In this document: positions 1 through 64,000 of the stretch, piece by piece
Numbering within the stretch: the stretch's first letter is position 1
Layout of the letters: each line of letters begins with the position of its first letter
Origin: a virus
Taxonomy: Duplodnaviria > Caudoviricetes
Reading direction: 5' to 3' (one strand)
IMG/VR virus record: IMGVR_UViG_3300012952_003943
Span: 13,003 to 77,002 of that record
DNA: 64,000 nt
The notes under the pieces: model-generated
What the model was told of the DNA's origin: nothing
Database searches by the model: none
Seen by the model: the letters and a program-made list of their open reading frames with translations, nothing else
Program-made: the position numbers and the translations under genes

Positions 1-761
1 AGCCTATAACCATTAGGCTTGCCGCTAATATCAACAGAGCTGCCGGTTACAATAGATACAGCATATGAAGATGACATATGCATAACAGTGCCAGCGTGAA
101 ATAACCCATCCCTGGATATACTAGTATACCTTGGATTGATATAAAACTCAAATGTAAATGCGTCTGCAGGCCGATATACCGTCTCACCAGTCAGCGATGA
201 AGATTGCGCAGGATATATGAGCGATGATGAGGTAGGAACATCATGAGGATATTCGGATCTAAAAAAGTTTAGGGTGTGATAGTTTGAAACAGCCCACTGT
301 AGTGATGGGTATTTTACCCTGTAATAAGGAAACAACACATCTCTTATTACATTCTTTCGCAGGGTATCTGCAGTTAATTTAAGAGAAGGCTCGAACCTTG
401 TGACCTCAACAGCCTTTTGCTTTCTGAATGATACGGAAGATGAATTAACTAGATCTAAATACTTCTCTGCAAAAAACTCAACATTGGATGCTGAAACTGC
501 AAAAATAGATCCAGACTCCACAAACCCTTGTGTAGACTGAACCCACTGGGTCCTATATGCCTCCACAGATCCAGTAGCATTAAACTCCTGCTCATTAAAT
601 GCAGATAGCTTAAACGCTTCTTTCTCTATCGGACTTGATTGAGCAAAAACCTTTACAGAGCCTACGATTGTTCCGTCAGAAGAAGAGCTAAATGTTCTCC
701 GGGGATGGGCCGTAAGTGACTGATTCTCAAAAAAGTCCGGCGTTAATGGTATGAGCGCCAC
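1..761 (-). CDS. Virion structural protein, probable LamG/concanavalin-like domain; 3' end runs off the window start
   Basis: Missing from the ORF track. GTG start at 761 preceded by GGAGG (767-771); the frame is open to the window edge (MALIPLTPDFFENQSLTAHPRRTFSSS...AFTFEFYINPRY...GTVMHMSSSYAVSIVTGSS). FTFEFYINP resembles the LamG FT-x-E-x-W-x-x-P strand. Confidence 0.75.
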   Translation of the reverse strand, partial: MALIPLTPDFFENQSLTAHPRRTFSSSSDGTIVGSVKVFAQSSPIEKEAFKLSAFNEQEFNATGSVEAYRTQWVQSTQGFVESGSIFAVSASNVEFFAEKYLDLVNSSSVSFRKQKAVEVTRFEPSLKLTADTLRKNVIRDVLFPYYRVKYPSLQWAVSNYHTLNFFRSEYPHDVPTSSSLIYPAQSSSLTGETVYRPADAFTFEFYINPRYTSISRDGLFHAGTVMHMSSSYAVSIVTGSSVDISGKPNGYR

Positions 762-778
762 AATTCCCTCCGGAGCAC

Positions 779-2077
779 CTAGAAATCAAGCCTTATCCGA
801 ACCGTCAAATCCTTTTCGTCATTCTTCTCTACTGGCCTAGACATTTTTGCGACAGCCAACAGGTTGTCATTTGCATCATATAATCCTACAGTCGTTGGGA
901 ACGTAAAAGATCTCTGTGTATCTTCAGATCCTTCATCGATTACTACGATCCTGTTTTCTGCGTCAGTATATGTTGGGTTTGATGAATAATTGAACTCATC
1001 GGCCGTTGCCCTACAGAATATCAATGTAGAGTTTATATTGGTAACATTCTGAAAGGTTGTTGCAGTAAGTGATCCCGACTGAAAGCGTGATGATGCCAAG
1101 TGATCAACGATGTTATCGATTGAGGCAGACGTAAAAAAGTCAGGAATAAAGAATGCATTTGCATTCGCCTGATTTGCCGGGCCACCGATAACCGTCTTTC
1201 CGGAAGATGCAGCGCCCTGGCTTGAGTCTGACATTGCATCAATGACACCAGATACTGGCTGCTTGCCGGCCATGACCTTTGATGCGTCAAGAACTGCAAC
1301 GCCCTGATCATAGAATATTACACCTACTGAGTGACTGGTGTCGGATGAATCAACAATGTTTCCTACCTCACCCCCGAATGTACTGCGTTTGTTAACTGCA
1401 GATCCTACATCCGTATAGATCTTCATGCTCCCTGTTGATGTATATAACAGGTTTGGGTTTGTCAGGGCCCTTGGACCTGTGCCGGCATCGGTGTAGTCAT
1501 CTCTATTAGAGTATCCACTCACAGCTGCGCTTGGCCACCCAGTTGCTTGCTCCTGGCTTGCTGACTGGTACATCCTGACTGCAAAGGTCTCTCGCTTAAT
1601 CTTATCTCTAGAGAAAAGTCTCTTAAAGTTAACAAAGATCGCTTCATCAATCCGGTTTGTGTTAGTCGTATCTCCGAATGGCGCAGCAAATGATGATACC
1701 TTGTCACCTAACAGCACCTGGGCGTACTGTTCATATACCTCCACTTTTTCTCTCATCATAATCGACGTAGATGGAAATAATAATTTTCCAGTAGAGTCTT
1801 CGCCTGACTTGCAGTCGGCGACAGTCTGTGACGTAGCAAATAGGCCAACCGTCATATCGAATATCGGATTAGCCGTCTGTAGCGTAAAGTCTTGGTCAAA
1901 TACTGTTTGAAACAAAGAAGACGTCACACCGGGACCAATCCCCCCGGTTACAAATACCTGGTATTTCTTTCTTGTTGTAGATCCAGAAACATCTTCCTGA
2001 ATAATATCCACCAACTGATTTAGAGACGATCTAGTTGTCTTAATGTCAGCAGCTGAGATTTCCTTAAATGTCGCCAT
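779..2077 (-). CDS. Conserved huge-phage virion/baseplate-associated structural protein (432 aa)
   Basis: C-terminus TTVGLYDANDNLLAVAKMSRPVEK...VRIRLDF matches a motif I recall from large-phage structural genes; SD GAGG upstream; lies in the structural operon. Confidence 0.7.
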   Translation of the reverse strand: MATFKEISAADIKTTRSSLNQLVDIIQEDVSGSTTRKKYQVFVTGGIGPGVTSSLFQTVFDQDFTLQTANPIFDMTVGLFATSQTVADCKSGEDSTGKLLFPSTSIMMREKVEVYEQYAQVLLGDKVSSFAAPFGDTTNTNRIDEAIFVNFKRLFSRDKIKRETFAVRMYQSASQEQATGWPSAAVSGYSNRDDYTDAGTGPRALTNPNLLYTSTGSMKIYTDVGSAVNKRSTFGGEVGNIVDSSDTSHSVGVIFYDQGVAVLDASKVMAGKQPVSGVIDAMSDSSQGAASSGKTVIGGPANQANANAFFIPDFFTSASIDNIVDHLASSRFQSGSLTATTFQNVTNINSTLIFCRATADEFNYSSNPTYTDAENRIVVIDEGSEDTQRSFTFPTTVGLYDANDNLLAVAKMSRPVEKNDEKDLTVRIRLDF

Positions 2078-2095
2078 CTTTTTTCCTCTGCCCTA

Positions 2096-2806
2096 TTACT
2101 TTGTTATCGTTACTTCAAATTCTTTTACAGCACCTGACTGGATTCCTGCCATCCTCAGTACTGTAGATATTGTATTTTTATCGCTAGCATTTCCGTATAC
2201 CAGAAACTGTGCATCAGTAATTGATTTTGTCTCAATCTCAACAGTCAGCCTTGACCCGCCGATTGCGGTTGTGTTAGGATCCCTAGTAACGATGTATGTA
2301 GCAATTGAGTCACTATCAACGTTATCAGGTGTTAAGCCCCTTATTTGCAAGAAGCGGTTTGGCACCTCAACAATAAATGCCTGATCTCTAAGCTCAACGT
2401 CAATCGTAGTCTCGTTTTGCACATCTTGAGTTAGTGTAAGAGACCTAGCAGATCCAGCACCGGATCTTGTCATTGATAGGCTAGTTGCAGTAGAGTTTAA
2501 TCCATCACCTGAAAGTGTAAATGTAGGAAGCCTGATCAGGTTTGGGTTTGAAACGCTAATCATTCTATTCTTCAGGCCGAGAGATGCGTTTGTTTGAGCT
2601 TCAAAAACAGGCGTGTTTTTTTCCACTTTCTCTTTTCCAACTGTGCGTCCAAACTTTTGTATGATAGAATAATCGACTTCATCATCTCCAAAAGCAAACT
2701 TAACAATAGAAAATGATCCATCGTTTCTAGCTAAAAATGCTCGCCCTGTGTCTGTGAGGACTGCATCAATTATAATATTGTTTGTTGAGTGATCTAAGAA
2801 TCCCAT
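2096..2806 (-). CDS. Conserved huge-phage structural protein (236 aa)
   Basis: N-terminus MGFLD...IIIDAVLTDTGRAFLARNDGSFSIVKFAFGDDEVDY; SD GGAG; structural operon context. Confidence 0.7.
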   Translation of the reverse strand: MGFLDHSTNNIIIDAVLTDTGRAFLARNDGSFSIVKFAFGDDEVDYSIIQKFGRTVGKEKVEKNTPVFEAQTNASLGLKNRMISVSNPNLIRLPTFTLSGDGLNSTATSLSMTRSGAGSARSLTLTQDVQNETTIDVELRDQAFIVEVPNRFLQIRGLTPDNVDSDSIATYIVTRDPNTTAIGGSRLTVEIETKSITDAQFLVYGNASDKNTISTVLRMAGIQSGAVKEFEVTITK

Positions 2807-2816
2807 GTGTTAAACT

Positions 2817-2830
2817 CCAATGGTAAATAT
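2817..2830 (-). promoter_or_regulatory. Putative late promoter element ATATTTACCATTGG (copy 1)
   Basis: Identical 14-mer in two intergenic gaps (here and 30979-30992), each just upstream of a structural gene start; a late-type sigma factor is encoded in the window. Confidence 0.5.
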
Positions 2831-2834
2831 AATT

Positions 2835-4625
2835 TCATTCAGAAGAGCGTAAATCCTCTACGTTAATCGTGACAACTTGTGCCTGTTGTCGATCGACATT
2901 TAGTATCTGTAGTTTATAAACGCCATCGTTTTTATCCGTTGCTAAGAAATGCATATCCTCATTATTTTTGTCTATGATAGATAAGTATTCCGGATCAAAA
3001 AATACAGTAGCAGTAAAATGATTACTGTCTTTCATTGAATCAACGGTTAACCCTGCCTTAAGGTAAAAATTCGGATACGGCTTTGGTGCGCCGGACGGGG
3101 ATATCATCTTTTTGACTAGAGAGTTTTTGTACCTGTCAAAACTGATCTCCATTTGTTCTGAGTAGTTTGATGTAAAGTCGTGGGCGTCCAAGCAACACAT
3201 AGCATATATGTATTTTGAATCTTTGGTAAACTCATCGTCGATATAAAAAAGAATAGGGTTTGATGTATAAATTACTGACGATGCTCGAGGAGTCTCAGAT
3301 CTAGGTGTCGGAATCACACTATCATCAAAGTCATACTCAATCATTAGTTCAAACGGCTCATTTATAGTTTTTCTTCTAAATAGCTGAAATCTCTTTATAT
3401 CTCTTTGAGAGTTTGTAGGAAAGTTCCACATCACCATTAGCTTATTAACTTGATAATCCCAAATGTACTTGATGTCTGCGGGGTGGGGAGGAGGTGCTGT
3501 CTCAATGCATTTTACCATCACTGAGTCTGAAGGCCTGGATGAGACTAGCGCGTTGATTGCAAAAACATCACCTGTCACGTCATTAAGCGCTTGCATTTGA
3601 ACTAGCGCTATAGCCCTTACTGAATAAGAATAGCATGAGCCGTACTTTATCTTGGAGTCAAACCCGCTTCCTACAGTTGGGCTAGTTAAGACAATAGGAT
3701 CTCTCTCGACCATCATACCGTCTGACATTACTTCATGCTTGTCAATCACATAACCTATGACTTTTGCAGCATTCTTAAATTCACCCTGCTCAACCTTTTG
3801 ATACGAAATAGGAACAATTGTACTAGAAAAATCATTCTCGGATAATGCAGCCAGCCTGGATCGTGAACGATACGCTTGCTGAAGGCTAGACAATGAATTT
3901 GCAAAATCAGACATTCTTCCAGAGTATGGGCTTAAAGAATCTGCAGCAGAATCTCTCAATACTGAGCTAATAAACTTGTTGTTAATTTGTGAATATACCT
4001 TAATCTTTCTTAGCTGCTGCAACTTGCTGACTTTAACTTCTGCATCTTGAGATGAATCAACATATGATACGCCATCTGCCTCGTTGTCAGTTATTAGCTC
4101 TAAAAGTGTGTCACCCTTCACTAGCTCGCTTGTCATCTCGTTTAAGACTTGCGCCTTATCAGTATCGCTAGCGTCGATGTCAGCCCTCATATTGACAGAC
4201 GCCCTGGTAAGAGAAGCCAACCTCTGTGCAATTGCATCGTCCTGTAATACGACCGCGCTGGTCCCTTTTGTCGCAATATCAAGTTCGCTTTGAATCTTTG
4301 AAAAGTTCTCAAGTATTAGTCGCTCTACGTCTTGTGAGTTGCTAATTTGTGTAACAAACTCATTATCAGAAGATGCGTTTGTCTTTACAGTGACTGCACC
4401 AAATGAAAACTTCACAAACCTAGGGACTCTTGCCTCGATATTTCTTAGCTGGCTTGGGGTCAACGTGAGGTCGTTAGAGGCTGCAGAGCCAGCTGCCCTG
4501 GGATCTCCGGAGTCATCTAACTTTTCGTCAGGTACAAAAAAGTTGTATGAAAACTGTGCATCAAAACCTTTTGGCTCTGGAACGTCTATAGAGGTTATAA
4601 CCATAGAGGGAAATGACGTTGGCAT
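2835..4625 (-). CDS. Hypothetical structural protein with FN3/Ig-like domains (596 aa)
   Basis: FN3-like signatures (PPHPADIKYIWDY..LMVMWNFP..IKRFQLFRR; YIDDEF..KYIYAMCCLD..TSNYS; KYGSCYSYSVRAIA); TAATG coupling to the upstream gene. Confidence 0.6.
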   Translation of the reverse strand: MPTSFPSMVITSIDVPEPKGFDAQFSYNFFVPDEKLDDSGDPRAAGSAASNDLTLTPSQLRNIEARVPRFVKFSFGAVTVKTNASSDNEFVTQISNSQDVERLILENFSKIQSELDIATKGTSAVVLQDDAIAQRLASLTRASVNMRADIDASDTDKAQVLNEMTSELVKGDTLLELITDNEADGVSYVDSSQDAEVKVSKLQQLRKIKVYSQINNKFISSVLRDSAADSLSPYSGRMSDFANSLSSLQQAYRSRSRLAALSENDFSSTIVPISYQKVEQGEFKNAAKVIGYVIDKHEVMSDGMMVERDPIVLTSPTVGSGFDSKIKYGSCYSYSVRAIALVQMQALNDVTGDVFAINALVSSRPSDSVMVKCIETAPPPHPADIKYIWDYQVNKLMVMWNFPTNSQRDIKRFQLFRRKTINEPFELMIEYDFDDSVIPTPRSETPRASSVIYTSNPILFYIDDEFTKDSKYIYAMCCLDAHDFTSNYSEQMEISFDRYKNSLVKKMISPSGAPKPYPNFYLKAGLTVDSMKDSNHFTATVFFDPEYLSIIDKNNEDMHFLATDKNDGVYKLQILNVDRQQAQVVTINVEDLRSSE

Positions 4626-7600
4626 TATTCTCCTCCCTCATGACCTAATGACACAGTAACAAAAAACTCGCTGAATGAACTATAGTTTTCAGATCTGGCC
4701 CTTGGCTTAAGCCTATACGTGGTATTTCCTGCATCATCCATAACCTCTTGTGTTAATTCTGATAATAGCTTACTATTGTACATTTGTTTACCAGCATCTG
4801 TCTCTCTAGTTGCATCTATATCTATATCAAAATCATCAGGTTCTACGGCAAGCATAAATACTCTATCAAATACCTTAGGTGCAATTATCCTTTGTTTCAT
4901 AATCGCTGAAGAGAATAAATTCGACGAACATAACATTCTAAAATTGTCTAAGTCTGCATATGATAGTTCAGGGCGCTCTAGCTCTTCCTGTGTATCATCG
5001 CCTGTCGTCAAGACTTCATTTATCGACGGAACTAAGTATCTCTTTGCTGAAAACTCATTTGCGACACGTACGGTTGTTGTTCCTCTCGTGGTAACTGTCC
5101 TTAGAAGATTTGAGACTGGAACATCACCAGTAGTAATAAATGGGGCAACAGCCTCACTAGTCTCAGAAAGCATCAGCGTGCTCATTCCGTCGGAATCAAT
5201 AGTAAGATCCAGGACGCTGTCACTCTCTGTAAACGTAGATTCAGTGATATTCATCCCAAACAGGAGTTGATAGTACAACTTTAGAATGTAATCAACGGCA
5301 TGGTTAGAAAGCATCTTTCCTACTGATAGGTTATCAATTGAGCTATATACATTGTTCTCTATTATCTCATTACCCAACATGGATGATCGTTCTTCAGAGT
5401 ATGTTATTTTGCTAAATTTGACTTTTGAAGAAAGCATGCTTTGTAACGTATCTCTTTTATCATCAATCTCTTCAAAAGCACCGGGCATTAAAAACATGGA
5501 TGCATCAAACAAAAATGTCTTAGGCTTAAATACTAGATCTCCAAACTCTAAGTCGCGCTTGTACACATTGACCTTTATGACAGCCTCGTCAGACAGCGAC
5601 TCAGTAGACACTTTTTTTCCTAAAATATATGGTGGGTTTAGTAGCGCACCAATCATTCCTGCAGGAATCCCCACTGATAGAACCCTGACATTTTCAGCAG
5701 TTATTCCAGAAAGGTAAGGATCCTTAAGGATAACACGCATGGCATTTACCTCATTCTCGGTTATCGTTCTTTGAGATGAAATGTAAGAATCATTTGTGTT
5801 TTCTGCAGATAGTTCTTTTGATAATACTCTCATAAGCCTTACCTGACTATCTGAAAGGGAAGACAGGATCCTTCTACCCATAGGGTTTCCTGTCATAACT
5901 TTTAGTGACTTTTTAATGTCGCTGGTAGAGTTCCTTAAGTCTAAAAAGTCAGATAACCTAACCGCAGACTCATTGACTGAAGTCCCTAACGCATCCAGTA
6001 TTGCTAGACCATTTTTAATAAACTCTAAATCAGTAACTAGCGACTCTAACGTCGAGTACATATTGTCAAAAACCGCATCAGAGTCTTCTGAGTCGTCATT
6101 TTGATTTGCAGCAGCCGTCAAAGACATTGACCCTCTTTCGGCTAGAAGATCTCTAGACATTTGAGAGAATGAAGTAGAGCGCTTTGACCTGGTCTCCCTA
6201 AGCCGATCCACAATCAGCTTGTCTTTTACTTTAGCAATTCCTAAAAGCTCACCGATAGCGTCTTTTGTGTTTTCATTTGAGTCAACCTTAAACGCTGTAT
6301 AGTTTTTGCCCTTAATGTTGACAGCCGTAGATGACACATACCTAGAAGTGAGATTGATGAATATTTCAAAGACTAGCATCAAAATCGCATCTTCATCAAG
6401 CTTGTTCCAGAGTGTTGTGCCCTCATCAGTAAATGTAGAAGATCCGCTATCCCTTCGTGATAAGTCTGCAGCACTAGCCTGTAGGGTTTTTGAAAAGTCT
6501 AATATAGAGGTCAACAAATCTTTTGATCTTCTAGTTGTACTGGAGAGAGAAAGCATCGTAGTATACACAGACTCAGGATCAACACGGTATCTCCTAAACC
6601 CTCTCGACTCTCTAGTAGATGCTTTTTCTATGTTTTCCTCATAGTGGCCAGCTATTTCTTTGCTAATGTCTGCCAGCGGATTCTTGATCGCGTTTGCTAT
6701 AATCTTTGGATCAATCCTCGGTACCGCCGTTAAGTTTGAGTTAGGAAATGCTTTGGATGTGTTCTTTGACATCTGAGGTGCTGACGTTCCTACAGTACTT
6801 AGGGTTGACCTTCGTGTGTGCCTTCTTGATCTACTCTTAACCTGCGTTTCTCTCCTAAACGGCTTCAGTTGCCTCGAATCTTTAGATCCCTTAGTGGTAT
6901 CATCCAAAATATCGCGAAGCTGCATTAAATATAGGAACACTGCATGCCTCATCGTCCGATCATCTTTACACTGCCTCAGCAAAGAAGCAATTATGAGCTG
7001 GCGTTTATCGACGTTCGTTTTTGAAGACATACCGCTAATACACTCATGAACAGATCTTAGTGCATCACGATAGATTGATGAAGGAAACAACGTTTCGTCT
7101 TCATCATCAGTGTTAACGAGTAGCGACAAAAACTCAGTCGCATCGCTTGTTACCTTGTTAAATTCATTTGCAAATGCTACATACGGCCCAACGTCTAGTG
7201 GTTTCCTTGTAACTTTAGGATCTAGAGGTCCCCGTAAAGCAACATCAATAAATGCAAAGCTTCCTGGATAGAAAACTTGATTTCTGCTATCACGAAAAGG
7301 CCGAGTCTCAAAAGGAAGTATCTTGTTTCCTGATGAGTCTTCAATTATCATAAAGTCAGCTATGCTTCCCTTTGGCCGAGTTGCAGATAATATTGTTCTC
7401 CCTGTATCACCTAAAGACTGATGCAGTCCGGCTGATCTGCTGTCTGCTACCTTGAACCGTTTCCCTAGAGTTTTATTTTTAAGGTACCCTATTCCAGCAG
7501 ACATTGTTAGCTCTCTAGACAATGAAACAATAAGCAGCTTAAGTGTTGATTCTAAGTCTGTGGGTAAAGAGTCGAGAAATGTCATATAATCATTCGAGTC

Positions 7601-9283
7601 AGATGCATCGAACTTTTTATCACCAAGCTTATTAAGCCTGAACTTAAAATTATGAGTCGGGGAAAGCCAGTCATAATTTATGCGAACTGAGCTTTCGTCG
7701 TTTTGCCTTTTGGGATTATTTTCGCTTAACAGGCCATAACTGTGCCTTGATATTGCCCTGTACATGTCTTCCAAAAACTGGCCTAAGACCTTTGTGTTTG
7801 AAAACTTTTCATATCCTTCATCAGAGAAATCTAGAAGGTTTACAAAGACAGACCTAAGATCTAAGCTCTCATTTTGTGGATTTGACTCGCCGCCTGACTC
7901 TAAAAGCTGCTGCGCAGATGCCGCTATTTTGCTTGAATTATCCTTTATGTCCAGCGAAAGCTTTGCAGCATCAAACTCGCCGATTGTAGATGACAGAACT
8001 TCAATAAACTTTTTGATCTGAACCATCTCATTAGAATAGTTTTCTGCCAGGGCAGTGTATGAAGACTCTACGTCTTCTGCTTTTATCTGTGAAACTGCAT
8101 CCTCAACATTCTCAATCTTTAATTGCCTGGCCAAGTAGCGTACGTCAAATAGATCACTAATATTGTTCTTTTGCCCAGAGTCTTTATAGATCGGTAAGAA
8201 ATCCAAGACACCAATAACCTCAGGCCGGTATGAACTTACGGACGCGTCTCTTAAAACTGCAGGTAATCCCATAGGGGACTCATATATAAATTCATCAGAT
8301 GTTGATGATGCATCAATATCCGGTGGCGGGTTAGGCTTTACAGGGACCGGGGGAATGCTAAATATCTTGATTGTCGGCATGGGATTAATCATCGTTGCCG
8401 CCTGAAGCCCTCTAGATAGTTTAAGGGTTGTTTCAGGAACTATCGCCCTCCACGGTCCTCGCCTTCTTAGGAGTGTTTGCTTTTTTGAATAGTTTAATCT
8501 AACCCTTTTTGACGCAGCATACTCTTTTTTTGCAGCAGGTGATAGAGCAGATGAGATTCTTCGCTTTCGAATGACCAACTGCCTATTCTGTACAACCGCT
8601 GCATCTCTAGCTCCAAGTGCAGATGACTTAAGTTTTGCTGCAGATAGTGCAATGCGGCTGACTCCAGGGTTCAGGTTTGATGCAATTGCCCTAGTTACAC
8701 TTCTCCCCTTTGCGACAGTTCTTGCTCTAGTTCCAATCTTAGAACCTGCATATATGGTGTGTGGCTTTTTTCTTGCTCTTGCCATGGCAACATTTTGAGA
8801 ACCCTTTTCACGGTTCATGTTCCCAGCCTGCTCAGCCATAGTCCTCGCCTGCTGAGCAATCAGCTCTTTTTTATAGGGCGCGCCCTTTGACGACTTAGTG
8901 ATTATCCCAGATGTTGCAGATCCTGGAGTGTCAGCTGCTGCAGTTATAGCAGACTTTGCCCCTTTTGATATTGCGGCTGATTTCTTTGCACCACGTGCTG
9001 ACTTTGAAGAGCGCTTGATTATGCTAGCGCCTCTTTTTAGCCGAGAGTTTCTATGTTTTTTTGAAGTAGACTTTCCCTTTGCTGTACCAGAGATGCTGAT
9101 CCCTATTCTCTGGTTGTCATCTATGTCGACGACTTTTGACTCATTGGAAGATGATTTTGCGATTGCAACATTTACGTTCATCTTTTCGCCGACCTGATCT
9201 TTTAAAGATCTTGTTCCTCCGCGAGCATTTTTAATTGCCTTAATGTTGAGATAATTTCTGCGCCTTTTACTCTTAATTGACAT
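4625..9283 (-). CDS. Large hypothetical protein with very basic N-terminal region (about 1552 aa)
   Basis: Long ORF. The true start is probably ATG 9283 (SD GGGAGG, directly after the upstream stop at 9285-9287) rather than 9370 as in the track. Function unknown. Confidence 0.7.
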   Translation of the reverse strand: MSIKSKRRRNYLNIKAIKNARGGTRSLKDQVGEKMNVNVAIAKSSSNESKVVDIDDNQRIGISISGTAKGKSTSKKHRNSRLKRGASIIKRSSKSARGAKKSAAISKGAKSAITAAADTPGSATSGIITKSSKGAPYKKELIAQQARTMAEQAGNMNREKGSQNVAMARARKKPHTIYAGSKIGTRARTVAKGRSVTRAIASNLNPGVSRIALSAAKLKSSALGARDAAVVQNRQLVIRKRRISSALSPAAKKEYAASKRVRLNYSKKQTLLRRRGPWRAIVPETTLKLSRGLQAATMINPMPTIKIFSIPPVPVKPNPPPDIDASSTSDEFIYESPMGLPAVLRDASVSSYRPEVIGVLDFLPIYKDSGQKNNISDLFDVRYLARQLKIENVEDAVSQIKAEDVESSYTALAENYSNEMVQIKKFIEVLSSTIGEFDAAKLSLDIKDNSSKIAASAQQLLESGGESNPQNESLDLRSVFVNLLDFSDEGYEKFSNTKVLGQFLEDMYRAISRHSYGLLSENNPKRQNDESSVRINYDWLSPTHNFKFRLNKLGDKKFDASDSNDYMTFLDSLPTDLESTLKLLIVSLSRELTMSAGIGYLKNKTLGKRFKVADSRSAGLHQSLGDTGRTILSATRPKGSIADFMIIEDSSGNKILPFETRPFRDSRNQVFYPGSFAFIDVALRGPLDPKVTRKPLDVGPYVAFANEFNKVTSDATEFLSLLVNTDDEDETLFPSSIYRDALRSVHECISGMSSKTNVDKRQLIIASLLRQCKDDRTMRHAVFLYLMQLRDILDDTTKGSKDSRQLKPFRRETQVKSRSRRHTRRSTLSTVGTSAPQMSKNTSKAFPNSNLTAVPRIDPKIIANAIKNPLADISKEIAGHYEENIEKASTRESRGFRRYRVDPESVYTTMLSLSSTTRRSKDLLTSILDFSKTLQASAADLSRRDSGSSTFTDEGTTLWNKLDEDAILMLVFEIFINLTSRYVSSTAVNIKGKNYTAFKVDSNENTKDAIGELLGIAKVKDKLIVDRLRETRSKRSTSFSQMSRDLLAERGSMSLTAAANQNDDSEDSDAVFDNMYSTLESLVTDLEFIKNGLAILDALGTSVNESAVRLSDFLDLRNSTSDIKKSLKVMTGNPMGRRILSSLSDSQVRLMRVLSKELSAENTNDSYISSQRTITENEVNAMRVILKDPYLSGITAENVRVLSVGIPAGMIGALLNPPYILGKKVSTESLSDEAVIKVNVYKRDLEFGDLVFKPKTFLFDASMFLMPGAFEEIDDKRDTLQSMLSSKVKFSKITYSEERSSMLGNEIIENNVYSSIDNLSVGKMLSNHAVDYILKLYYQLLFGMNITESTFTESDSVLDLTIDSDGMSTLMLSETSEAVAPFITTGDVPVSNLLRTVTTRGTTTVRVANEFSAKRYLVPSINEVLTTGDDTQEELERPELSYADLDNFRMLCSSNLFSSAIMKQRIIAPKVFDRVFMLAVEPDDFDIDIDATRETDAGKQMYNSKLLSELTQEVMDDAGNTTYRLKPRARSENYSSFSEFFVTVSLGHEGGE

Positions 9284-9284
9284 G

Positions 9285-11921
9285 TTATCCTCCCACCACG
9301 AAAACAGGGTACTCTTCGCTTTCAGTAACGTTGGCACCCTCTGATTCTTGGCCGTAAGTATAGTCAGCAAATACAGGGACTATAGAGTATGTAGTTGTCC
9401 CTATCTCAGAACCAAGATCATCATCCACATATTCAAATTTACCGGTTGAAGACATGTTGTGTACTGTACCTATAGGACTTTTAACTCCCTCATGCTCAGC
9501 CAAAATGATAAAATGATCAATTTCGTCTAGCGCACCGAGTGCAGTCCATCCTATAATCGTCTCATATTCTCCTGAGGATGCAGCATTCACAGAAGTAATT
9601 TGTGTCCTTTGACTGGGTATTGAAACGTCTGCGCTTACGTCGATTGATGATCTTCCTTGCAGGAACTGATTTTTTGGTACAAGGCCAGACAAAGATGAAG
9701 CACCAAGACCCCTAGCAGTCGAAGGAATAACGCCTGTTCGCAGAGTAAAGGGATTTAAAAACTTTGAGACCTTTAACTGAAAATCTCTATCTGTGTCTAT
9801 ATTAACACTAAGCTCAGTCGTATCTGAAAACAGAGAACCAGGATCTCTCATTAATGCCTTACATGTGTACCTATAGGTCCTTCCGGGCAAGGTATCGGTC
9901 ACACCTGCTTTCGCTCTTGTCTCCCTGTTATCAATAAATACACCTATTTTTTGCACACCAAAAGTTTCTGTTTCACCTGATATGTTATCCTGTCTTTCTA
10001 CCAACGCTGCTATCATAGATGAGAGGCGGCCTCTATTGTCTGAGATTTCTTTTTGAAAGTCTGCGGAAACACCTGCCTGATCTAGCAACTGTAAGACCTG
10101 ATTGTACCCTTCATCCGTGAATGCGGCTGTAACATCGAAACTAACAGTTGCGGTACCGCTGTCATCTATCGTTACTGTTGGTTGCCCCAGAGATAATGTT
10201 ATATTATCTTGCTCAAAGTCAACGATATGCTCATGAAGCACATCTACTTTTCCTAAAACTTTTTTTCCAGAAGGGTATATCATCACACATTGATATCGAT
10301 ATATCCTGTTTGGTTTTGCGTCAGGATCTACAAATATTAGCTCTGTCGACTCTGATGTTATCGGTATTACCTGATCATCAGGATCCTTTCCGATAATTTC
10401 GCAATGCCCGTGGTGTGGTCGAGTCGCACACTTATTTGTCATGTTTGTCTTTAATATGTACGCAGCAATTGGTCCCTCAGGAATATTGCTCAACCTGATC
10501 CTCACTCCGCTTAAAGAAGACTCAGCAAAAATTGAAACATGCTCAAAGTCACCGCTTTTAACGCTCCCCTTTGTTGGCAGCGAAAGGGCCCTTGAAACAG
10601 CATTCCTAAAACCCCTTGACTTTGTCCCCCTAGGGCCCACTGCAACAGCACGATATATACATGTCATCGTGTTGTTTACTTCATCTGTGTAGTTCATCGA
10701 GCCGTCATCATATCCTAGCGATAATACTGTAATTTTTTTATACCCCCTAGAAATACTAGCGTCTTTAGGGTTCAGGTATTTTCTATACAGAATGATCTTT
10801 GTTCCCATGGGATCAAGCTGCTGAAGTTGCAGCCTATTCAACCCCAGCGTAGAACTTGAGATCTGGATTGAGGGCGGAGCTTTTGGAGTAAAGTATTCGT
10901 CTAGCTTTTTCTCGTGATTTACCTCCCTCACAGTTTGGTAAACTATTTGCCCTCTAGAGCCAAGAAGCTCGAACAAGAAATACAGCTTTGAAGAGCCTTT
11001 TCCGGCGCGCCTATTAATATAGACAACCTGGTTCATGCCTTTCCACCGAGCAGGAACGATCTTCCTTATTATATTGGTATTTGTCGTGACTGTTGATATA
11101 CCTCCATGGCGGCGAGTCTTTCTGTCTCTTTGAAAATGTGTCATTAAGTTCTTTGTTGAATTATGAAACCTGCCCCTGCGTAGTGCAAGAGATTTTTTTC
11201 GTGCCGCTTTTACCCTAGCGATCTTTGAAGACACGTCCCTAGCCCTTTGCTGACGTCCATACTTCTGAATTCGGACACGCATCGCTCTTGTACTTCCTGA
11301 ACCTTTAATTCCTTGGGTGGCATCCCTAGAAGAAATAAGGGGAAAGTCAATATTACCAACAAAAGAAGGGTCAATGCCATGATTAATAATTGATTTTACG
11401 GCGCTCGACCTGATAGACTTTCCTAATATCCTGTCTTTTGTTGTTAAAAGAGACAGTGACGTATTTGCGCTTTCTTGATTTTTGGTCTTAGATGCCTCTG
11501 TAGACTTTACGGCACGAAGGATTGTCTTGTTTCCAACTAGTCGGTCGGCCTGATCAGGGGCACGAAGGATCCTTTGAGCTACCTCATTATTAATCGAAGA
11601 AGTAATATCACCGTATGATCTACCGACAAACCTCTCCTTAGACTTTCTTATCTGATCCTTTCTAGACGAAAACCTTGTTTGAACATTTTTGACTACGCCC
11701 CTAGAAGTTTGAACGCCTTGAAAAAAGCTACTTCTGACTAACGGATTTCTTGTATACACTGTCATCCTGACTATTTTTGCATCGCGTAGAATGCTATTCG
11801 GTATATTTGCGAAATAGTTTATCCTATAAACAGGCCTGCCGAACCTATCAATATCCACTAGTCTTGCAAAGTCTTTATCAATCTTTAAAACACTTTTGAC
11901 TTGTTTTAAGTTAATCTTCAT
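9285..11921 (-). CDS. Hypothetical structural protein with several FN3/Ig-like domains (878 aa)
   Basis: Recurrent FN3-like ends (YTDEVNNTMTCIYRAVAV; FVDPDAKPNRIYRYQC; LPGRTYRYTCKA; YVDDDLGSEIGTTTYSIVPV) plus an Arg/Lys-rich segment. Confidence 0.6.
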   Translation of the reverse strand: MKINLKQVKSVLKIDKDFARLVDIDRFGRPVYRINYFANIPNSILRDAKIVRMTVYTRNPLVRSSFFQGVQTSRGVVKNVQTRFSSRKDQIRKSKERFVGRSYGDITSSINNEVAQRILRAPDQADRLVGNKTILRAVKSTEASKTKNQESANTSLSLLTTKDRILGKSIRSSAVKSIINHGIDPSFVGNIDFPLISSRDATQGIKGSGSTRAMRVRIQKYGRQQRARDVSSKIARVKAARKKSLALRRGRFHNSTKNLMTHFQRDRKTRRHGGISTVTTNTNIIRKIVPARWKGMNQVVYINRRAGKGSSKLYFLFELLGSRGQIVYQTVREVNHEKKLDEYFTPKAPPSIQISSSTLGLNRLQLQQLDPMGTKIILYRKYLNPKDASISRGYKKITVLSLGYDDGSMNYTDEVNNTMTCIYRAVAVGPRGTKSRGFRNAVSRALSLPTKGSVKSGDFEHVSIFAESSLSGVRIRLSNIPEGPIAAYILKTNMTNKCATRPHHGHCEIIGKDPDDQVIPITSESTELIFVDPDAKPNRIYRYQCVMIYPSGKKVLGKVDVLHEHIVDFEQDNITLSLGQPTVTIDDSGTATVSFDVTAAFTDEGYNQVLQLLDQAGVSADFQKEISDNRGRLSSMIAALVERQDNISGETETFGVQKIGVFIDNRETRAKAGVTDTLPGRTYRYTCKALMRDPGSLFSDTTELSVNIDTDRDFQLKVSKFLNPFTLRTGVIPSTARGLGASSLSGLVPKNQFLQGRSSIDVSADVSIPSQRTQITSVNAASSGEYETIIGWTALGALDEIDHFIILAEHEGVKSPIGTVHNMSSTGKFEYVDDDLGSEIGTTTYSIVPVFADYTYGQESEGANVTESEEYPVFVVGG

Positions 11922-11925
11922 ATCG

Positions 11926-12873
11926 TTAGTCCAAAATTACCGTAAATAGATTCACAAACGTTGCATTACCAAAGTCGTCCTGGTATACCCTTCCCAGAAA
12001 AAATACCCTAACACCAGCAGAGTATGGATCTTCATCAGGAAACTCCCCAAAGTCTATGATCGCCAACTTTTCAATCCCGTCCGGGCGGACGTCTAACATT
12101 TGACACACTATGTTATTATCTTTTGAGGTTTCTGAAAATCTTATTTCAATTGACTCTTTATTTTCCAACTGCTGCATTAAATCTTGATAAGTTAAGATTT
12201 GTGCTTGATTTAATTTCTTGTACGTACCAAGAGGCTTTCCAGTAGTCCTGCCTGCCTCCCTCCTGTTAACAGGAGGTAAGTACCTATAGTTAGGAAGGTG
12301 TGATAACCTAACATCCTGGAAAAGGCTCTCAACATCATTAATTGATGACTTTGTAATACTGCCGGCCTGAAATGGCACTGAATCTGTGATCCTAAACTTC
12401 ATGTCTTTGGGGTACAAAGAAAATGCATTACTTTCTGAAAATGGATCTGTCGTTCCGATGATATATTGATCCTGAAAGTTTGTCGTTGATGTCTCAAGCA
12501 CCCGTTGCGCAGCACTGCGGATGGAACCTGTCAATACCTGCAGCCTCTTTCCAGACGGAGCAGACTCAGAGGGTGCAGAACCTGACAGTAGTTTTCCTCC
12601 TGATATTTCTACATCACCGCCTCGAAACGGCATAAGCCGGCCGGCATCATCTGTCTCAAAAATAATTTGATCTTGCTGGCGATTGCACGCTTCAAAATAC
12701 AGCCTCGATGACGCATCATCAGCGATACTTCCGGAGTTGCCGGTATAAAACGTTCCCATATCGGTAAAACTAGCAAACTTAATTTGCAGTTCTCCGTCAG
12801 CAACCTGCCGTCGCCCTTCAAGAGTAATGATCGTATCCATTACTCGCTTTTTGTTATTTAGTATGCCTGCCAT
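11926..12873 (-). CDS. Conserved structural protein, paralogous at the N-terminus to 2096-2806 (315 aa)
   Basis: MAGILNNKKRVMDTIITLEGRRQVADGELQIKFASFTD aligns by eye with the D-x-x-[LI]-T-x-x-GR N-terminus of the 236 aa protein. Confidence 0.6.
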   Translation of the reverse strand: MAGILNNKKRVMDTIITLEGRRQVADGELQIKFASFTDMGTFYTGNSGSIADDASSRLYFEACNRQQDQIIFETDDAGRLMPFRGGDVEISGGKLLSGSAPSESAPSGKRLQVLTGSIRSAAQRVLETSTTNFQDQYIIGTTDPFSESNAFSLYPKDMKFRITDSVPFQAGSITKSSINDVESLFQDVRLSHLPNYRYLPPVNRREAGRTTGKPLGTYKKLNQAQILTYQDLMQQLENKESIEIRFSETSKDNNIVCQMLDVRPDGIEKLAIIDFGEFPDEDPYSAGVRVFFLGRVYQDDFGNATFVNLFTVILD

Positions 12874-12891
12874 ATCCTATAACTATCCTCA

Positions 12892-15800
12892 TCAAGAAGT
12901 CGTTAGCGAAAGAGTAAAAGAGATTATCTCTAAACACACTCCAGTAAAGCTACTGCAGTCTGAAACGTCGAGGTTTCCATTTAGGTTATTATAGTTCCCG
13001 AATACCCATGAGGTTGAGTTGACTACCTGGTCTGCAAGATCGTCCGCGACTATAAGCGCAGATGAACCGTATATGTCTGACGACACAGACATTACATACG
13101 GAACTTGCCAAAATGGATTTGATTGAATTCTTCCAGCGGTGCTGTTCGGCATGTTAGTATTAACTCCAGAAGAGTACTGCTCAGGAGCGCAAAATACTAA
13201 TGCTAGCCTACCCCCGGCAGCGACTTGCTTATCATTCGTAAATGGGATTGTGACTACACAGTCAACGAGCTGGTTCACTCGCGTTGCTTTTGTTACTGAG
13301 TACTCTACCTGGAGACGCGCAGGAAACTTTCCGCTCCCATCACCCCAGCCTTCACTTCGATAATTTGCCGACGGAATTGCCAGTTCGCTACCCCCAGATA
13401 TCCATGCCATTGACTGGCGATTATTCACATAAGGTATTTTGCTAATTGGTCGGATGATTGTTGATCCAGCCTCAAAGTCTCCTGCGCTGCTTAAAGCAAA
13501 GTTTGTACTGTCAGCATAGTCAGCTGATGCATCAGTTCCGAGATTTATGAGATAACAATCAATAAAACTTCTTGCAGTTCCAGTAAATATGCTAGCCTGC
13601 CTTTCATATGAGCTAGATGAGCCTCGGGTGAAATTTTGATCCCTGACCCTGACCTTTGCAGTAATCGTCATAGAGTCTACGCTTATCGTTGATGCCGTAT
13701 TATTTTGAAATACTGTCATATCTTCGACAAAGTCTTCAATGATAAATGGGGTGTGGGAAGCTGCGCCTTCCAGATAAAGCTGGGCTGGATTCCTACATGT
13801 CTCTGCGTTGCCGCTAGAGTTATTTTTTGCAACAGCCCAACCATTCCACTTCACAGATCCCCCAGGGCCTGGTGTTGCCATGGGGTGATATCCTGATCCT
13901 GTACCGGAGAATCCTTGGCTTCCAGCGCCCTCTGTTCCTATCTTAACAGAGTCGCCGGAAAGATAAGAGAACCACTGTGGATACGCGGATGTGACCCGAG
14001 TATATTCCCAATGCCTAAGGTCCGATTGTGATGCTGAATCTCCCGTAAAGTCATTTGAATATAATCCAAACCCCAACCGATCTACTAAGTTACTGCCGAA
14101 GTTTTGCTGATCATTCTTTAGATCGCTAGTCATATCTGTGTAGTACGCCGAGTAGGTTCGGCTACCGACCGTCGACCACTCTGTGCTCGAAACTATTAGT
14201 GCCTTGCCATTAATGGCTTGGCTTGCGGACGTTCCATCGATTCCTGCCTTTGACTTTGTTAGGTTTTGATTTAACACATACGATGTTGAGTTCCCTAATG
14301 AATCCTTGATAGTCATTGTATACTCAATTGAAGCAACATCATGAGAGTTAGAGAATGAGGTTGGGTTATTTGTTGTAACCGTTGTGCTTGAATGAGTAAG
14401 TGTTGTAGGGGCAGTGATTCTATTCGCCGCTGTCGCAACAACCTTGAATGTAGAATTACTAGATAAACTAGCATCTGCAGTCAGCGCTGTTGATCCCTCG
14501 TAAGCCTTGAATGTTGCAGCTGCCGGTGCATAGTCTGATACTACTCCTGCGCTTGATGCAGGAAGTGTAACTGCGTTTGGTGTCCAGTCAAATGTAATTC
14601 CTGACTGGCCAACTTGTCCCTGGGCACGTTTTTGGATAGACAGGACCATCGCTCCTGTGTGTGTTGTGCCCCCTAAGTTTCCGGATGTTGGAAAGCTTAC
14701 CTGAATCCCTGTCCACTTTACACTTGCGGCAGGTGACGTCTGCGTTGCATTTTCGACTAGAGCCTTGCATTGATTTGATACAGCAGATAGCTGCAACCGA
14801 AGAAGTTCGTTATTTCCACCGTCGTATATTTCAACTTCATGATTAGAAGAGTCATAAGTTACTGAAATACTTGGGATTGTTGCGCCGTTTTCATCAATTG
14901 CAATTGCCGACCAGGATGAGCTAGTTTGATCAAATGAATATTGGTTTGTGCTAGGTGATGTTCCACCGGTCAAATTAAACTGTAATGTCGTCGTTAGGCT
15001 AACCACAGCTGCTGTTGAAAATGATCCTGCACCGTACGTCGGGGTCCAGTCGCTAGTACTATCAAGCGCTATCACCTGAGGCTTCCAAGCAGCAGATAGG
15101 CCGTCTCTTCCGTCATCACCCTTTCTGGCCTTTGATATTGACTGTACAACACTAGCGCCTGAAATCGTGGTACCATTTGCCTTCTTTATTTCTAATGTCC
15201 ATACAATCGTAGTACTATCACTGCTCATTGAGCTTATTGCAGCATACTGAAGACTGCTGGTACCGGCACCACTCTCATTTGATGTTGATTGATTGGTAGT
15301 ACCTGCACTGATTGCTGTTACCTTAAACTGCCCAGCGGACAGTGATCCCCCATACGCAACTGATGTCAGGGCCGTTCCACCCTCCAAAACCTTGATTGTT
15401 GCAGCAGTTGGAGCAAAGCTGGCCACATTGCCTGATGCATCTGAAGCTAGGGTAACTGCGGCCGGTGTAACTGACATTGATACCCCTAATCCATCTTGGC
15501 CTGCAGTTGCCTTAGATATACTCTGGATTACCGCCGATGTTTGTGATGATCCGTCTGATAGCTTTGCTTCTATGTCCCACTTTATTTCTGTGGAAGGGGT
15601 TGACATCGATGATATCGCACCATACGGTAGGCTACCCCCTGAGGGTGTGCCCTCATTGGATGTTGCTTGGTTGGTTGATCCTGCTACAATTGATGTAACC
15701 CTAAACTGGCCGTTGGACAACGAGCCACCATGGGCAACAGCGGTAAGTGATGAAGCACCTTCAGTGACGACTATGGTACATGCTGTGCCGCTATAATCGC

Positions 15801-16503
15801 TGACAGCACCTTGGCTGTCGGCCGGTAACGTAACTGAGTTTGGCTTTACACTATAGCTGGTACCCCCAATACCCTCGACTGTAACTGTGTAAACGTGGGG
15901 AAATGTAGCGCTAACAGCAACCCCATCAGCGGTGTATGCGTATATCGTCACGCTAAGAGTATTGACTGCGGTTGTAGATCCTGTCCAGTTGCTAGGGGTG
16001 ATATGTGCTTGATTATTGACTTTAGTAATAGCAGCAGACAGGCTGGACATCGAGTTTAAAGAGATGTAATATGTACCTTGCTTTTGATAGCTGGCACTAT
16101 TTGAGTCTTCATATGTGTATGTTGTTGCACCTGAATTAACATACACATCAAATTCACCAACTGAGTAGTTTGTAACGCCTGTCTGGGTATCATACGGAAA
16201 CTGTGTATTGTCTTTTGTGATTCCCCATGTAAGTCCAGTGGTAGGCTGTCCCCCTACATCAAGCTCATCGCATGTGATCTTGCCATAAACACGTAGGTTT
16301 GCGCCGAAACTTGATCTACCGATTAAGACATCATGAATCGTGGAAATGTATATGATGTCTTTTGAGATACCATCATTTCTAGAAAACCAAAATACACTTT
16401 TCCGGAGCTTGTCTATGGGAATTTGCGGGTCATGTACAGCAGTATGGGGAGCTTTTGGTTTTGCCTTTTGAGGCCGGCCCCTTACTTTCCATTTCTTAGC
16501 CAC
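12892..16503 (-). CDS. Tail fibre / receptor-binding-like protein with internal Ig-like repeats (1203 aa)
   Basis: GTG start with GGGGG SD; S/T/G/A-rich beta composition; about 120 aa repeats ending K-x-x-G-x-D-G. Confidence 0.65.
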   Translation of the reverse strand: MAKKWKVRGRPQKAKPKAPHTAVHDPQIPIDKLRKSVFWFSRNDGISKDIIYISTIHDVLIGRSSFGANLRVYGKITCDELDVGGQPTTGLTWGITKDNTQFPYDTQTGVTNYSVGEFDVYVNSGATTYTYEDSNSASYQKQGTYYISLNSMSSLSAAITKVNNQAHITPSNWTGSTTAVNTLSVTIYAYTADGVAVSATFPHVYTVTVEGIGGTSYSVKPNSVTLPADSQGAVSDYSGTACTIVVTEGASSLTAVAHGGSLSNGQFRVTSIVAGSTNQATSNEGTPSGGSLPYGAISSMSTPSTEIKWDIEAKLSDGSSQTSAVIQSISKATAGQDGLGVSMSVTPAAVTLASDASGNVASFAPTAATIKVLEGGTALTSVAYGGSLSAGQFKVTAISAGTTNQSTSNESGAGTSSLQYAAISSMSSDSTTIVWTLEIKKANGTTISGASVVQSISKARKGDDGRDGLSAAWKPQVIALDSTSDWTPTYGAGSFSTAAVVSLTTTLQFNLTGGTSPSTNQYSFDQTSSSWSAIAIDENGATIPSISVTYDSSNHEVEIYDGGNNELLRLQLSAVSNQCKALVENATQTSPAASVKWTGIQVSFPTSGNLGGTTHTGAMVLSIQKRAQGQVGQSGITFDWTPNAVTLPASSAGVVSDYAPAAATFKAYEGSTALTADASLSSNSTFKVVATAANRITAPTTLTHSSTTVTTNNPTSFSNSHDVASIEYTMTIKDSLGNSTSYVLNQNLTKSKAGIDGTSASQAINGKALIVSSTEWSTVGSRTYSAYYTDMTSDLKNDQQNFGSNLVDRLGFGLYSNDFTGDSASQSDLRHWEYTRVTSAYPQWFSYLSGDSVKIGTEGAGSQGFSGTGSGYHPMATPGPGGSVKWNGWAVAKNNSSGNAETCRNPAQLYLEGAASHTPFIIEDFVEDMTVFQNNTASTISVDSMTITAKVRVRDQNFTRGSSSSYERQASIFTGTARSFIDCYLINLGTDASADYADSTNFALSSAGDFEAGSTIIRPISKIPYVNNRQSMAWISGGSELAIPSANYRSEGWGDGSGKFPARLQVEYSVTKATRVNQLVDCVVTIPFTNDKQVAAGGRLALVFCAPEQYSSGVNTNMPNSTAGRIQSNPFWQVPYVMSVSSDIYGSSALIVADDLADQVVNSTSWVFGNYNNLNGNLDVSDCSSFTGVCLEIISFTLSLTTS
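14233..15855 (-). repeat. Three clear and one degenerate ~120 aa protein repeats in the tail fibre
   Basis: Units at about 15490-15855, 15109-15477 and 14233-14592 share P-x-[AS]-V-T-L-x-A/S...EG-x-x-x-LT...Q-x-[IL]-[ST]-K-x-x-x-G-x-D-G; a degenerate unit lies between the second and third. Confidence 0.75.
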
Positions 16504-16516
16504 TTAGTCCCCCGCA

Positions 16517-19500
16517 CTATATAGTAATCGTAAAGTCAGCATTGACGTCAGGGTTGTCTTCCCTGTCCCTTACGTCTCCATCAAAATATGGTACTGATGA
16601 CGTTGCGTGTGAGCTTAGGTTTTGAGATCTTGTGTTGATGGGTGAAGTAGTATCACCTGTCTCTGAATCTATGAATAGCACTGAAACTGCTGGTACAGTT
16701 ACAAATGATCTGTCATTTTCTGACTCACCACCCTCATTAAAGAACCGCGTGTTCTTTCTTTGCTCTAGCATATCCCTAAACTGCCCGTACGTTTCTCTTC
16801 TGTACACCGCAGACGCATTCACTGGAAGCGCGCTTTTTAGGCCATATTTCCAACCCCTGATCTTTGGTGTTGATCTTCTAGTGCCAATATTTGTGGGGAC
16901 TAAATCAACAGAGCCACTCATACCATTCCCAGAGCCAAACCAGAATTTAAGGATAGCGTCTCTTGCAGCAGGAAGCTCAGTCTCACCAGCAGGGCTAGAA
17001 ATAATAATATCGTTTCCGCCACCGGGAAGTGCCAAAAAAACGCTTTTAGGAATTGCTTTTCCTATAACACTATTAGATGAATTGACAATATTGATTTCAT
17101 CATCAAACCCATCTAAAAGAGATAACCGGTCGACATCAGCATATACACCCTCAAACGGAAATGCACCCATCCAACGAGCGTTAATCGCGTCAGATCCAAA
17201 AGTAATAGAGAAGCTATTGTCTGCTAACCCATATGGTGCAACAGGAATTGCATCGTCTGCGCCGCCTGATCCTGCTCCCCCGTTTAAAGATTCTGCCAAG
17301 CCCGGGTTTGTTATGGCATGGTATATAGAAGGATCACCAACCAGGCTATCATAGTACCGTTCACCAGAGTCAGGGTGCCTGACAAATCTCCTAAATGTTC
17401 CGGAGTCTTGTAGGGTCATTGATCGATTGAGATTCTGCCAGGGTGTCCCAATTGCTGCAGCATTGGGTGTACCGTTTGCTGTCGCAGAAATTCCCCTTGC
17501 TTTGGGCGTAGGCCATGGGGCTGGTGTCGAAGCACCACCAATTGATTCTTCATCCAGCATACTGCCGGTAACATGCTCCTCGAACATGCTGCCAGCAAAG
17601 CTCTCAATATATTCAACATCAAACTGATCAACAACAGGGTTGTCTCCAATTACTTGATGAATTTGGTTTGACACCAGTGATTGTTCTGACGATGGTAGGA
17701 GTTCCTTGTCCTGCTTGATAAACGAGCCAAACAGAATCAGTTTTCCCGCACCAGGCTCAAGGGTCATATTTGGCCCTGAGCCTCGTCGTCCATGGAAATT
17801 GTACCCATATGGATCCTTTGTTGATGGACCACAGTCGGTCACTCGGCCTAGCTTTCCTGGCATGGTTGTCTGCCACCCAAAAACCAGTTGATCTTCTGGC
17901 ATTATGATATAAGGGCTTGTATCATCAAATTCAAATGTATTGACATTTCGTGGCCTTACCGACATCCGAAGGTAGTTTTGTTCGCTGGTGTAATCAAGAT
18001 CTGGAGCGACCCCCCGGGGTTGCATACCGTCTACACCTTTCACTAATGCGCGTGGGTCAGTTGAACGTATACCCCTTCCGGATCTTCCGCCTCTCCAAGA
18101 TGTGCGGAAGTTAAACTCATCATTCCCATCATGACCGGTCTGGAATGAAAATGATCCTGACATTGTTACCGGACGCTTTGAGACTCCTCTCATGATGTAA
18201 CTTCCAGTGGGTGAAGGCTGAACCTTATGGGTACCACCCCTACTGATGTTCAACGTTCCACCATTTTGTACTTCAAACTCAGCCAGGCCATCACCTGAGT
18301 CGATCCTGATTCGATCACCTGGCTTATAGCCATACCCACGTACGGCCCCATCTACAAGAATTGTGGTGACCGCACCGCCGGCTCCGATGGCTGTCACATA
18401 TACCTTTGCACCTACCCCGGTGCTGCTACCTTGAGCAGTCGTACCCAGCAGGGCTGCGGGATCGGCTGTATATCCAGAACCCCCAGCGGTCTTGATTAGA
18501 TCGCCTGGATAGCCGGTGAGAGGGCCGTATAGAGTGGGTGGTTCAAAATCAGCTGTCGGCTGAAATGATGTTGCATTAAAGTCACCGAAATTTTGTGTGG
18601 CAGCCTCAAAAGGAGTAAAATAACCATAATCTAGCGTGTTGACTTCTCTTGCTAGCCCTTCGTCGAGCACTCCACTCATATCATTAATCATAATAGCATA
18701 AGGTATGCCTGAAGGGCTCTGTGATCCTGAGGGTGCTGGTGCATAGGTTGTCCACTGCCCGTAGGTCACCAGATCACGTGTCGTATCAACAACAGCTGTA
18801 GTTGCATTGCTGCCACTAGTAAGCTGAGTTTTTCTTGGTACAGACCCAGTGATCTCAAATATGCCTAGAGCACCATTATCATCAACATTTGCTGAGAGTG
18901 AGTTATATGAATAAGGGAACGATGCCTTTGATTGCCTAAGCATAAAAAATGAATTGATCGCTGCCCTGTGACACTGGTCAACATATGTCGGCATCCACAT
19001 CGGGTCGCCTCCTGACAATCCAGATCTCCCCATACAATCTGTCCACCCCGAATTTTCTCCGTTGTCGATCTGTGCGTTTGACTGGCTCGTTATCTGGTTC
19101 CAGCCGTTTGAATCAGCCAGGCTCGGTACTGAGCCTGATCTGTATGAATCGTAAAATGATAGATTTGTCAAAAAATCATATGATGAACCCGGGCTCCATG
19201 ATCCAGAATATGCATATACATATTTTTCTAGAACAAACGGAGCCGTGATGTACCTAGACATATCAAGGGCTTGAGAGCCCGTAGCATGGAACTTGGGGTG
19301 AAATGGAAATCCGAATTCTGAGATGGGCCGGCATTGTGAGTTTGTTCCTGATGCAATAAGCTCAACCCCTCTAGAAAAGCCTATACATGCAGTGTCTAGA
19401 AATGACTTGACCTGCCCCTCTGAGTATACACGTTGGGTTTGGCCAGGACCAATAGTCTCCCACATCCTTCTGTCAAAATTGTAATACACCATCAAGTTAT

Positions 19501-22333
19501 TAGGACCACCATTTCGGCGGCCTCCGGTGGTCCCAGGTTCATCTACTAAATAACCGAAATGTGTACGATCGGCCGGCTCAAGGTCAATCACGATCATCGC
19601 CTTATCCCTAAGGGGCGATGAGAAAAACTCTTTTATCTCTCCTGAAATTCCCTCTTCATAAAATTCAAGTTCCGGAAGTGCAACTAGAGAATCATCATAT
19701 GCAGTAAACAGTCGGACTCTCTCATCTGATGATATGTCAAGGGTGGGGTTCCCGTCAGAGACACCCCTGCGAATCGGTGCCTGCGCCACAATAGGTTTAG
19801 GCCCGAGAACACTGGGCGTAGCTATGTTCGTCAAGCCTAATGGGGGCCCTGACAATAGTATCGATGATGTTGTGTGAAGGCGTGTTCCTTGGGCTATCCG
19901 CGTAAGATATTTTGTATCATATGGAAGTACAACGGGATAAATTGCCGACTGGGGTTGTCCTCCCTCAAAAGACTCAGCAACTACAACATTCTTAAAGTCC
20001 CTAGCACCCACCTCAATAGGTGTATTACCACCTCGGCCGGGACACATTTGGTTTAATCTAACAACATTATTTTCGACAATAGCGCGGATTCTTAATGTCG
20101 GGGTATGCTGATTTACTGTCTCCGCAAATTTTGCTGCGGCTTGCATACCTAGAACCTTGCGTAGGATCTGCCTGTTTGACTTCGGTGTGGTTGATTTATC
20201 AATTTTAGCCCTGTACTGCTCCTGCTGTTGCCATCTCGTTCTCTGCTCTTTTGAAAGATTCGTTAGATCGACGACTGTTGAGTCTGCCTCGGATATTATG
20301 CCTCTTTGAAACTCGAACTTTCTAGATCCTGCTGTGCGATACATGCGCAGATCCTTGAGGCCCCAGTTATCTCCAGTGGTGGAGGTCGCGTATAGCTGAG
20401 CAATGCGTACGTAATAAGGAGATCCGGGATAAGAAATATTAACTTTGATGCGGTGCAGTCCTGATGTTGCTCCGCCTGGAATCGAGGTAGTGTTCCTGTT
20501 ATCAGCTAAAGTACCTCCCCCCTGACTTTCAGCAACAGGAATGAGCTCCAATGTCTGTACAGGTTCATTTCCTACAGCAATCCCATGGACCGTATACCAC
20601 GTAGTGCCGTTTGTTGAATATTGTACAACAAGACCCTCGAACCCGGCGGCAAGGACACCCGAGGAATCCGGAGGTTCCATGCGAAGCCGCCCCCACGCGT
20701 CGTAGGCGGGGTACGTCAAGTAGTCCCACCCTCCCCGAGCAACTAAAAAGCTCAGTAGGGTATCACCATTTGTACCTTCGCTAGGAGAAATTAGCTGATT
20801 TGAAAATAATGATCTGCTTCCACCAACTGTGGCACCGGTTGCCGGATCAACAGAGGTTGCCACCTGAGGGCCGGCAAACACAAGAAGCTGACCTATGAGA
20901 ATTGACTCCCCGGCGATGGGGGCCAATTGACTTCTTAGCACAGGCGTTGGTGAGGCGCCGGCGGGGGCAACGTCGGGGAATGTTCTCCAGTCTGGAAATG
21001 CGGCGCGGAAAGCTGAGGAACCATTTGTGTCTCCTCCTCCCGTACCGTCAGGTAATGAAGTGGTTGCCTTAGCGCCGGCCCCATGGCCCGTTTTTCCTGT
21101 CAAGAATTCCGTAAGTGGAGGCCCAGGCCAAGAACCATGTAAAGTAATAGTTCTAGCGTCTAGAGGCATGCCAGTAAATTCAATCTCTGCAGTTGCATAT
21201 GGCGACATAAAATCGATTGTAGACGAGTCGACATAGGGCTCAAGTATCGCATCATTGCTCATATGCCTGAACTGGGGTTCGCGAGGCATGCCCCCTAGCG
21301 TCTTTGTCCTCGGATATGTGTTTGCAATTTGATCTTCTTCAAGCAGCCTCACACGAGCCGGATTGCTTAGGTATCCTGAGCCAGGCTCCATCATCGATAA
21401 TTTTGTTGCGTTGTAGACCGCTGCGACTTCACCGGCCGACAATGCTCTGTCCCACAAAGCAAGCTCTGCAACGTCTCCAGATGCGTGCCAACCCTGGTGG
21501 ACGGTTCCGTGACCAACCGATAAGGGTTCATCATGCTTTGGCAACATTCCGTTGTAGGTTCCAGCGCCGGTGTGCGTTGTCTGGTTGATAGCTCGTTCAC
21601 CATTAATATAGATCGTCAGCAAGTCTTGCTTGTCATTTCCGGTGATGTTCGGATCTGCATTATATGTGCAGACTATGTGTGTCCAACTGCCTACGGCTAG
21701 CGCTGGTGGTCCTACTGTGCTGGTCCGGGCGTAGATGCGCTTGTTGGTCGCGACACCAGATGAATCGAGCAGGTGGAATGCGACTAAGCCACCCTGGGCC
21801 CGGATCATATATGCTTCCCTACTAGAGACAGATCCATCACCACCCTTTTTGCCTACAATTTGCCTGTATGAAGAAATGCCTGACGGAAGAAATGATGGGC
21901 GGAACCACAAAGATATCGAGAACGGCTTATCGCTTGAATTGCTAGAAGTTGTCGCCCCGTTTGCTAGCGTCGTAAAATCAAATGTCCCTGCTGGGTTTGT
22001 AGGCAAGTATTCAACATAGCGAACGCCGCTGGTTAAATCGCCGTTGTTATTAATATTAAATGTTGGGTATGTTCGCTCGCCTATTGCTATTGCTTCCGGA
22101 AGGTAATTAGTGACCGGGGCTGTCGCCATATGATCATCTTTGTATGTTGCAGTTACTGATCCGCCCACCCTGGGGTTTAAGCACTCAGGTGATGGGTTAA
22201 CTGCACCCTCAAGATAATACGCGTTGAGCCGTGACCAGTATAGCAGGTTATCCTGTGCTGCGTATATATTGTTCTGGGCATCTCTAAACCTAACATTCAA
22301 GTCGTAGTTCTTATTTGCAATACTTTTCGGCAT
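16517..22333 (-). CDS. Giant virion structural protein with N-terminal LamG domain and inserted modules (1938 aa)
   Basis: LamG motifs FSISLWFRPS, WTHIVCTYN, LTIYINGE, GDVAELALWDRALSAGEVAAVYN (about 21410-21930); TAATG coupling. Confidence 0.75.
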   Translation of the reverse strand: MPKSIANKNYDLNVRFRDAQNNIYAAQDNLLYWSRLNAYYLEGAVNPSPECLNPRVGGSVTATYKDDHMATAPVTNYLPEAIAIGERTYPTFNINNNGDLTSGVRYVEYLPTNPAGTFDFTTLANGATTSSNSSDKPFSISLWFRPSFLPSGISSYRQIVGKKGGDGSVSSREAYMIRAQGGLVAFHLLDSSGVATNKRIYARTSTVGPPALAVGSWTHIVCTYNADPNITGNDKQDLLTIYINGERAINQTTHTGAGTYNGMLPKHDEPLSVGHGTVHQGWHASGDVAELALWDRALSAGEVAAVYNATKLSMMEPGSGYLSNPARVRLLEEDQIANTYPRTKTLGGMPREPQFRHMSNDAILEPYVDSSTIDFMSPYATAEIEFTGMPLDARTITLHGSWPGPPLTEFLTGKTGHGAGAKATTSLPDGTGGGDTNGSSAFRAAFPDWRTFPDVAPAGASPTPVLRSQLAPIAGESILIGQLLVFAGPQVATSVDPATGATVGGSRSLFSNQLISPSEGTNGDTLLSFLVARGGWDYLTYPAYDAWGRLRMEPPDSSGVLAAGFEGLVVQYSTNGTTWYTVHGIAVGNEPVQTLELIPVAESQGGGTLADNRNTTSIPGGATSGLHRIKVNISYPGSPYYVRIAQLYATSTTGDNWGLKDLRMYRTAGSRKFEFQRGIISEADSTVVDLTNLSKEQRTRWQQQEQYRAKIDKSTTPKSNRQILRKVLGMQAAAKFAETVNQHTPTLRIRAIVENNVVRLNQMCPGRGGNTPIEVGARDFKNVVVAESFEGGQPQSAIYPVVLPYDTKYLTRIAQGTRLHTTSSILLSGPPLGLTNIATPSVLGPKPIVAQAPIRRGVSDGNPTLDISSDERVRLFTAYDDSLVALPELEFYEEGISGEIKEFFSSPLRDKAMIVIDLEPADRTHFGYLVDEPGTTGGRRNGGPNNLMVYYNFDRRMWETIGPGQTQRVYSEGQVKSFLDTACIGFSRGVELIASGTNSQCRPISEFGFPFHPKFHATGSQALDMSRYITAPFVLEKYVYAYSGSWSPGSSYDFLTNLSFYDSYRSGSVPSLADSNGWNQITSQSNAQIDNGENSGWTDCMGRSGLSGGDPMWMPTYVDQCHRAAINSFFMLRQSKASFPYSYNSLSANVDDNGALGIFEITGSVPRKTQLTSGSNATTAVVDTTRDLVTYGQWTTYAPAPSGSQSPSGIPYAIMINDMSGVLDEGLAREVNTLDYGYFTPFEAATQNFGDFNATSFQPTADFEPPTLYGPLTGYPGDLIKTAGGSGYTADPAALLGTTAQGSSTGVGAKVYVTAIGAGGAVTTILVDGAVRGYGYKPGDRIRIDSGDGLAEFEVQNGGTLNISRGGTHKVQPSPTGSYIMRGVSKRPVTMSGSFSFQTGHDGNDEFNFRTSWRGGRSGRGIRSTDPRALVKGVDGMQPRGVAPDLDYTSEQNYLRMSVRPRNVNTFEFDDTSPYIIMPEDQLVFGWQTTMPGKLGRVTDCGPSTKDPYGYNFHGRRGSGPNMTLEPGAGKLILFGSFIKQDKELLPSSEQSLVSNQIHQVIGDNPVVDQFDVEYIESFAGSMFEEHVTGSMLDEESIGGASTPAPWPTPKARGISATANGTPNAAAIGTPWQNLNRSMTLQDSGTFRRFVRHPDSGERYYDSLVGDPSIYHAITNPGLAESLNGGAGSGGADDAIPVAPYGLADNSFSITFGSDAINARWMGAFPFEGVYADVDRLSLLDGFDDEINIVNSSNSVIGKAIPKSVFLALPGGGNDIIISSPAGETELPAARDAILKFWFGSGNGMSGSVDLVPTNIGTRRSTPKIRGWKYGLKSALPVNASAVYRRETYGQFRDMLEQRKNTRFFNEGGESENDRSFVTVPAVSVLFIDSETGDTTSPINTRSQNLSSHATSSVPYFDGDVRDREDNPDVNADFTITI

Positions 22334-23307
22334 TATTTTTTCAAGCCCCCATATGCTATAGAGTCAGTGCCCTGCAGGGATCCGATGTATTGAAACCCAG
22401 CAGTCGAAGACTTATAGTCCCTATCATTCATGCCGTCTATTGATCCAGACATGTGGCCAAAAGCTAATTCAAAAAGGTTTTTTTCATGGGATACGGAGTT
22501 TCGAACATCTGCGAGATCTTCATACGCCTCGACATAATCAGATGAATCTACCCATGGGAGCAACGTTTCATGATCATCATGCAAGTGCCCCTCGATATAT
22601 ACGGAACCTGACATAGTCTGTCCCATAAACTCATATCCACCATCCTCATATGGCTCAAATGAAGTGTGCCTTAAGTTGATCTGTTGTACTATTGGGCAAG
22701 ACCACCCACGGGAATCTTCGGCACCTCCCATAAAAAACCCACTCACCCTGTGTGCTTCAAAAGGCCAGTCAATTGAGTTTCTACTAGCCCTAGATCTTAT
22801 TGTTAACGGCTCTATTACCCCGTCCATCTGATCCGGATCTTTCATTGAGACGTTAAATAGGATGTAAGGGTAAATCATACTACACCCGCCATCCTCTAAA
22901 AAAGCAACAGGGTTAAACCCAGGCATATCCTCAAACGGCTCATCATCTTTAAATAGTTTTGGTTGCCCGTAATCTCTTCTGTCAACTTCATGATTCGGGG
23001 CAAAGGTAATCATCCCCTCCGTCGGGGTGATAGGAGCGTCGACTGTAGAGACAGATCCGGAAGTTGCGGTCGTCGCCGGTGCAAACTGGATTGAGTCATC
23101 GTATATCTTGCCTGCACGATTCCATGGCCGACCACCAACAAGCATAATAGGGGAAGAACCGGCTGCTAGCTTTGGTGACATACCAGCAAAACGTTGCTCC
23201 ATGGAAAGAACACTAACACCCTGCCGAAACGGCATAACAGATCCGGATAATGTTGCCGTTGATCCCCTTGTCAATGATCCGCTAAGTACTCTTTGTGTTG
23301 TTGGCAT
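22333..23307 (-). CDS. Hypothetical virion protein (324 aa)
   Basis: Translationally coupled at both ends (TAATG); contains DGVIEPLTIR; five [ST]GS motifs. Confidence 0.6.
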   Translation of the reverse strand: MPTTQRVLSGSLTRGSTATLSGSVMPFRQGVSVLSMEQRFAGMSPKLAAGSSPIMLVGGRPWNRAGKIYDDSIQFAPATTATSGSVSTVDAPITPTEGMITFAPNHEVDRRDYGQPKLFKDDEPFEDMPGFNPVAFLEDGGCSMIYPYILFNVSMKDPDQMDGVIEPLTIRSRASRNSIDWPFEAHRVSGFFMGGAEDSRGWSCPIVQQINLRHTSFEPYEDGGYEFMGQTMSGSVYIEGHLHDDHETLLPWVDSSDYVEAYEDLADVRNSVSHEKNLFELAFGHMSGSIDGMNDRDYKSSTAGFQYIGSLQGTDSIAYGGLKK

Positions 23308-26300
23308 TAGAACCTCTTCATCGTACCGACTAGCTGTCGAAGTAGTATCGTACCCTTAAGACCATGACGATTGTTTTCGCCTATGTACATATCAGAATAT
23401 CCGTAGTTGAATTTTGCACGCTCTAACATATGGGACTCGACAATAAAGTTAACGCCTAAGAATTTTGTCCTTCTGGGCACTAATCGATCAATTAGAATCC
23501 CCAAAGATGAATCAAACCACTTGAAAAACTCAAAGAATGACCTAAGGTTAATTTTTTCATCTAAGCGGTTAAAGTAAACCTCTCTTAGAACCGCTAGCTC
23601 TGGATACTCAGTAGAGAATAACAGTTCAGGATTGCCTAGTGCGTTATCCAGCGCGTCGAATGTAGAGAATATGTTGACAATATCTTCATTAAGCGCCTGG
23701 ACTGAAGATACTTCAATTGCGAACCTAGTATCGTCTACAGGCTGTTCGCTTCGCCTAATCTCATAGACCGGTGCAACCTCGCCTCCATATTTTGACACGT
23801 TGTCCCAGTTTTGCCAAGAGCGCACCCGGACTTTATTGTCTTGTGAGAATTCATCAAACTTAGGATCGAGCATACTATAGTCAAACCTTTCCGGCTTGAT
23901 AATCCTTTTTGATATCTCAAACGAGCTTCCGCTTATGTGCATGTTATTTTGTGAATAGTCGAACACATCAATTTTTCCCTGCTCATTTGAACTAGTGGTA
24001 TATTGATCTACTGATGCGTCGATCCGAACTTTCTGGAATGAACCGCTTCTAGTCTTTACAAAGTTAAAGTTTTTGGAAGGATCCTGCACGCCTAATGACT
24101 TAAAGTTTCTTGCATGCTCCCTTGTCTCTTCTTGTGCTAGCGCTTTAGACCAAAACCTGATCCTGCCTACACGCCCAGTAAACATAGTGTACCTACACAG
24201 GTCAGGACGATCAGAAGCATATGAATTTAGGAAGTGTGTTGAATAGTCTGAACCATTCATTCGGATGCTCTGTGATCCGATCAGGAAAAACGATCCAGAA
24301 ACGTTATACCATGGTTGTCCCGGCCTGCTGTCATAATCTTGCCATATTCCACCTGGCCGACGAACATTTAGGTGTGAGCTACCCCATGGCTCTGTACCAA
24401 AAAGAGGGTCTTCCTCAAACAAAACGCTGGAAGACTTGTATTCAGCCAAGTCTCCAAATGACTGGCGGCCGGCCCTTAAGAAGTATGACGATGAGACGAT
24501 TGAATTAAACTGATCATTTCTTTCTCGGCCAAACGTAATATGCCACTTATTTCCGTCAAATATATTAACACCAGGCAAGTTAAATTCTAACGTAGGACTA
24601 TGCTGGCTCGTTCCAGCCCTAACATATGCTTTTAGAGAAGCAGTTGTCGAGTGTGATGACGATTGAAACGCTAGTACATTTACTAGTAACCCTGGTGCAG
24701 GCCCAAAATCACCTACAGTTGAGGATCCTGTAGTATACATTCTCATCAAGCTCTGTGTTAAGGGGTGTGATACCTTACTTCTCCACACACCACCGAACCC
24801 CGTCCGGACGTCTATAGGTTCGTATTTGTATATTGCCTCATATGTCCAAGAGCCTGATGTCAAGAGACCGTCTTTGTCCCTAGTCGTTCCTATGACTGTA
24901 CCTTCTGGGTTTCTTACAAATGCACTTCCATGTGATATTGTTGGATATCCAGGCTCAACACGTGTGCCTGACAGGAAAGGAGAAACTAAGTGGGGCTTTC
25001 GATCACTAAGGCCTTGGGGAGATATTGTTTCAATTTCCGTATATTGCTTAAGGCTACCTGACATGTCTAACAGGGAAGACACAGTCGTAGATTTTTTACG
25101 AACTTCAGTCAAGTCTCTTTTTGGTGCACCGCCGAACTCTCTAAACCTGAATATTTTATCAGGACTGATTCCTGACGATCTCATAAGTGCCTTGATGCTG
25201 TGAATGGTTCCCTTTGACTGAATTATTTCATTTAAGTTAACAAGAATTCTCCGCCAAATTTGATTTTGTACAGTCTGCAATCCATTTGAAGACAAGCCTG
25301 GCTCTGCGCCCAGGTTTTCTCCATCAACTAGCTGAGAGAGTGAAGAGTTTGAAAACATGTTTGGGAGAGTAAATCCGTAATACTCTCCTAAAAAGGGAAG
25401 AAATTGATCTGCAACGGTGCCATCATCATCATAATCAACATGAAGCAAGTTTGAAAAATGATCTAAAAAGATCTTCATTTCATCAAAATACTGCGCCCAT
25501 GTAAAAAGAAGTGCAGCGACAATTTGAGGTGATCCCATCTTTCCGCCGCCTGGAATTCCGCTATTTTCATCATATGAATATGGATCTGCAATGTCTCCAT
25601 CTTCATTTTCAAATCCCTCAAATGAAGCTTGCTCTAGAAGGTAGTGCTTGGGAACTAGCTTTGTTATTAGGTTCGGGTTATTCGCGTCATAAAAACTAGC
25701 GGAAAGCAAAAGAGACGTGTTTAGTTGTATTACGTCAGGCGAGTCAGGAAATAGCACTGGGTTGCTATATACTCTTTCCAAAATCATAGGAGATTGTATC
25801 GATGAAGATGAAAAGCCTGTTGTTAGCCTACATGCCTCAGTATAGTTTTTGATCCTAGAGTGAAGGGATTTGCCAGAGCTGTCTAAGACAACGTTGTTAT
25901 TGGTATAACTGCCAGAAGCCTCGTTAAACTTAAAGTACAATACCAGCTTATCATCTTCGGTAGGAAAAATATTTTTGTACCTGTATGTTCGCTGTTGCGC
26001 TATATCTCTCGTTGAATGAAACATTCTGAGCTCGTCAATAGAGCCAGAGAAAGTCTGCCGTGGCACATATGCATTATCTGTTGAGCCGGTAATGTGAAGA
26101 CTTCCAGATCCGATTGTCAGTGGTGATAAAGCAAAACCCCAGTCACCGAAGCTTGAGCGATCAGAGATAGACTTAAGCCTCTCATTAACGTAAATTTCTA
26201 AACGACTTTTTCCAGGTGATCTATTATATGTTGCACAAACATGGTGCCATCGATCTTTTTGAAGATCTGCGCTGCATGAAAGAACTGCTGAGCCAGACGT

Positions 26301-26993
26301 TGCAATAAAGAATAGGGGTGATGATCCCTCGTGCGACTTTGATCCTGATAGGCCTAATGTAAAGCCATGGGTTGATCCGCTTATTTTTTGTAAGATTACC
26401 TGGTTAGTGGAATCAATGCTTTGCGAAGGTATGAACAGCTCCATTTCACATGCAAAGGATCCTTTCTTTGGATCTATTACAGAGCGTCCGGTTTGATCTC
26501 TTGATAGGTCAGGAAACAGGCTTCCGGCAAAATCTGCAACTCTAATGCTTGTTCCCAAGTCGGCGTCGTGTCCGTTTGCAGGATTTTCATCAACAGAAGT
26601 ACCAGAAAAGACAAGGTAACCTAAGTGCTTTGGGAATTGATCATACACATGTTTTTCAAAACCAGTTAGGCTATCAAGAAATTGCTGCAACTCAAAAGAT
26701 GAGCCGTCAAAAGGAAAGTGGTTAATAATTCTCTCAAATGCAACATTGACATTTGCTTCTGCAGAGTTAAAGAATGTGTGGTTAGAAAAGTCAGACCAGT
26801 CTAAAGGTATTTGTTGCGTGGACTTAAGCCCTGTTCCAGGCGCGTCATAATTAAACGATGAGGTTGAAATATTTGTGCCTGATAGCATACTAGCATTTTT
26901 GTTAGACACAAATCCTGCATCGTTACGCACGTGCCTAACAACGTCTGCCGCGAAGATTCCTGTCTTGTTAAATGCTACTTTTCCTTTCGACAT
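23307..26993 (-). CDS. Virion/baseplate structural protein with two LamG-like domains (1228 aa)
   Basis: WHHVCATYN..LEIYVNE..FSGSIDELRMF and FDGNKWHITFGR..FTGRVGRIRFWSKAL; the segment FLPFLGEYYGF..IWRRIL..SKGTIHSIKALMRSSG resembles T4 gp7 / P2 gpI-type wedge motifs. Confidence 0.7.
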   Translation of the reverse strand: MSKGKVAFNKTGIFAADVVRHVRNDAGFVSNKNASMLSGTNISTSSFNYDAPGTGLKSTQQIPLDWSDFSNHTFFNSAEANVNVAFERIINHFPFDGSSFELQQFLDSLTGFEKHVYDQFPKHLGYLVFSGTSVDENPANGHDADLGTSIRVADFAGSLFPDLSRDQTGRSVIDPKKGSFACEMELFIPSQSIDSTNQVILQKISGSTHGFTLGLSGSKSHEGSSPLFFIATSGSAVLSCSADLQKDRWHHVCATYNRSPGKSRLEIYVNERLKSISDRSSFGDWGFALSPLTIGSGSLHITGSTDNAYVPRQTFSGSIDELRMFHSTRDIAQQRTYRYKNIFPTEDDKLVLYFKFNEASGSYTNNNVVLDSSGKSLHSRIKNYTEACRLTTGFSSSSIQSPMILERVYSNPVLFPDSPDVIQLNTSLLLSASFYDANNPNLITKLVPKHYLLEQASFEGFENEDGDIADPYSYDENSGIPGGGKMGSPQIVAALLFTWAQYFDEMKIFLDHFSNLLHVDYDDDGTVADQFLPFLGEYYGFTLPNMFSNSSLSQLVDGENLGAEPGLSSNGLQTVQNQIWRRILVNLNEIIQSKGTIHSIKALMRSSGISPDKIFRFREFGGAPKRDLTEVRKKSTTVSSLLDMSGSLKQYTEIETISPQGLSDRKPHLVSPFLSGTRVEPGYPTISHGSAFVRNPEGTVIGTTRDKDGLLTSGSWTYEAIYKYEPIDVRTGFGGVWRSKVSHPLTQSLMRMYTTGSSTVGDFGPAPGLLVNVLAFQSSSHSTTASLKAYVRAGTSQHSPTLEFNLPGVNIFDGNKWHITFGRERNDQFNSIVSSSYFLRAGRQSFGDLAEYKSSSVLFEEDPLFGTEPWGSSHLNVRRPGGIWQDYDSRPGQPWYNVSGSFFLIGSQSIRMNGSDYSTHFLNSYASDRPDLCRYTMFTGRVGRIRFWSKALAQEETREHARNFKSLGVQDPSKNFNFVKTRSGSFQKVRIDASVDQYTTSSNEQGKIDVFDYSQNNMHISGSSFEISKRIIKPERFDYSMLDPKFDEFSQDNKVRVRSWQNWDNVSKYGGEVAPVYEIRRSEQPVDDTRFAIEVSSVQALNEDIVNIFSTFDALDNALGNPELLFSTEYPELAVLREVYFNRLDEKINLRSFFEFFKWFDSSLGILIDRLVPRRTKFLGVNFIVESHMLERAKFNYGYSDMYIGENNRHGLKGTILLRQLVGTMKRF

Positions 26994-28597
26994 TATGGAT
27001 CAACCCTAAATCTTACGTTCTTAGCCTGTTCAATATACTCTATTCCCTTATCGTCAACCAGCAACTCAACGGTATAGTTTTTTCCTATAGGAAGATCTTC
27101 CATGAACATTTCAAAGTACATTCCGTCCGAATCTGTTGACACTCGAGTTCCATTGTTGTCTTTTTGGAAAGGTATCACAATCTTTCCACCATCAAGCTGC
27201 TTAATCCTGTAATACACTTCTTCTAAGACGACACTCTTAAGTGAATACGGAAGTTTTGCCGCTTGCCTCTCTGCAGTCAGATCGTTAACGAATATTCTAA
27301 ACTTTACCCTATCTGCTCTCTTATATGCTGTTCGTGAATTTGTAACAGTGAACATTAACCTTTGTTGTGTTACGTTAAACGCACTCCTAGATATCGTTTT
27401 GACCTCCAGGCTGCCAGTGTGAAATGTTACGGTACCGTCCAAAGACTGCCAGTAGGTATCAAACGTTATAGAACCGCTCTTTATTGCAAACGTGTTAATA
27501 GAGTTTGTGACATATGGATCACTATATACTAGACCACCAGAACTAAAGGGAATGCAGAATGACGCAGAGTAAAGACCTTGAATGCCGTCCCCAACACCAG
27601 TGGTGATGCCCCCGACTCCTGACGTATTTGTACTAGCGGTATGTTGATTAACGATCGATGACGTTACAAACGAGCCGCTCCTGACTTCAAGTCTCATACA
27701 ATCTAGGCCTGTCAGCCTATCAAGAGAGCTACCGGAAAGTATGTCTGCCTGTTGCCCTCGATGATAATTTTGCAAGAATAATGAACCAGTAAGATCAAAA
27801 TAAAAGTTTTGATGATGATCTAAAATAGAATCATCAAATGAAACCTCTATTCTCGGCCTTAAAAACGGGTTTGAATTATGTCTTGTACCAAACCTCTTTA
27901 CAAAATATGACTTATGATCATATTCCTCAGAGCTTGTTAATGATAGTCGGAAGCCATGATTTGACAAATCACCAGACATTGTCGCAGAGACAATATTTGT
28001 AATATCCATCATCAAGTCTTCGCCACCGTTTAGGAAATTTTGTTGTTTAAACAGCGTTTGTTCGCCTGTGTCTAAATCAAGCGTACCTCTCTCTAATATG
28101 TCGATGCCGGTATCACCCATAGAACCTGAGGCATTTGCACCGCTGTGAAACCACAAACTGGGTGAACCTGAAGAATATGATGCTGTTACAAAATTACAAG
28201 AATCTAAATCACTGAATGATACGACATCCCTGCCCAGGCCTTCATCAAATGATCTAGACATAGGGAACAGGACTAGGTTAAAGTTTGTAGGCGTTGCTTG
28301 TCCACCCATAACATCATACATTCTTAAGTAGCATCTAAAAGAAGGGTCAGAAATGTCTAATATAGAACTAGTCAGCTCTCTCAACCTATCATACTCAAAC
28401 TTTACAAAGCCTCGAGACAGCTCTTGAACAGAGCTAGATATTCTTGTTGATCCGCTTATAAACGTCGACTCTTGCCACAGCTTAAAAATATCAACCGTTG
28501 CTGCCTTACCAGTGTTTGCATCAGTTGCCTTAAAGTCATTATTAATGATCTTGTTTGTAATGTATGCGTCGCTAGATGCAGTCAATATTAAAAACAT
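26993..28597 (-). CDS. Conserved virion structural protein (534 aa)
   Basis: Directly downstream of the gp6-like wedge gene; SD AAGGAG; eight [ST]GS motifs. Confidence 0.65.
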   Translation of the reverse strand: MFLILTASSDAYITNKIINNDFKATDANTGKAATVDIFKLWQESTFISGSTRISSSVQELSRGFVKFEYDRLRELTSSILDISDPSFRCYLRMYDVMGGQATPTNFNLVLFPMSRSFDEGLGRDVVSFSDLDSCNFVTASYSSGSPSLWFHSGANASGSMGDTGIDILERGTLDLDTGEQTLFKQQNFLNGGEDLMMDITNIVSATMSGDLSNHGFRLSLTSSEEYDHKSYFVKRFGTRHNSNPFLRPRIEVSFDDSILDHHQNFYFDLTGSLFLQNYHRGQQADILSGSSLDRLTGLDCMRLEVRSGSFVTSSIVNQHTASTNTSGVGGITTGVGDGIQGLYSASFCIPFSSGGLVYSDPYVTNSINTFAIKSGSITFDTYWQSLDGTVTFHTGSLEVKTISRSAFNVTQQRLMFTVTNSRTAYKRADRVKFRIFVNDLTAERQAAKLPYSLKSVVLEEVYYRIKQLDGGKIVIPFQKDNNGTRVSTDSDGMYFEMFMEDLPIGKNYTVELLVDDKGIEYIEQAKNVRFRVDP

Positions 28598-28610
28598 ATC
28601 TTAAATCTCC

Positions 28611-30455
28611 TTACGATGCGCTACCAACAATGTCAAAATCAGAATATCTAAGCTCAAATATCCCGCCGTCCGGGGGAACTATCATCCCCTTCATCATGTT
28701 AGCCTCTACATTAAAACTAATGTCGCTATATGTTCTATCATCCACAGTCCCTCTAACGTTATTTATAGCAAGGTTCGTGAGGCCTAAGACGTCATCTGTA
28801 TTGATTATGATGTTAACGATATCAGATATCATAATTGGCTGATCAACTTGAAAGTTTTCTACCGTCATAACTTTTTTCAATCTAGAAATACATTTTTGAA
28901 CGACTGCGTTCTTATTTGCTTTTGGATCTGTTACGACTGCAAACTTTATAGAGAAGTTGATTACCTGTGCATCCAAAATATCAAACGCATCGGATATTAG
29001 CCTGAATTCATTTAGATATAGTCTAAGGTTTTTCTTTAAAGCATCCGGAGCAATAACAAGCTGCCTATTAGCATCCCTGCATATTACGAATAGTTGAGAT
29101 GCTAGCGGATTGTTTGGGTTTGATCTTATACCGGCCCTAAACACCCTTCCAAAATTGGGCGGCATTGTATAAATTCTAGAAAGCATATCCTGCTTTGTAA
29201 CAACGCGACTTTGTAGCTGGCGTGTCGCAGGAATTTGTGCTTTCAAATCATTAAGGGTAGGAGCTGGGGAGCCACCGGATGCAGCAGATTTATTATTGAC
29301 GTCAACGGATGCTCTTACTTCGTCCGCAACTGCACTATCAACCCTAGATCTGAATATCATATTCAGTTTGTCTATTGTCCTAATTCCTCCGGCAGCGACG
29401 TTGTGGGATATGCCCCCGCCAAAGCGATACGTGATACTAATCGTCGTATTTAGTGGTGCTATTCCTAATGTTTGTGTTTTTAATAGTGAATTAGGATCTA
29501 TCGAGAATCGACTCATAGTCTTTTTCCCGTATAGCGGTAATGCTAGCTCGCTAGGATCAGGAATTATATCATCGTCCAAAGTTTCTGCATCACCGCCGCC
29601 AAACCGAAGGGTTGTTAGTCTTGTTTGGGCGCTGAACTTTTTTGTAAAGCGGTATGGTGCAGGAAACAGTTCCATGTTTTCTTGTACCAGCTCCGACTCC
29701 TCATTTGCAGTGGGTATCGCCCTAAAAACAACGTCTTGAGCTAAAGAGTCAACCTCGTAATACTCATTTCCTGAAGAGTCTCTGACAGATATTACGTCTG
29801 ATACGTTCTCTTTTAATAATGTTATCTTTCTAAATGCCTTATGAAAATTAGGTATTTTAAAAGACTGAGTAATCTCTTCGCCTGAAATACAAACGCCTTG
29901 CTTTTCTAAGTAGTATGACGCAGGGCTACCGTCTGCATTTGTGGTAGCAATTTTAACTTTGGCAACTAGCGTTCCCGCCTGTGTTAGTTCTGCAAAGTCA
30001 ATATCCTCAACAAGGTTAAACTTTATTCCGCCCTTTGCGGCGAAAACGCTTCCTGCAAGAATAACAGGTAGTGAAGCATATGATGGTCGATAGTCTAGTC
30101 CTGATAGCTCTGAAGGTACTTCGAGGTATACGGATATGTTGGCTACGGCTGGAGCAGCGCCGGTTATCTTTACCCCTGCGCTGCGAAGGTGCCTCATGAT
30201 ATTTTGAGACTCAACCGCAGTACCGGGATTTAGCTCATTAAACTGGTGGTCCAGATAAAATGACATCGTATCTCCGACCATTGCCGCCATATCCAACAGC
30301 AGGCCTCCAAACGATGCTTCTGAGAAGTCTTGGATCTTGTCAGGAAAATAAGTCCTGGCATAACCTAATAGATCAGATCTAAATGAATCAAAATCTCTTG
30401 CAAGGTAAGACCTTCTTCTTTCTTTCTTAAGCTTTTTCTTTATATTAATAGACAA
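28611..30455 (-). CDS. Baseplate wedge subunit, T4 gp6-like (baseplate J superfamily)
   Basis: YLARDFDSFRSDLLGYARTYFPDKIQDFSEASFGGLLLDMAAMVGDTMSFYLDHQFNE; LRFGGG; YRFGGG; QSRVVTKQDMLSRIYTMPPNFG; TTG start. Confidence 0.9.
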   Translation of the reverse strand: MSINIKKKLKKERRRSYLARDFDSFRSDLLGYARTYFPDKIQDFSEASFGGLLLDMAAMVGDTMSFYLDHQFNELNPGTAVESQNIMRHLRSAGVKITGAAPAVANISVYLEVPSELSGLDYRPSYASLPVILAGSVFAAKGGIKFNLVEDIDFAELTQAGTLVAKVKIATTNADGSPASYYLEKQGVCISGEEITQSFKIPNFHKAFRKITLLKENVSDVISVRDSSGNEYYEVDSLAQDVVFRAIPTANEESELVQENMELFPAPYRFTKKFSAQTRLTTLRFGGGDAETLDDDIIPDPSELALPLYGKKTMSRFSIDPNSLLKTQTLGIAPLNTTISITYRFGGGISHNVAAGGIRTIDKLNMIFRSRVDSAVADEVRASVDVNNKSAASGGSPAPTLNDLKAQIPATRQLQSRVVTKQDMLSRIYTMPPNFGRVFRAGIRSNPNNPLASQLFVICRDANRQLVIAPDALKKNLRLYLNEFRLISDAFDILDAQVINFSIKFAVVTDPKANKNAVVQKCISRLKKVMTVENFQVDQPIMISDIVNIIINTDDVLGLTNLAINNVRGTVDDRTYSDISFNVEANMMKGMIVPPDGGIFELRYSDFDIVGSAS

Positions 30456-30459
30456 AATC

Positions 30460-30951
30460 TTACCCCGCTACATACAGCACAACCTGTAAGCCCCTGTTTT
30501 TTACCTGCAACTTTGGTACGTTGTACATAATGTTGATCAGCACCTTTGCGACGTGCTCGTTGTTATTGTGTTCGGCCTTTGTTTCGAACGTAGATAGCTC
30601 AACAAAAGGCATATACTTTCCGACAGTGCGCCCTATTCTGCGGATTGCCTCTGTATCAGCACCCTCTGCTCCTAACTCAAAAGCTAGCTCTGCTAAATTA
30701 CCCCCAAAGTCATATAGGCCGACTCTTTCTCCGTGATTTGTCAGCACAATATTTTTTAAGTTATCATGAACTTGATCTGCTAAAGATTTGTGCATCCTTA
30801 ACAAACCTGAATTGTCTGCTCCAAGCTGCAGTGGCGTCTTAATGCCTATAGGTTTTTCATTTTCACCTGGGCGAGACTTATTGAAGGACTCAATACCTAC
30901 GCCCACGCTCTTAAAGCTATAAACTCGCCTGTTGCCTGAATCTACTGCCAT
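30460..30951 (-). CDS. Baseplate wedge subunit, T4 gp25-like (GPW/gp25 family)
   Basis: QVHDNLKNIVLTNHGERVGLYDFGGNLAELAFE...KYMPFV; adjacent to the gp6-like gene. Confidence 0.9.
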   Translation of the reverse strand: MAVDSGNRRVYSFKSVGVGIESFNKSRPGENEKPIGIKTPLQLGADNSGLLRMHKSLADQVHDNLKNIVLTNHGERVGLYDFGGNLAELAFELGAEGADTEAIRRIGRTVGKYMPFVELSTFETKAEHNNNEHVAKVLINIMYNVPKLQVKNRGLQVVLYVAG

Positions 30952-30978
30952 GTCTTACTCCAAAAGAATACATTGCTA

Positions 30979-30992
30979 CCAATGGTAAATAT
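30979..30992 (-). promoter_or_regulatory. Putative late promoter element ATATTTACCATTGG (copy 2)
   Basis: Exact match to 2817-2830; lies in the 69 bp gap upstream of the gp25-like gene, next to a weak hairpin TAGAAG-CCAAA-CTTCTA (30994-31010). Confidence 0.5.
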
Positions 30993-31020
30993 TTAGAAGC
31001 CAAACTTCTAGGCAGACAAT

Positions 31021-31434
31021 TCATTCAGCCTTCTTATTGCCGAACTTATCTATTTCACCTTGTGTCGGATCTTCCGTGAACTCGTCATCAATCACGAATT
31101 CGGTTGACTTTGTCTCAGGGTTCTCTACCGCACCGGAACCCTCACCTGCCTGTGCGGCTGCGGAGCCCTTTGTTTCCACCAGCGTAGCAACTGTTGGATC
31201 TACTATTTCGCCTGTCATTTCAAGGTGCTCTTCAATAAATGACTTTACAAACTTATAGACTGCTAATGCCGTAAAGTGTGCATATGAATCCATCGCTAGG
31301 TCAGTGTCATCCGGATCAACGGCAGCGGCGCCTTTTGCAACATCCATGGCATCAAGCAACCCCTGCTTGAGATCATGCGTTAGTTCACCTAAACCGGCCG
31401 GCCCATCAAATGAATTATCATCGTAAGTTGCCAT
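31021..31434 (-). CDS. Hypothetical acidic protein (137 aa), baseplate-spike-associated by position
   Basis: SD GGAGA; located between the gp5-like and gp25-like genes. Confidence 0.6.
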   Translation of the reverse strand: MATYDDNSFDGPAGLGELTHDLKQGLLDAMDVAKGAAAVDPDDTDLAMDSYAHFTALAVYKFVKSFIEEHLEMTGEIVDPTVATLVETKGSAAAQAGEGSGAVENPETKSTEFVIDDEFTEDPTQGEIDKFGNKKAE

Positions 31435-31437
31435 AAA

Positions 31438-33219
31438 TTATTCTCCAAATATATTGTCAGACTTCACAGAAGGAATCATTGCCCTTGCTGCCTCTGCCGT
31501 TGAATCGCCTGTTATCCCATTCATCATGCCTTCAATGCCACCCATAAGCACTGACATTCCTATAGAGTTTTGTGCTGGAATACTAATAAATCCCCAGCCT
31601 GCAGCTCCTGCAGATGCCGGGCCTTGCTTTTGAAGTGCATCTCCATTTGCCTGAACGCCTGCTGCGTTGGCAACAATTGCATCACAGATCGTCTCCATAA
31701 GCGCCTCAAATTCAGGGTACCTGATATATGGGCAGCTACTGTTTTCATTTCCAGTCGCGTCGGACCCACATGCTGTCGGGCCTAAAGAAATTGTCTTTGC
31801 GTTGACCTTTAGATCATCCTCCTCGGTATGAACAGACAGACTAGCCTTCGCTCCAGTCCTGCCTAGCCTTATCCTTTCTGCATCAATTTGGACCGTACCG
31901 TCTGGAAGTATCAGGATTGTTGCTAAATCTTCACCGAGAGTACCCTCTTTCACTATTCGGATTGAGCCGTTAATTTCTTTATCTTCATTTTTTCTAGCTA
32001 AGACCCGTATTTCGTCAGACTTTACGACGATGTAGGGAGACTCGTCTACATCTGCTAAGTCTTCGCCCATTGACTCAATTTCTAGATTTTCCTCTAGAGA
32101 TACAGAGAAATTTTTGTCAGCGTCGGTATTCATCGATATGTAAATTCTACCAGAGTCATTTACAAAATCAGGGTCTCCCTCAACTGGATTTGCCAGCCTA
32201 TTTGCCTCCGGAGGAGTAGCTTCAGCCTGGGTTACGATCGGGTTCTTGTCTGTCTCGTCATTTTCTCGTGCATTAACAGCAAATCTAGGAGCAGTCAATT
32301 CAGGTTCTTCACCGTCGGCTTCCGGCAAAAATCTACCTCTACCTACAACAATATCAATCGTGCCGGCATATACTCTTCCTGCCTCCTCCTCTGTCTTAAC
32401 TGCATTGCTTGTATCTGCACCCTCAGCTGTCTCTTCTGACGTCCAGCCTCTATCTTCTCCCAAGCATATTAGCGTGTTGTTTGATCCTTGTATTACCAGA
32501 TCTGCGGAGCGCTTGGTAAATCTAGGAACAACCTCTGGTGTGAATGAGCCATATGATATCGATTCTTCTACGATCGTCTCGTAAGCTTCTTCTTCAGATA
32601 ATGAGAATGAATCAGGGTTTCCGGCACCATTAATAAATGAAGGCGTAGGATCAACTTCTTCTTCTCCAGCCTCTTCTTCACTCTCTGCCGCCGGGGCTTC
32701 TTCTTCTTCCTCACCTTCAGCAGCCTCAGCCTTTTCCCCTGTCGATAACTGGCTAGCGGTATCAAACTTCCTATCACCATGTGTATAGTTTAGATCGTCT
32801 ATAAAATCAGGCTCAGGTATTCTACACATCCAATACCCAACGCCCCCTGGGGTGTCTGGGTTTTCTGTAATGAGCCACACTTGCTCTCCAGCCTTAACTG
32901 GAAAGCATAGGTGAGGAGGGAAAAAGGGATAACAGAGCGTCATTTTTTCGTCGCGCTTATCCTGTCCTGCAGTTACGATTCTCGCAAAAATAGAGTTTCG
33001 TGGACAACTGTCTAAGAAATCCGGATTGTTTAACTGCTCCTTAAATAGCTCCCAATCTTCGGGAGGGTAAAAGCTTATGTCATTAATAACGTCAACAACT
33101 ACAGCACGCTGCAGAATATTTGTACTCTGCTGATCCTGTACTGACTTGAGCTCACCACCAATGTCGGCCTTGCCGGTCGACATTTTTGATACTGCATCTA
33201 CTCCTGCACCTTCAGCCAC
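31438..33219 (-). CDS. Baseplate hub/central spike-like protein (T4 gp5 N-terminal OB-fold-like), no lysozyme domain seen
   Basis: RAVVVDVI...CYPFFPPHLCFPVKAGEQVWLI...GYW resembles gp5/VgrG OB-fold start; beta-rich C-terminal part (IVVKSDEIRVLAR, ILILPDGTVQIDAERIRLG); upstream of gp25. Confidence 0.6.
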   Translation of the reverse strand: MAEGAGVDAVSKMSTGKADIGGELKSVQDQQSTNILQRAVVVDVINDISFYPPEDWELFKEQLNNPDFLDSCPRNSIFARIVTAGQDKRDEKMTLCYPFFPPHLCFPVKAGEQVWLITENPDTPGGVGYWMCRIPEPDFIDDLNYTHGDRKFDTASQLSTGEKAEAAEGEEEEEAPAAESEEEAGEEEVDPTPSFINGAGNPDSFSLSEEEAYETIVEESISYGSFTPEVVPRFTKRSADLVIQGSNNTLICLGEDRGWTSEETAEGADTSNAVKTEEEAGRVYAGTIDIVVGRGRFLPEADGEEPELTAPRFAVNARENDETDKNPIVTQAEATPPEANRLANPVEGDPDFVNDSGRIYISMNTDADKNFSVSLEENLEIESMGEDLADVDESPYIVVKSDEIRVLARKNEDKEINGSIRIVKEGTLGEDLATILILPDGTVQIDAERIRLGRTGAKASLSVHTEEDDLKVNAKTISLGPTACGSDATGNENSSCPYIRYPEFEALMETICDAIVANAAGVQANGDALQKQGPASAGAAGWGFISIPAQNSIGMSVLMGGIEGMMNGITGDSTAEAARAMIPSVKSDNIFGE

Positions 33220-33587
33220 TATGACCCTCCATCAATTTGAGAGAACAGATCATCAGGATCAATTCTTGCAGCTTTTTCTGCTTCCCTAGATATTAACTCT
33301 GCTAACTTTAGTATTTGATCGTTAGACTTATTCATTCTCTCTAAATACTTTGACATGGTGGATCCCAAGCTAATATGCTCAGAAGTACCAGACTGCATTT
33401 GCGTGTATGCATCGGTAAATAGCATGCTAGCATTTTCTCGATCTGTCACCGCATTTTCATAAATTTCTTTCCACAACATTTTCTTCTTGTCTTCTGCAGA
33501 CTCGATTGTTGACAAAAGATCGGCAAACTGCTCTACTTTTTTTTCTGCAGCTTTTCTACGATCCATTAGCTTATCTAACGATGACAT
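33219..33587 (-). CDS. Small helical conserved phage protein (122 aa); terminase small subunit is one unproven possibility
   Basis: All-helical composition (WKEIYENAVTDRENAS..SKYLERMNKSNDQILKLAELI); position next to the sigma gene. Confidence 0.55.
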   Translation of the reverse strand: MSSLDKLMDRRKAAEKKVEQFADLLSTIESAEDKKKMLWKEIYENAVTDRENASMLFTDAYTQMQSGTSEHISLGSTMSKYLERMNKSNDQILKLAELISREAEKAARIDPDDLFSQIDGGS

Positions 33588-33599
33588 ACCATTACCCCT

Positions 33600-34337
33600 T
33601 TAAAAAATATCGTACTCTCCGCCTGTGTGAACTAGTTCCCTATAGTGTTTTCTAATTATTGACATTGCAACTGAGAGCTGCTTAGGCGTAAGCCCTGATA
33701 TATCTCTAACATATACAAACACAGCGCGCTTATTTAGAAAGTCTAAATCATCGATTGACTCGAACACAGTGATGACAGCATTGATGCATTTTATCTCGTT
33801 ATCACCATGAACTCGCCGCTGTATCTCTTTCAATAAAACCATAATGTCATTACGGAATGTGGCTGATATCATGATATCGTCAGGTGCCGGCATTACGTCA
33901 AAGTGTTCTAACGATACCTTGTCACGTCGAGACATCATCTCCGGGGCATCGATACTAACATGCCTTCGATTTCTTTTCTGGTTTCTTCTAGAGTTTATTA
34001 TCAGCCAGTTCTTTGCAACAACATTAAAATACGAGAATGCCTTTGTGCCTCTATCTTCATTCCACTTGTGGATTGTCTCATATAGAAAAGAGACGCAGTC
34101 ACTGCGCAGGTCCTCATATTTCTCACCAGGCTTTGCAAAGCCATAAATAAAAATCAAGTTTTCAGCTAGCTTGGTAAATGCCGGCATGATTTTATCTACG
34201 TACAGCTTTTCTTTTTCGCCCTGTGATTCTGATGCCTGGTATTCTACAATCGCCGCCTGTGTATCTTTGTTAAAATACATGTTTGACGGCCCGCTACCAC
34301 GCTTACGACGAATTCTTCTTTTAACTTTCTTTGCCAA
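33600..34337 (-). CDS. Phage RNA polymerase sigma factor, T4 gp55-like (late transcription)
   Basis: YFNKDTQAAIVEY; DLRSDCVSFLYETIHKWNEDRGTKAFSYFNVVAKNWL (sigma region 2-like); TTG start with GGAG SD. Confidence 0.75.
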   Translation of the reverse strand: MAKKVKRRIRRKRGSGPSNMYFNKDTQAAIVEYQASESQGEKEKLYVDKIMPAFTKLAENLIFIYGFAKPGEKYEDLRSDCVSFLYETIHKWNEDRGTKAFSYFNVVAKNWLIINSRRNQKRNRRHVSIDAPEMMSRRDKVSLEHFDVMPAPDDIMISATFRNDIMVLLKEIQRRVHGDNEIKCINAVITVFESIDDLDFLNKRAVFVYVRDISGLTPKQLSVAMSIIRKHYRELVHTGGEYDIF

Positions 34338-34650
34338 CTACGTCTCCTGCATTGGGATCATCAATAGTAAATTCTGCCTCGTCAATTGTTGTAAGTGATC
34401 TAGCAATATCTAAAATAGACTCCCTAGTATCCTTTACATCATCCAACACAGAACGTATTTCAGCACTATCATAAAATAAAGGAATTTCTAAAACCTTGGA
34501 TATACTAGCGTATCGCTCATCCAAAATATCTAAAGAATCCTCAATTGAGTCCTGAACTTTCAGCACTATCTTTCCCATTTTGATGTTCAAATATATAGAT
34601 ATTGCCAACAAAACTACCAGGGCTGCAATTATGGTCCAAAAAATCCACAT
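34321..34650 (-). CDS. Single-pass membrane protein (109 aa)
   Basis: N-terminal hydrophobic helix WIFWTIIAALVVLLAISIYL followed by a helical/acidic soluble part. Confidence 0.7.
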   Translation of the reverse strand: MWIFWTIIAALVVLLAISIYLNIKMGKIVLKVQDSIEDSLDILDERYASISKVLEIPLFYDSAEIRSVLDDVKDTRESILDIARSLTTIDEAEFTIDDPNAGDVVGKES

Positions 34651-34655
34651 CTACG

Positions 34656-35819
34656 TTAACCCTCGAAATATTTACCCAGCTTTTTTTCATACAATACGTT
34701 GATTGCATCCTGTGAATACTCTGCTGTTAGTGTTTTGCTTAAATCTTTTGCCCACTTTTGAGGGAGCTCTGGAGACTTTCGGAACTTTCTTAACCTAAAC
34801 TTCGCATGATTTTCATCAACTGCTGCCCACCTAGCACCCTTCATAAAAATTTGTCCATCTATACGGGACTCATGAACGTTCTCCATCCTATACTTTACAC
34901 CTAAAAATCTACCTCTATTTAAGAAATCTAGGTGGCCTGACCACTCTGTAGCTATGACAGGCACACCGGCGACTGCAGCCTCCAGCAAGGGTAAACCATA
35001 TCCCTCGCCACGTGTAAACGACAGTAACGCTTTAATTTGTGGGTGAGAATACAGAGATGATATCTCAGCCTCTGTCATTGTACCGTGCAAAAAATGAACC
35101 TTTGGATAGGGACCTGATCGCGTCTCTGATATTAGTTGCTTAAGCATTTTTTGAGTTACGTTGTGATCTATTGTAGTATTTCTACCTGAATTTGTCTTTA
35201 ATACTATTCCGACATCCGGATCATCTTTAAACTCTTCACAGAGCCACTTGATGGTGTAGTACAGGTTTTTTCTATCATTTTCAGGATTATTTCCTGTGAT
35301 TTGACCAAAGACGAGAAAGTTAAATGGCGTTGAAAACTCTACATCAAAATCTTCTTTTTTAGGAGAAACGATGGAGTCATAGTATGACTCAGGAATAACA
35401 TGGATGCGGGTTTTTGTTTGTCCAGTATTCTCTATAGTCCTCTTGACAAATGTAGATGGAACGACAACTTCATCCATCTTATCACAACACTCTAGCCACG
35501 CAGGATTACAAATGTCTGTCTCTACAAATGCCGAAATCCCAATATTCTTTTTGCCTACCGAAGGATCCCACTCGTTAGGTAATTGAACCTGTATCGATAT
35601 GTCGCCACGTGCCTCCAGCGGACCTGATCGTTGCATGATTTCGCCTATCAGGCCGCCCTCCATTTCTGGATTAATCATCCAGCTTGTGATTCCCCACGGG
35701 ACGATTTGTGTAATAACCTCTATATCATTATGGGTCATTAGCCACTTGAATACTTGGCGAGAATGGTTTCCGTAACCTGAATACGACAGCAGTGGGGCTC
35801 TTAGTATGACTTTTTTCAT
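34656..35819 (-). CDS. GT-B fold (GT4-like) glycosyltransferase (387 aa)
   Basis: SYSGYGNHSR N-terminal loop; FTRGEGYGLPLLEAAVAGVPVIATEWSGHLDF nucleotide-sugar-binding motif. Confidence 0.85.
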   Translation of the reverse strand: MKKVILRAPLLSYSGYGNHSRQVFKWLMTHNDIEVITQIVPWGITSWMINPEMEGGLIGEIMQRSGPLEARGDISIQVQLPNEWDPSVGKKNIGISAFVETDICNPAWLECCDKMDEVVVPSTFVKRTIENTGQTKTRIHVIPESYYDSIVSPKKEDFDVEFSTPFNFLVFGQITGNNPENDRKNLYYTIKWLCEEFKDDPDVGIVLKTNSGRNTTIDHNVTQKMLKQLISETRSGPYPKVHFLHGTMTEAEISSLYSHPQIKALLSFTRGEGYGLPLLEAAVAGVPVIATEWSGHLDFLNRGRFLGVKYRMENVHESRIDGQIFMKGARWAAVDENHAKFRLRKFRKSPELPQKWAKDLSKTLTAEYSQDAINVLYEKKLGKYFEG

Positions 35820-35826
35820 TTTATTC

Positions 35827-37077
35827 CTACAGCGTTTTTAAAGACCAGCGGGCCCTCTTCTCTTGAAACTTATTGTACGTCGAAGTAAGTGTATCATGCC
35901 ACATATCAATGACGTTATCGTAGTTAAACTCATAGTCAGCATATGCCTTTGCCTTCTGGCCTAACTCTCTCCTACCATCCGGTCCGGCTTCATACATTTT
36001 CATCCATGCACCTGCAATTGTCTCTACGCTGGTATAGTCCTCGTATATGTAAGGAACATTTTGAGAACCGACCAGTGTCCTTAGCTCGACAGGGAGCGCG
36101 ACACCATTTTCTGTCCCATCTCTATGATCTACGACCTGGCGAGTTTGACCCCCTGTCTTTACGGCTACAATTGGCGTGCCGGTCATCATAGCCTCAAGCG
36201 TCGATAAACCGAAACCCTCTGCATAGCTTATGTTTGTCACAACATCTGCGATATTGTGCAAAATATTCATTTGCTCAAACTCTATGCGGTCTGTTGAAAA
36301 GACAACGTTAGGCACTATGTTGAGGTACTCTGCACATGCTAACAGGTTAGGGCCCTCTGTATCCTTGGGATCAGTATGCAATAAAAGTGTAGCATTCTTA
36401 TGGCCATGGGTTTGTTCTAAATTGTCTAAAAACATCTTCCATGCCCACAGCACATCATTAGGACGCTTGCGCTTTGCGTTTCTGTTTACCCAAAAGACAA
36501 CAAAGTGATCTTTGCGATCCGGGCCAAGAACTTGAGGCTTCCAATTCTTTATTTCTTCTTGGGAAAGCTCATGATATATTCCTTTTGGAAATGCATGAGG
36601 AACAAAGTTGGATTTTTCCGGATGCTCTTCAGCACAGATTTCATAAGTCACATATGAATGACAATTTATAAGATCTGTAGCCTCATAAAGAACATCGTTA
36701 AAAGAAGGCCGAGGATTATTATCCCAAACATGCCACCATGCAATTGGGCACACCTGATGGATTTCATCTTCCATCTCAAAGAGCCAGATGAAAAACCTTG
36801 GATCTGTAAAAATTAGCAAGACATCAGGCTTTTCTGTCGCTAGTGTTAATCGTAAAAGATCTCTATTTCCAAACCCATCAATTGGCTTGATAATGAAGTC
36901 TTCGTTAACGATCTGTGTCTCATAACTAAGATGCTTAACAGCCGCACCGAACTGTCTAAAAGTCCACTCGCCAGGATACTTCTTTAAAAGTCCCTCGATT
37001 AAAAACCTAGTTTGCACGCCGACGCCTGAAGTACTCAATGCGTGGTCTGATAGTACTAAAACTTTTTTCTTTTTCAT
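35827..37077 (-). CDS. GT-B fold (GT4-like) glycosyltransferase (about 416 aa)
   Basis: SDHALSTSGVG; NRNAKRKRP; SYAEGFGLSTLEAMMTGTPIVAVKTGG; probable ATG start 37077. Confidence 0.85.
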   Translation of the reverse strand: MKKKKVLVLSDHALSTSGVGVQTRFLIEGLLKKYPGEWTFRQFGAAVKHLSYETQIVNEDFIIKPIDGFGNRDLLRLTLATEKPDVLLIFTDPRFFIWLFEMEDEIHQVCPIAWWHVWDNNPRPSFNDVLYEATDLINCHSYVTYEICAEEHPEKSNFVPHAFPKGIYHELSQEEIKNWKPQVLGPDRKDHFVVFWVNRNAKRKRPNDVLWAWKMFLDNLEQTHGHKNATLLLHTDPKDTEGPNLLACAEYLNIVPNVVFSTDRIEFEQMNILHNIADVVTNISYAEGFGLSTLEAMMTGTPIVAVKTGGQTRQVVDHRDGTENGVALPVELRTLVGSQNVPYIYEDYTSVETIAGAWMKMYEAGPDGRRELGQKAKAYADYEFNYDNVIDMWHDTLTSTYNKFQEKRARWSLKTL

Positions 37078-37125
37078 ATTCTGCAATTACCTTAGAATCG
37101 AACCTTAATAAACTAATACGATAAA

Positions 37126-37149
37126 GTGCAAAAGTTAATTCTTGTGCAC
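37126..37149. promoter_or_regulatory. Imperfect palindrome in the 116 bp intergenic gap
   Basis: GTGCAAAAG-TTAATT-CTTGTGCAC: 9 bp arms with one mismatch; function unknown. Confidence 0.3.
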
Positions 37150-37193
37150 AATAGAACTATGCGTATTTAATTGTATCTAAGGGGTGTGCAGAG

Positions 37194-38060
37194 TTAATCA
37201 GAGCTTACTGCGCGGCCCAGCATTTTTTCCCAGTCGCGATCTTCAGGCGCTCTAACTTCCATATTTTTTTGCCAGACGCCTGACAAAACCGGTGTGGGAA
37301 TATTGCTAAGTGATGCTAAAACCATCATTGCATTTAGATCTTTTGGAAAACAATGCCCTCCAAACCCTAGGCTTCCGTCAGGCCCAGGAACTGAAAGGTG
37401 TGAGTTCCCGATTCGCTCATCATACAACGCATACTCAACTACCTTGTCAAAGTCTACGTCAATACTGTCGCATATTTGCTTCATTTCATTTGCAAAGCTA
37501 ACCTTTGTGGCTAAAAAGCAGTTAATAAAATACTTGACAGTCTCTGCAACACTAGCCCCCGTCTTAACAATCGGTACCTTGGGGAATGCCTTACGATACA
37601 TCGTCTTTACCTTTGTCGATGCAGGTCGCGGGCCACCAATAATAATCCTGTTTTGATTCTTAAAGTCTTCAAAAGAGTTTGCTTCTGTCAAAAACTCAGG
37701 ATTAAATACGACTGTAACGTTTGAATATCTATAATTCAACCGATCTGTTGTACCGGGCTCGATTGTTGACTTAACCACGGCAATAATCTTTCTATTGACC
37801 CTTATGCACTCATCATTAATATCACTAACGGCTGTCTCAACAAGCCTTGTATCACACCTTCCCTCGCTATTCATCGGCGTAGGAAGGCATACGAATAAAA
37901 TCTCTTCGGTCTTAGCGATAAGTTCAGGCAAGGAATTACATGATGAGCCCTTTGTTTTGTCGATGTCATAAGTCTCGACATTAAAATAGGGACTCATTCC
38001 CTCTCTAATTGCAGAGCCAACAAAGCCCTGACCAACAATCCCAATTGACTTTCCCATCAT
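37194..38060 (-). CDS. UDP-glucose/GDP-mannose/UDP-ManNAc 6-dehydrogenase family, short form (288 aa)
   Basis: IGIVGQGFVG; FVCLPTP; VVKSTIEPGTT; FNPEFL; KYFINCFLATKVSFANE; GFGGHCFPKD catalytic Cys. Confidence 0.9.
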   Translation of the reverse strand: MMGKSIGIVGQGFVGSAIREGMSPYFNVETYDIDKTKGSSCNSLPELIAKTEEILFVCLPTPMNSEGRCDTRLVETAVSDINDECIRVNRKIIAVVKSTIEPGTTDRLNYRYSNVTVVFNPEFLTEANSFEDFKNQNRIIIGGPRPASTKVKTMYRKAFPKVPIVKTGASVAETVKYFINCFLATKVSFANEMKQICDSIDVDFDKVVEYALYDERIGNSHLSVPGPDGSLGFGGHCFPKDLNAMMVLASLSNIPTPVLSGVWQKNMEVRAPEDRDWEKMLGRAVSSD

Positions 38061-38066
38061 ATCTCC

Positions 38067-38891
38067 TTATGTGCAGTGGGGTGTATCATAATAATCACAA
38101 AATCTACATGCGTCTCTATTTTTCATAAACATTCCCCTCTTAACGGAAGAGATCATGTTTCCTACCATCTTATTTGCTTTTTCTAAAGCCTTAGGACCAG
38201 CTGATATCTTAATAAGATCACACATATTTCCTGGCTTTCCACCTCTTTTAAGCAAAATAAATCCACAACCTACATCCTTGAGAGGGATGTCATGCTTGTT
38301 TGCCCAGTACGATTTATACAGAATGATTTGCGCTTGAGTTAAAAAGTCTTGCTTTTTTCTCCTATCCCACCCGTATTGCTTTGCAGTTTTCCAGTCTAAA
38401 ATCCAGTACTTGTACGTGCCATTTTTTCTAGGGACTTTAATGATAACATCGATAAATCCCTTAAACAACATATCTTTTCCGGGGACTTTCTCATACAGCT
38501 CTTCTTCCGCCTGTACAGGCTCCCACCCGGGAAACGTTTCATCCAAAAATTTTGGCACATCATTCCACATATTTGATGCCCACGTGCACCACTCTTCAAC
38601 AGGATAATACTTGTACCATCCGGGCTGTTGCTTTACCCACTCTGGGTCGTCAAACCCATGCTTTTCCCATGCCTCGCGAATATTATCCAATAGCCTATCA
38701 CGTGGAACGCTACCAGTGTTTAGAAAGCTTTCACATCCTTCATGCACATTTGTTCCAAAATCGAGATATGGAGATGGCTTAAACATATCGATCTTGTCTA
38801 TGTGTTGTAGCTTATGCCTATATGGGCATTCTCTCCAGCACCTTACTTCCGAATATGAAACGTGCTTTTTGCCTGTTGGAAACTCACTCAT
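38067..38891 (-). CDS. PD-(D/E)XK nuclease, RecB/AddB/Cas4-like (about 274 aa)
   Basis: [13 protein letters not shown]; GTNVHEGCE; GFIDVI; ILDWKT; QIILY; C-terminal [12 protein letters not shown]. Probable ATG at 38891 overlapping the gmd stop. Confidence 0.85.
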
Positions 38892-39870
38892 TATTCCTTG
38901 CCTCGAGCTTGGCATCTTCTAGATCAGCATCATACATCATTTCAGCCAACTCCTTGAATGATACCTTTGGGCTCCACCCTAACTCTTTTTTTGCTTTAGA
39001 TGAATCACCTAACAAGACTGGGACTTCATGAGGTCGCAGAAACCTCTTATCAAAACCAACATGCTCGTCGATGCTTAATCCTGCATAATCAAATACGTGC
39101 TGCAAAAACTCACGCACAGTGTGTGTTTCTCCAGTTGCAATAACATAATCATCTGGTTTATCTTGTTGCAGCATTAACCACATCGCTTCTACATAATCTC
39201 CAGCAAATCCCCAATCTCTCTTTGCATCTAAGTTCCCTAAGTAGAGCTTATCTTGTAGCCCCAACTTAATTCTGGCTGCAGCGCGAGTAATTTTTCTAGT
39301 AACAAAAGTCTCACCTCTACGAGGAGATTCGTGATTAAAAAGAATGCCACTTGAAGCATGAAGGCCGTATGATTTTCTATAGTTCCTAATAAGGTTGTGT
39401 GCAAACAGCTTTGCACATGCATAAGGTGAGGCAGGAGTCATCCTGGTTGACTCAGATTGGGGAACATTGGGGTTATCACCAAACATCTCTGAAGATGATG
39501 CCTGATAAAACCTGGCATTCGGTACAATTTCTCTACATGCCTCAAGCATTCGCAGTGTACCCATTGCAACGACATCAGCTGTTTCTTCAGGTACATCAAA
39601 TGATACCCTTACATGTGACTGTGCGGCAATGTTATATACTTCATCAGGCTTGTATTTTTGGAGCAATCTATACATGTTTCCTGAATCATGCATGCTGCCA
39701 TACGCTAATTCAAAATTAGGGTTCGAGTATATATGGTCAATCCTGTCAGTACAAAGCAATGATGTCCGGCGCTTCACGCCTACGACATAATACCCCTTGG
39801 ACAACAGTAGCTCTGCAAGGTAAGAGCCGTCCTGGCCTGTGATCCCTGTGATTAGCGCAACTCTAGACAT
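38884..39870 (-). CDS. gmd: GDP-mannose 4,6-dehydratase
   Basis: [19 protein letters not shown]; [10 protein letters not shown]; [11 protein letters not shown]; SPYACAK; [20 protein letters not shown]; [11 protein letters not shown]. Confidence 0.97.
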
Positions 39871-40866
39871 TTAATCCTTCTTCCAGAAACTGTACAGCCC
39901 TTTCTCAATCTCATAGTCCATAGTGAGCACTTCACGATTTGGCTGTTCCATCGCCCAAGAAAACATATCTCTCATTGTATCTCGTAGATCGGTACCATCT
40001 TCAAAACCTAAAAGCTCTTTTGCCTTTGTGTGATCACAGTACGCAGTATGAACTTCATTTCGTGCCTCAAGGTACTCAATCTCTGGCTCAAACCCAAACT
40101 CTTTTGCAACATCAGCCAAAAGGTTTGCTGCTTCATTAATAGTAAAGTCCTTGTCGGCACCCAAATTAAACGTCTCTTGTGAGTGGCCATGCATTAGCTT
40201 TTCAAACGGCTCCATGTAGAACTTAATATCTGAAAATGCCCTGACTTGTGTGCCGTCACCAAAGATTGTCATTGGCTCATTATTGAGAATTTTTCTAATC
40301 CAGATACCAATTACATTCCTGTATCGATCCCAAATATTTTGATAAATACCGACAACGTTGTGCGGGCGTACAATCGAATAGTCAAGCCCAAATTGATCAT
40401 GTGCCAACGCCAAGTCCATTTCAACTGCATACTTTGCAATGCCGTAAGGATCTTCTGGGCAAGGGGTTTGATCTTCTGTAAAGGGAGGATTTCCTTCGCC
40501 GTATACAGCCATCGATGAAGTAAAGATTACTTTCTTTACGTTAGAGTTAACGCATGCATTTACTACATTTGCTGAACACAGAACATTGTTCGTATAGTTG
40601 TAATTCCTGATAAACGGTGACAAGCCTTCGGCAGCATATGCAGCAAAGTGATAGACGTACTCAGGGCGATGGGACGAAAATATTTGCTCAACCGCTGAAG
40701 CATCAAGCAAGTTGACAGGATAAAATGTAACTCTTTTATCAACACTGTCTTGGAACCCACCTGAAAGATCGTCAATTCCTACAACATCATATCCATTATC
40801 TACGAGGTATCTCGAAAAGTTTGCGCCAAGAAGGCCGGCGGCACCAGTAACTAAAACGGTTGGCAT
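39871..40866 (-). CDS. NAD-dependent sugar epimerase/dehydratase (extended SDR, GalE-like)
   Basis: VLVTGAAGLLG; FTSSMAVYG; PYGIAK (YxxxK); RPHNVVG; GDGTQVRAF. Confidence 0.9.
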   Translation of the reverse strand: MPTVLVTGAAGLLGANFSRYLVDNGYDVVGIDDLSGGFQDSVDKRVTFYPVNLLDASAVEQIFSSHRPEYVYHFAAYAAEGLSPFIRNYNYTNNVLCSANVVNACVNSNVKKVIFTSSMAVYGEGNPPFTEDQTPCPEDPYGIAKYAVEMDLALAHDQFGLDYSIVRPHNVVGIYQNIWDRYRNVIGIWIRKILNNEPMTIFGDGTQVRAFSDIKFYMEPFEKLMHGHSQETFNLGADKDFTINEAANLLADVAKEFGFEPEIEYLEARNEVHTAYCDHTKAKELLGFEDGTDLRDTMRDMFSWAMEQPNREVLTMDYEIEKGLYSFWKKD

Positions 40867-40878
40867 ATCATCTCCTAT

Positions 40879-41649
40879 CTATGAACCCTTATTGTTGATC
40901 ATATCAATCATTTGCTCAGAGTACAAATCATTTTTAGGCATAAAATCTAATATCCATGACCTGTCTTTTTCGTACTCAAGCTCAATTAAAAAATCACCCA
41001 AGTGTTTATCTACGCACACTGCAACACCCCAGTTAAAGTCATCTCTCCAAGTGCTACCACCGTTTGTAATGTGGTTACCATGAATTTGTGTCTCATTGTC
41101 CCACTCGTCAAAAGAATCAAAGGCGGATGCCCTTTTTGCATTTTTGTCCTTAGAGTATTTTTTGGCAATCATATTGAATAGGTTGGCATCCATCTTTACC
41201 TCCTGAAACTGAGATACAAAATGAGATATACCTCCGACTAGCGTTGCTTCATTACCGTTAAAGTAATCCTCATACTTGATAAAACATATGGGAGCCCCCT
41301 GGTTTGCCTCCCACACATAGCAGCGATAATCAAGCTGCCTAGCATTTGGCCGATAGAATAGCCTATATGCAGCGACCCTGAGTAGCTCTCCAGACATCCC
41401 GGTAATGCTATTTATATCAGATAACTCACCCCTCTTCACCTCAGGTGCTAGAACAGTCCTTGCATATGAACATATGACATCTCGAGGATCACGATACGTA
41501 TAAAGCTTAACACTGAGTGCATCTTGCGCATCATAGCTGTGGCTCTTTACAACATCACACCCTAGCTCTCTTAACACCTGCCAAACAAAGGTTGAACCTG
41601 ATCTTTCCATTCCGCAGACCCGAAACTTTCCGTTCCAATCAAAACTCAT
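40879..41649 (-). CDS. Sulfotransferase-family P-loop protein
   Basis: CGMERSGSTFV (5'-PSB), YRDPRDVICS (3'-PB), FIKYED. Confidence 0.75.
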   Translation of the reverse strand: MSFDWNGKFRVCGMERSGSTFVWQVLRELGCDVVKSHSYDAQDALSVKLYTYRDPRDVICSYARTVLAPEVKRGELSDINSITGMSGELLRVAAYRLFYRPNARQLDYRCYVWEANQGAPICFIKYEDYFNGNEATLVGGISHFVSQFQEVKMDANLFNMIAKKYSKDKNAKRASAFDSFDEWDNETQIHGNHITNGGSTWRDDFNWGVAVCVDKHLGDFLIELEYEKDRSWILDFMPKNDLYSEQMIDMINNKGS

Positions 41650-42572
41650 TTAACACCTCTTAAGTTAGGATAATTTTTAACCGCCCAAGCGCATGTCTTT
41701 TTCAATGCAATATCCATTTCGGTATACTGTCCTTTCCAGCCTAAGTCAACTAATCGTTGATTACTTGAGGGTTTTCTATATTGCCCACTTGGCATACTCG
41801 AATCCCAATCAATTATACCATTAAACCCTACAAAATTACACACTTTTTTTGCTATATTTTTTATTGTAATTTCGCCAGTATTTCCAATGTTAATAGGATG
41901 AATCCCGTCATATTCCCTCAAAAGAAACATGAGTATATCAGCTACGTCTTCCGCATATGTAAATTCCCTAAGAGGACTTCCATCGCCCCACAACTTTATT
42001 GATGGGGCACCTGACCTCTTTGCCTCTATTGCTTTCCTTATTATTGCAGGAACAACATGACCGTTCTCTAAATCAAAGTTGTCATTTTCACCAAAAAGAT
42101 TATTGGGAACTGCTGTTACAAAATTACACCCGTACTGTTCCCTGTATGCACGGGACTGAACGTCTAACATTCTTTTTGCATATGCATATCCAAAATTAGA
42201 CCGGTGCGGCTCACCATTATGAATCTGATCCTCAGTTAATGGATATGTCACGCTATCAGGGTATACACATGTACTCAACATAGAAACAACTTTTTCTACC
42301 TTGTACATAAGGGCAGCGTCTAAAACGTTCGTGTTGATCTGTAGGTTTGTTCTGTAAAAGTCTCCGACATAATCGGTATTTCCTTTCACACCACCCACCT
42401 TTGCTGCCAAGTGAATTATATGGGTTGGTTTATGATCTTGAAGCATCCGGATGCAATCAGAAAAGTCAGTTAGGTCGTAGCCACATGATCCTACCCTAAC
42501 AAGATTATCAGGCTCATACTTTCGAAATGCGCTGCCCACCATTCCGGTACCTCCTGTTACTAATATTTTCAT
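41646..42572 (-). CDS. fcl: GDP-L-fucose synthase
   Basis: ILVTGGTGMVG; HLAAKVGGVKGN; LSTCVYP; GYAYAKR; PNNLFGENDNF; HVVPAIIRK; WGDGSPLREF. Confidence 0.93.
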   Translation of the reverse strand: MKILVTGGTGMVGSAFRKYEPDNLVRVGSCGYDLTDFSDCIRMLQDHKPTHIIHLAAKVGGVKGNTDYVGDFYRTNLQINTNVLDAALMYKVEKVVSMLSTCVYPDSVTYPLTEDQIHNGEPHRSNFGYAYAKRMLDVQSRAYREQYGCNFVTAVPNNLFGENDNFDLENGHVVPAIIRKAIEAKRSGAPSIKLWGDGSPLREFTYAEDVADILMFLLREYDGIHPINIGNTGEITIKNIAKKVCNFVGFNGIIDWDSSMPSGQYRKPSSNQRLVDLGWKGQYTEMDIALKKTCAWAVKNYPNLRGVK

Positions 42573-42573
42573 T

Positions 42574-43107
42574 CTAACTCCCTACATACTGCTCAAAAGA
42601 CTGTGCTGATGAATCTTTTTCAGACATTATTATGCGTATATCTTTCCACTCAATCGCTAAGCTCTTATCACATGCATGAATCGAGTGCTGATCAGCTGGA
42701 TCATATTTCTCAGTCACCCTATACAAAAATACTGTTGGGCTTTCTAGCGCTTGGAAGCCATGGGCATAGCCAGGTGGCACCCATAGCATACTTCTTTTTT
42801 TGTCATTGAGATCAAAATAGTACTTCTTGCCAAACGTTGGGCTTTTCTCCCTGATATCAACTACAACATCAAGTGCGCTGCCGGCAACAACTGTCATTAA
42901 TTTTCCCTGAGGTGCATTTTTTTGAAAGTGCATACCCCTAATTGTCCCTTTTTTAGAGACAGACATATTTTCTTGAACGAAAGTAATCCCTCTTTCACAA
43001 AACCATTCAGATAGCTCGCTGTTATAAAGCTCTAAAAACTGCCCCCTGTTATCAGTGTATACTCGAGGAAAAAACTCGAACAAATTATCATGCCGTACTA
43101 TTTTCAT
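42574..43107 (-). CDS. rmlC: dTDP-4-dehydrorhamnose 3,5-epimerase
   Basis: DNRGQFLE; QENMSVSKKGTIRGMHFQ; DVVVDIREKSPTFG; WVPPGYAHGFQAL. Confidence 0.95.
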   Translation of the reverse strand: MKIVRHDNLFEFFPRVYTDNRGQFLELYNSELSEWFCERGITFVQENMSVSKKGTIRGMHFQKNAPQGKLMTVVAGSALDVVVDIREKSPTFGKKYYFDLNDKKRSMLWVPPGYAHGFQALESPTVFLYRVTEKYDPADQHSIHACDKSLAIEWKDIRIIMSEKDSSAQSFEQYVGS

Positions 43108-43739
43108 TACCCTATCGTCTTACAATTCTTGAAAAGTGTAAACTCAGTAAGGTCACGATATCCAAGCGGTTCACCCATGTCTTCTTGGTGCTCTGGGTAG
43201 TTTTGCATTAATGCTAAACCGTGGCTAGCCTGCTGCGGGGTCATGTACATATTCCACCCTAACATGTCAATGTCATCATCCTTATAGTACTTTTCGCTTC
43301 TTCCCTCGTACCGGGCGCGCTTAAACCATTCAACTGCCTCTATACTATCCGTTAATATCATACCACCCTTGCTTATCGACAAGGGCTTCTTGATGTGAAA
43401 TGATAGGCACATAAATGACCCGGGTATGTACATGCCTGATGTTAACCTCTTGGCTGAATCATAAATGGGATAGGGCTTTAATTGATAAATTCCGGACCAG
43501 TTGTTTGTCCTATAAGATTTGTCAAAGATCACCTCACCACCTGCATGCATAATAGACTGGGGTACGGACAGGTACGTCATCGATGGGATTGTCACCTCTC
43601 TGACTTTTAGGTATGTGCAACATAAAAATAGAGCATTTGTGCAACTATCAACAGAGACTGCATACGGAGCTCCAGCATAATCTGCAACTGACTCCTCGAA
43701 CATTTTTACAACCTCAAAAGGATTATGTAGTGACTTCAT
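43107..43739 (-). CDS. DegT/DnrJ/EryC1-family sugar aminotransferase, compact form (210 aa)
   Basis: FEESVADYAGAPYAVSVDSCTNAL; TYLSVPQSIMHAGG; YDSAKR; SFHIKKPLSISKGGMILTD (PLP Lys region). Confidence 0.85.
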   Translation of the reverse strand: MKSLHNPFEVVKMFEESVADYAGAPYAVSVDSCTNALFLCCTYLKVREVTIPSMTYLSVPQSIMHAGGEVIFDKSYRTNNWSGIYQLKPYPIYDSAKRLTSGMYIPGSFMCLSFHIKKPLSISKGGMILTDSIEAVEWFKRARYEGRSEKYYKDDDIDMLGWNMYMTPQQASHGLALMQNYPEHQEDMGEPLGYRDLTEFTLFKNCKTIG

Positions 43740-44391
43740 CTAACACCTCATATCTCAAAATAACTTTTTTATTGCCTAACAAAAAGAATGCAGGGTACTC
43801 ATCATTATCGCATATCCTGATTTCATCCCATAAATCTATTAAGGGTGTTGTAGGATCTAGCTCACAACTGCTTAGACTTCTACGCTTATGGTATGAGCCG
43901 GCACCAGTTTGATCTCTTAAGACTATGTACCCTTGCTCTAACTCGTCTAAGAATAACTGAAAGCTTTGTGATATACCGTTTTCTCTCTTTTTATTTAGGG
44001 TGTCCAAAGTATCATGCTTCAGTATTGGAACATTGACTTGGTTTATGATCTCCCCAGAATCCACTCCGCCATCTAACTTATACAGCGTTATTGTCAGGTT
44101 TTTTCTGTTATTGAGAACTGACCACTGAATCGGTGCCCAACCTTTACCTTCCGGAAGAGGTGTTTCATGAGTGCCGATTACTCCATACAGCGGCTTTGCT
44201 AGCACGCTTTCAGGAATAATATGGTATACCCCGCTTTCAAAAACTAGATCATACGTCTCATCAATATCATCTGAAGTAATATGCTGAAACTTAATACCAC
44301 GGGCTTTTAGAATTTTTGCAAAGCATGCAGAACGTGATCCCACCAGCCCTATCTTAAGATCACTTACATTTTTATCAAGCTTTACTATCAT
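43723..44391 (-). CDS. N-formyltransferase (Fmt-like, sugar N-formyltransferase type)
   Basis: GTHETPLPEGKGWAPIQW; TITLYKLDGGVDSGEII; C-terminal RICDNDEYPAFF. Confidence 0.8.
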   Translation of the reverse strand: MIVKLDKNVSDLKIGLVGSRSACFAKILKARGIKFQHITSDDIDETYDLVFESGVYHIIPESVLAKPLYGVIGTHETPLPEGKGWAPIQWSVLNNRKNLTITLYKLDGGVDSGEIINQVNVPILKHDTLDTLNKKRENGISQSFQLFLDELEQGYIVLRDQTGAGSYHKRRSLSSCELDPTTPLIDLWDEIRICDNDEYPAFFLLGNKKVILRYEVLDEVTT

Positions 44392-44392
44392 A

Positions 44393-45205
44393 TTAATCCT
44401 CCCAAACGTCTATCAAATCAATTAGGTCATCATGATGATCATCAAACCAATAAGACTTTAGGCATCCTCTATTAACTTTCCACCCATCTAATCCTGGAAT
44501 AAATGGGTTGAGGGAAGAGCCGACATCCATGTATGTATTTTCAGGCTCATTCTCAAAACATCGATGTATAGCACACTCAGATAATGAGCCGGCCGTAAAT
44601 AAAAACAGGTGATCTTTGATTTTGTTTTCGCGTATCCATGCAGGAATTTCTTCAACTAGATTAAAGTCATTACGAATGCAGTCAGGCCCAACACGAAAGT
44701 CTTTTACTACATCAAATGGAAGTTTGGATATATCACCGTTTCTAGGGCCTACGTACACAACACGTTTGCCAGAAAATAGGGGCACAATTTCTTCAATGAA
44801 CTTAGAATAGTTTCCGTTAATTAACAGGTTCGCAAATGTTAGGTGCTCAGGATCATTTCCGTAAAGTGACATTTGATTTTCAAAAGTGCATGCATCGTTT
44901 CTAGCCTTAAGGCTTTCTTTGTTCGATAGGCCTTTAAAATAATTTTTTGCCTTATATTGAAACGAGCCTATGACGGCTTCTCTTTGGTGCTGGTGCATAT
45001 CTGGAATAAAATATTTTTCTTCCTCAATCCCATGCTTTTGGAACTGAATTCCATGATCACCTATTTCATAATAGTCAGGTGCTATTACAATCTTGACACC
45101 AAACATCACCATAAGCTCCCCATCAGAAAATCTAGTATAAGCAAAGTTCTCATTGTTCTCTAGCAAAGATTTAATCTTTTCTAAGTCTTTTACCATTGTT
45201 TTCAT
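44393..45205 (-). CDS. GT-D fold-like (DUF1792-like) glycosyltransferase
   Basis: FAYTRFSDGE resembles the GT-D RFGDGE motif; LFTAGSLS..MDVGS C-terminal pattern. Confidence 0.55.
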   Translation of the reverse strand: MKTMVKDLEKIKSLLENNENFAYTRFSDGELMVMFGVKIVIAPDYYEIGDHGIQFQKHGIEEEKYFIPDMHQHQREAVIGSFQYKAKNYFKGLSNKESLKARNDACTFENQMSLYGNDPEHLTFANLLINGNYSKFIEEIVPLFSGKRVVYVGPRNGDISKLPFDVVKDFRVGPDCIRNDFNLVEEIPAWIRENKIKDHLFLFTAGSLSECAIHRCFENEPENTYMDVGSSLNPFIPGLDGWKVNRGCLKSYWFDDHHDDLIDLIDVWED

Positions 45206-45468
45206 GATAACTTCCTAGCATTTTCAGAGACTATTTGGAGCTCATATAATAGCTCAGAAGATTTAAGCTCTGTCTCTATCTCATTGTCAGGAACATTTTT
45301 AAGCAATGTTACCCTTGCAACATGCATATTCATTCTGACACACAGGCCGTCATAATCTGATAGCTTATATGTTTTAAACTCGTGTGACATTTGTAAGAGC
45401 CTGGTGAAATAAGGAATATTGGAGATTTTTTCCTGGATTTGATTAACAAGGACATCAAGTGGCATCAT
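45202..45468 (-). CDS. Hypothetical protein (88 aa)
   Basis: Fills the gap exactly, with an ATGA overlap downstream and GGAG upstream. Confidence 0.6.
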   Translation of the reverse strand: MMPLDVLVNQIQEKISNIPYFTRLLQMSHEFKTYKLSDYDGLCVRMNMHVARVTLLKNVPDNEIETELKSSELLYELQIVSENARKLS

Positions 45469-45471
45469 TTT

Positions 45472-46458
45472 TTAAAGCTCCTTTAAGTATTTGACGATAT
45501 GATCTGCAGCGCGGCCATCACCATACGGACAATTTGAACCAACAATAAAGTCATCGCGGACTGAGTTGAATATATCTTTTAGCATTTCTGGTTGAGGACA
45601 CAAAAAGCTAGATGTGCCTATGGACTCTGTCCTCTCTGTTACAGAGCGGCATACTATTACCTTCTTTTTTAGAAAAGAGCATTCCTCTTGAAGGCCGCCG
45701 CTATCAGAAATTACAACCCTACAATTTGCCAGCATATCCAAAAACTCAGAGTGCTGAAGCGGGCTAATAACATTAACACCCTTAAGTAGTGCCCTGTGCT
45801 TTTTCACATTAGGATTAGGGTGGATTGGTAATATGAACTGAAGGTCAGGATTTTCAAGAGCTAGCTGAGATATGCACTTGAACCAGCGATCCATCATATG
45901 ATGATTTTCTCTTCTATGCAAGGTTATTATGACATCATTATTATATGACGTCGTGATGTCAGTTAAGTTATCCAAGACAGTATTTCCGACAACCACTGTT
46001 TTGCCTAACGCTCCCTCATCCTTTAATACTTGCTGATTCTCTTGGGTTGCACATAAATGAATATCTGCAATTCGAGATATGCACTGCCTATACACCTCTT
46101 CTGGGTATGGGTTATCTTTATCCCAGGTTCTTAGCCCTGCCTCGAGATGAATGACCTTAATCCTGCGATGGAAAGAGGCTAGTGCTAGAGAAAATGCAGA
46201 TGCCGTATCACCTTGTACTAGGGTATGTGTAACCCCATCAAATACTTCATCTGGCAAGTTAAGTTGAGATGCTACAATGCTGTCAAGGCGGTGGCTTCCA
46301 TTCTGGATCGGAACTTTAAAATCGTGCGGAAACTTGCATAAGTCTTCATGTTGGCCGGTAAACAATACTCGGTACTCGATTTCACCCTTAATCTTTTCAA
46401 TAACAGGGCTGATCTTGATATACTCTGGACGTGTACCATATGATAGCAATATTTTCAT
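45472..46458 (-). CDS. wecB: UDP-N-acetylglucosamine 2-epimerase (non-hydrolysing type)
   Basis: GTRPEYIK; LVQGDTAS; HLEAGLRT; ITLHRREN; SDSGGLQEE. Confidence 0.92.
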   Translation of the reverse strand: MKILLSYGTRPEYIKISPVIEKIKGEIEYRVLFTGQHEDLCKFPHDFKVPIQNGSHRLDSIVASQLNLPDEVFDGVTHTLVQGDTASAFSLALASFHRRIKVIHLEAGLRTWDKDNPYPEEVYRQCISRIADIHLCATQENQQVLKDEGALGKTVVVGNTVLDNLTDITTSYNNDVIITLHRRENHHMMDRWFKCISQLALENPDLQFILPIHPNPNVKKHRALLKGVNVISPLQHSEFLDMLANCRVVISDSGGLQEECSFLKKKVIVCRSVTERTESIGTSSFLCPQPEMLKDIFNSVRDDFIVGSNCPYGDGRAADHIVKYLKEL

Positions 46459-47258
46459 TAAATCTCCTCGGTGGTTGCATGCTTATGGTACCACTTTGGA
46501 TACGGCAAGTTATTTGCTACCTTAAAACTTTGGGAAAACTCAGGGGCCCAGCTTGGACATAGCTGCCCGTCAGCATGGCGGCGGGGTGGCATATAAACAG
46601 GGGTGCTGCTTTCAAGGCATAGCTTTAAAATACTTACACCGACTTGGCTATCGATATGCTTTGCAACACGAGTCTTCCAACGCGTATTTTTTCTCAAGCT
46701 AAAATCCCCATTCATGCAAGACATAAGCGCGCAGACTGTAACATCATCAGCTGTCTCAGTAAAGTGCTTCATATCCGAAGCTACATCGTATCGAAAATAC
46801 TTGACACACATTATATCACCTGAGTCTATTTTTTCATCAAGGCAAAAAATTGAAACGCCCCACTCTCCATTCCCTAGCATTCTACCCCACACTAACGATG
46901 CCCCACCTTGTACACCGGGCAGAGGTGCACCATGGTTTCCTACCACTTCATACCTTTGAACTATATTAGCAGGAACTATTCTAGAATCGCCTAATGTTAG
47001 TACTAAATCTATGTCTCTATCTTCACATTCCTCTTTGAACAAAGACCACTCATTACTACAATCCAGGAATATGTTATATTTTGAGCATACATGCTCCAAA
47101 GAAACTGCATTAACCTTATTTTCAAAGAGATCTGTGGGCAGGCCAAAGACATACCTAACGTCAAAACCACCTTCTATCAAAGCAACAATAGACTTAAGCG
47201 TAAGCCTTGTGTTCCCGATAACCGCTATTCTCCTATTTCTAAAATCTTTCTTGCCCAT
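46458..47258 (-). CDS. Second formyltransferase-family protein (266 aa)
   Basis: VVGNHGAPLPGVQGGASLVW; GVSIFCLDEKIDSGDI (Asn/His/Asp catalytic positions present). Confidence 0.75.
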   Translation of the reverse strand: MGKKDFRNRRIAVIGNTRLTLKSIVALIEGGFDVRYVFGLPTDLFENKVNAVSLEHVCSKYNIFLDCSNEWSLFKEECEDRDIDLVLTLGDSRIVPANIVQRYEVVGNHGAPLPGVQGGASLVWGRMLGNGEWGVSIFCLDEKIDSGDIMCVKYFRYDVASDMKHFTETADDVTVCALMSCMNGDFSLRKNTRWKTRVAKHIDSQVGVSILKLCLESSTPVYMPPRRHADGQLCPSWAPEFSQSFKVANNLPYPKWYHKHATTEEI

Positions 47259-47782
47259 CTTTTCGCAATCTCTTTATATCCCTCATGTGTAAAGTGCACT
47301 CCATCTATGAGGTGTTCTTCCATATCATCCATTGAACAAATGCCAAACTGTAGCTCTTTTGACAACTTTTTAATAACCTTGTTGTACTGGAAAATGTAAT
47401 CGTGGTTGTGCAAGTAAAAGGGGGAAAACCCTAATGTCGGGAGTGTCGCTACAATGACTGTCATACCAAAAACTTTTGCAGACTGAATTATTTGCCGCAA
47501 GTTATCTTCATATATACCAAGAGGCGTAGGCTTCTTTGTGTCATTAGTACCAATCATGAGGAGCATTATCTTGCAGTCTGAATTCGACTTTATTATCCCC
47601 CAACTTCTACGCAATAAGTCTGAGCTGGTTTCACCGTTAATTCCATAGTTGTGACATATATAAAACTCACCTAACTTTGAAGACAGGATCTTACCTAACT
47701 CAGCAGGATATGATCTTCCATACTCATCCCTTGCTCCGTAAGTTAATGAGTCACCTAAACATAATACTTGATTCCAAATCAT
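47225..47782 (-). CDS. SGNH/GDSL hydrolase (possible sugar O-acetyl esterase or transferase)
   Basis: LGDSLTYG; NYGINGETS; MIGTND; DGVHF. Confidence 0.9.
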   Translation of the reverse strand: MIWNQVLCLGDSLTYGARDEYGRSYPAELGKILSSKLGEFYICHNYGINGETSSDLLRRSWGIIKSNSDCKIMLLMIGTNDTKKPTPLGIYEDNLRQIIQSAKVFGMTVIVATLPTLGFSPFYLHNHDYIFQYNKVIKKLSKELQFGICSMDDMEEHLIDGVHFTHEGYKEIAKRWARKILEIGE

Positions 47783-48589
47783 TTATTTCCACTCCGTTTG
47801 AATGGGAAGCTTTTCTCCCGCTTTGTATGCGTCATGATTGACTATCTTATATCCGTTTGCAACACACTGACGTAAGTACTCTGCCATACGTGGAATTGCA
47901 AAGTTTGCAGTTGCCTGTGCGTCTCCACCGTACTCTGCTGCGGTGTCCGGAAGGCTTCCCCATATTTGCTGATTGTCTTTTGGGTGAGGTGCAACGTATG
48001 TATTAATTCCTGCATACTTTTGTAACGTATACGTAAAATGAATATCTTCACCGGCGCATTTGAACTTATCTAAATCAGGGGATTCTCTCCAAAAATAGTT
48101 TAAAAGCTCTTTTTCAAAAAACCAAGAATGCCCCACTAGATCAACCTTCACAGGGTAGTCATTTGGTATATCCCATCCGGCCCTTTGATCACAATTACCA
48201 TACACACTATCATCTGCGCCATAACCCTTTTCACTACCGAACAGTACCCCGATTGCTCCGTATAGCGCTCGCTCGTTATCGTTACACTGAATACAGTTCT
48301 CAAACCACTGAGGGCCTGGGATTGTATCATCATCAAAGATACAAACGTACTTTGTTTTTGCCATTAGCGCAGCGGCAAAGCGATACCACACACCAAAGTT
48401 GTGATTGCTGATAACACTAATGCAATTATTTGCCACTCCAATATCAAGCCATGGGTGCGGATCATAACAGTTTTGTATTAACCAGACCTCTTCCGGCTTG
48501 ATGCTTTGATTCATAACAGCCTCATACTGCTGCCGAAGTGTGTGGGGCCGACCATATGCCTGCAATATTGCAGTTACTCCATCTTTCAT
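47783..48589 (-). CDS. GT-A fold (GT2-like) glycosyltransferase (268 aa)
   Basis: TAILQAYGRP; YVCIFDDDTIPG (DxD); GEDIHF. Confidence 0.8.
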   Translation of the reverse strand: MKDGVTAILQAYGRPHTLRQQYEAVMNQSIKPEEVWLIQNCYDPHPWLDIGVANNCISVISNHNFGVWYRFAAALMAKTKYVCIFDDDTIPGPQWFENCIQCNDNERALYGAIGVLFGSEKGYGADDSVYGNCDQRAGWDIPNDYPVKVDLVGHSWFFEKELLNYFWRESPDLDKFKCAGEDIHFTYTLQKYAGINTYVAPHPKDNQQIWGSLPDTAAEYGGDAQATANFAIPRMAEYLRQCVANGYKIVNHDAYKAGEKLPIQTEWK

Positions 48590-49536
48590 TATGTTGTCTC
48601 CATTAAACTTTCAACTGTTTGCTGCAGTGCCTCGTCAAAATTTGTAGGCTCTGATATTCCTATCCTTGAAACTTTTTCATTAGATATCGAATATCTAAAG
48701 TCATGACCTGGCCTATCATCAACAAACGTAATTGCATCAGTAGGATCAACACCCATGATTTTGCATATTTTTGTAATGACCTCCAGGTTTTCCATTTCAT
48801 TACAATGAGTTAAATTGTAAGTTTGATTTTCTTTGCCATTGAGCAACACATCATAGACCATCTTTACACAATCCTTGACATAAAACCAGTCCCTAACATT
48901 TTTTCCGTCTCCGTATACAGGAATGCCTGTTGAGTTTTGTATGCATCTTACAACGGTAGGGATTAACTTCTCTGTGTGCTGACGAGGCCCGAAGTTATTG
49001 CTCATGCGCACCATCTTATATGTGGTGCCGTATGTGTTGTGATAGGATGTCACAAAGTGTTCTGCAGCTGCCTTGCTAGCAGAGTAAGGATTTTTAGGAT
49101 TTAAGGAATCAGTTTCACTGAATGAGCCTTTTGTAGTCGAGCCGTATACCTCGTCAGTAGAGATATGCAGTAACTTTGTTCCTGTATTTTTACATGCTTC
49201 GAGAAGTGAAACGACACCTTGGATATTTGACTGAATAAAGGGCTTAGCATTCTTGATCGAATTGTCAACATGCGACTCCGCGGCAAAGTTTATTATCCAC
49301 TCGACACTTCTCATTTCGCATATCTCTGATATAAACTGTGTGTCACATATATCTCTATGCCACAACCTAAAATTTGGAAGATTGTATGCGTGCTTTATAT
49401 TTGTAGACTTACCAGCATAGGTAAAGCTGTCTATTCCACAAACGTCATGACCATTTTCAATCAGCAAATCCGACATATGGCTTCCGATAAAGCCGGCGCA
49501 GCCTGTAACTAATACATTCATTTTCTCTTTACTCAT
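48589..49536 (-). CDS. rmlB: dTDP-glucose 4,6-dehydratase
   Basis: LVTGCAGFIGS; FAAESHVDNSI; HISTDEVYGS; PYSASKA; EKLIP; DRPGHDFRY. Confidence 0.96.
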   Translation of the reverse strand: MSKEKMNVLVTGCAGFIGSHMSDLLIENGHDVCGIDSFTYAGKSTNIKHAYNLPNFRLWHRDICDTQFISEICEMRSVEWIINFAAESHVDNSIKNAKPFIQSNIQGVVSLLEACKNTGTKLLHISTDEVYGSTTKGSFSETDSLNPKNPYSASKAAAEHFVTSYHNTYGTTYKMVRMSNNFGPRQHTEKLIPTVVRCIQNSTGIPVYGDGKNVRDWFYVKDCVKMVYDVLLNGKENQTYNLTHCNEMENLEVITKICKIMGVDPTDAITFVDDRPGHDFRYSISNEKVSRIGISEPTNFDEALQQTVESLMETT

Positions 49537-50344
49537 AATTTTCCAAGCACCACGTTAAAGCATCGCTAGCCGATCTAGGGCTAAAGCCTGTGGATTTAAG
49601 TTTCTCTACTGACAAAACGGCATTCACCCTTTTTTCAGGTATCATGTCTAGCATTTCGTCATATGTAATTTGCACTACATTCATCCTTGGCCGAAGGTGT
49701 TTTTTTACCATTTGTGCGATTTCAAATGGAGACACTACGCCGGCGTTAACACAATTATAAACACCTCTAGCATCAATTTTCAACAAATGTTCTATCATTA
49801 ATGAAAAATCCTCAGTGCACGTTATGGAGTTTGATTCTTTGTGGCAATATAAAGTCTCATGAGAAAGAAACTTTGTTATCATGTTTGTAGAGTGTTCTTT
49901 AGAGCTTATCATTTGCCGCGGCCGCAAAATTAGATAATTTTCATATCCATAAGACTGAATATAGCTATCTGCCCAGTCCTTTGTCTTCGTATACCACACT
50001 GCAGGTGATGTGTGATCCGACTCAAGTACAGGCGCCTCGCTTCCGTCAAATACACACCCGGTGCTAATATGAACAAGCTTACACCCGTATGCCTGGCATG
50101 CTCTTAATATGTTGATCGGCCCAACAGTGTTGACAAGGTATGACTCATCGCGGTTTTTACTACACCACTCTAAATTTGTCTTTGCTGCACAGTTAATAAC
50201 CGTACCGGTGAACCCCTTAAGCGTATCCATGACATCTGCTAACACCGTTATATCACATTTCTTGTGTGGGACAACAATGTCCCCCGGCTTTCTTATCGTC
50301 TTTGAAACCTTGCCATCACCAATAATGATCCTACTTTCACTCAT
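49529..50344 (-). CDS. rmlD: dTDP-4-dehydrorhamnose reductase-like
   Basis: INCAAKT; VNTVGPINILRAC; LVHISTGCVFDG; YTKTK; GVYNCVNAG; adjacent to rmlA and rmlB. The Rossmann glycine motif is degenerate. Confidence 0.8.
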   Translation of the reverse strand: MSESRIIIGDGKVSKTIRKPGDIVVPHKKCDITVLADVMDTLKGFTGTVINCAAKTNLEWCSKNRDESYLVNTVGPINILRACQAYGCKLVHISTGCVFDGSEAPVLESDHTSPAVWYTKTKDWADSYIQSYGYENYLILRPRQMISSKEHSTNMITKFLSHETLYCHKESNSITCTEDFSLMIEHLLKIDARGVYNCVNAGVVSPFEIAQMVKKHLRPRMNVVQITYDEMLDMIPEKRVNAVLSVEKLKSTGFSPRSASDALTWCLENYE

Positions 50345-51059
50345 CCGCTTCCATACCGACTAACATATTGGCGGCCCTATATGATTTATGGGTACCTGCG
50401 TCTGTCCACCATCCTGATAGGACATCAAACCCGACTGCACCCTCTTTAACATAAGAGTTATTTAGCTCAGTTATCTCATACTCTCCTCTAGATGAAGGCT
50501 TAAGCTTTTCAATTCTAGAAAATGCCGATCCGTCGTAAATGTATATGCCGGTCACACACATGCTTGATACGTACTCTTTAGGTTTTTCGATGATCTCAGA
50601 TATGCTGTCACCATCAATAACAGCAACACCATATCTCTCAGGATCAGATACTTCTTTTAAAAGTAGAAAGCACTTCTTTCCGGAAGCATTATATTTTTTA
50701 ACGACACCTGATAAATCATCCTGGAATATATTGTCACCTAAAAGCACCATAAAATTTTCGTTGCCTACAAAGTTACTAGCCAGCCTTAGAGCATCTGCAA
50801 TTCCTGCTGCTGACTCCTGAACCTTAAATGTAAATGAACAACCGTACTTTTCACCGCTTCCTAATAAACTGATCATATCACCCATGTGCTCAGTTCCAGT
50901 TATAACTAAAATTTCAGTTATCCCTACGTCTACCAGTTTTGTGACAAGGTGTAATATCATGGGCTTCTTGCCTACCGGCAACAAATGCTTATTAGTGACA
51001 TCTGTCAAGGGCTTAAGTCTTGAGCCGGTACCTCCTGCTAATATGACACCTTTTCTCAT
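50337..51059 (-). CDS. rmlA: Glucose-1-phosphate thymidylyltransferase
   Basis: KGVILAGGTGSRLKPLT..NKHLLPVGKKPMI; LGDNIF; DPERYGV; IIEKP; RGEYEITE; WWTDAGT. Confidence 0.93.
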   Translation of the reverse strand: MRKGVILAGGTGSRLKPLTDVTNKHLLPVGKKPMILHLVTKLVDVGITEILVITGTEHMGDMISLLGSGEKYGCSFTFKVQESAAGIADALRLASNFVGNENFMVLLGDNIFQDDLSGVVKKYNASGKKCFLLLKEVSDPERYGVAVIDGDSISEIIEKPKEYVSSMCVTGIYIYDGSAFSRIEKLKPSSRGEYEITELNNSYVKEGAVGFDVLSGWWTDAGTHKSYRAANMLVGMEADE

Positions 51060-51916
51060 AACGGACTAACCTCACTTAAAAGCTTCAAATACTTCTTCGT
51101 TGACTTTTCGATTGTATGATTTTCCAAAATATAGCTCCTTGGATCCCAGCTTTGCAATGGAACGCTAAAAAACTTTTCAATTGTCTCTTTGCTAATTTCT
51201 TTTTCAATTAGGCCGCAACGTTCATCAAAGTAAGGGACAGATGTTGCCGGCCAGCTCTGTATAGGCTGATCCGGAGAAGAGTAAAGGGTGTCCTGATTAA
51301 ACACGAGGCAGGGAACACCAGCGCTTAGTAACTGCATATATGCATACCCTTGACTTTCAGTGTTAGTGAGAAGAATAGCGAATGCAGCACTTTTGGCACA
51401 CTCTAAAAAATCTAACTCATGATAATTCCCATACTTAAACACGACTGCTTCTTTGAACCCACTAGAAGAGCACTGGCTTAGAGACTGTATTAATTTTTGG
51501 ACGTCTGAATCAGGGCGATTTTTTACGTAAACTATGCACCGGTCTTTTTGACGGTTTGGAGTCCAAACATCGACATCAACGCCGCCTGACCACACATGCA
51601 CGCTTTTGCCCTTTAAGACAGGGTCTGATATATGCTTTTGTCTTACCCATTCAGAGGGTGCTATAAAGTTGTCAAGCTGATCAATATAAGGAACGATGTG
51701 ATCATTAGAGTAGTTAGGGCCTATCAATACTTGGCGCCCAGATAACTTTTTTACGTCAGGCCAGTCCTCACCCCACTGCAAACATGCAACATTATTAGTT
51801 TCATCGATTGAAACTTCAGCTACACCTAATTCGCTTAACCCGCGGCCCAGGGTATATGCTAGCCGACCAGGACCACGATCAAAGTACTTTGCTACGATGT
51901 GAATATTGTCTATCAT
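51056..51916 (-). CDS. GT-B-like glycosyltransferase (286 aa)
   Basis: FIAPSEWV; GGVDVDVW; TESQGYAYMQLLSAGVPCLVF. Confidence 0.65.
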   Translation of the reverse strand: MIDNIHIVAKYFDRGPGRLAYTLGRGLSELGVAEVSIDETNNVACLQWGEDWPDVKKLSGRQVLIGPNYSNDHIVPYIDQLDNFIAPSEWVRQKHISDPVLKGKSVHVWSGGVDVDVWTPNRQKDRCIVYVKNRPDSDVQKLIQSLSQCSSSGFKEAVVFKYGNYHELDFLECAKSAAFAILLTNTESQGYAYMQLLSAGVPCLVFNQDTLYSSPDQPIQSWPATSVPYFDERCGLIEKEISKETIEKFFSVPLQSWDPRSYILENHTIEKSTKKYLKLLSEVSPL

Positions 51917-52555
51917 TTATCCCTTGTCTTTAACATACAAAGCATCTCCCCATGTTCCATGATGATCAGCTAGTTTTGTTTCGACTCGAGAAAAACCAAA
52001 TCCGCTTAAGTATTCATCAATCTCATCGACATTACAACACCCCTTGTAGAGCTCACCGATATTGATCTCAGCATAAATGTAGTCAATAGAGTCAAGCATA
52101 TTGCTCATTCCTCGAAGGGCCAAAAGCTCAGCACCCTGGATGTCAACATTCACAAAATTAAACGCGCTAGCATCTAGCCCATTTTGCTCGAATAAGCTGT
52201 CGACCCGCCTGGTCGGAACACTTACGGTCTCTACCATTTCGATGTGAGGGTATAGCTCTTTGTGTTCATGCAGCTCAAATATTGATGAAGACTCCCCATT
52301 ATTTGCAACATTTAAATTAACCCACAAGCCATCTGTCTCATGCGCAGCAAAACAAAAAACACTGTGACCGGGAACAGCTATAACCCTGTTTAGAAGGCCA
52401 ATTATCTTGTTAGGATTTGCCTCGACCCAAACAGTCCTGCCTATTCCACACGAGACATAGTCTTCTAGTTCTTCTGCATTATGGGCACCAATATGAACAA
52501 CACCTCGAATATTGAGATTATGTCTGGAGATTAAATCATGTAGCTTAATATACAT
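51917..52555 (-). CDS. FkbM-family SAM-dependent methyltransferase
   Basis: VVHIGAHNAEE; VEANP; GESSSI; VNVDIQGAELLALRG; YIYAEIN; WGDALY. Confidence 0.88.
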   Translation of the reverse strand: MYIKLHDLISRHNLNIRGVVHIGAHNAEELEDYVSCGIGRTVWVEANPNKIIGLLNRVIAVPGHSVFCFAAHETDGLWVNLNVANNGESSSIFELHEHKELYPHIEMVETVSVPTRRVDSLFEQNGLDASAFNFVNVDIQGAELLALRGMSNMLDSIDYIYAEINIGELYKGCCNVDEIDEYLSGFGFSRVETKLADHHGTWGDALYVKDKG

Positions 52556-53352
52556 TAGCTTCCTCTAACGGAGTGGCCATCAGACCAATCGCCCTTTGGC
52601 TTTTGCTTGTCAAACTTTTGCAAAAGCTCAGTAAAATATGTCACCCTTCGTACGTCAGTTATATCGGTGAACAATACATCAACAATCGCCTTAGAGATCT
52701 CTTGCCTATTAGTTGTCTGATATGGGGACGGAGGATGAATTCTGTGCTTCATTAAAACATCTGGAACATTTGCAAACTTCATGTCTTTCATTCTACCCTT
52801 TTTCCAGATCTCATAGTCCTCTACTGAATAGTACATTGTATTATAGAAACCCACACCTCTAAAATGTACGTCCTTTCTATAAACGACACAACTAGTCGCT
52901 AGTGGATTCTCGCACCTGTCAAGCCACTCAACAATATCATCATGTTCAGTCGGCAAAAGCGGGGTCTTTTTTTCAACTGCATCCCCGTAACCAAAATACT
53001 GAAACCTAGAACCTACAAAATCGACACCTGGATTTTCTAGAATAAAGTCTTTTTGTTTTGCTAGCTTTTCCTGATCCCATAAATCATCAACATCACATAT
53101 AGCTAGCCAGTCGTTTTTTGCAATTGTGATGCCATAGTTTAGGGCATTTGCTTTATTTGCAACCGGTAAGTAATGATAGTGAAAGCGATTATCAAATTCA
53201 ATAAAGTCTTCAACAATCATTCTCGTATTGTCAGTCGAGGCATTATCTAGTATCAAACATTCAAAATATGGAAATGACTGTGCTTGAATATGAGATAATG
53301 CATCCCTAACCCACTCAGATCCGTTATATGTAGCTAACAATACAGTAAACAT
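52555..53352 (-). CDS. GT2 glycosyltransferase (about 265 aa)
   Basis: TVLLATYN; LDNASTD; LAICDVDDLW; EDYEIW. Probable ATG at 53352 (TAATG with the HAD gene). Confidence 0.88.
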   Translation of the reverse strand: MFTVLLATYNGSEWVRDALSHIQAQSFPYFECLILDNASTDNTRMIVEDFIEFDNRFHYHYLPVANKANALNYGITIAKNDWLAICDVDDLWDQEKLAKQKDFILENPGVDFVGSRFQYFGYGDAVEKKTPLLPTEHDDIVEWLDRCENPLATSCVVYRKDVHFRGVGFYNTMYYSVEDYEIWKKGRMKDMKFANVPDVLMKHRIHPPSPYQTTNRQEISKAIVDVLFTDITDVRRVTYFTELLQKFDKQKPKGDWSDGHSVRGS

Positions 53353-53669
53353 TAAGATCCCTTCATGCCGTGACTTCGCATCCAATCTTCGACGTTAACT
53401 GCCTTATCATCAACTAAAAGATCATAGTGAGGCTTCTTATTCATAATAAGCTCATGATACTTTACTCCCCACTCCTGCATTTGTGTTGCAGTATGTTCCG
53501 TCCAGTCTTTTCCGGAAACGGAACCTCTTGCGGTAAAAAGCTTAATTGTATGACCTTCATCGTACAACCTATTAACCGACTCTATCATATGTGGCCATGG
53601 CTCAGAGCCTTCATAGTCACTTCCGTTAGTATAACACAAAGTGCCATCAATATCAAAACAGTATATCAT
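53352..53669 (-). CDS. Small HAD-superfamily phosphatase (capsule biosynthesis phosphatase type)
   Basis: FDIDGTLC (DxD); FTARG; KPHYDLLVDDKA. Confidence 0.85.
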   Translation of the reverse strand: MIYCFDIDGTLCYTNGSDYEGSEPWPHMIESVNRLYDEGHTIKLFTARGSVSGKDWTEHTATQMQEWGVKYHELIMNKKPHYDLLVDDKAVNVEDWMRSHGMKGS

Positions 53670-54184
53670 TCAAAATCACCCACGATTGTATGTAAAAAGA
53701 CCTGGTGTGCACACTCGACCACCCCGTAATCATGAGAATTCACCCATATGTCCAGAGCACTAGTACCTGAAAATTGCCTTAATCGATTATCCTCATCAAA
53801 GCCTGTAATAATTGCAAACTTTAGACCTAAGTGCTCACACATCCTTGCAGACCGAACTACGTTTTCAGAATTTCCAGATGACGATATCAAAATTACGAAC
53901 GTCCCATTATCTCTTGTATCATAAAAATCCTGAATGAACTTAGCATATGCGTCGTCCATCCCATAGTCATTGATATAGCATGTCAATCTAGATGGATCTG
54001 AAAAAGCAATTGCTTTTTTGCCAAGCATTTTTGTATAGTCTTGAGCAATGTGTGAACATATTGAATTACTTCCACCATTGCCAATCAATATCGTCAGGTC
54101 ATGTGAAAACACAAGCTCACGCAGAACGCGGATATCTTTAACATCAAACTTAGATACCGCGTCTGTTAATTCAGATAGCTTCAT
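53666..54184 (-). CDS. gmhA: SIS-domain phosphoheptose (sedoheptulose-7-phosphate) isomerase-like
   Basis: LIGNGGSNSICSHIAQD; CYINDYG; ILISSSGNSENVV; YGVVECAH. Confidence 0.8.
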   Translation of the reverse strand: MKLSELTDAVSKFDVKDIRVLRELVFSHDLTILIGNGGSNSICSHIAQDYTKMLGKKAIAFSDPSRLTCYINDYGMDDAYAKFIQDFYDTRDNGTFVILISSSGNSENVVRSARMCEHLGLKFAIITGFDEDNRLRQFSGTSALDIWVNSHDYGVVECAHQVFLHTIVGDFE

Positions 54185-54203
54185 TTTTACCTCATGACGG
54201 CAA

Positions 54204-55148
54204 CTATATTACTAGAGATGAAAGGCCGTCTAGACTTATTGTAATTTTTGTAGCTATTTTGTTTAGTGGTTTTGGCAGCTCAGGTAAGGGTGAGTTCTTT
54301 TTGCAAAAAATCAAAAAGTGTCCTCCACCCCCTGCACCGCATAACTTGTGGGCAAATACGCTCTCAGACTCGTTTAACAGGGTGTCGACTGATAGAAGAT
54401 CGTCATTCCCTAGAATCAAGTTAGAAGAAAGCTTTTTCTTTTCCCATCCCTCTGCTATTATTTCAAAAAATGTACCGCTATCATACTCTAAAACGGATTG
54501 GTGCATAACATTTACCAAATCCACAATCCCTCTTAGTTTTTTAATATCGATCGACTTAAGGATATTTGTCGAGCCTCGGGTCTGGCCGGTATAGAGAAGG
54601 TACATGTCAAATTTTTCTAAAAATGACGAGTCTAAATACTCAAATGATGGATCATCATCTTTCGAAAAGTAGATTCTCTTAAATCCTGACATTCCACACC
54701 CATATGGATCTTGTTGCCCTGTTAACGGGTTAAACTTTCGCTCAAGGGTTAAAGCTAGCTTACAAATATCAAAGTCTGTCATCTCCCTATCTTGTAGCAC
54801 ACACATAGCCTTGATCATTGCAATCAAGTAAGATGATGATGCCGCCATTCCAGATCCGACTGAGAATATGTCAGAATTAAAGCTAACCGTTAAATGCTTT
54901 TTTGGCTTAAACTCCTCGAATACAACCCTAACAATATCATTCTTTATGTCATGCCAGTTTGAGACCTCTTCCGGACTTGTACAGTTAACGATATACTTTT
55001 TTCTATGATTTTCATGAACCGTGATGTATGTGTATAAATTGCATGGAAAGCTTATGACAGATCCTGTTCCGTTATGCTCTAAAAACTCTTGAAGATCACT
55101 TGAGCCTCCTACTAGAGATACTCGGACCGGGCACTTAGCTATTATCAT
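54204..55148 (-). CDS. hddA: GHMP kinase, D-glycero-alpha-D-manno-heptose-7-phosphate kinase-like
   Basis: PVRVSLVGGSSD; GSGMAASSS; GQQDPY; KLCGAGGGG; adjacent to gmhA. Confidence 0.8.
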   Translation of the reverse strand: MIIAKCPVRVSLVGGSSDLQEFLEHNGTGSVISFPCNLYTYITVHENHRKKYIVNCTSPEEVSNWHDIKNDIVRVVFEEFKPKKHLTVSFNSDIFSVGSGMAASSSYLIAMIKAMCVLQDREMTDFDICKLALTLERKFNPLTGQQDPYGCGMSGFKRIYFSKDDDPSFEYLDSSFLEKFDMYLLYTGQTRGSTNILKSIDIKKLRGIVDLVNVMHQSVLEYDSGTFFEIIAEGWEKKKLSSNLILGNDDLLSVDTLLNESESVFAHKLCGAGGGGHFLIFCKKNSPLPELPKPLNKIATKITISLDGLSSLVI

Positions 55149-55855
55149 GCTTTTCTAATCTCCTCATGATTTTTATCTAACATCAATATTTTCTTAGGGT
55201 ATGGAAGATCCCAGCTTTCTGGATATCCATATGAAGGAAGCATTGTCATGACACTGTCCTGGTTGGATATTAGGTAGCGATTTAAGTGCGACTCATCATG
55301 CCAGACTGCCACCAGATTTTTTTCGAGATCTTTATCGATGTTGATTTTATTCTGGTGTGACATTTTCATAAATGCCTCTTTTGTGCCTCCGTTGAATCCT
55401 CCCATCCAATAACAAGGACGACCCTCACTAGGATCAACATATGCAGTCGATTCTTTTCTAGTTTCAGGAGTGCCAAGAGGTGCTGAAGGGGTTTTGTTAT
55501 TAAAAAACCCTGGATGGGCAACTGCGACTAAGGGCTTGTCAGGTGTCGGCAATATTTCTTCGCCTACATGCATATTCACAAACGAGTCGACATCAGTGTA
55601 GTACAAGACGTCTATGTCTTTTAAAAGGTGCTCTATGGCACAAAAATAGTGGTACCTAAATAATGTGTCTCCAGGAAACCCCTGTCTTTGGATTTGAATA
55701 AGCGATACATCATCCGGATATGGCTCTGGGAAGTCACAGAAAAAGAAAAAGTGTTTGTTATGCTCTTTTAAGAACTTCTTTTTCACTGTGTCATACAAAT
55801 GAGGAAAATAGTGACGATAGTTTCCTGTTCCTACAACTAGTATGCCTACATTCAT
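55145..55855 (-). CDS. GT6 (ABO-type alpha-1,3-Gal/GalNAc transferase family) glycosyltransferase
   Basis: GILVVGTGNY; TLFRYHYF; YYTDVDSF; AVAHPGF; ESTAYV; YWMGGFNGG; WHDESHLNRY. Confidence 0.92.
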   Translation of the reverse strand: MNVGILVVGTGNYRHYFPHLYDTVKKKFLKEHNKHFFFFCDFPEPYPDDVSLIQIQRQGFPGDTLFRYHYFCAIEHLLKDIDVLYYTDVDSFVNMHVGEEILPTPDKPLVAVAHPGFFNNKTPSAPLGTPETRKESTAYVDPSEGRPCYWMGGFNGGTKEAFMKMSHQNKINIDKDLEKNLVAVWHDESHLNRYLISNQDSVMTMLPSYGYPESWDLPYPKKILMLDKNHEEIRKA

Positions 55856-56670
55856 TTGCTAAATCCTCTAAGCTTGTTAAATACGAAATCAACCTCCGGC
55901 ATTTTAATGCTATTATCAATACATGCAGTTAACAGCCACCCCACAAACTCCCTCTTTCTTTTTTGACGATCCGGAAAGTTTCTTGTGCTAGCGCCGCCGT
56001 AGTGCAAAAAAGAGCTCTCTAGTATTTCTATCCTAAACTCTTCATCATATTTTTCCAGCACTTCATTGCATAATACATGCATGTTAGAATTGCATGAATG
56101 GATGTGTGATGTATGCCGTATGCCCTTAAGGTTTATACCCCTATTTTCATTTAAGTAATGCCACATGATGCCTCCTGCATCAACATTAAACCCCCTAACG
56201 ATGCCGCAATACACGTTAAAGTCTTCTTTGTTTGGCATCAGTGGAATATTCATAAAAAGTAATCCAGGCCAAAAATACTCTATAGGCCCCCTGTGTTGAG
56301 GTACACCGCACAACGCATTATTGCCGACAAAGCTAGATATGCTAAAATCTCTTATAGCAAACATGTCTGAATCGACAAATACACAGATATCGTCAACATA
56401 CTTGTCTAGAATAATATTGTCATATGCCCACTGCATAACAGCTGAGTGTGCAACTGCTGCGCTGCTATGGATTAAAGACTTTGGAACCTCGACACATTCA
56501 ACTGACAGCTCTTGACATACTTTAGATATTTCACTAACCAGATCTGGATCAAGACCGTCATTTAAGACGATGTAATCATAGTCATCATCTAAAAATCTCT
56601 CAAACGTTTTTGCCTGTAGCTTTATAAACTCTGGATTATTACAGACAGGTGAAAATATTCGAACTTTCAT
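55852..56670 (-). CDS. Putative GT-A glycosyltransferase (272 aa)
   Basis: IFSPVCNNPEFIKLQ; VFVDSDMF (DxD); YFWPGLLF; cluster context. Confidence 0.55.
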   Translation of the reverse strand: MKVRIFSPVCNNPEFIKLQAKTFERFLDDDYDYIVLNDGLDPDLVSEISKVCQELSVECVEVPKSLIHSSAAVAHSAVMQWAYDNIILDKYVDDICVFVDSDMFAIRDFSISSFVGNNALCGVPQHRGPIEYFWPGLLFMNIPLMPNKEDFNVYCGIVRGFNVDAGGIMWHYLNENRGINLKGIRHTSHIHSCNSNMHVLCNEVLEKYDEEFRIEILESSFLHYGGASTRNFPDRQKRKREFVGWLLTACIDNSIKMPEVDFVFNKLRGFSK

Positions 56671-57395
56671 TTTTTTGCCCCATGCTCAAACCCTGTATTT
56701 TGATATAGGTACTGCATGATGTTTCTTACATGATGAACAATTGAAGGATCATATTCTTCATTGTGCCATACAGTATAGTCAAGCAATACCTCATCTAAAT
56801 TTGCAAAATGATACCACTTACAACACTTTAGCCAAAAATGATAATCCTCAGCAAACCTATAGTGGCCATCGTATGTACCGGCTCTTAATAATATTCTCTT
56901 TCGAAAAACGACGGTGGGGTGTACTATAGAATTATTTCCAGACAGTAATTTCCCCTTAATTTCGACATCCGTTGTGGGGTGTACTAATGATGCACTAATT
57001 GGCATACCGGTACCATCGACTTGTCGCATTTGCGTCCCTACGATGTCTATATCCGGATTTTTATCTAAGAACTCAACTTGTTTTTTTAGCTTTTCAGGAT
57101 ACCAAAGGTCATCACCGTCTTGCCTTGCAATTAGTTCTCCCTCACAATGTTGTATGCCGGTATTAAGCGTCGGAACTATACCTGGAATATCGCACTGCAG
57201 GATCTTCAATGTTTGGCTGTGGCCCTTATAGTCATCTAAAATGCTCTCAGTTCGGTCTGTGCAATTATTTAGTACTGCGACAACTTCAAAGTCATTATAA
57301 TCCTGACTGTATACTGAGTCGAGCGATCTCCTAAGTGTTGATTCACAATTGTGTAGGGGAATTAAAACTGATACTCTCGGCATAGGGTTACTCAC
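56667..57395 (-). CDS. GT2 glycosyltransferase (242 aa)
   Basis: VSVLIPLHN; NNCTD; IARQDGDDLW; AEDYHFW. Start is GTG 57395 or ATG 57383. Confidence 0.9.
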   Translation of the reverse strand: MSNPMPRVSVLIPLHNCESTLRRSLDSVYSQDYNDFEVVAVLNNCTDRTESILDDYKGHSQTLKILQCDIPGIVPTLNTGIQHCEGELIARQDGDDLWYPEKLKKQVEFLDKNPDIDIVGTQMRQVDGTGMPISASLVHPTTDVEIKGKLLSGNNSIVHPTVVFRKRILLRAGTYDGHYRFAEDYHFWLKCCKWYHFANLDEVLLDYTVWHNEEYDPSIVHHVRNIMQYLYQNTGFEHGAKK

Positions 57396-58245
57396 ACTCG
57401 ATATCTAGTTTTACCCAGCTATCCGGACGAAGATCTTCTGTGTTGACATGGTCAGCCTGAAACCACTTAAGCGGTGTTACGACGGTGGGGTTACCACTAT
57501 TCATCCATGCTGCCCACCAAGCAAAGCTGCTGTTGGGAATGATAAAGTCCTTACACATACTCATGAGCTTCATGTACTGCCCAAACTTTTTTCCTTTATG
57601 TTCATGGCCAACGAATGTGGTATCATAGCCAGTCACTATATTTTTTTCACACCACTCTACATCGTCAGAAAAAACAAAGAAGTGTGGGTCACTGTTCTTT
57701 TCCAAAATATAAGGAAGAGAGGCTTTAACGTAATCCTGCCCATAGAACCCATGAAAAGGAGCATTTTTTTCGTTATGAACAAAATCTGCGCGCCTAATAT
57801 TAATGCATACTGAATTCGTGGAAGTTATTTGTGATGCTAACTCAACTGAATTTTCTTGCATATCTTCCTTCAATGAGAATTCCTGCAGCAGCGTTTTCCT
57901 AATTTCGTCTACGTACTGGTGCTTTTGAAAATATCCTTCAAGGTAAAAATCATAACCTGAATACTCATCACACTGTTGCAGTAGGCCAGGAATATAGTCA
58001 CAACTGGCGTTTTCTCTTAACAGTACAGCATTATGAAGCTTGTCCTGTTGCGTAAATGTAGTTGCATTGATGTTAAAAATGTCTAAATCAAAGTCTCTCA
58101 TTACAAAATCCTTATCGCGATTTGTGTCTTTAAGAAAACTTAGATCAAGCTTAAGCTCTTGACCATACCTCAAGGAAATCGATCTTCCTAAGGCATATTG
58201 AAACATTTGATTTCCCATCCCACCCATAAGCTTAACTACAATCAT
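57388..58245 (-). CDS. GT11 alpha-1,2-fucosyltransferase family (about 285 aa)
   Basis: GGMGNQMFQYA; GYFQ; INIRRADF; VFSDDVEWC; IIPNSSFAWWAAW. Probable ATG at 58245. Confidence 0.92.
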   Translation of the reverse strand: MIVVKLMGGMGNQMFQYALGRSISLRYGQELKLDLSFLKDTNRDKDFVMRDFDLDIFNINATTFTQQDKLHNAVLLRENASCDYIPGLLQQCDEYSGYDFYLEGYFQKHQYVDEIRKTLLQEFSLKEDMQENSVELASQITSTNSVCINIRRADFVHNEKNAPFHGFYGQDYVKASLPYILEKNSDPHFFVFSDDVEWCEKNIVTGYDTTFVGHEHKGKKFGQYMKLMSMCKDFIIPNSSFAWWAAWMNSGNPTVVTPLKWFQADHVNTEDLRPDSWVKLDIECE

Positions 58246-59293
58246 TTTTTGCAACCTCAATCATTTCTTTTAAAATACTATCAATATTGTATTCATACTT
58301 CCAATCTGGATAATCAGCTTGAAACTTTCTTACATCACTCACGTACCATATATGATCACCGACCCTGTTGTTTTCAGAGACTGAATATTCTAGACGGCAA
58401 CCGGATATATCTTGTATTTTCTGGATCGCCTCGAGCATTGATACGTTGGAATGGGTAGAGCCTCCCATATTATAAACCTTTCCAGGACGAGGGGCATTAC
58501 AGTAGTTCCAAATAGCAGAGACAAAATCATGGCTATGAATGTTGTCACGAACCTGTTTCCCTTTATAACCAAACACAGTGTATGGATTTTTGTTGACTGC
58601 GCATAAGACAAGATATGACAAAAAACCATGTAGTTGAGCGCCTGAATGTGCAGGGCCTGTCAGGCAACCCCCGCGTAGACAAACTGTATTGAGATCAAAA
58701 TACCTACCATACTCTTGAACATATAGATCTGCAGATAGCTTGCTAGCACCAAATAGGCTATGAGTGCACATGTCAATCGACATGGATTCATCAATACCAT
58801 AGTCCCTATAGCTTGGTTCAACAGGAGTATATCTATAATCACCCTCAATCAAAGCAATCTTATTGGGGTTGTCGCCATATACCTTATTTGTGCTAGTATA
58901 CACAAACCTAGAGTGAGGACAATACCTTCTATAGCTTTCTAAAAGATAAAGCGTTGCCGTAGAATTAACAGAATAGTCAGTTAGTGGCTCTTTTGCTGCC
59001 CAGTCATGGGACGGTTGCGCAGCTGTATGAATGACTGCGTATGTGTTGTGGCCGTACTTTTTAAACAGTTCGTCAAGTTTAAGCTGGTCCCTAATATCAA
59101 TGTCATAATGTGTGTACTTAATACCTAATGAATGTAAAGACTCTTTTGATTTTGTTGTGCTAGCGCTTGGGCCGAAAAAATACGATCTCATATCGTTGTC
59201 AATTCCAACAACATGATAACCCTTAAGTCCAAAAAACTTAGCCGCCTCCGACCCAATTAGCCCGTGGGCTCCTGTGACGATTACTGTTTCCAT
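58232..59293 (-). CDS. CDP-paratose 2-epimerase (CDP-tyvelose synthase)-like SDR
   Basis: IVTGAHGLIG; HTAAQPSHD; TSTNKVYG; FGASKLSADLYVQEYGR; GKQVRD. Confidence 0.85.
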   Translation of the reverse strand: METVIVTGAHGLIGSEAAKFFGLKGYHVVGIDNDMRSYFFGPSASTTKSKESLHSLGIKYTHYDIDIRDQLKLDELFKKYGHNTYAVIHTAAQPSHDWAAKEPLTDYSVNSTATLYLLESYRRYCPHSRFVYTSTNKVYGDNPNKIALIEGDYRYTPVEPSYRDYGIDESMSIDMCTHSLFGASKLSADLYVQEYGRYFDLNTVCLRGGCLTGPAHSGAQLHGFLSYLVLCAVNKNPYTVFGYKGKQVRDNIHSHDFVSAIWNYCNAPRPGKVYNMGGSTHSNVSMLEAIQKIQDISGCRLEYSVSENNRVGDHIWYVSDVRKFQADYPDWKYEYNIDSILKEMIEVAKNDCS

Positions 59294-60099
59294 CAGCGAT
59301 CCTTTGTGAAAAGCTCTAAATCAGAATGTGCCCCTCTATTTAAGACTTTTTTGTATGAAGCAACATCAATTTTTTTCCCCTTCACCCAATACTCATTTAG
59401 CAAAAAGTCAGAGTCTTCTAGACCACACCGATTCTGGTGAGTATCCTGAACCCTGTTGATCGGTAAATTAACAAGGCTCGATAGTGTATGGCAAACCATG
59501 CCTTGTTGCATATCCGGGACATTCATTAGGACCTGAATTGCATCCTCGAATGTATTGGGATTATTAAAGCTAAGATTGCTTATCATATGAGCAAAATGGT
59601 TTTTGCGAAATATGTGACCATCTACAGAAAATGGATACCCCCAATCATATGTGCCTTCTCTCCAGTTCCATACAAACATGTTAGGAGGAACTATTTGTCC
59701 AGGGGGAAAAGGTTGCTCTTTATTAACTGACCAGCATTCATGAATGTGAAGGCCCATCCTCAATGAAAAGGCTAAAATTTGATCATTTGATCCAAGAACG
59801 ACGCCTATGTTTTGCAAATTGACATTATCCTTAAAAATAATGTCATCAGTTAAAAATGCGACATAATCTTTAGGGGATGACAGGAACTCCTTCACGTCTG
59901 GCTCAAAATTAACTTCATCAATAAAATTGTGGTTAGGGAATGCGTTCATAACATCATTAAGACTATCAACGTGATGTACATCATATCTGCAAAGGATGCT
60001 AACATTGACAAGCGACATGTCAAAATACATGTCCATAGACTCTAGCAAAGCGTATAATTGAAGTGCTCTATTTCTAGAAAATATCATTATATCTATCAT
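59293..60099 (-). CDS. Putative GT-A glycosyltransferase (268 aa)
   Basis: IFSRNRALQL; FLTDDIIF; WGYPFSVDGHIF; cluster context. Confidence 0.6.
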   Translation of the reverse strand: MIDIMIFSRNRALQLYALLESMDMYFDMSLVNVSILCRYDVHHVDSLNDVMNAFPNHNFIDEVNFEPDVKEFLSSPKDYVAFLTDDIIFKDNVNLQNIGVVLGSNDQILAFSLRMGLHIHECWSVNKEQPFPPGQIVPPNMFVWNWREGTYDWGYPFSVDGHIFRKNHFAHMISNLSFNNPNTFEDAIQVLMNVPDMQQGMVCHTLSSLVNLPINRVQDTHQNRCGLEDSDFLLNEYWVKGKKIDVASYKKVLNRGAHSDLELFTKDR

Positions 60100-60977
60100 A
60101 GCATCACCCTCATAATGTTTTCAATCCTATTAATATAGGTGTGCCTATCTTTTATGAGATTGAATACTTCTTTCCGCTGTTTTGTACTAGCCGTAGAAAA
60201 ATCATTAGACGCCTTAAAAAACAGGTCACGACAATCAGCGTCATAAGTTATTTTTTCTTCTAAAAGATCGTATACTGCCTTAGAATTAGTAATCCCCATA
60301 TGCCCATAGCTAATGTTTTTGAATATTCTGCATGGTATATATCCATTCTTGACTTGCCATGCACCCTGTAGGGCTGGTGCAAGATAAGAGCTCCTTATTA
60401 GCTCTCTACCTTGAATGTGATCAACGCCGGTACTGACTGAAAATTGAATTCCGTTTTCATGTGCAGCTTCTGCAAAGCGGCGCACTTCGTTAATATTACC
60501 ATGCTCACCCTGCATGATACTTCCAACCCAGTTACATTGAGGTGTTAAAGTACTGTTGTGATCAATAATTTGCATTGATTCAATCTCATGAGGAAGAAGG
60601 TCGGTAGCCCATGGCTGGTATAGAGTATTGGTATCATGTTCAAAATACTCACACTCAGCTAGCTTTTCTACATTACGATTAAGTACGTCATGTGAATATA
60701 CCTGTAATGTCTTATACTCTACATTTCCATCATCATATTTTCTAGAATCACAGTTATGAAGCAAATAAATGCATGTATCATTTACAGGAAGATGAGAATC
60801 TACCTGCCCTTCTGTTATGATAAATGAGTTATTGGGGATTGAGTTTTCCGGCTTATTATCAATCCACTCTACATCATATCCCATGCTATTAAACGCTTTA
60901 TGATAAGCATAATGAATATAAGAGTGCGTATGAGAATGTAACGGGTGACCCCATATCACTATTTTTTTATTTTTCAT
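60096..60977 (-). CDS. Putative GT-B glycosyltransferase (CgeB/DUF3880-like, 293 aa)
   Basis: YQPWATDL; YIPCRIFKNISYG; HTYINRI C-terminus typical of this group. Confidence 0.6.
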   Translation of the reverse strand: MKNKKIVIWGHPLHSHTHSYIHYAYHKAFNSMGYDVEWIDNKPENSIPNNSFIITEGQVDSHLPVNDTCIYLLHNCDSRKYDDGNVEYKTLQVYSHDVLNRNVEKLAECEYFEHDTNTLYQPWATDLLPHEIESMQIIDHNSTLTPQCNWVGSIMQGEHGNINEVRRFAEAAHENGIQFSVSTGVDHIQGRELIRSSYLAPALQGAWQVKNGYIPCRIFKNISYGHMGITNSKAVYDLLEEKITYDADCRDLFFKASNDFSTASTKQRKEVFNLIKDRHTYINRIENIMRVML

Positions 60978-62895
60978 TTAGCCACCGATTGATAACAGCA
61001 GGGGGCTCTGTTGATAGAGTAACGTAGGGAGTAGGAGAAGAAAAGTCAACCGGTGCATGAAAGACCCAGCCTCCCATCTTTTCAGCTAAATCCTCTGCTA
61101 AAGTAGCAACATCATCATCCGTAACTTCAGACCATGGTTTTTGAAAAAACATATTATTTTCAGCAGTATCATCCTGAGCAATATCATACAGGCTTTCCCA
61201 ATGCTTTTGCCAATAGTTTCTATATGTGTTAATTTTTCTCTCAAGGTTGAACCACGAATAGTGGTGAATGCCGGGAAGCATTTCCATATTTCTCTCTAGC
61301 CACTGCCCATACTGAGGAAGTATATCTGTGTTTCCGGCTAACACTGCTAACCGAGCCTGGTGCACCTCCTGTGTATAGAAACTAGCATGGGGTATAACTT
61401 CATGTGTTTCTGTGTGGATATAATCACAACCATCAGTGCCTGGTGCTGCATGCATGTTTCCATCATCGTCGTATCTTTGTAGTTGCTTAGGAATTCCATG
61501 CGTAATGTGCGGAACATTTTTTGACACCCTCCACTTCCATGGATTGACATCGACACGAACCTTTTCATGCGAACCCCAGTACTCAACCACAGGCAAAGAT
61601 ACTAGCTCAACTCCTGATGGGAATTTTCTTACGAGATCAACTACCTTTTCATAGTCGTTTTCATGTACTACTTCGTCTGCATCTTGTTGCCAAAGGTAGT
61701 CTGATGTGCATCTTTTTCTAGCTTCTGCTTTTTGTGCACCGTCAAATACGGCAAATCGAGGATGATCCCAATCTCTTTTAACCTGATAGACTTTTAGCTT
61801 GCTTTCTTTCTCTGACCAGGCCTGTAGTTCTTCCCATGTACCATCATCTGAACCACCATCAACGACAACAACTTCATTTGCAAAGCCGATCATCGATTGG
61901 ATTGATTCTCGCCATGGATAGTTATGTTGAATGCAGTTTAAAGTCGTCGTATATCCTGAAACTGTGGGTGTATAGTTCATGTCCATTTTAATTGCATCCC
62001 AAAATCTTTGACGTGCCGCATACAGATATGCCTCTGTATCAAACGGATCATCAGAATTAAACCATATTTCATCGCGGTGTTGAACATGATCGTTAATTAC
62101 TAGCTCACACCCCAATATTTTTGCCTCTATAACCATTCTGGGACATGTATCATCACCTTCAGGTAGATACACAAACCCTTCTGCTTGAGCTAGTTTTTCT
62201 AGAACTTCCTCATACGGAACGTTCCATAGAACTTCGTATTCCTTGCCGTTGTCCTTGCACCACTGCTCTGCAGCATCTGCACCCTTAATCCAGCTAGTTG
62301 ATCCCAGAGTTATCCAACCCTTTTTTTCTGTGCCAGCGTACTTTTCCTTAAGAATTTTTGTAGTGAGAAAAAATGCGTCATTAAAAACTGAGCTTAGAAC
62401 AACGTTGTTATTTTCCTCTAAAAACGGAAAGCGTTCAAAGTACTTGTCCATTTGCTTTTCTGACATCCACCACAACGATCTTGCAGCATGATAAAAAGCT
62501 GATATCATTTTTCCATGAGGCTGTTCATGGCAATCGCACTCTGAATTTTCTATGACTTTATGTTTTTCTGTTGAGCGATACTTGCAAAACTTGTAATCAT
62601 ATTCTAGAACTGCATAGCTCATATTCGCTATGATCGTAGGGATCAGTTCTAAGTTCATTGCTGAGTAATTTCCAAAAACCCAAAACAGTCCCTGACCTTG
62701 TTCAAGGTTCTGAAGGTTAACGTCTTTAGAACGAAGCTTAAAAACTTCTAGAGGGCTGGATTCGATCAGCGCCTCAGATGTCAGTTCTGCTCCGCCTACG
62801 TAATCATCTACAAACATATCAGAGACAAAAACCACTTCAGTCCCTGCTGGTATACTAACGTTCGGTTGCATATTTCCAAACGGACTATTCAACAT
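60967..62895 (-). CDS. Bi-domain glycosyltransferase (N-terminal GT-B-like plus C-terminal GT2), 642 aa
   Basis: N-half FVYLPEGDDTCPRMVIEAKILG; C-half VVVVDGGSDDGT, QKAEARKRC, WQQDADE; SD AAGGAG. Confidence 0.8.
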   Translation of the reverse strand: MLNSPFGNMQPNVSIPAGTEVVFVSDMFVDDYVGGAELTSEALIESSPLEVFKLRSKDVNLQNLEQGQGLFWVFGNYSAMNLELIPTIIANMSYAVLEYDYKFCKYRSTEKHKVIENSECDCHEQPHGKMISAFYHAARSLWWMSEKQMDKYFERFPFLEENNNVVLSSVFNDAFFLTTKILKEKYAGTEKKGWITLGSTSWIKGADAAEQWCKDNGKEYEVLWNVPYEEVLEKLAQAEGFVYLPEGDDTCPRMVIEAKILGCELVINDHVQHRDEIWFNSDDPFDTEAYLYAARQRFWDAIKMDMNYTPTVSGYTTTLNCIQHNYPWRESIQSMIGFANEVVVVDGGSDDGTWEELQAWSEKESKLKVYQVKRDWDHPRFAVFDGAQKAEARKRCTSDYLWQQDADEVVHENDYEKVVDLVRKFPSGVELVSLPVVEYWGSHEKVRVDVNPWKWRVSKNVPHITHGIPKQLQRYDDDGNMHAAPGTDGCDYIHTETHEVIPHASFYTQEVHQARLAVLAGNTDILPQYGQWLERNMEMLPGIHHYSWFNLERKINTYRNYWQKHWESLYDIAQDDTAENNMFFQKPWSEVTDDDVATLAEDLAEKMGGWVFHAPVDFSSPTPYVTLSTEPPAVINRWLNEK

Positions 62896-62949
62896 TTAAC
62901 TGCTCCTTTTTCGGATCTATGAGATCAATCAACCTACCAATCGTATCCC

Positions 62950-62981
62950 AAAAAAAAATCATGTACAGGATTATACATGAT
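62950..62981 (-). terminator. Possible intrinsic terminator or regulatory hairpin
   Basis: On the minus strand ATCATGTA-TAATCCTG-TACATGAT (perfect 8 bp stem) followed by a T run (9 A on the plus strand, 62950-62958). The stem is AT-rich and weak. Confidence 0.4.
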
Positions 62982-63002
62982 TTAGTTTACAGATAGACTA
63001 TA

Positions 63003-63098
63003 GATCAAGGATCAGGATCAGGAATGAATCAGTCAACAGCTAATCAGTATTACTAGATCTAATATTCTAATATCTAATATTCTAATTCTAATTATCAG
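63003..63098. repeat. AT-rich short direct repeats (TCTAAT x5, ATCAG x5)
   Basis: TCTAAT at 63058, 63066, 63073, 63081, 63087; ATCAG at 63011, 63017, 63028, 63043, 63094. Confidence 0.75.
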
Positions 63099-63107
63099 AT
63101 TCAGCTA

Positions 63108-64000
63108 TTAGTTAGGCTTAATTTCGACGCCGATTATGACGTCTTTCATGCTATTGGTTGAACCGGCACTGGGGGAGAATACAAATTGTAGCACATCACC
63201 TTTCGAAAATGTAAGGCTGGAAGACAGTGTAACGTTGATTGTTTCTACATCCGGATACCCGGTCGGCCCTGTAATCTTAGTACTAAAGCTGTCTCCAGCA
63301 AATCCAGAACTACCGCCACCGGTCATTGTTGATGCACTAGGGCTTGTGTAGTTTCCACTAGCTCCAGCATTTTTGTATACGTTTATTCCCATGTTCGAAC
63401 CCCATCCGGATGTTGTTACAGCATCCCATGCGCTGACCGTTATACCTCCAACTTCACCATCGAAGGGCATTACTACATACGTCTTAATATCCTTAAGGAA
63501 ATCGCCTGTTGCTGAAGATCCCATAACGGTCGACATCATATATTGGGCTGACATCGCACTAGAGCTGGGATTAACTGACGCATATAGCTGAATCAAATGT
63601 ACATTCTCATCATCACCAGCACTGATATCACCAATCTCACACTCATCGATAACATCCCAGTATCCTGCAAAACCCCATGCACCACCACCCTCACGGGATA
63701 TGAATGTGGCAGTGCACTTTGCCGGCAGGGTATAAATCCCTAATTGGGCACCACCCTGCTCTACTAACCCTGTCAGGCTCCCTGTGGTCAAAAATAAGTT
63801 TCCAGTATTTATTCCCGGGATATCCGCATCACGATCTGAGCCAGAGATAATTAGGCCGGCACTAGTGCTTTGGTTCTTGACTGTCATCATGGTACCAGCA
63901 CCGACGCCCCAAGGCGAAGTGAAAATAGGAGGCATGACTAGCTTATTGCCGCTTGATGCGACGCTAGCATCGGCTGTTACCCCTCTTGTGCCGGATAGGT
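63108..64000 (-). CDS. C-terminal part of a probable virion/fibre protein; 5' end lies outside the window
   Basis: The frame stays open upstream of ATG 63935 to the window end (LSGTRGVTADASVASSGNKLV-MPP...). The C-terminus ...LTFSKGDVLQFV...VIIGVEI resembles a beta-sandwich fibre tip. Confidence 0.65.
   Translation of the reverse strand, partial: LSGTRGVTADASVASSGNKLVMPPIFTSPWGVGAGTMMTVKNQSTSAGLIISGSDRDADIPGINTGNLFLTTGSLTGLVEQGGAQLGIYTLPAKCTATFISREGGGAWGFAGYWDVIDECEIGDISAGDDENVHLIQLYASVNPSSSAMSAQYMMSTVMGSSATGDFLKDIKTYVVMPFDGEVGGITVSAWDAVTTSGWGSNMGINVYKNAGASGNYTSPSASTMTGGGSSGFAGDSFSTKITGPTGYPDVETINVTLSSSLTFSKGDVLQFVFSPSAGSTNSMKDVIIGVEIKPN

Follow-up and report, generated by a model that had tools for sequence, protein, structure and literature searches.

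A recurrent [S/T]-G-S tripeptide in outer virion proteins of aquatic T4-like phages is a candidate O-glycosylation tag linked to a conserved glycosyltransferase pair

Outer tail and baseplate proteins encoded in the window (the whole 64,000-nucleotide stretch of DNA, from an uncultured aquatic phage) contain the tripeptide [S/T]-G-S about five times more often than expected. Together with its hydrophobic neighbours, this tripeptide may well be a recognition tag, most likely the cytoplasmic O-glycosylation acceptor of a conserved pair of GT4-type glycosyltransferases, GTa and GTb (Table 1). The motif was noticed in a first-pass annotation, and all of its manual counts were reproduced exactly. 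Seven enriched proteins carried 45 [ST]GS motifs for 8.2 expected from composition shuffles (5.5x), which bore out the enrichment in the shuffle test suggested by that annotation. The excess persisted against dipeptide-preserving shuffles (21.6±3.5 motifs, with a maximum of 31 in 500 shuffles). An unbiased scan of 12 structural ORFs placed SGS first among all 8,000 tripeptides (35 observed vs 9.19 expected, Poisson p 6.8e-11), the runner-up reaching p 2e-4. Since 49 motifs lay in 41 distinct 9-mers with mixed Ser and Gly codons, the excess resides at the protein level and does not reflect a DNA repeat. Near-variants ([ST]GT, [ST]GN, [ST]GD, NGS, DGS and GGS) stayed at background (0.6-1.0x), and a generic propensity of Gly for beta-turns was rejected because these other turn-compatible tripeptides lack the 5.5x excess. 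The hydrophobic flanks described earlier were seen again, with no preference for Asp. The related S-[AS]-S variants proposed alongside them found weak support for [ST]SS (2.0x, p 0.002), while [ST]AS was not significantly enriched (1.5x).

With S contents of 9-15% and G contents of 4-11%, the enriched proteins are fairly rich in both residues, and the motif could thus be a by-product of S/T/G-rich tail proteins or of picking one motif among many. We give this explanation practically no weight: it is refuted by the shuffles described above and by replication of the excess in ~100 independent loci and three GenBank phages, and the protein richest in S, T and G is not enriched. The earlier statement that simple composition does not explain the motif thus stands.

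Table 1. Features of the window discussed in the text, with observed and expected [ST]GS counts (expectation, mean of 2000 shuffles per protein).
Feature	Positions	Strand	Length (aa)	[ST]GS observed vs expected	Remarks
Partial ORF	3..761	-	253 of 837	3 vs 0.36	N-terminal residues
432 aa protein	779..2077	-	432	3 vs 0.69	
315 aa protein	11926..12873	-	315	3 vs 0.29	
S/T/G-rich fibre-like protein	12892..16503	-	1203	2 vs 3.96	Not enriched
Virion protein	16517..22333	-	1938	10 vs 3.17	
324 aa protein	22333..23307	-	324	5 vs 0.59	
Baseplate protein	23307..26993	-	1228	13 vs 2.14	Laminin_G_3/ConA-like domain (residues 188-329)
Outer baseplate protein	26993..28597	-	534	8 vs 0.97	Directly downstream of the gp6-like gene
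gp6-like baseplate wedge protein	28611..30455	-	614	0	immuto homolog annotated as baseplate wedge protein
109 aa protein	34321..34650	-	109		Lies between GTa and the sigma gene; a single strong hydrophobic segment at the N-terminal end; kept even in GT-less relatives
GTa, GT4-type glycosyltransferase	34656..35819	-	387		Pfam Glycos_transf_1, 33.5 bits; EX7E intact (GEGYGLPLLEA)
GTb, GT4-type glycosyltransferase	35827..37086	-	419		Pfam Glycos_transf_1, 46.9 bits; EX7E intact (AEGFGLSTLEA)
PD-(D/E)XK nuclease	38067..38915	-			Pfam PDDEXK_1; bounds the conserved GT slot on its upstream side in every lineage
Sugar-nucleotide/GT cassette	38884..62895	-			Lineage-specific; spot check of 10 proteins

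The proteins named as unenriched controls in the first-pass annotation remained so. Besides the fibre-like protein, these were the gp6-like protein, whose family averages 0.20 motifs per sequence vs 0.55 expected (56 homologs), the 878 aa and 1581 aa proteins with one motif each (the latter listed before as 1552 aa), and the glycan-cluster genes with three, plus one in the nuclease.

Within the enriched proteins, which are mainly baseplate and fibre proteins, the sites are internal and largely inherited. Five of the eight motifs of the 534 aa protein occupy family-conserved positions (270, 288, 307, 374 and 394), and in the 1228 aa family (35 homologs) 8 motif columns are conserved and 11 are intermediate. 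Across relatives too, the excess sits at conserved or intermediate alignment columns, and instances in rare columns fit the composition expectation. All ten motifs of the 1938 aa protein lie between residues 1018 and 1806 (2.0 expected there), with none in its first 1000 residues (1.3 expected). The partial ORF has its start codon at 761 and runs beyond the low edge of the window; on the full contig the whole gene (contig positions 11250-13763) encodes 8 motifs vs 1.16 expected.

About 100 related loci show the same excess, among them those of Flavobacterium phage immuto (vB_FspM_immuto; 61 motifs vs 14 expected) and Microcystis phage Mel-JY01 (45 vs 6.9). These two phages and the complete relative G010 (181.6 kb) represent distant lineages that carry the GT pair. 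In G010, 78 of 98 motifs fall within eight tail, baseplate and head proteins, and the remaining 175 ORFs have 20 motifs for 22.6 expected; the G010 major head protein has only 3 vs 0.67 expected. Where particular lineages have lost the motif, it has gone from non-homologous proteins in concert. By its sequence pattern, [ST]GS looks like a short tag recognised by a factor acting in trans, because it is specific to one tripeptide, occurs in only a few outer virion proteins, keeps to conserved columns and is lost jointly from proteins that are not homologous.

Structure prediction had been proposed to see whether the motifs sit in exposed loops. The AF2 model of the 534 aa protein (pLDDT 83) predicts a chain of beta-sandwich modules in which the motifs at 48 and 307 lie at 2-residue hairpin loops, and others lie at strand starts (270, 374), at a strand end (288) or mid-strand (394). 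The model of the 324 aa protein had a pLDDT of only 39. Such placements are compatible with a structural or assembly role, in which h-[ST]-G-S-h would be a tight turn, beta-bulge or strand cap for folding or packing and its co-variation with the GT genes (see below) would be indirect, through lineage history or a host shift. The two G-S hairpin loops are plausible turns, the Gly of conserved columns hardly varies, hydrophobic residues alternate in the flanks, and in a GT-less clade about half of the sites that once carried the motif still have G or N. We nevertheless regard this role as rather unlikely, given that turn-compatible tripeptides are not enriched, that the middle residue at conserved sites of the 324 aa family switches between G, A and S among homologs, and that the local contexts of the sites are heterogeneous. 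Moreover, other beta-rich, S/T/G-rich tail proteins of the same virion lack the motif, homologous proteins in two clades do without it, and its loss is concerted, as noted above.

Both GTa and GTb pass the Pfam Glycos_transf_1 gathering cut-off (26.4 bits) and are assigned to the GT4 retaining GT-B enzymes. Their EX7E motif reads EGYGLPLLE in GTa, conserved across 57 homologs, and EGFGLSTLE in GTb, conserved across 49; GTa has 57 columns conserved at ≥93%, and GTb shows a median of 63% identity in relatives. From these residues, both enzymes are apparently catalytic. GTa is conserved across the phage group, with homologs in immuto, Mel-JY01 and G010, and the nuclease occupies the same syntenic position in immuto, Mel-JY01 and the GT-less clades. 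The neighbouring cassette (about 28 kb, 32 genes) includes, among the 10 proteins checked, GDP-mannose dehydratase, epimerases, UDP-GlcNAc 2-epimerase, GT6, GT11 and GT2. It is mostly without matches in 80 related loci and absent from most motif-bearing relatives. The first-pass annotation had proposed that the motifs are acceptor sites for the adjacent GT cluster; this proposal found partial support, in that the motif tracks the conserved GT4 pair (34656-37086) and not the lineage-specific cassette.

This tracking was evident across relatives. GTa and GTb were both present in 43 of the 43 marine loci in which the nuclease-to-sigma slot was covered (motif ratios of 3.2-6.7), which answers the co-occurrence test proposed in the first-pass annotation. 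Conversely, the slot was without GT genes in all six covered loci of the L071 clade (GC 0.24-0.29), which had 3 motifs vs 13.6 expected, contradicting equal enrichment in GT-less relatives. Its sister lineage of the same composition, L090, kept GTa (E 1e-44) and 16 motifs vs 4.0 (~4-fold). In the L071 clade, retention was 8-25% for motif Gly columns vs 53-59% for Gly conserved elsewhere, and no other motif took their place, which indicates that the fold does not need the motif. Within the nuclease-to-baseplate syntenic block, the GT pair was the sole gene set that differed between motif-bearing and motif-less sister lineages. We counted at least four independent GT-loss events (L071 clade, L315, L317 and LR756508), all on motif-less or motif-weak branches, which account for 17% of the length of the assessable tree (rough P 0.0009, most GT-absence calls coming from fragments 6-25% complete); in the L071 clade and LR756508, motif and GT loss could have occurred in either order. 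Both marine-clade motif losses fall inside one AT-rich super-clade, and a shared host or ecological shift could therefore drive both traits.

No assessable phage had the motif without the GTs. The reverse was found in L304, whose GTa and GTb are intact in the canonical slot and whose 74 kb contig encodes no enriched protein. The link is thus one-way: in assessable phages the motif occurs only with the GTs, and the GTs can occur without the motif, so another role must exist, or be possible, for them. L304 fits the structural explanation, and it also fits one in which the tag is read by some other trans-acting factor (a modifying enzyme, an assembly chaperone or a docking partner such as a decoration or fibre protein) and the GT pair serves elsewhere, for example on a non-protein cytoplasmic acceptor or host glycan precursors. 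Concerted gain and loss in non-homologous proteins imply a common reader and do not specify its identity, and LR756508 keeps GTb beside a thymidylate-synthase-family gene. Such a division of labour seems improbable to us, as the GT pair alone separates the sister lineages and all four GT losses lie on branches with little or no motif.

Two destinations for the sugar under that explanation found no support. T4-type glycosylation of DNA bases is not supported by immuto DNA, in which LC-UV-MS/MS detected dA, dC, dT and fdPreQ1 only and no glycosylated nucleoside (PMC10516641; one phage, at bulk level). PF00303, the thymidylate-synthase family, occurs in G010, immuto and LR756508 and is absent from Mel-JY01, although PF00303 does not distinguish ThyA from a hydroxymethylase. 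As for a surface polysaccharide (Wzx/Wzy or ABC type), a crude hydropathy scan found no multi-pass flippase, polymerase, permease or polyprenyl-phosphate transferase in the cluster. The same scan detected no multi-pass membrane protein in the window, with TM-like segments in 3 of 53 proteins and at most one each; the acceptor should therefore be cytoplasmic.

The GT pair is our favoured candidate for the partner of the motif, whose evolutionary link to the pair makes [ST]GS a good candidate sugar-attachment site. Across a large group of T4-like phages of aquatic origin, the tag would mark beta-sandwich modules in outer baseplate and fibre proteins, GTa and GTb would glycosylate these proteins in the cytoplasm on the Ser/Thr of [ST]GS, and in the source phage the adjacent cassette could supply sugars and extend the glycan. 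More broadly, and more tentatively, these widespread phages, whose hosts are as different as Flavobacterium and Microcystis, may possess an ancestral, sequon-directed and fully cytoplasmic O-glycosylation that coats the outer baseplate and fibres, with cassettes diversifying the glycan and GTs being shed after loss of the acceptor sites. The literature searched contained no report of a glycan on virion proteins of these phages. To our knowledge, virion glycosylation by phage enzymes is established so far only in mycobacteriophages, and we know of no defined acceptor motif for any phage. If true, glycosylated phage proteins would become predictable from sequence, the large sugar-gene cassettes adjoining tail genes in many aquatic phages would be explained, and a sugar coat on the host-recognition apparatus would bear on adsorption, host range and resistance to proteases or defences. 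Cultured immuto and Mel-JY01, in which the motif excess and the GT pair occur together, make a direct test feasible. Loss of the GT genes only where the motif is gone is also a useful pattern for linking orphan modifying enzymes to substrates.

Short O-glycosylation acceptor motifs have precedents, two of which had been suggested as analogies: Ser-Gly xylosylation, with acidic flanks and a Golgi GT14 enzyme, and the Bacteroidota sequon D-[S/T]-[A/I/L/V/M/T], which belongs to a periplasmic system and requires Asp. Neither analogy held, as the flanks of [ST]GS are hydrophobic rather than acidic, Asp is not preferred and the process would be cytoplasmic. The adjacent cytoplasmic GT-B pair GtfA/GtfB, which O-GlcNAcylates streptococcal serine-rich-repeat adhesins, offers a parallel in gene arrangement and in its Ser-rich acceptors with small residues between serines. 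In that system GtfB is non-catalytic and both proteins bear a DUF1975-type insertion. A transferase of this type was rejected, since GTa and GTb both keep EX7E and dozens of conserved residues, leaving no non-catalytic partner; Pfam gave only Glycos_transf_1, Glyco_trans_1_4, Glyco_trans_1_2 and GT4-conflict for them, with no DUF1975-type insertion. GtfA/GtfB acceptors are also disordered repeats, whereas the candidate acceptors here are predicted to be folded beta-sandwich proteins. The cytoplasmic autotransporter heptosyltransferases (TibC/TibA, Aah/AIDA-I) modify many Ser on a regular 19-residue beta-helix repeat. They would share with the source phage a cytoplasmic enzyme acting before export or assembly and, as its target, a beta-rich surface protein in which many Ser recur at set positions, and differ in enzyme family, sugar and regular repeat, the phage enzymes being of GT4 type and their candidate substrates having no regular repeat.

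Among viruses, chlorovirus PBCV-1 encodes cytoplasmic GTs that glycosylate its major capsid protein at atypical sequons. It would share a virus-encoded, membrane-independent glycan pathway with its own sugar-nucleotide genes, and among solved proteins its B736L is one of the closest to GTb in sequence, a weak similarity (E 1.5e-4) that covers the generic GT4 C-terminal domain alone. PBCV-1 differs in being a eukaryotic virus with N-linked glycans on the major capsid protein. The nearest parallel in phages is virion glycosylation by phage GTs in mycobacteriophages (Freeman et al., 2023, Cell Host Microbe, as cited in PMC12619734). According to the account in PMC12619734, phage-encoded cytoplasmic GTs are proposed there to put O-linked sugars on virion structural proteins, and the glycans have been chemically shown on capsid and tail-tube subunits, at their C-termini. 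The source phage likewise encodes GTs, but its motifs are internal rather than C-terminal, and the position-conserved candidate tripeptides of its group, mainly on baseplate and fibre proteins, would imply a defined short acceptor motif.

The excess of the tripeptide [ST]GS in a subset of the structural proteins is real, specific and widespread. All motif counts given in the first-pass annotation were reproduced exactly, and an unbiased scan of 8000 tripeptides over 12 structural ORFs ranked SGS first, with 35 occurrences versus 9.19 expected from composition (p = 6.8e-11; here and below, expected counts come from composition unless another null is named). The second-ranked tripeptide reached p = 2e-4. 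Seven outer tail and baseplate proteins (534, 1228, 324, 1938, 432 and 315 aa, and the partial ORF 3-761) together contained 45 motifs versus 8.2 expected. This enrichment withstood dipeptide-preserving shuffling, a null that absorbs part of the motif signal (mean 21.6 ± 3.5, maximum 31). The near-variants [ST]GT, [ST]GA, [ST]GN, [ST]GD, NGS, DGS and GGS occurred at 0.6 to 1.0 times expectation. Of the S-[AS]-S variants noted earlier, [ST]SS was elevated 2.0-fold, while the 1.5-fold ratio of [ST]AS was not significant. The earlier view that composition alone is insufficient also held, as the 1203 aa protein, the richest in S, T and G, has 2 motifs versus 3.96 expected. The gp6-like protein of the window has none, the remaining 46 window proteins have 10 versus 14.4 expected, and all 10 motifs of the 1938 aa protein lie in its C-terminal half. 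Because the 49 motifs are written by 41 distinct 9-mers, the signal resides at the protein level and a DNA-level repeat was ruled out as its source. Paralogy or internal repeats were also rejected, since an all-versus-all BLASTP of the enriched proteins returned only one weak 68-residue match. Pfam and PHROGs gave almost no matches to these proteins.

In a large group of phages, the motif is inherited and tied to particular positions. Aquatic metagenomes yielded more than 1381 homologs of the 534 aa protein, and a set of 120 of these averaged 6.25 motifs versus 0.90 expected. At positions 270, 288, 307, 374 and 394, the motif was found in 68 to 106 of these 120 sequences, with a nearly invariant Gly. 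In homolog sets from related loci, the excess fell entirely at conserved or clade-conserved columns, and motifs in rare columns matched composition (0.94 versus 0.85 in the 534 aa family, 2.03 versus 2.04 in the 1228 aa family). Motif columns held S (57%) or T (28%) at the first position, G (84%), A (6%) or S (5%) at the second, and S (75%) or T (13%) at the third; the next residue was mostly hydrophobic, in agreement with the flank described previously. In the 324 aa family, G, A and S interchange as the middle residue at conserved sites. Among approximately 115 loci covering 1500 or more residues downstream of gp6, nearly all had a motif ratio of 2.6 to 9.3. Two cultured phages, the gp6 of which is only about 30% identical to that of the window, also carried the excess: Flavobacterium phage immuto (61 motifs versus 14 expected) and Microcystis phage Mel-JY01 (45 versus 6.9), in which SGS was again the top tripeptide (p = 2e-15). 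In G010, the single complete relative assembled from IMG/VR (181.6 kb), 78 of 98 motifs were concentrated in 8 proteins encoded in the tail, baseplate and head regions, and the other 175 ORFs had 20 versus 22.6 expected. The major head protein is among these eight, with a modest excess (3 versus 0.67). The densest case seen was a 1521 aa protein of the same genome (79363-83928, or L228:3363-7928, minus strand), with 35 motifs versus 6.1 expected and no PHROG match.

An AF2 model of the 534 aa protein was confident (pLDDT 83, pTM 0.83) and consisted of a string of beta-sandwich modules. The 18-20 residue motif spacing had raised the possibility of a beta-helix with a 19-residue period, which this chain of beta-sandwiches rules out. 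Fold matches were generic (CBM, FN3, macroglobulin-like) and full-length matches were to uncharacterized myovirus proteins only, so that no fold-based name could be given. The structural contexts of the motifs were mixed: those at 48 and 307 lie in two-residue G-S hairpin loops, those at 270 and 374 at strand starts, that at 288 at a strand end and that at 394 in the middle of a strand. The model of the 324 aa protein was unusable (pLDDT 39).

All long ORFs in the window are on the minus strand. The motif had been proposed as the acceptor for the adjacent glycosyltransferase (GT) cluster, a proposal that is partly supported: two of its genes, GTa (387 aa) and GTb (419 aa), track the motif, and the large sugar cassette, most genes of which are without counterpart in 80 related loci, does not. 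The GT4 pair was present in 43 of 43 marine-clade loci for which the slot between nuclease and sigma gene was covered. In immuto, Mel-JY01 and G010 as well, the pair comes after the same nuclease; there it is remote from the baseplate genes, and other sugar genes come next.

Features of the window (bases 13003-77002 of one 77 kb viral contig)
Feature	Position	Strand	Remarks
Tail, baseplate and fibre module	1-30951	minus	includes gp25-like and gp6-like wedge genes
gp25-like gene	within 1-30951	minus	Pfam GPW_gp25
gp6-like wedge gene	28611-30455	minus	homolog annotated as wedge in phage immuto
Sigma-like gene	beyond baseplate module, before 109 aa gene	minus	
109 aa protein	34321-34650	minus	one strong N-terminal hydrophobic segment; between GTa and sigma gene
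GTa, GT4 glycosyltransferase	34656-35819	minus	
GTb, GT4 glycosyltransferase	35827-37086	minus	
UDP-glucose/GDP-mannose dehydrogenase, 288 aa	37194-38060	minus	Pfam N-terminal and central domains only; truncated-looking
PD-(D/E)XK nuclease	between dehydrogenase-like gene and sugar cassette	minus	
Sugar cassette, ~24 kb	past nuclease	minus	10 genes spot-checked: GDP-mannose 4,6-dehydratase, several epimerases, UDP-GlcNAc 2-epimerase, GT6, GT11 and GT2 enzymes

A conventional exported polysaccharide is an unlikely destination for the GT products, since a crude hydropathy scan found no multi-pass membrane protein encoded in the window. The truncated-looking dehydrogenase is inserted between the nuclease and GTb. 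Of 80 relatives, only about 20 have it; the nuclease and GTb are adjacent in most of the rest. The 109 aa gene is kept even in clades that lost the GTs and therefore probably belongs with the sigma/late-gene module, not with the GTs. The 14-mer ATATTTACCATTGG has only two exact copies in the window (2817-2830 and 30979-30992, minus strand), each within the small interval upstream of a gp25-like gene; the two genes are paralogs (2096-2806 and 30460-30951; 39% identity over 44 residues). The pattern suggests duplication of a gene start together with the signal in front of it, not a general late promoter. With its only exact copies before these paralogs, the 14-mer is uninformative on timing, and a common late promoter joining the GT pair to the baseplate genes was rejected.

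Related lineages that lost the motif, the GTs or both provide natural experiments. The L071 clade (16 loci, GC 0.24-0.29) is nested within the marine clade on the gp6 tree. Its versions of the same baseplate proteins had 3 motifs versus 13.6 expected, and no GT was found in the slot in any of the six loci where it was covered. In these loci, the nuclease is either immediately next to the sigma region or separated from it by genes of collagen-like, PA14 and LamG type; L071:1600-5000 encodes a collagen-repeat protein, two proteins with LamG, one of them also with PA14, and a 161 aa ORF. This motif loss cannot be put down to base composition, because the sister lineage L090, with the same composition (N 12%, G 3.7%), had 16 motifs versus 4.0 expected; a GTa homolog (E = 1e-44 in L241) is also retained there, immediately upstream of sigma. 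Mel-JY01-like contigs of 26-27% GC had motif ratios of 4.1 to 4.7, so AT-bias was discarded as the driver, both groups retaining a 4-5x excess. In the L071 clade, Gly was retained at 8-25% of motif columns versus 53-59% of other conserved Gly columns, and a substitute motif (NTN, [ST]N[ST]) was unsupported at 1.0 to 1.5x. The fold thus does not require the motif. A purely structural role, for example as turns, is in our view unlikely: the motif loss was concerted and tolerated by the fold, and the tripeptide specificity fits such a role poorly, although some sites may double as structural turns. As a separate observation, the gp6-like wedge (28611-30455 and 56 homologs) if anything has fewer motifs than expected (0.20 versus 0.55 per sequence), and the L071-clade baseplate homologs have it at 0.3x expectation, which hints that it is avoided where a tag is not wanted.

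The L109 lineage, the other branch of the AT-rich super-clade, is motif-less throughout. One member, L304, carries GTb (E = 1e-143) and GTa (E = 5e-63) in the canonical slot, with EX7E intact and family-conserved residues kept on par with immuto and G010 (GTa 47/57, GTb 84/93). The L304 GTa is therefore not a decayed pseudo-enzyme, and the motif has not moved to other proteins, none being enriched on the 74 kb contig. Having the GT pair therefore does not imply having the motif. Among its relatives, L317 lost GTa and L315 both GTs; in this lineage the motif vanished first and GT genes were shed later in some sub-lineages, the order expected if the enzymes lose value once acceptor sites are gone. 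The uncultured phage LR756508 (484 kb) has GTb, no GTa genome-wide, and a weak motif excess (7 versus 2.9). Its nuclease has a thymidylate-synthase-family gene directly upstream and is followed by a 152 aa ORF and then GTb (L220:5210-9317); in that lineage, GTb may serve another purpose, or a further one. The suggested co-occurrence of motif and GT pair thus held in one direction, as no assessable genome had the motif without GTs, and failed in the other with L304. On the gp6 tree, at least four independent GT-loss events (L071 clade, L315, L317, LR756508) all fell on branches where the motif is absent or weak. Such branches amount to 17% of assessable tree length (rough P = 0.0009, were losses evenly spread), and no GT loss occurred among 41 distinct motif-bearing tips, with several GT-absence calls resting on genome fragments.

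These results are most simply explained if [S/T]-G-S followed by a hydrophobic residue serves as a tag recognised in trans. As the reader of this tag, the GT4 pair is the strongest candidate, and the motif is on this view a candidate O-glycosylation sequon. We hold this reading tentatively, at slightly less than even chances; L304, which retains GTs without the motif, the fragment-based absence calls and the sites that may also be structural turns count against it. That a factor other than the GT pair reads the tag appears rather improbable. DNA glycosylation as the role of the pair is disfavoured, because LC-UV-MS/MS of immuto DNA, from one phage, found canonical dA, dC and dT, with fdPreQ1 replacing dG, and no glycosylated base (PMC10516641). 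Elsewhere in the group, such a role is less clearly disfavoured: three of four complete genomes have a thymidylate-synthase-family gene, which in LR756508 adjoins the nuclease-GTb block.

In the literature searched, nothing relevant was found on a phage S-G-S sequon or on glycosylated tail proteins. For an aquatic jumbo-phage lineage, which may not be the one studied here, a recent paper lists four orthogroups of glycosyltransferases, their target unknown, as core (PMC12619734). The sequon hypothesis is directly testable in immuto and Mel-JY01, two cultured phages with both motif and GT pair. In Mel-JY01 (L085:6001-7492), annotation divides the GTb homolog between neighbouring ORFs of 573 and 909 nt. 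The division could be genuine, or due to a frameshift or sequencing error, and would matter if this phage serves for the test. GTa and GTb each have an intact EX7E signature and carry many residues that at least 93% of homologs share. From these sequence features, they look like two active enzymes, unlike the GtfA/GtfB pair, in which a catalytic enzyme is joined by a chaperone.
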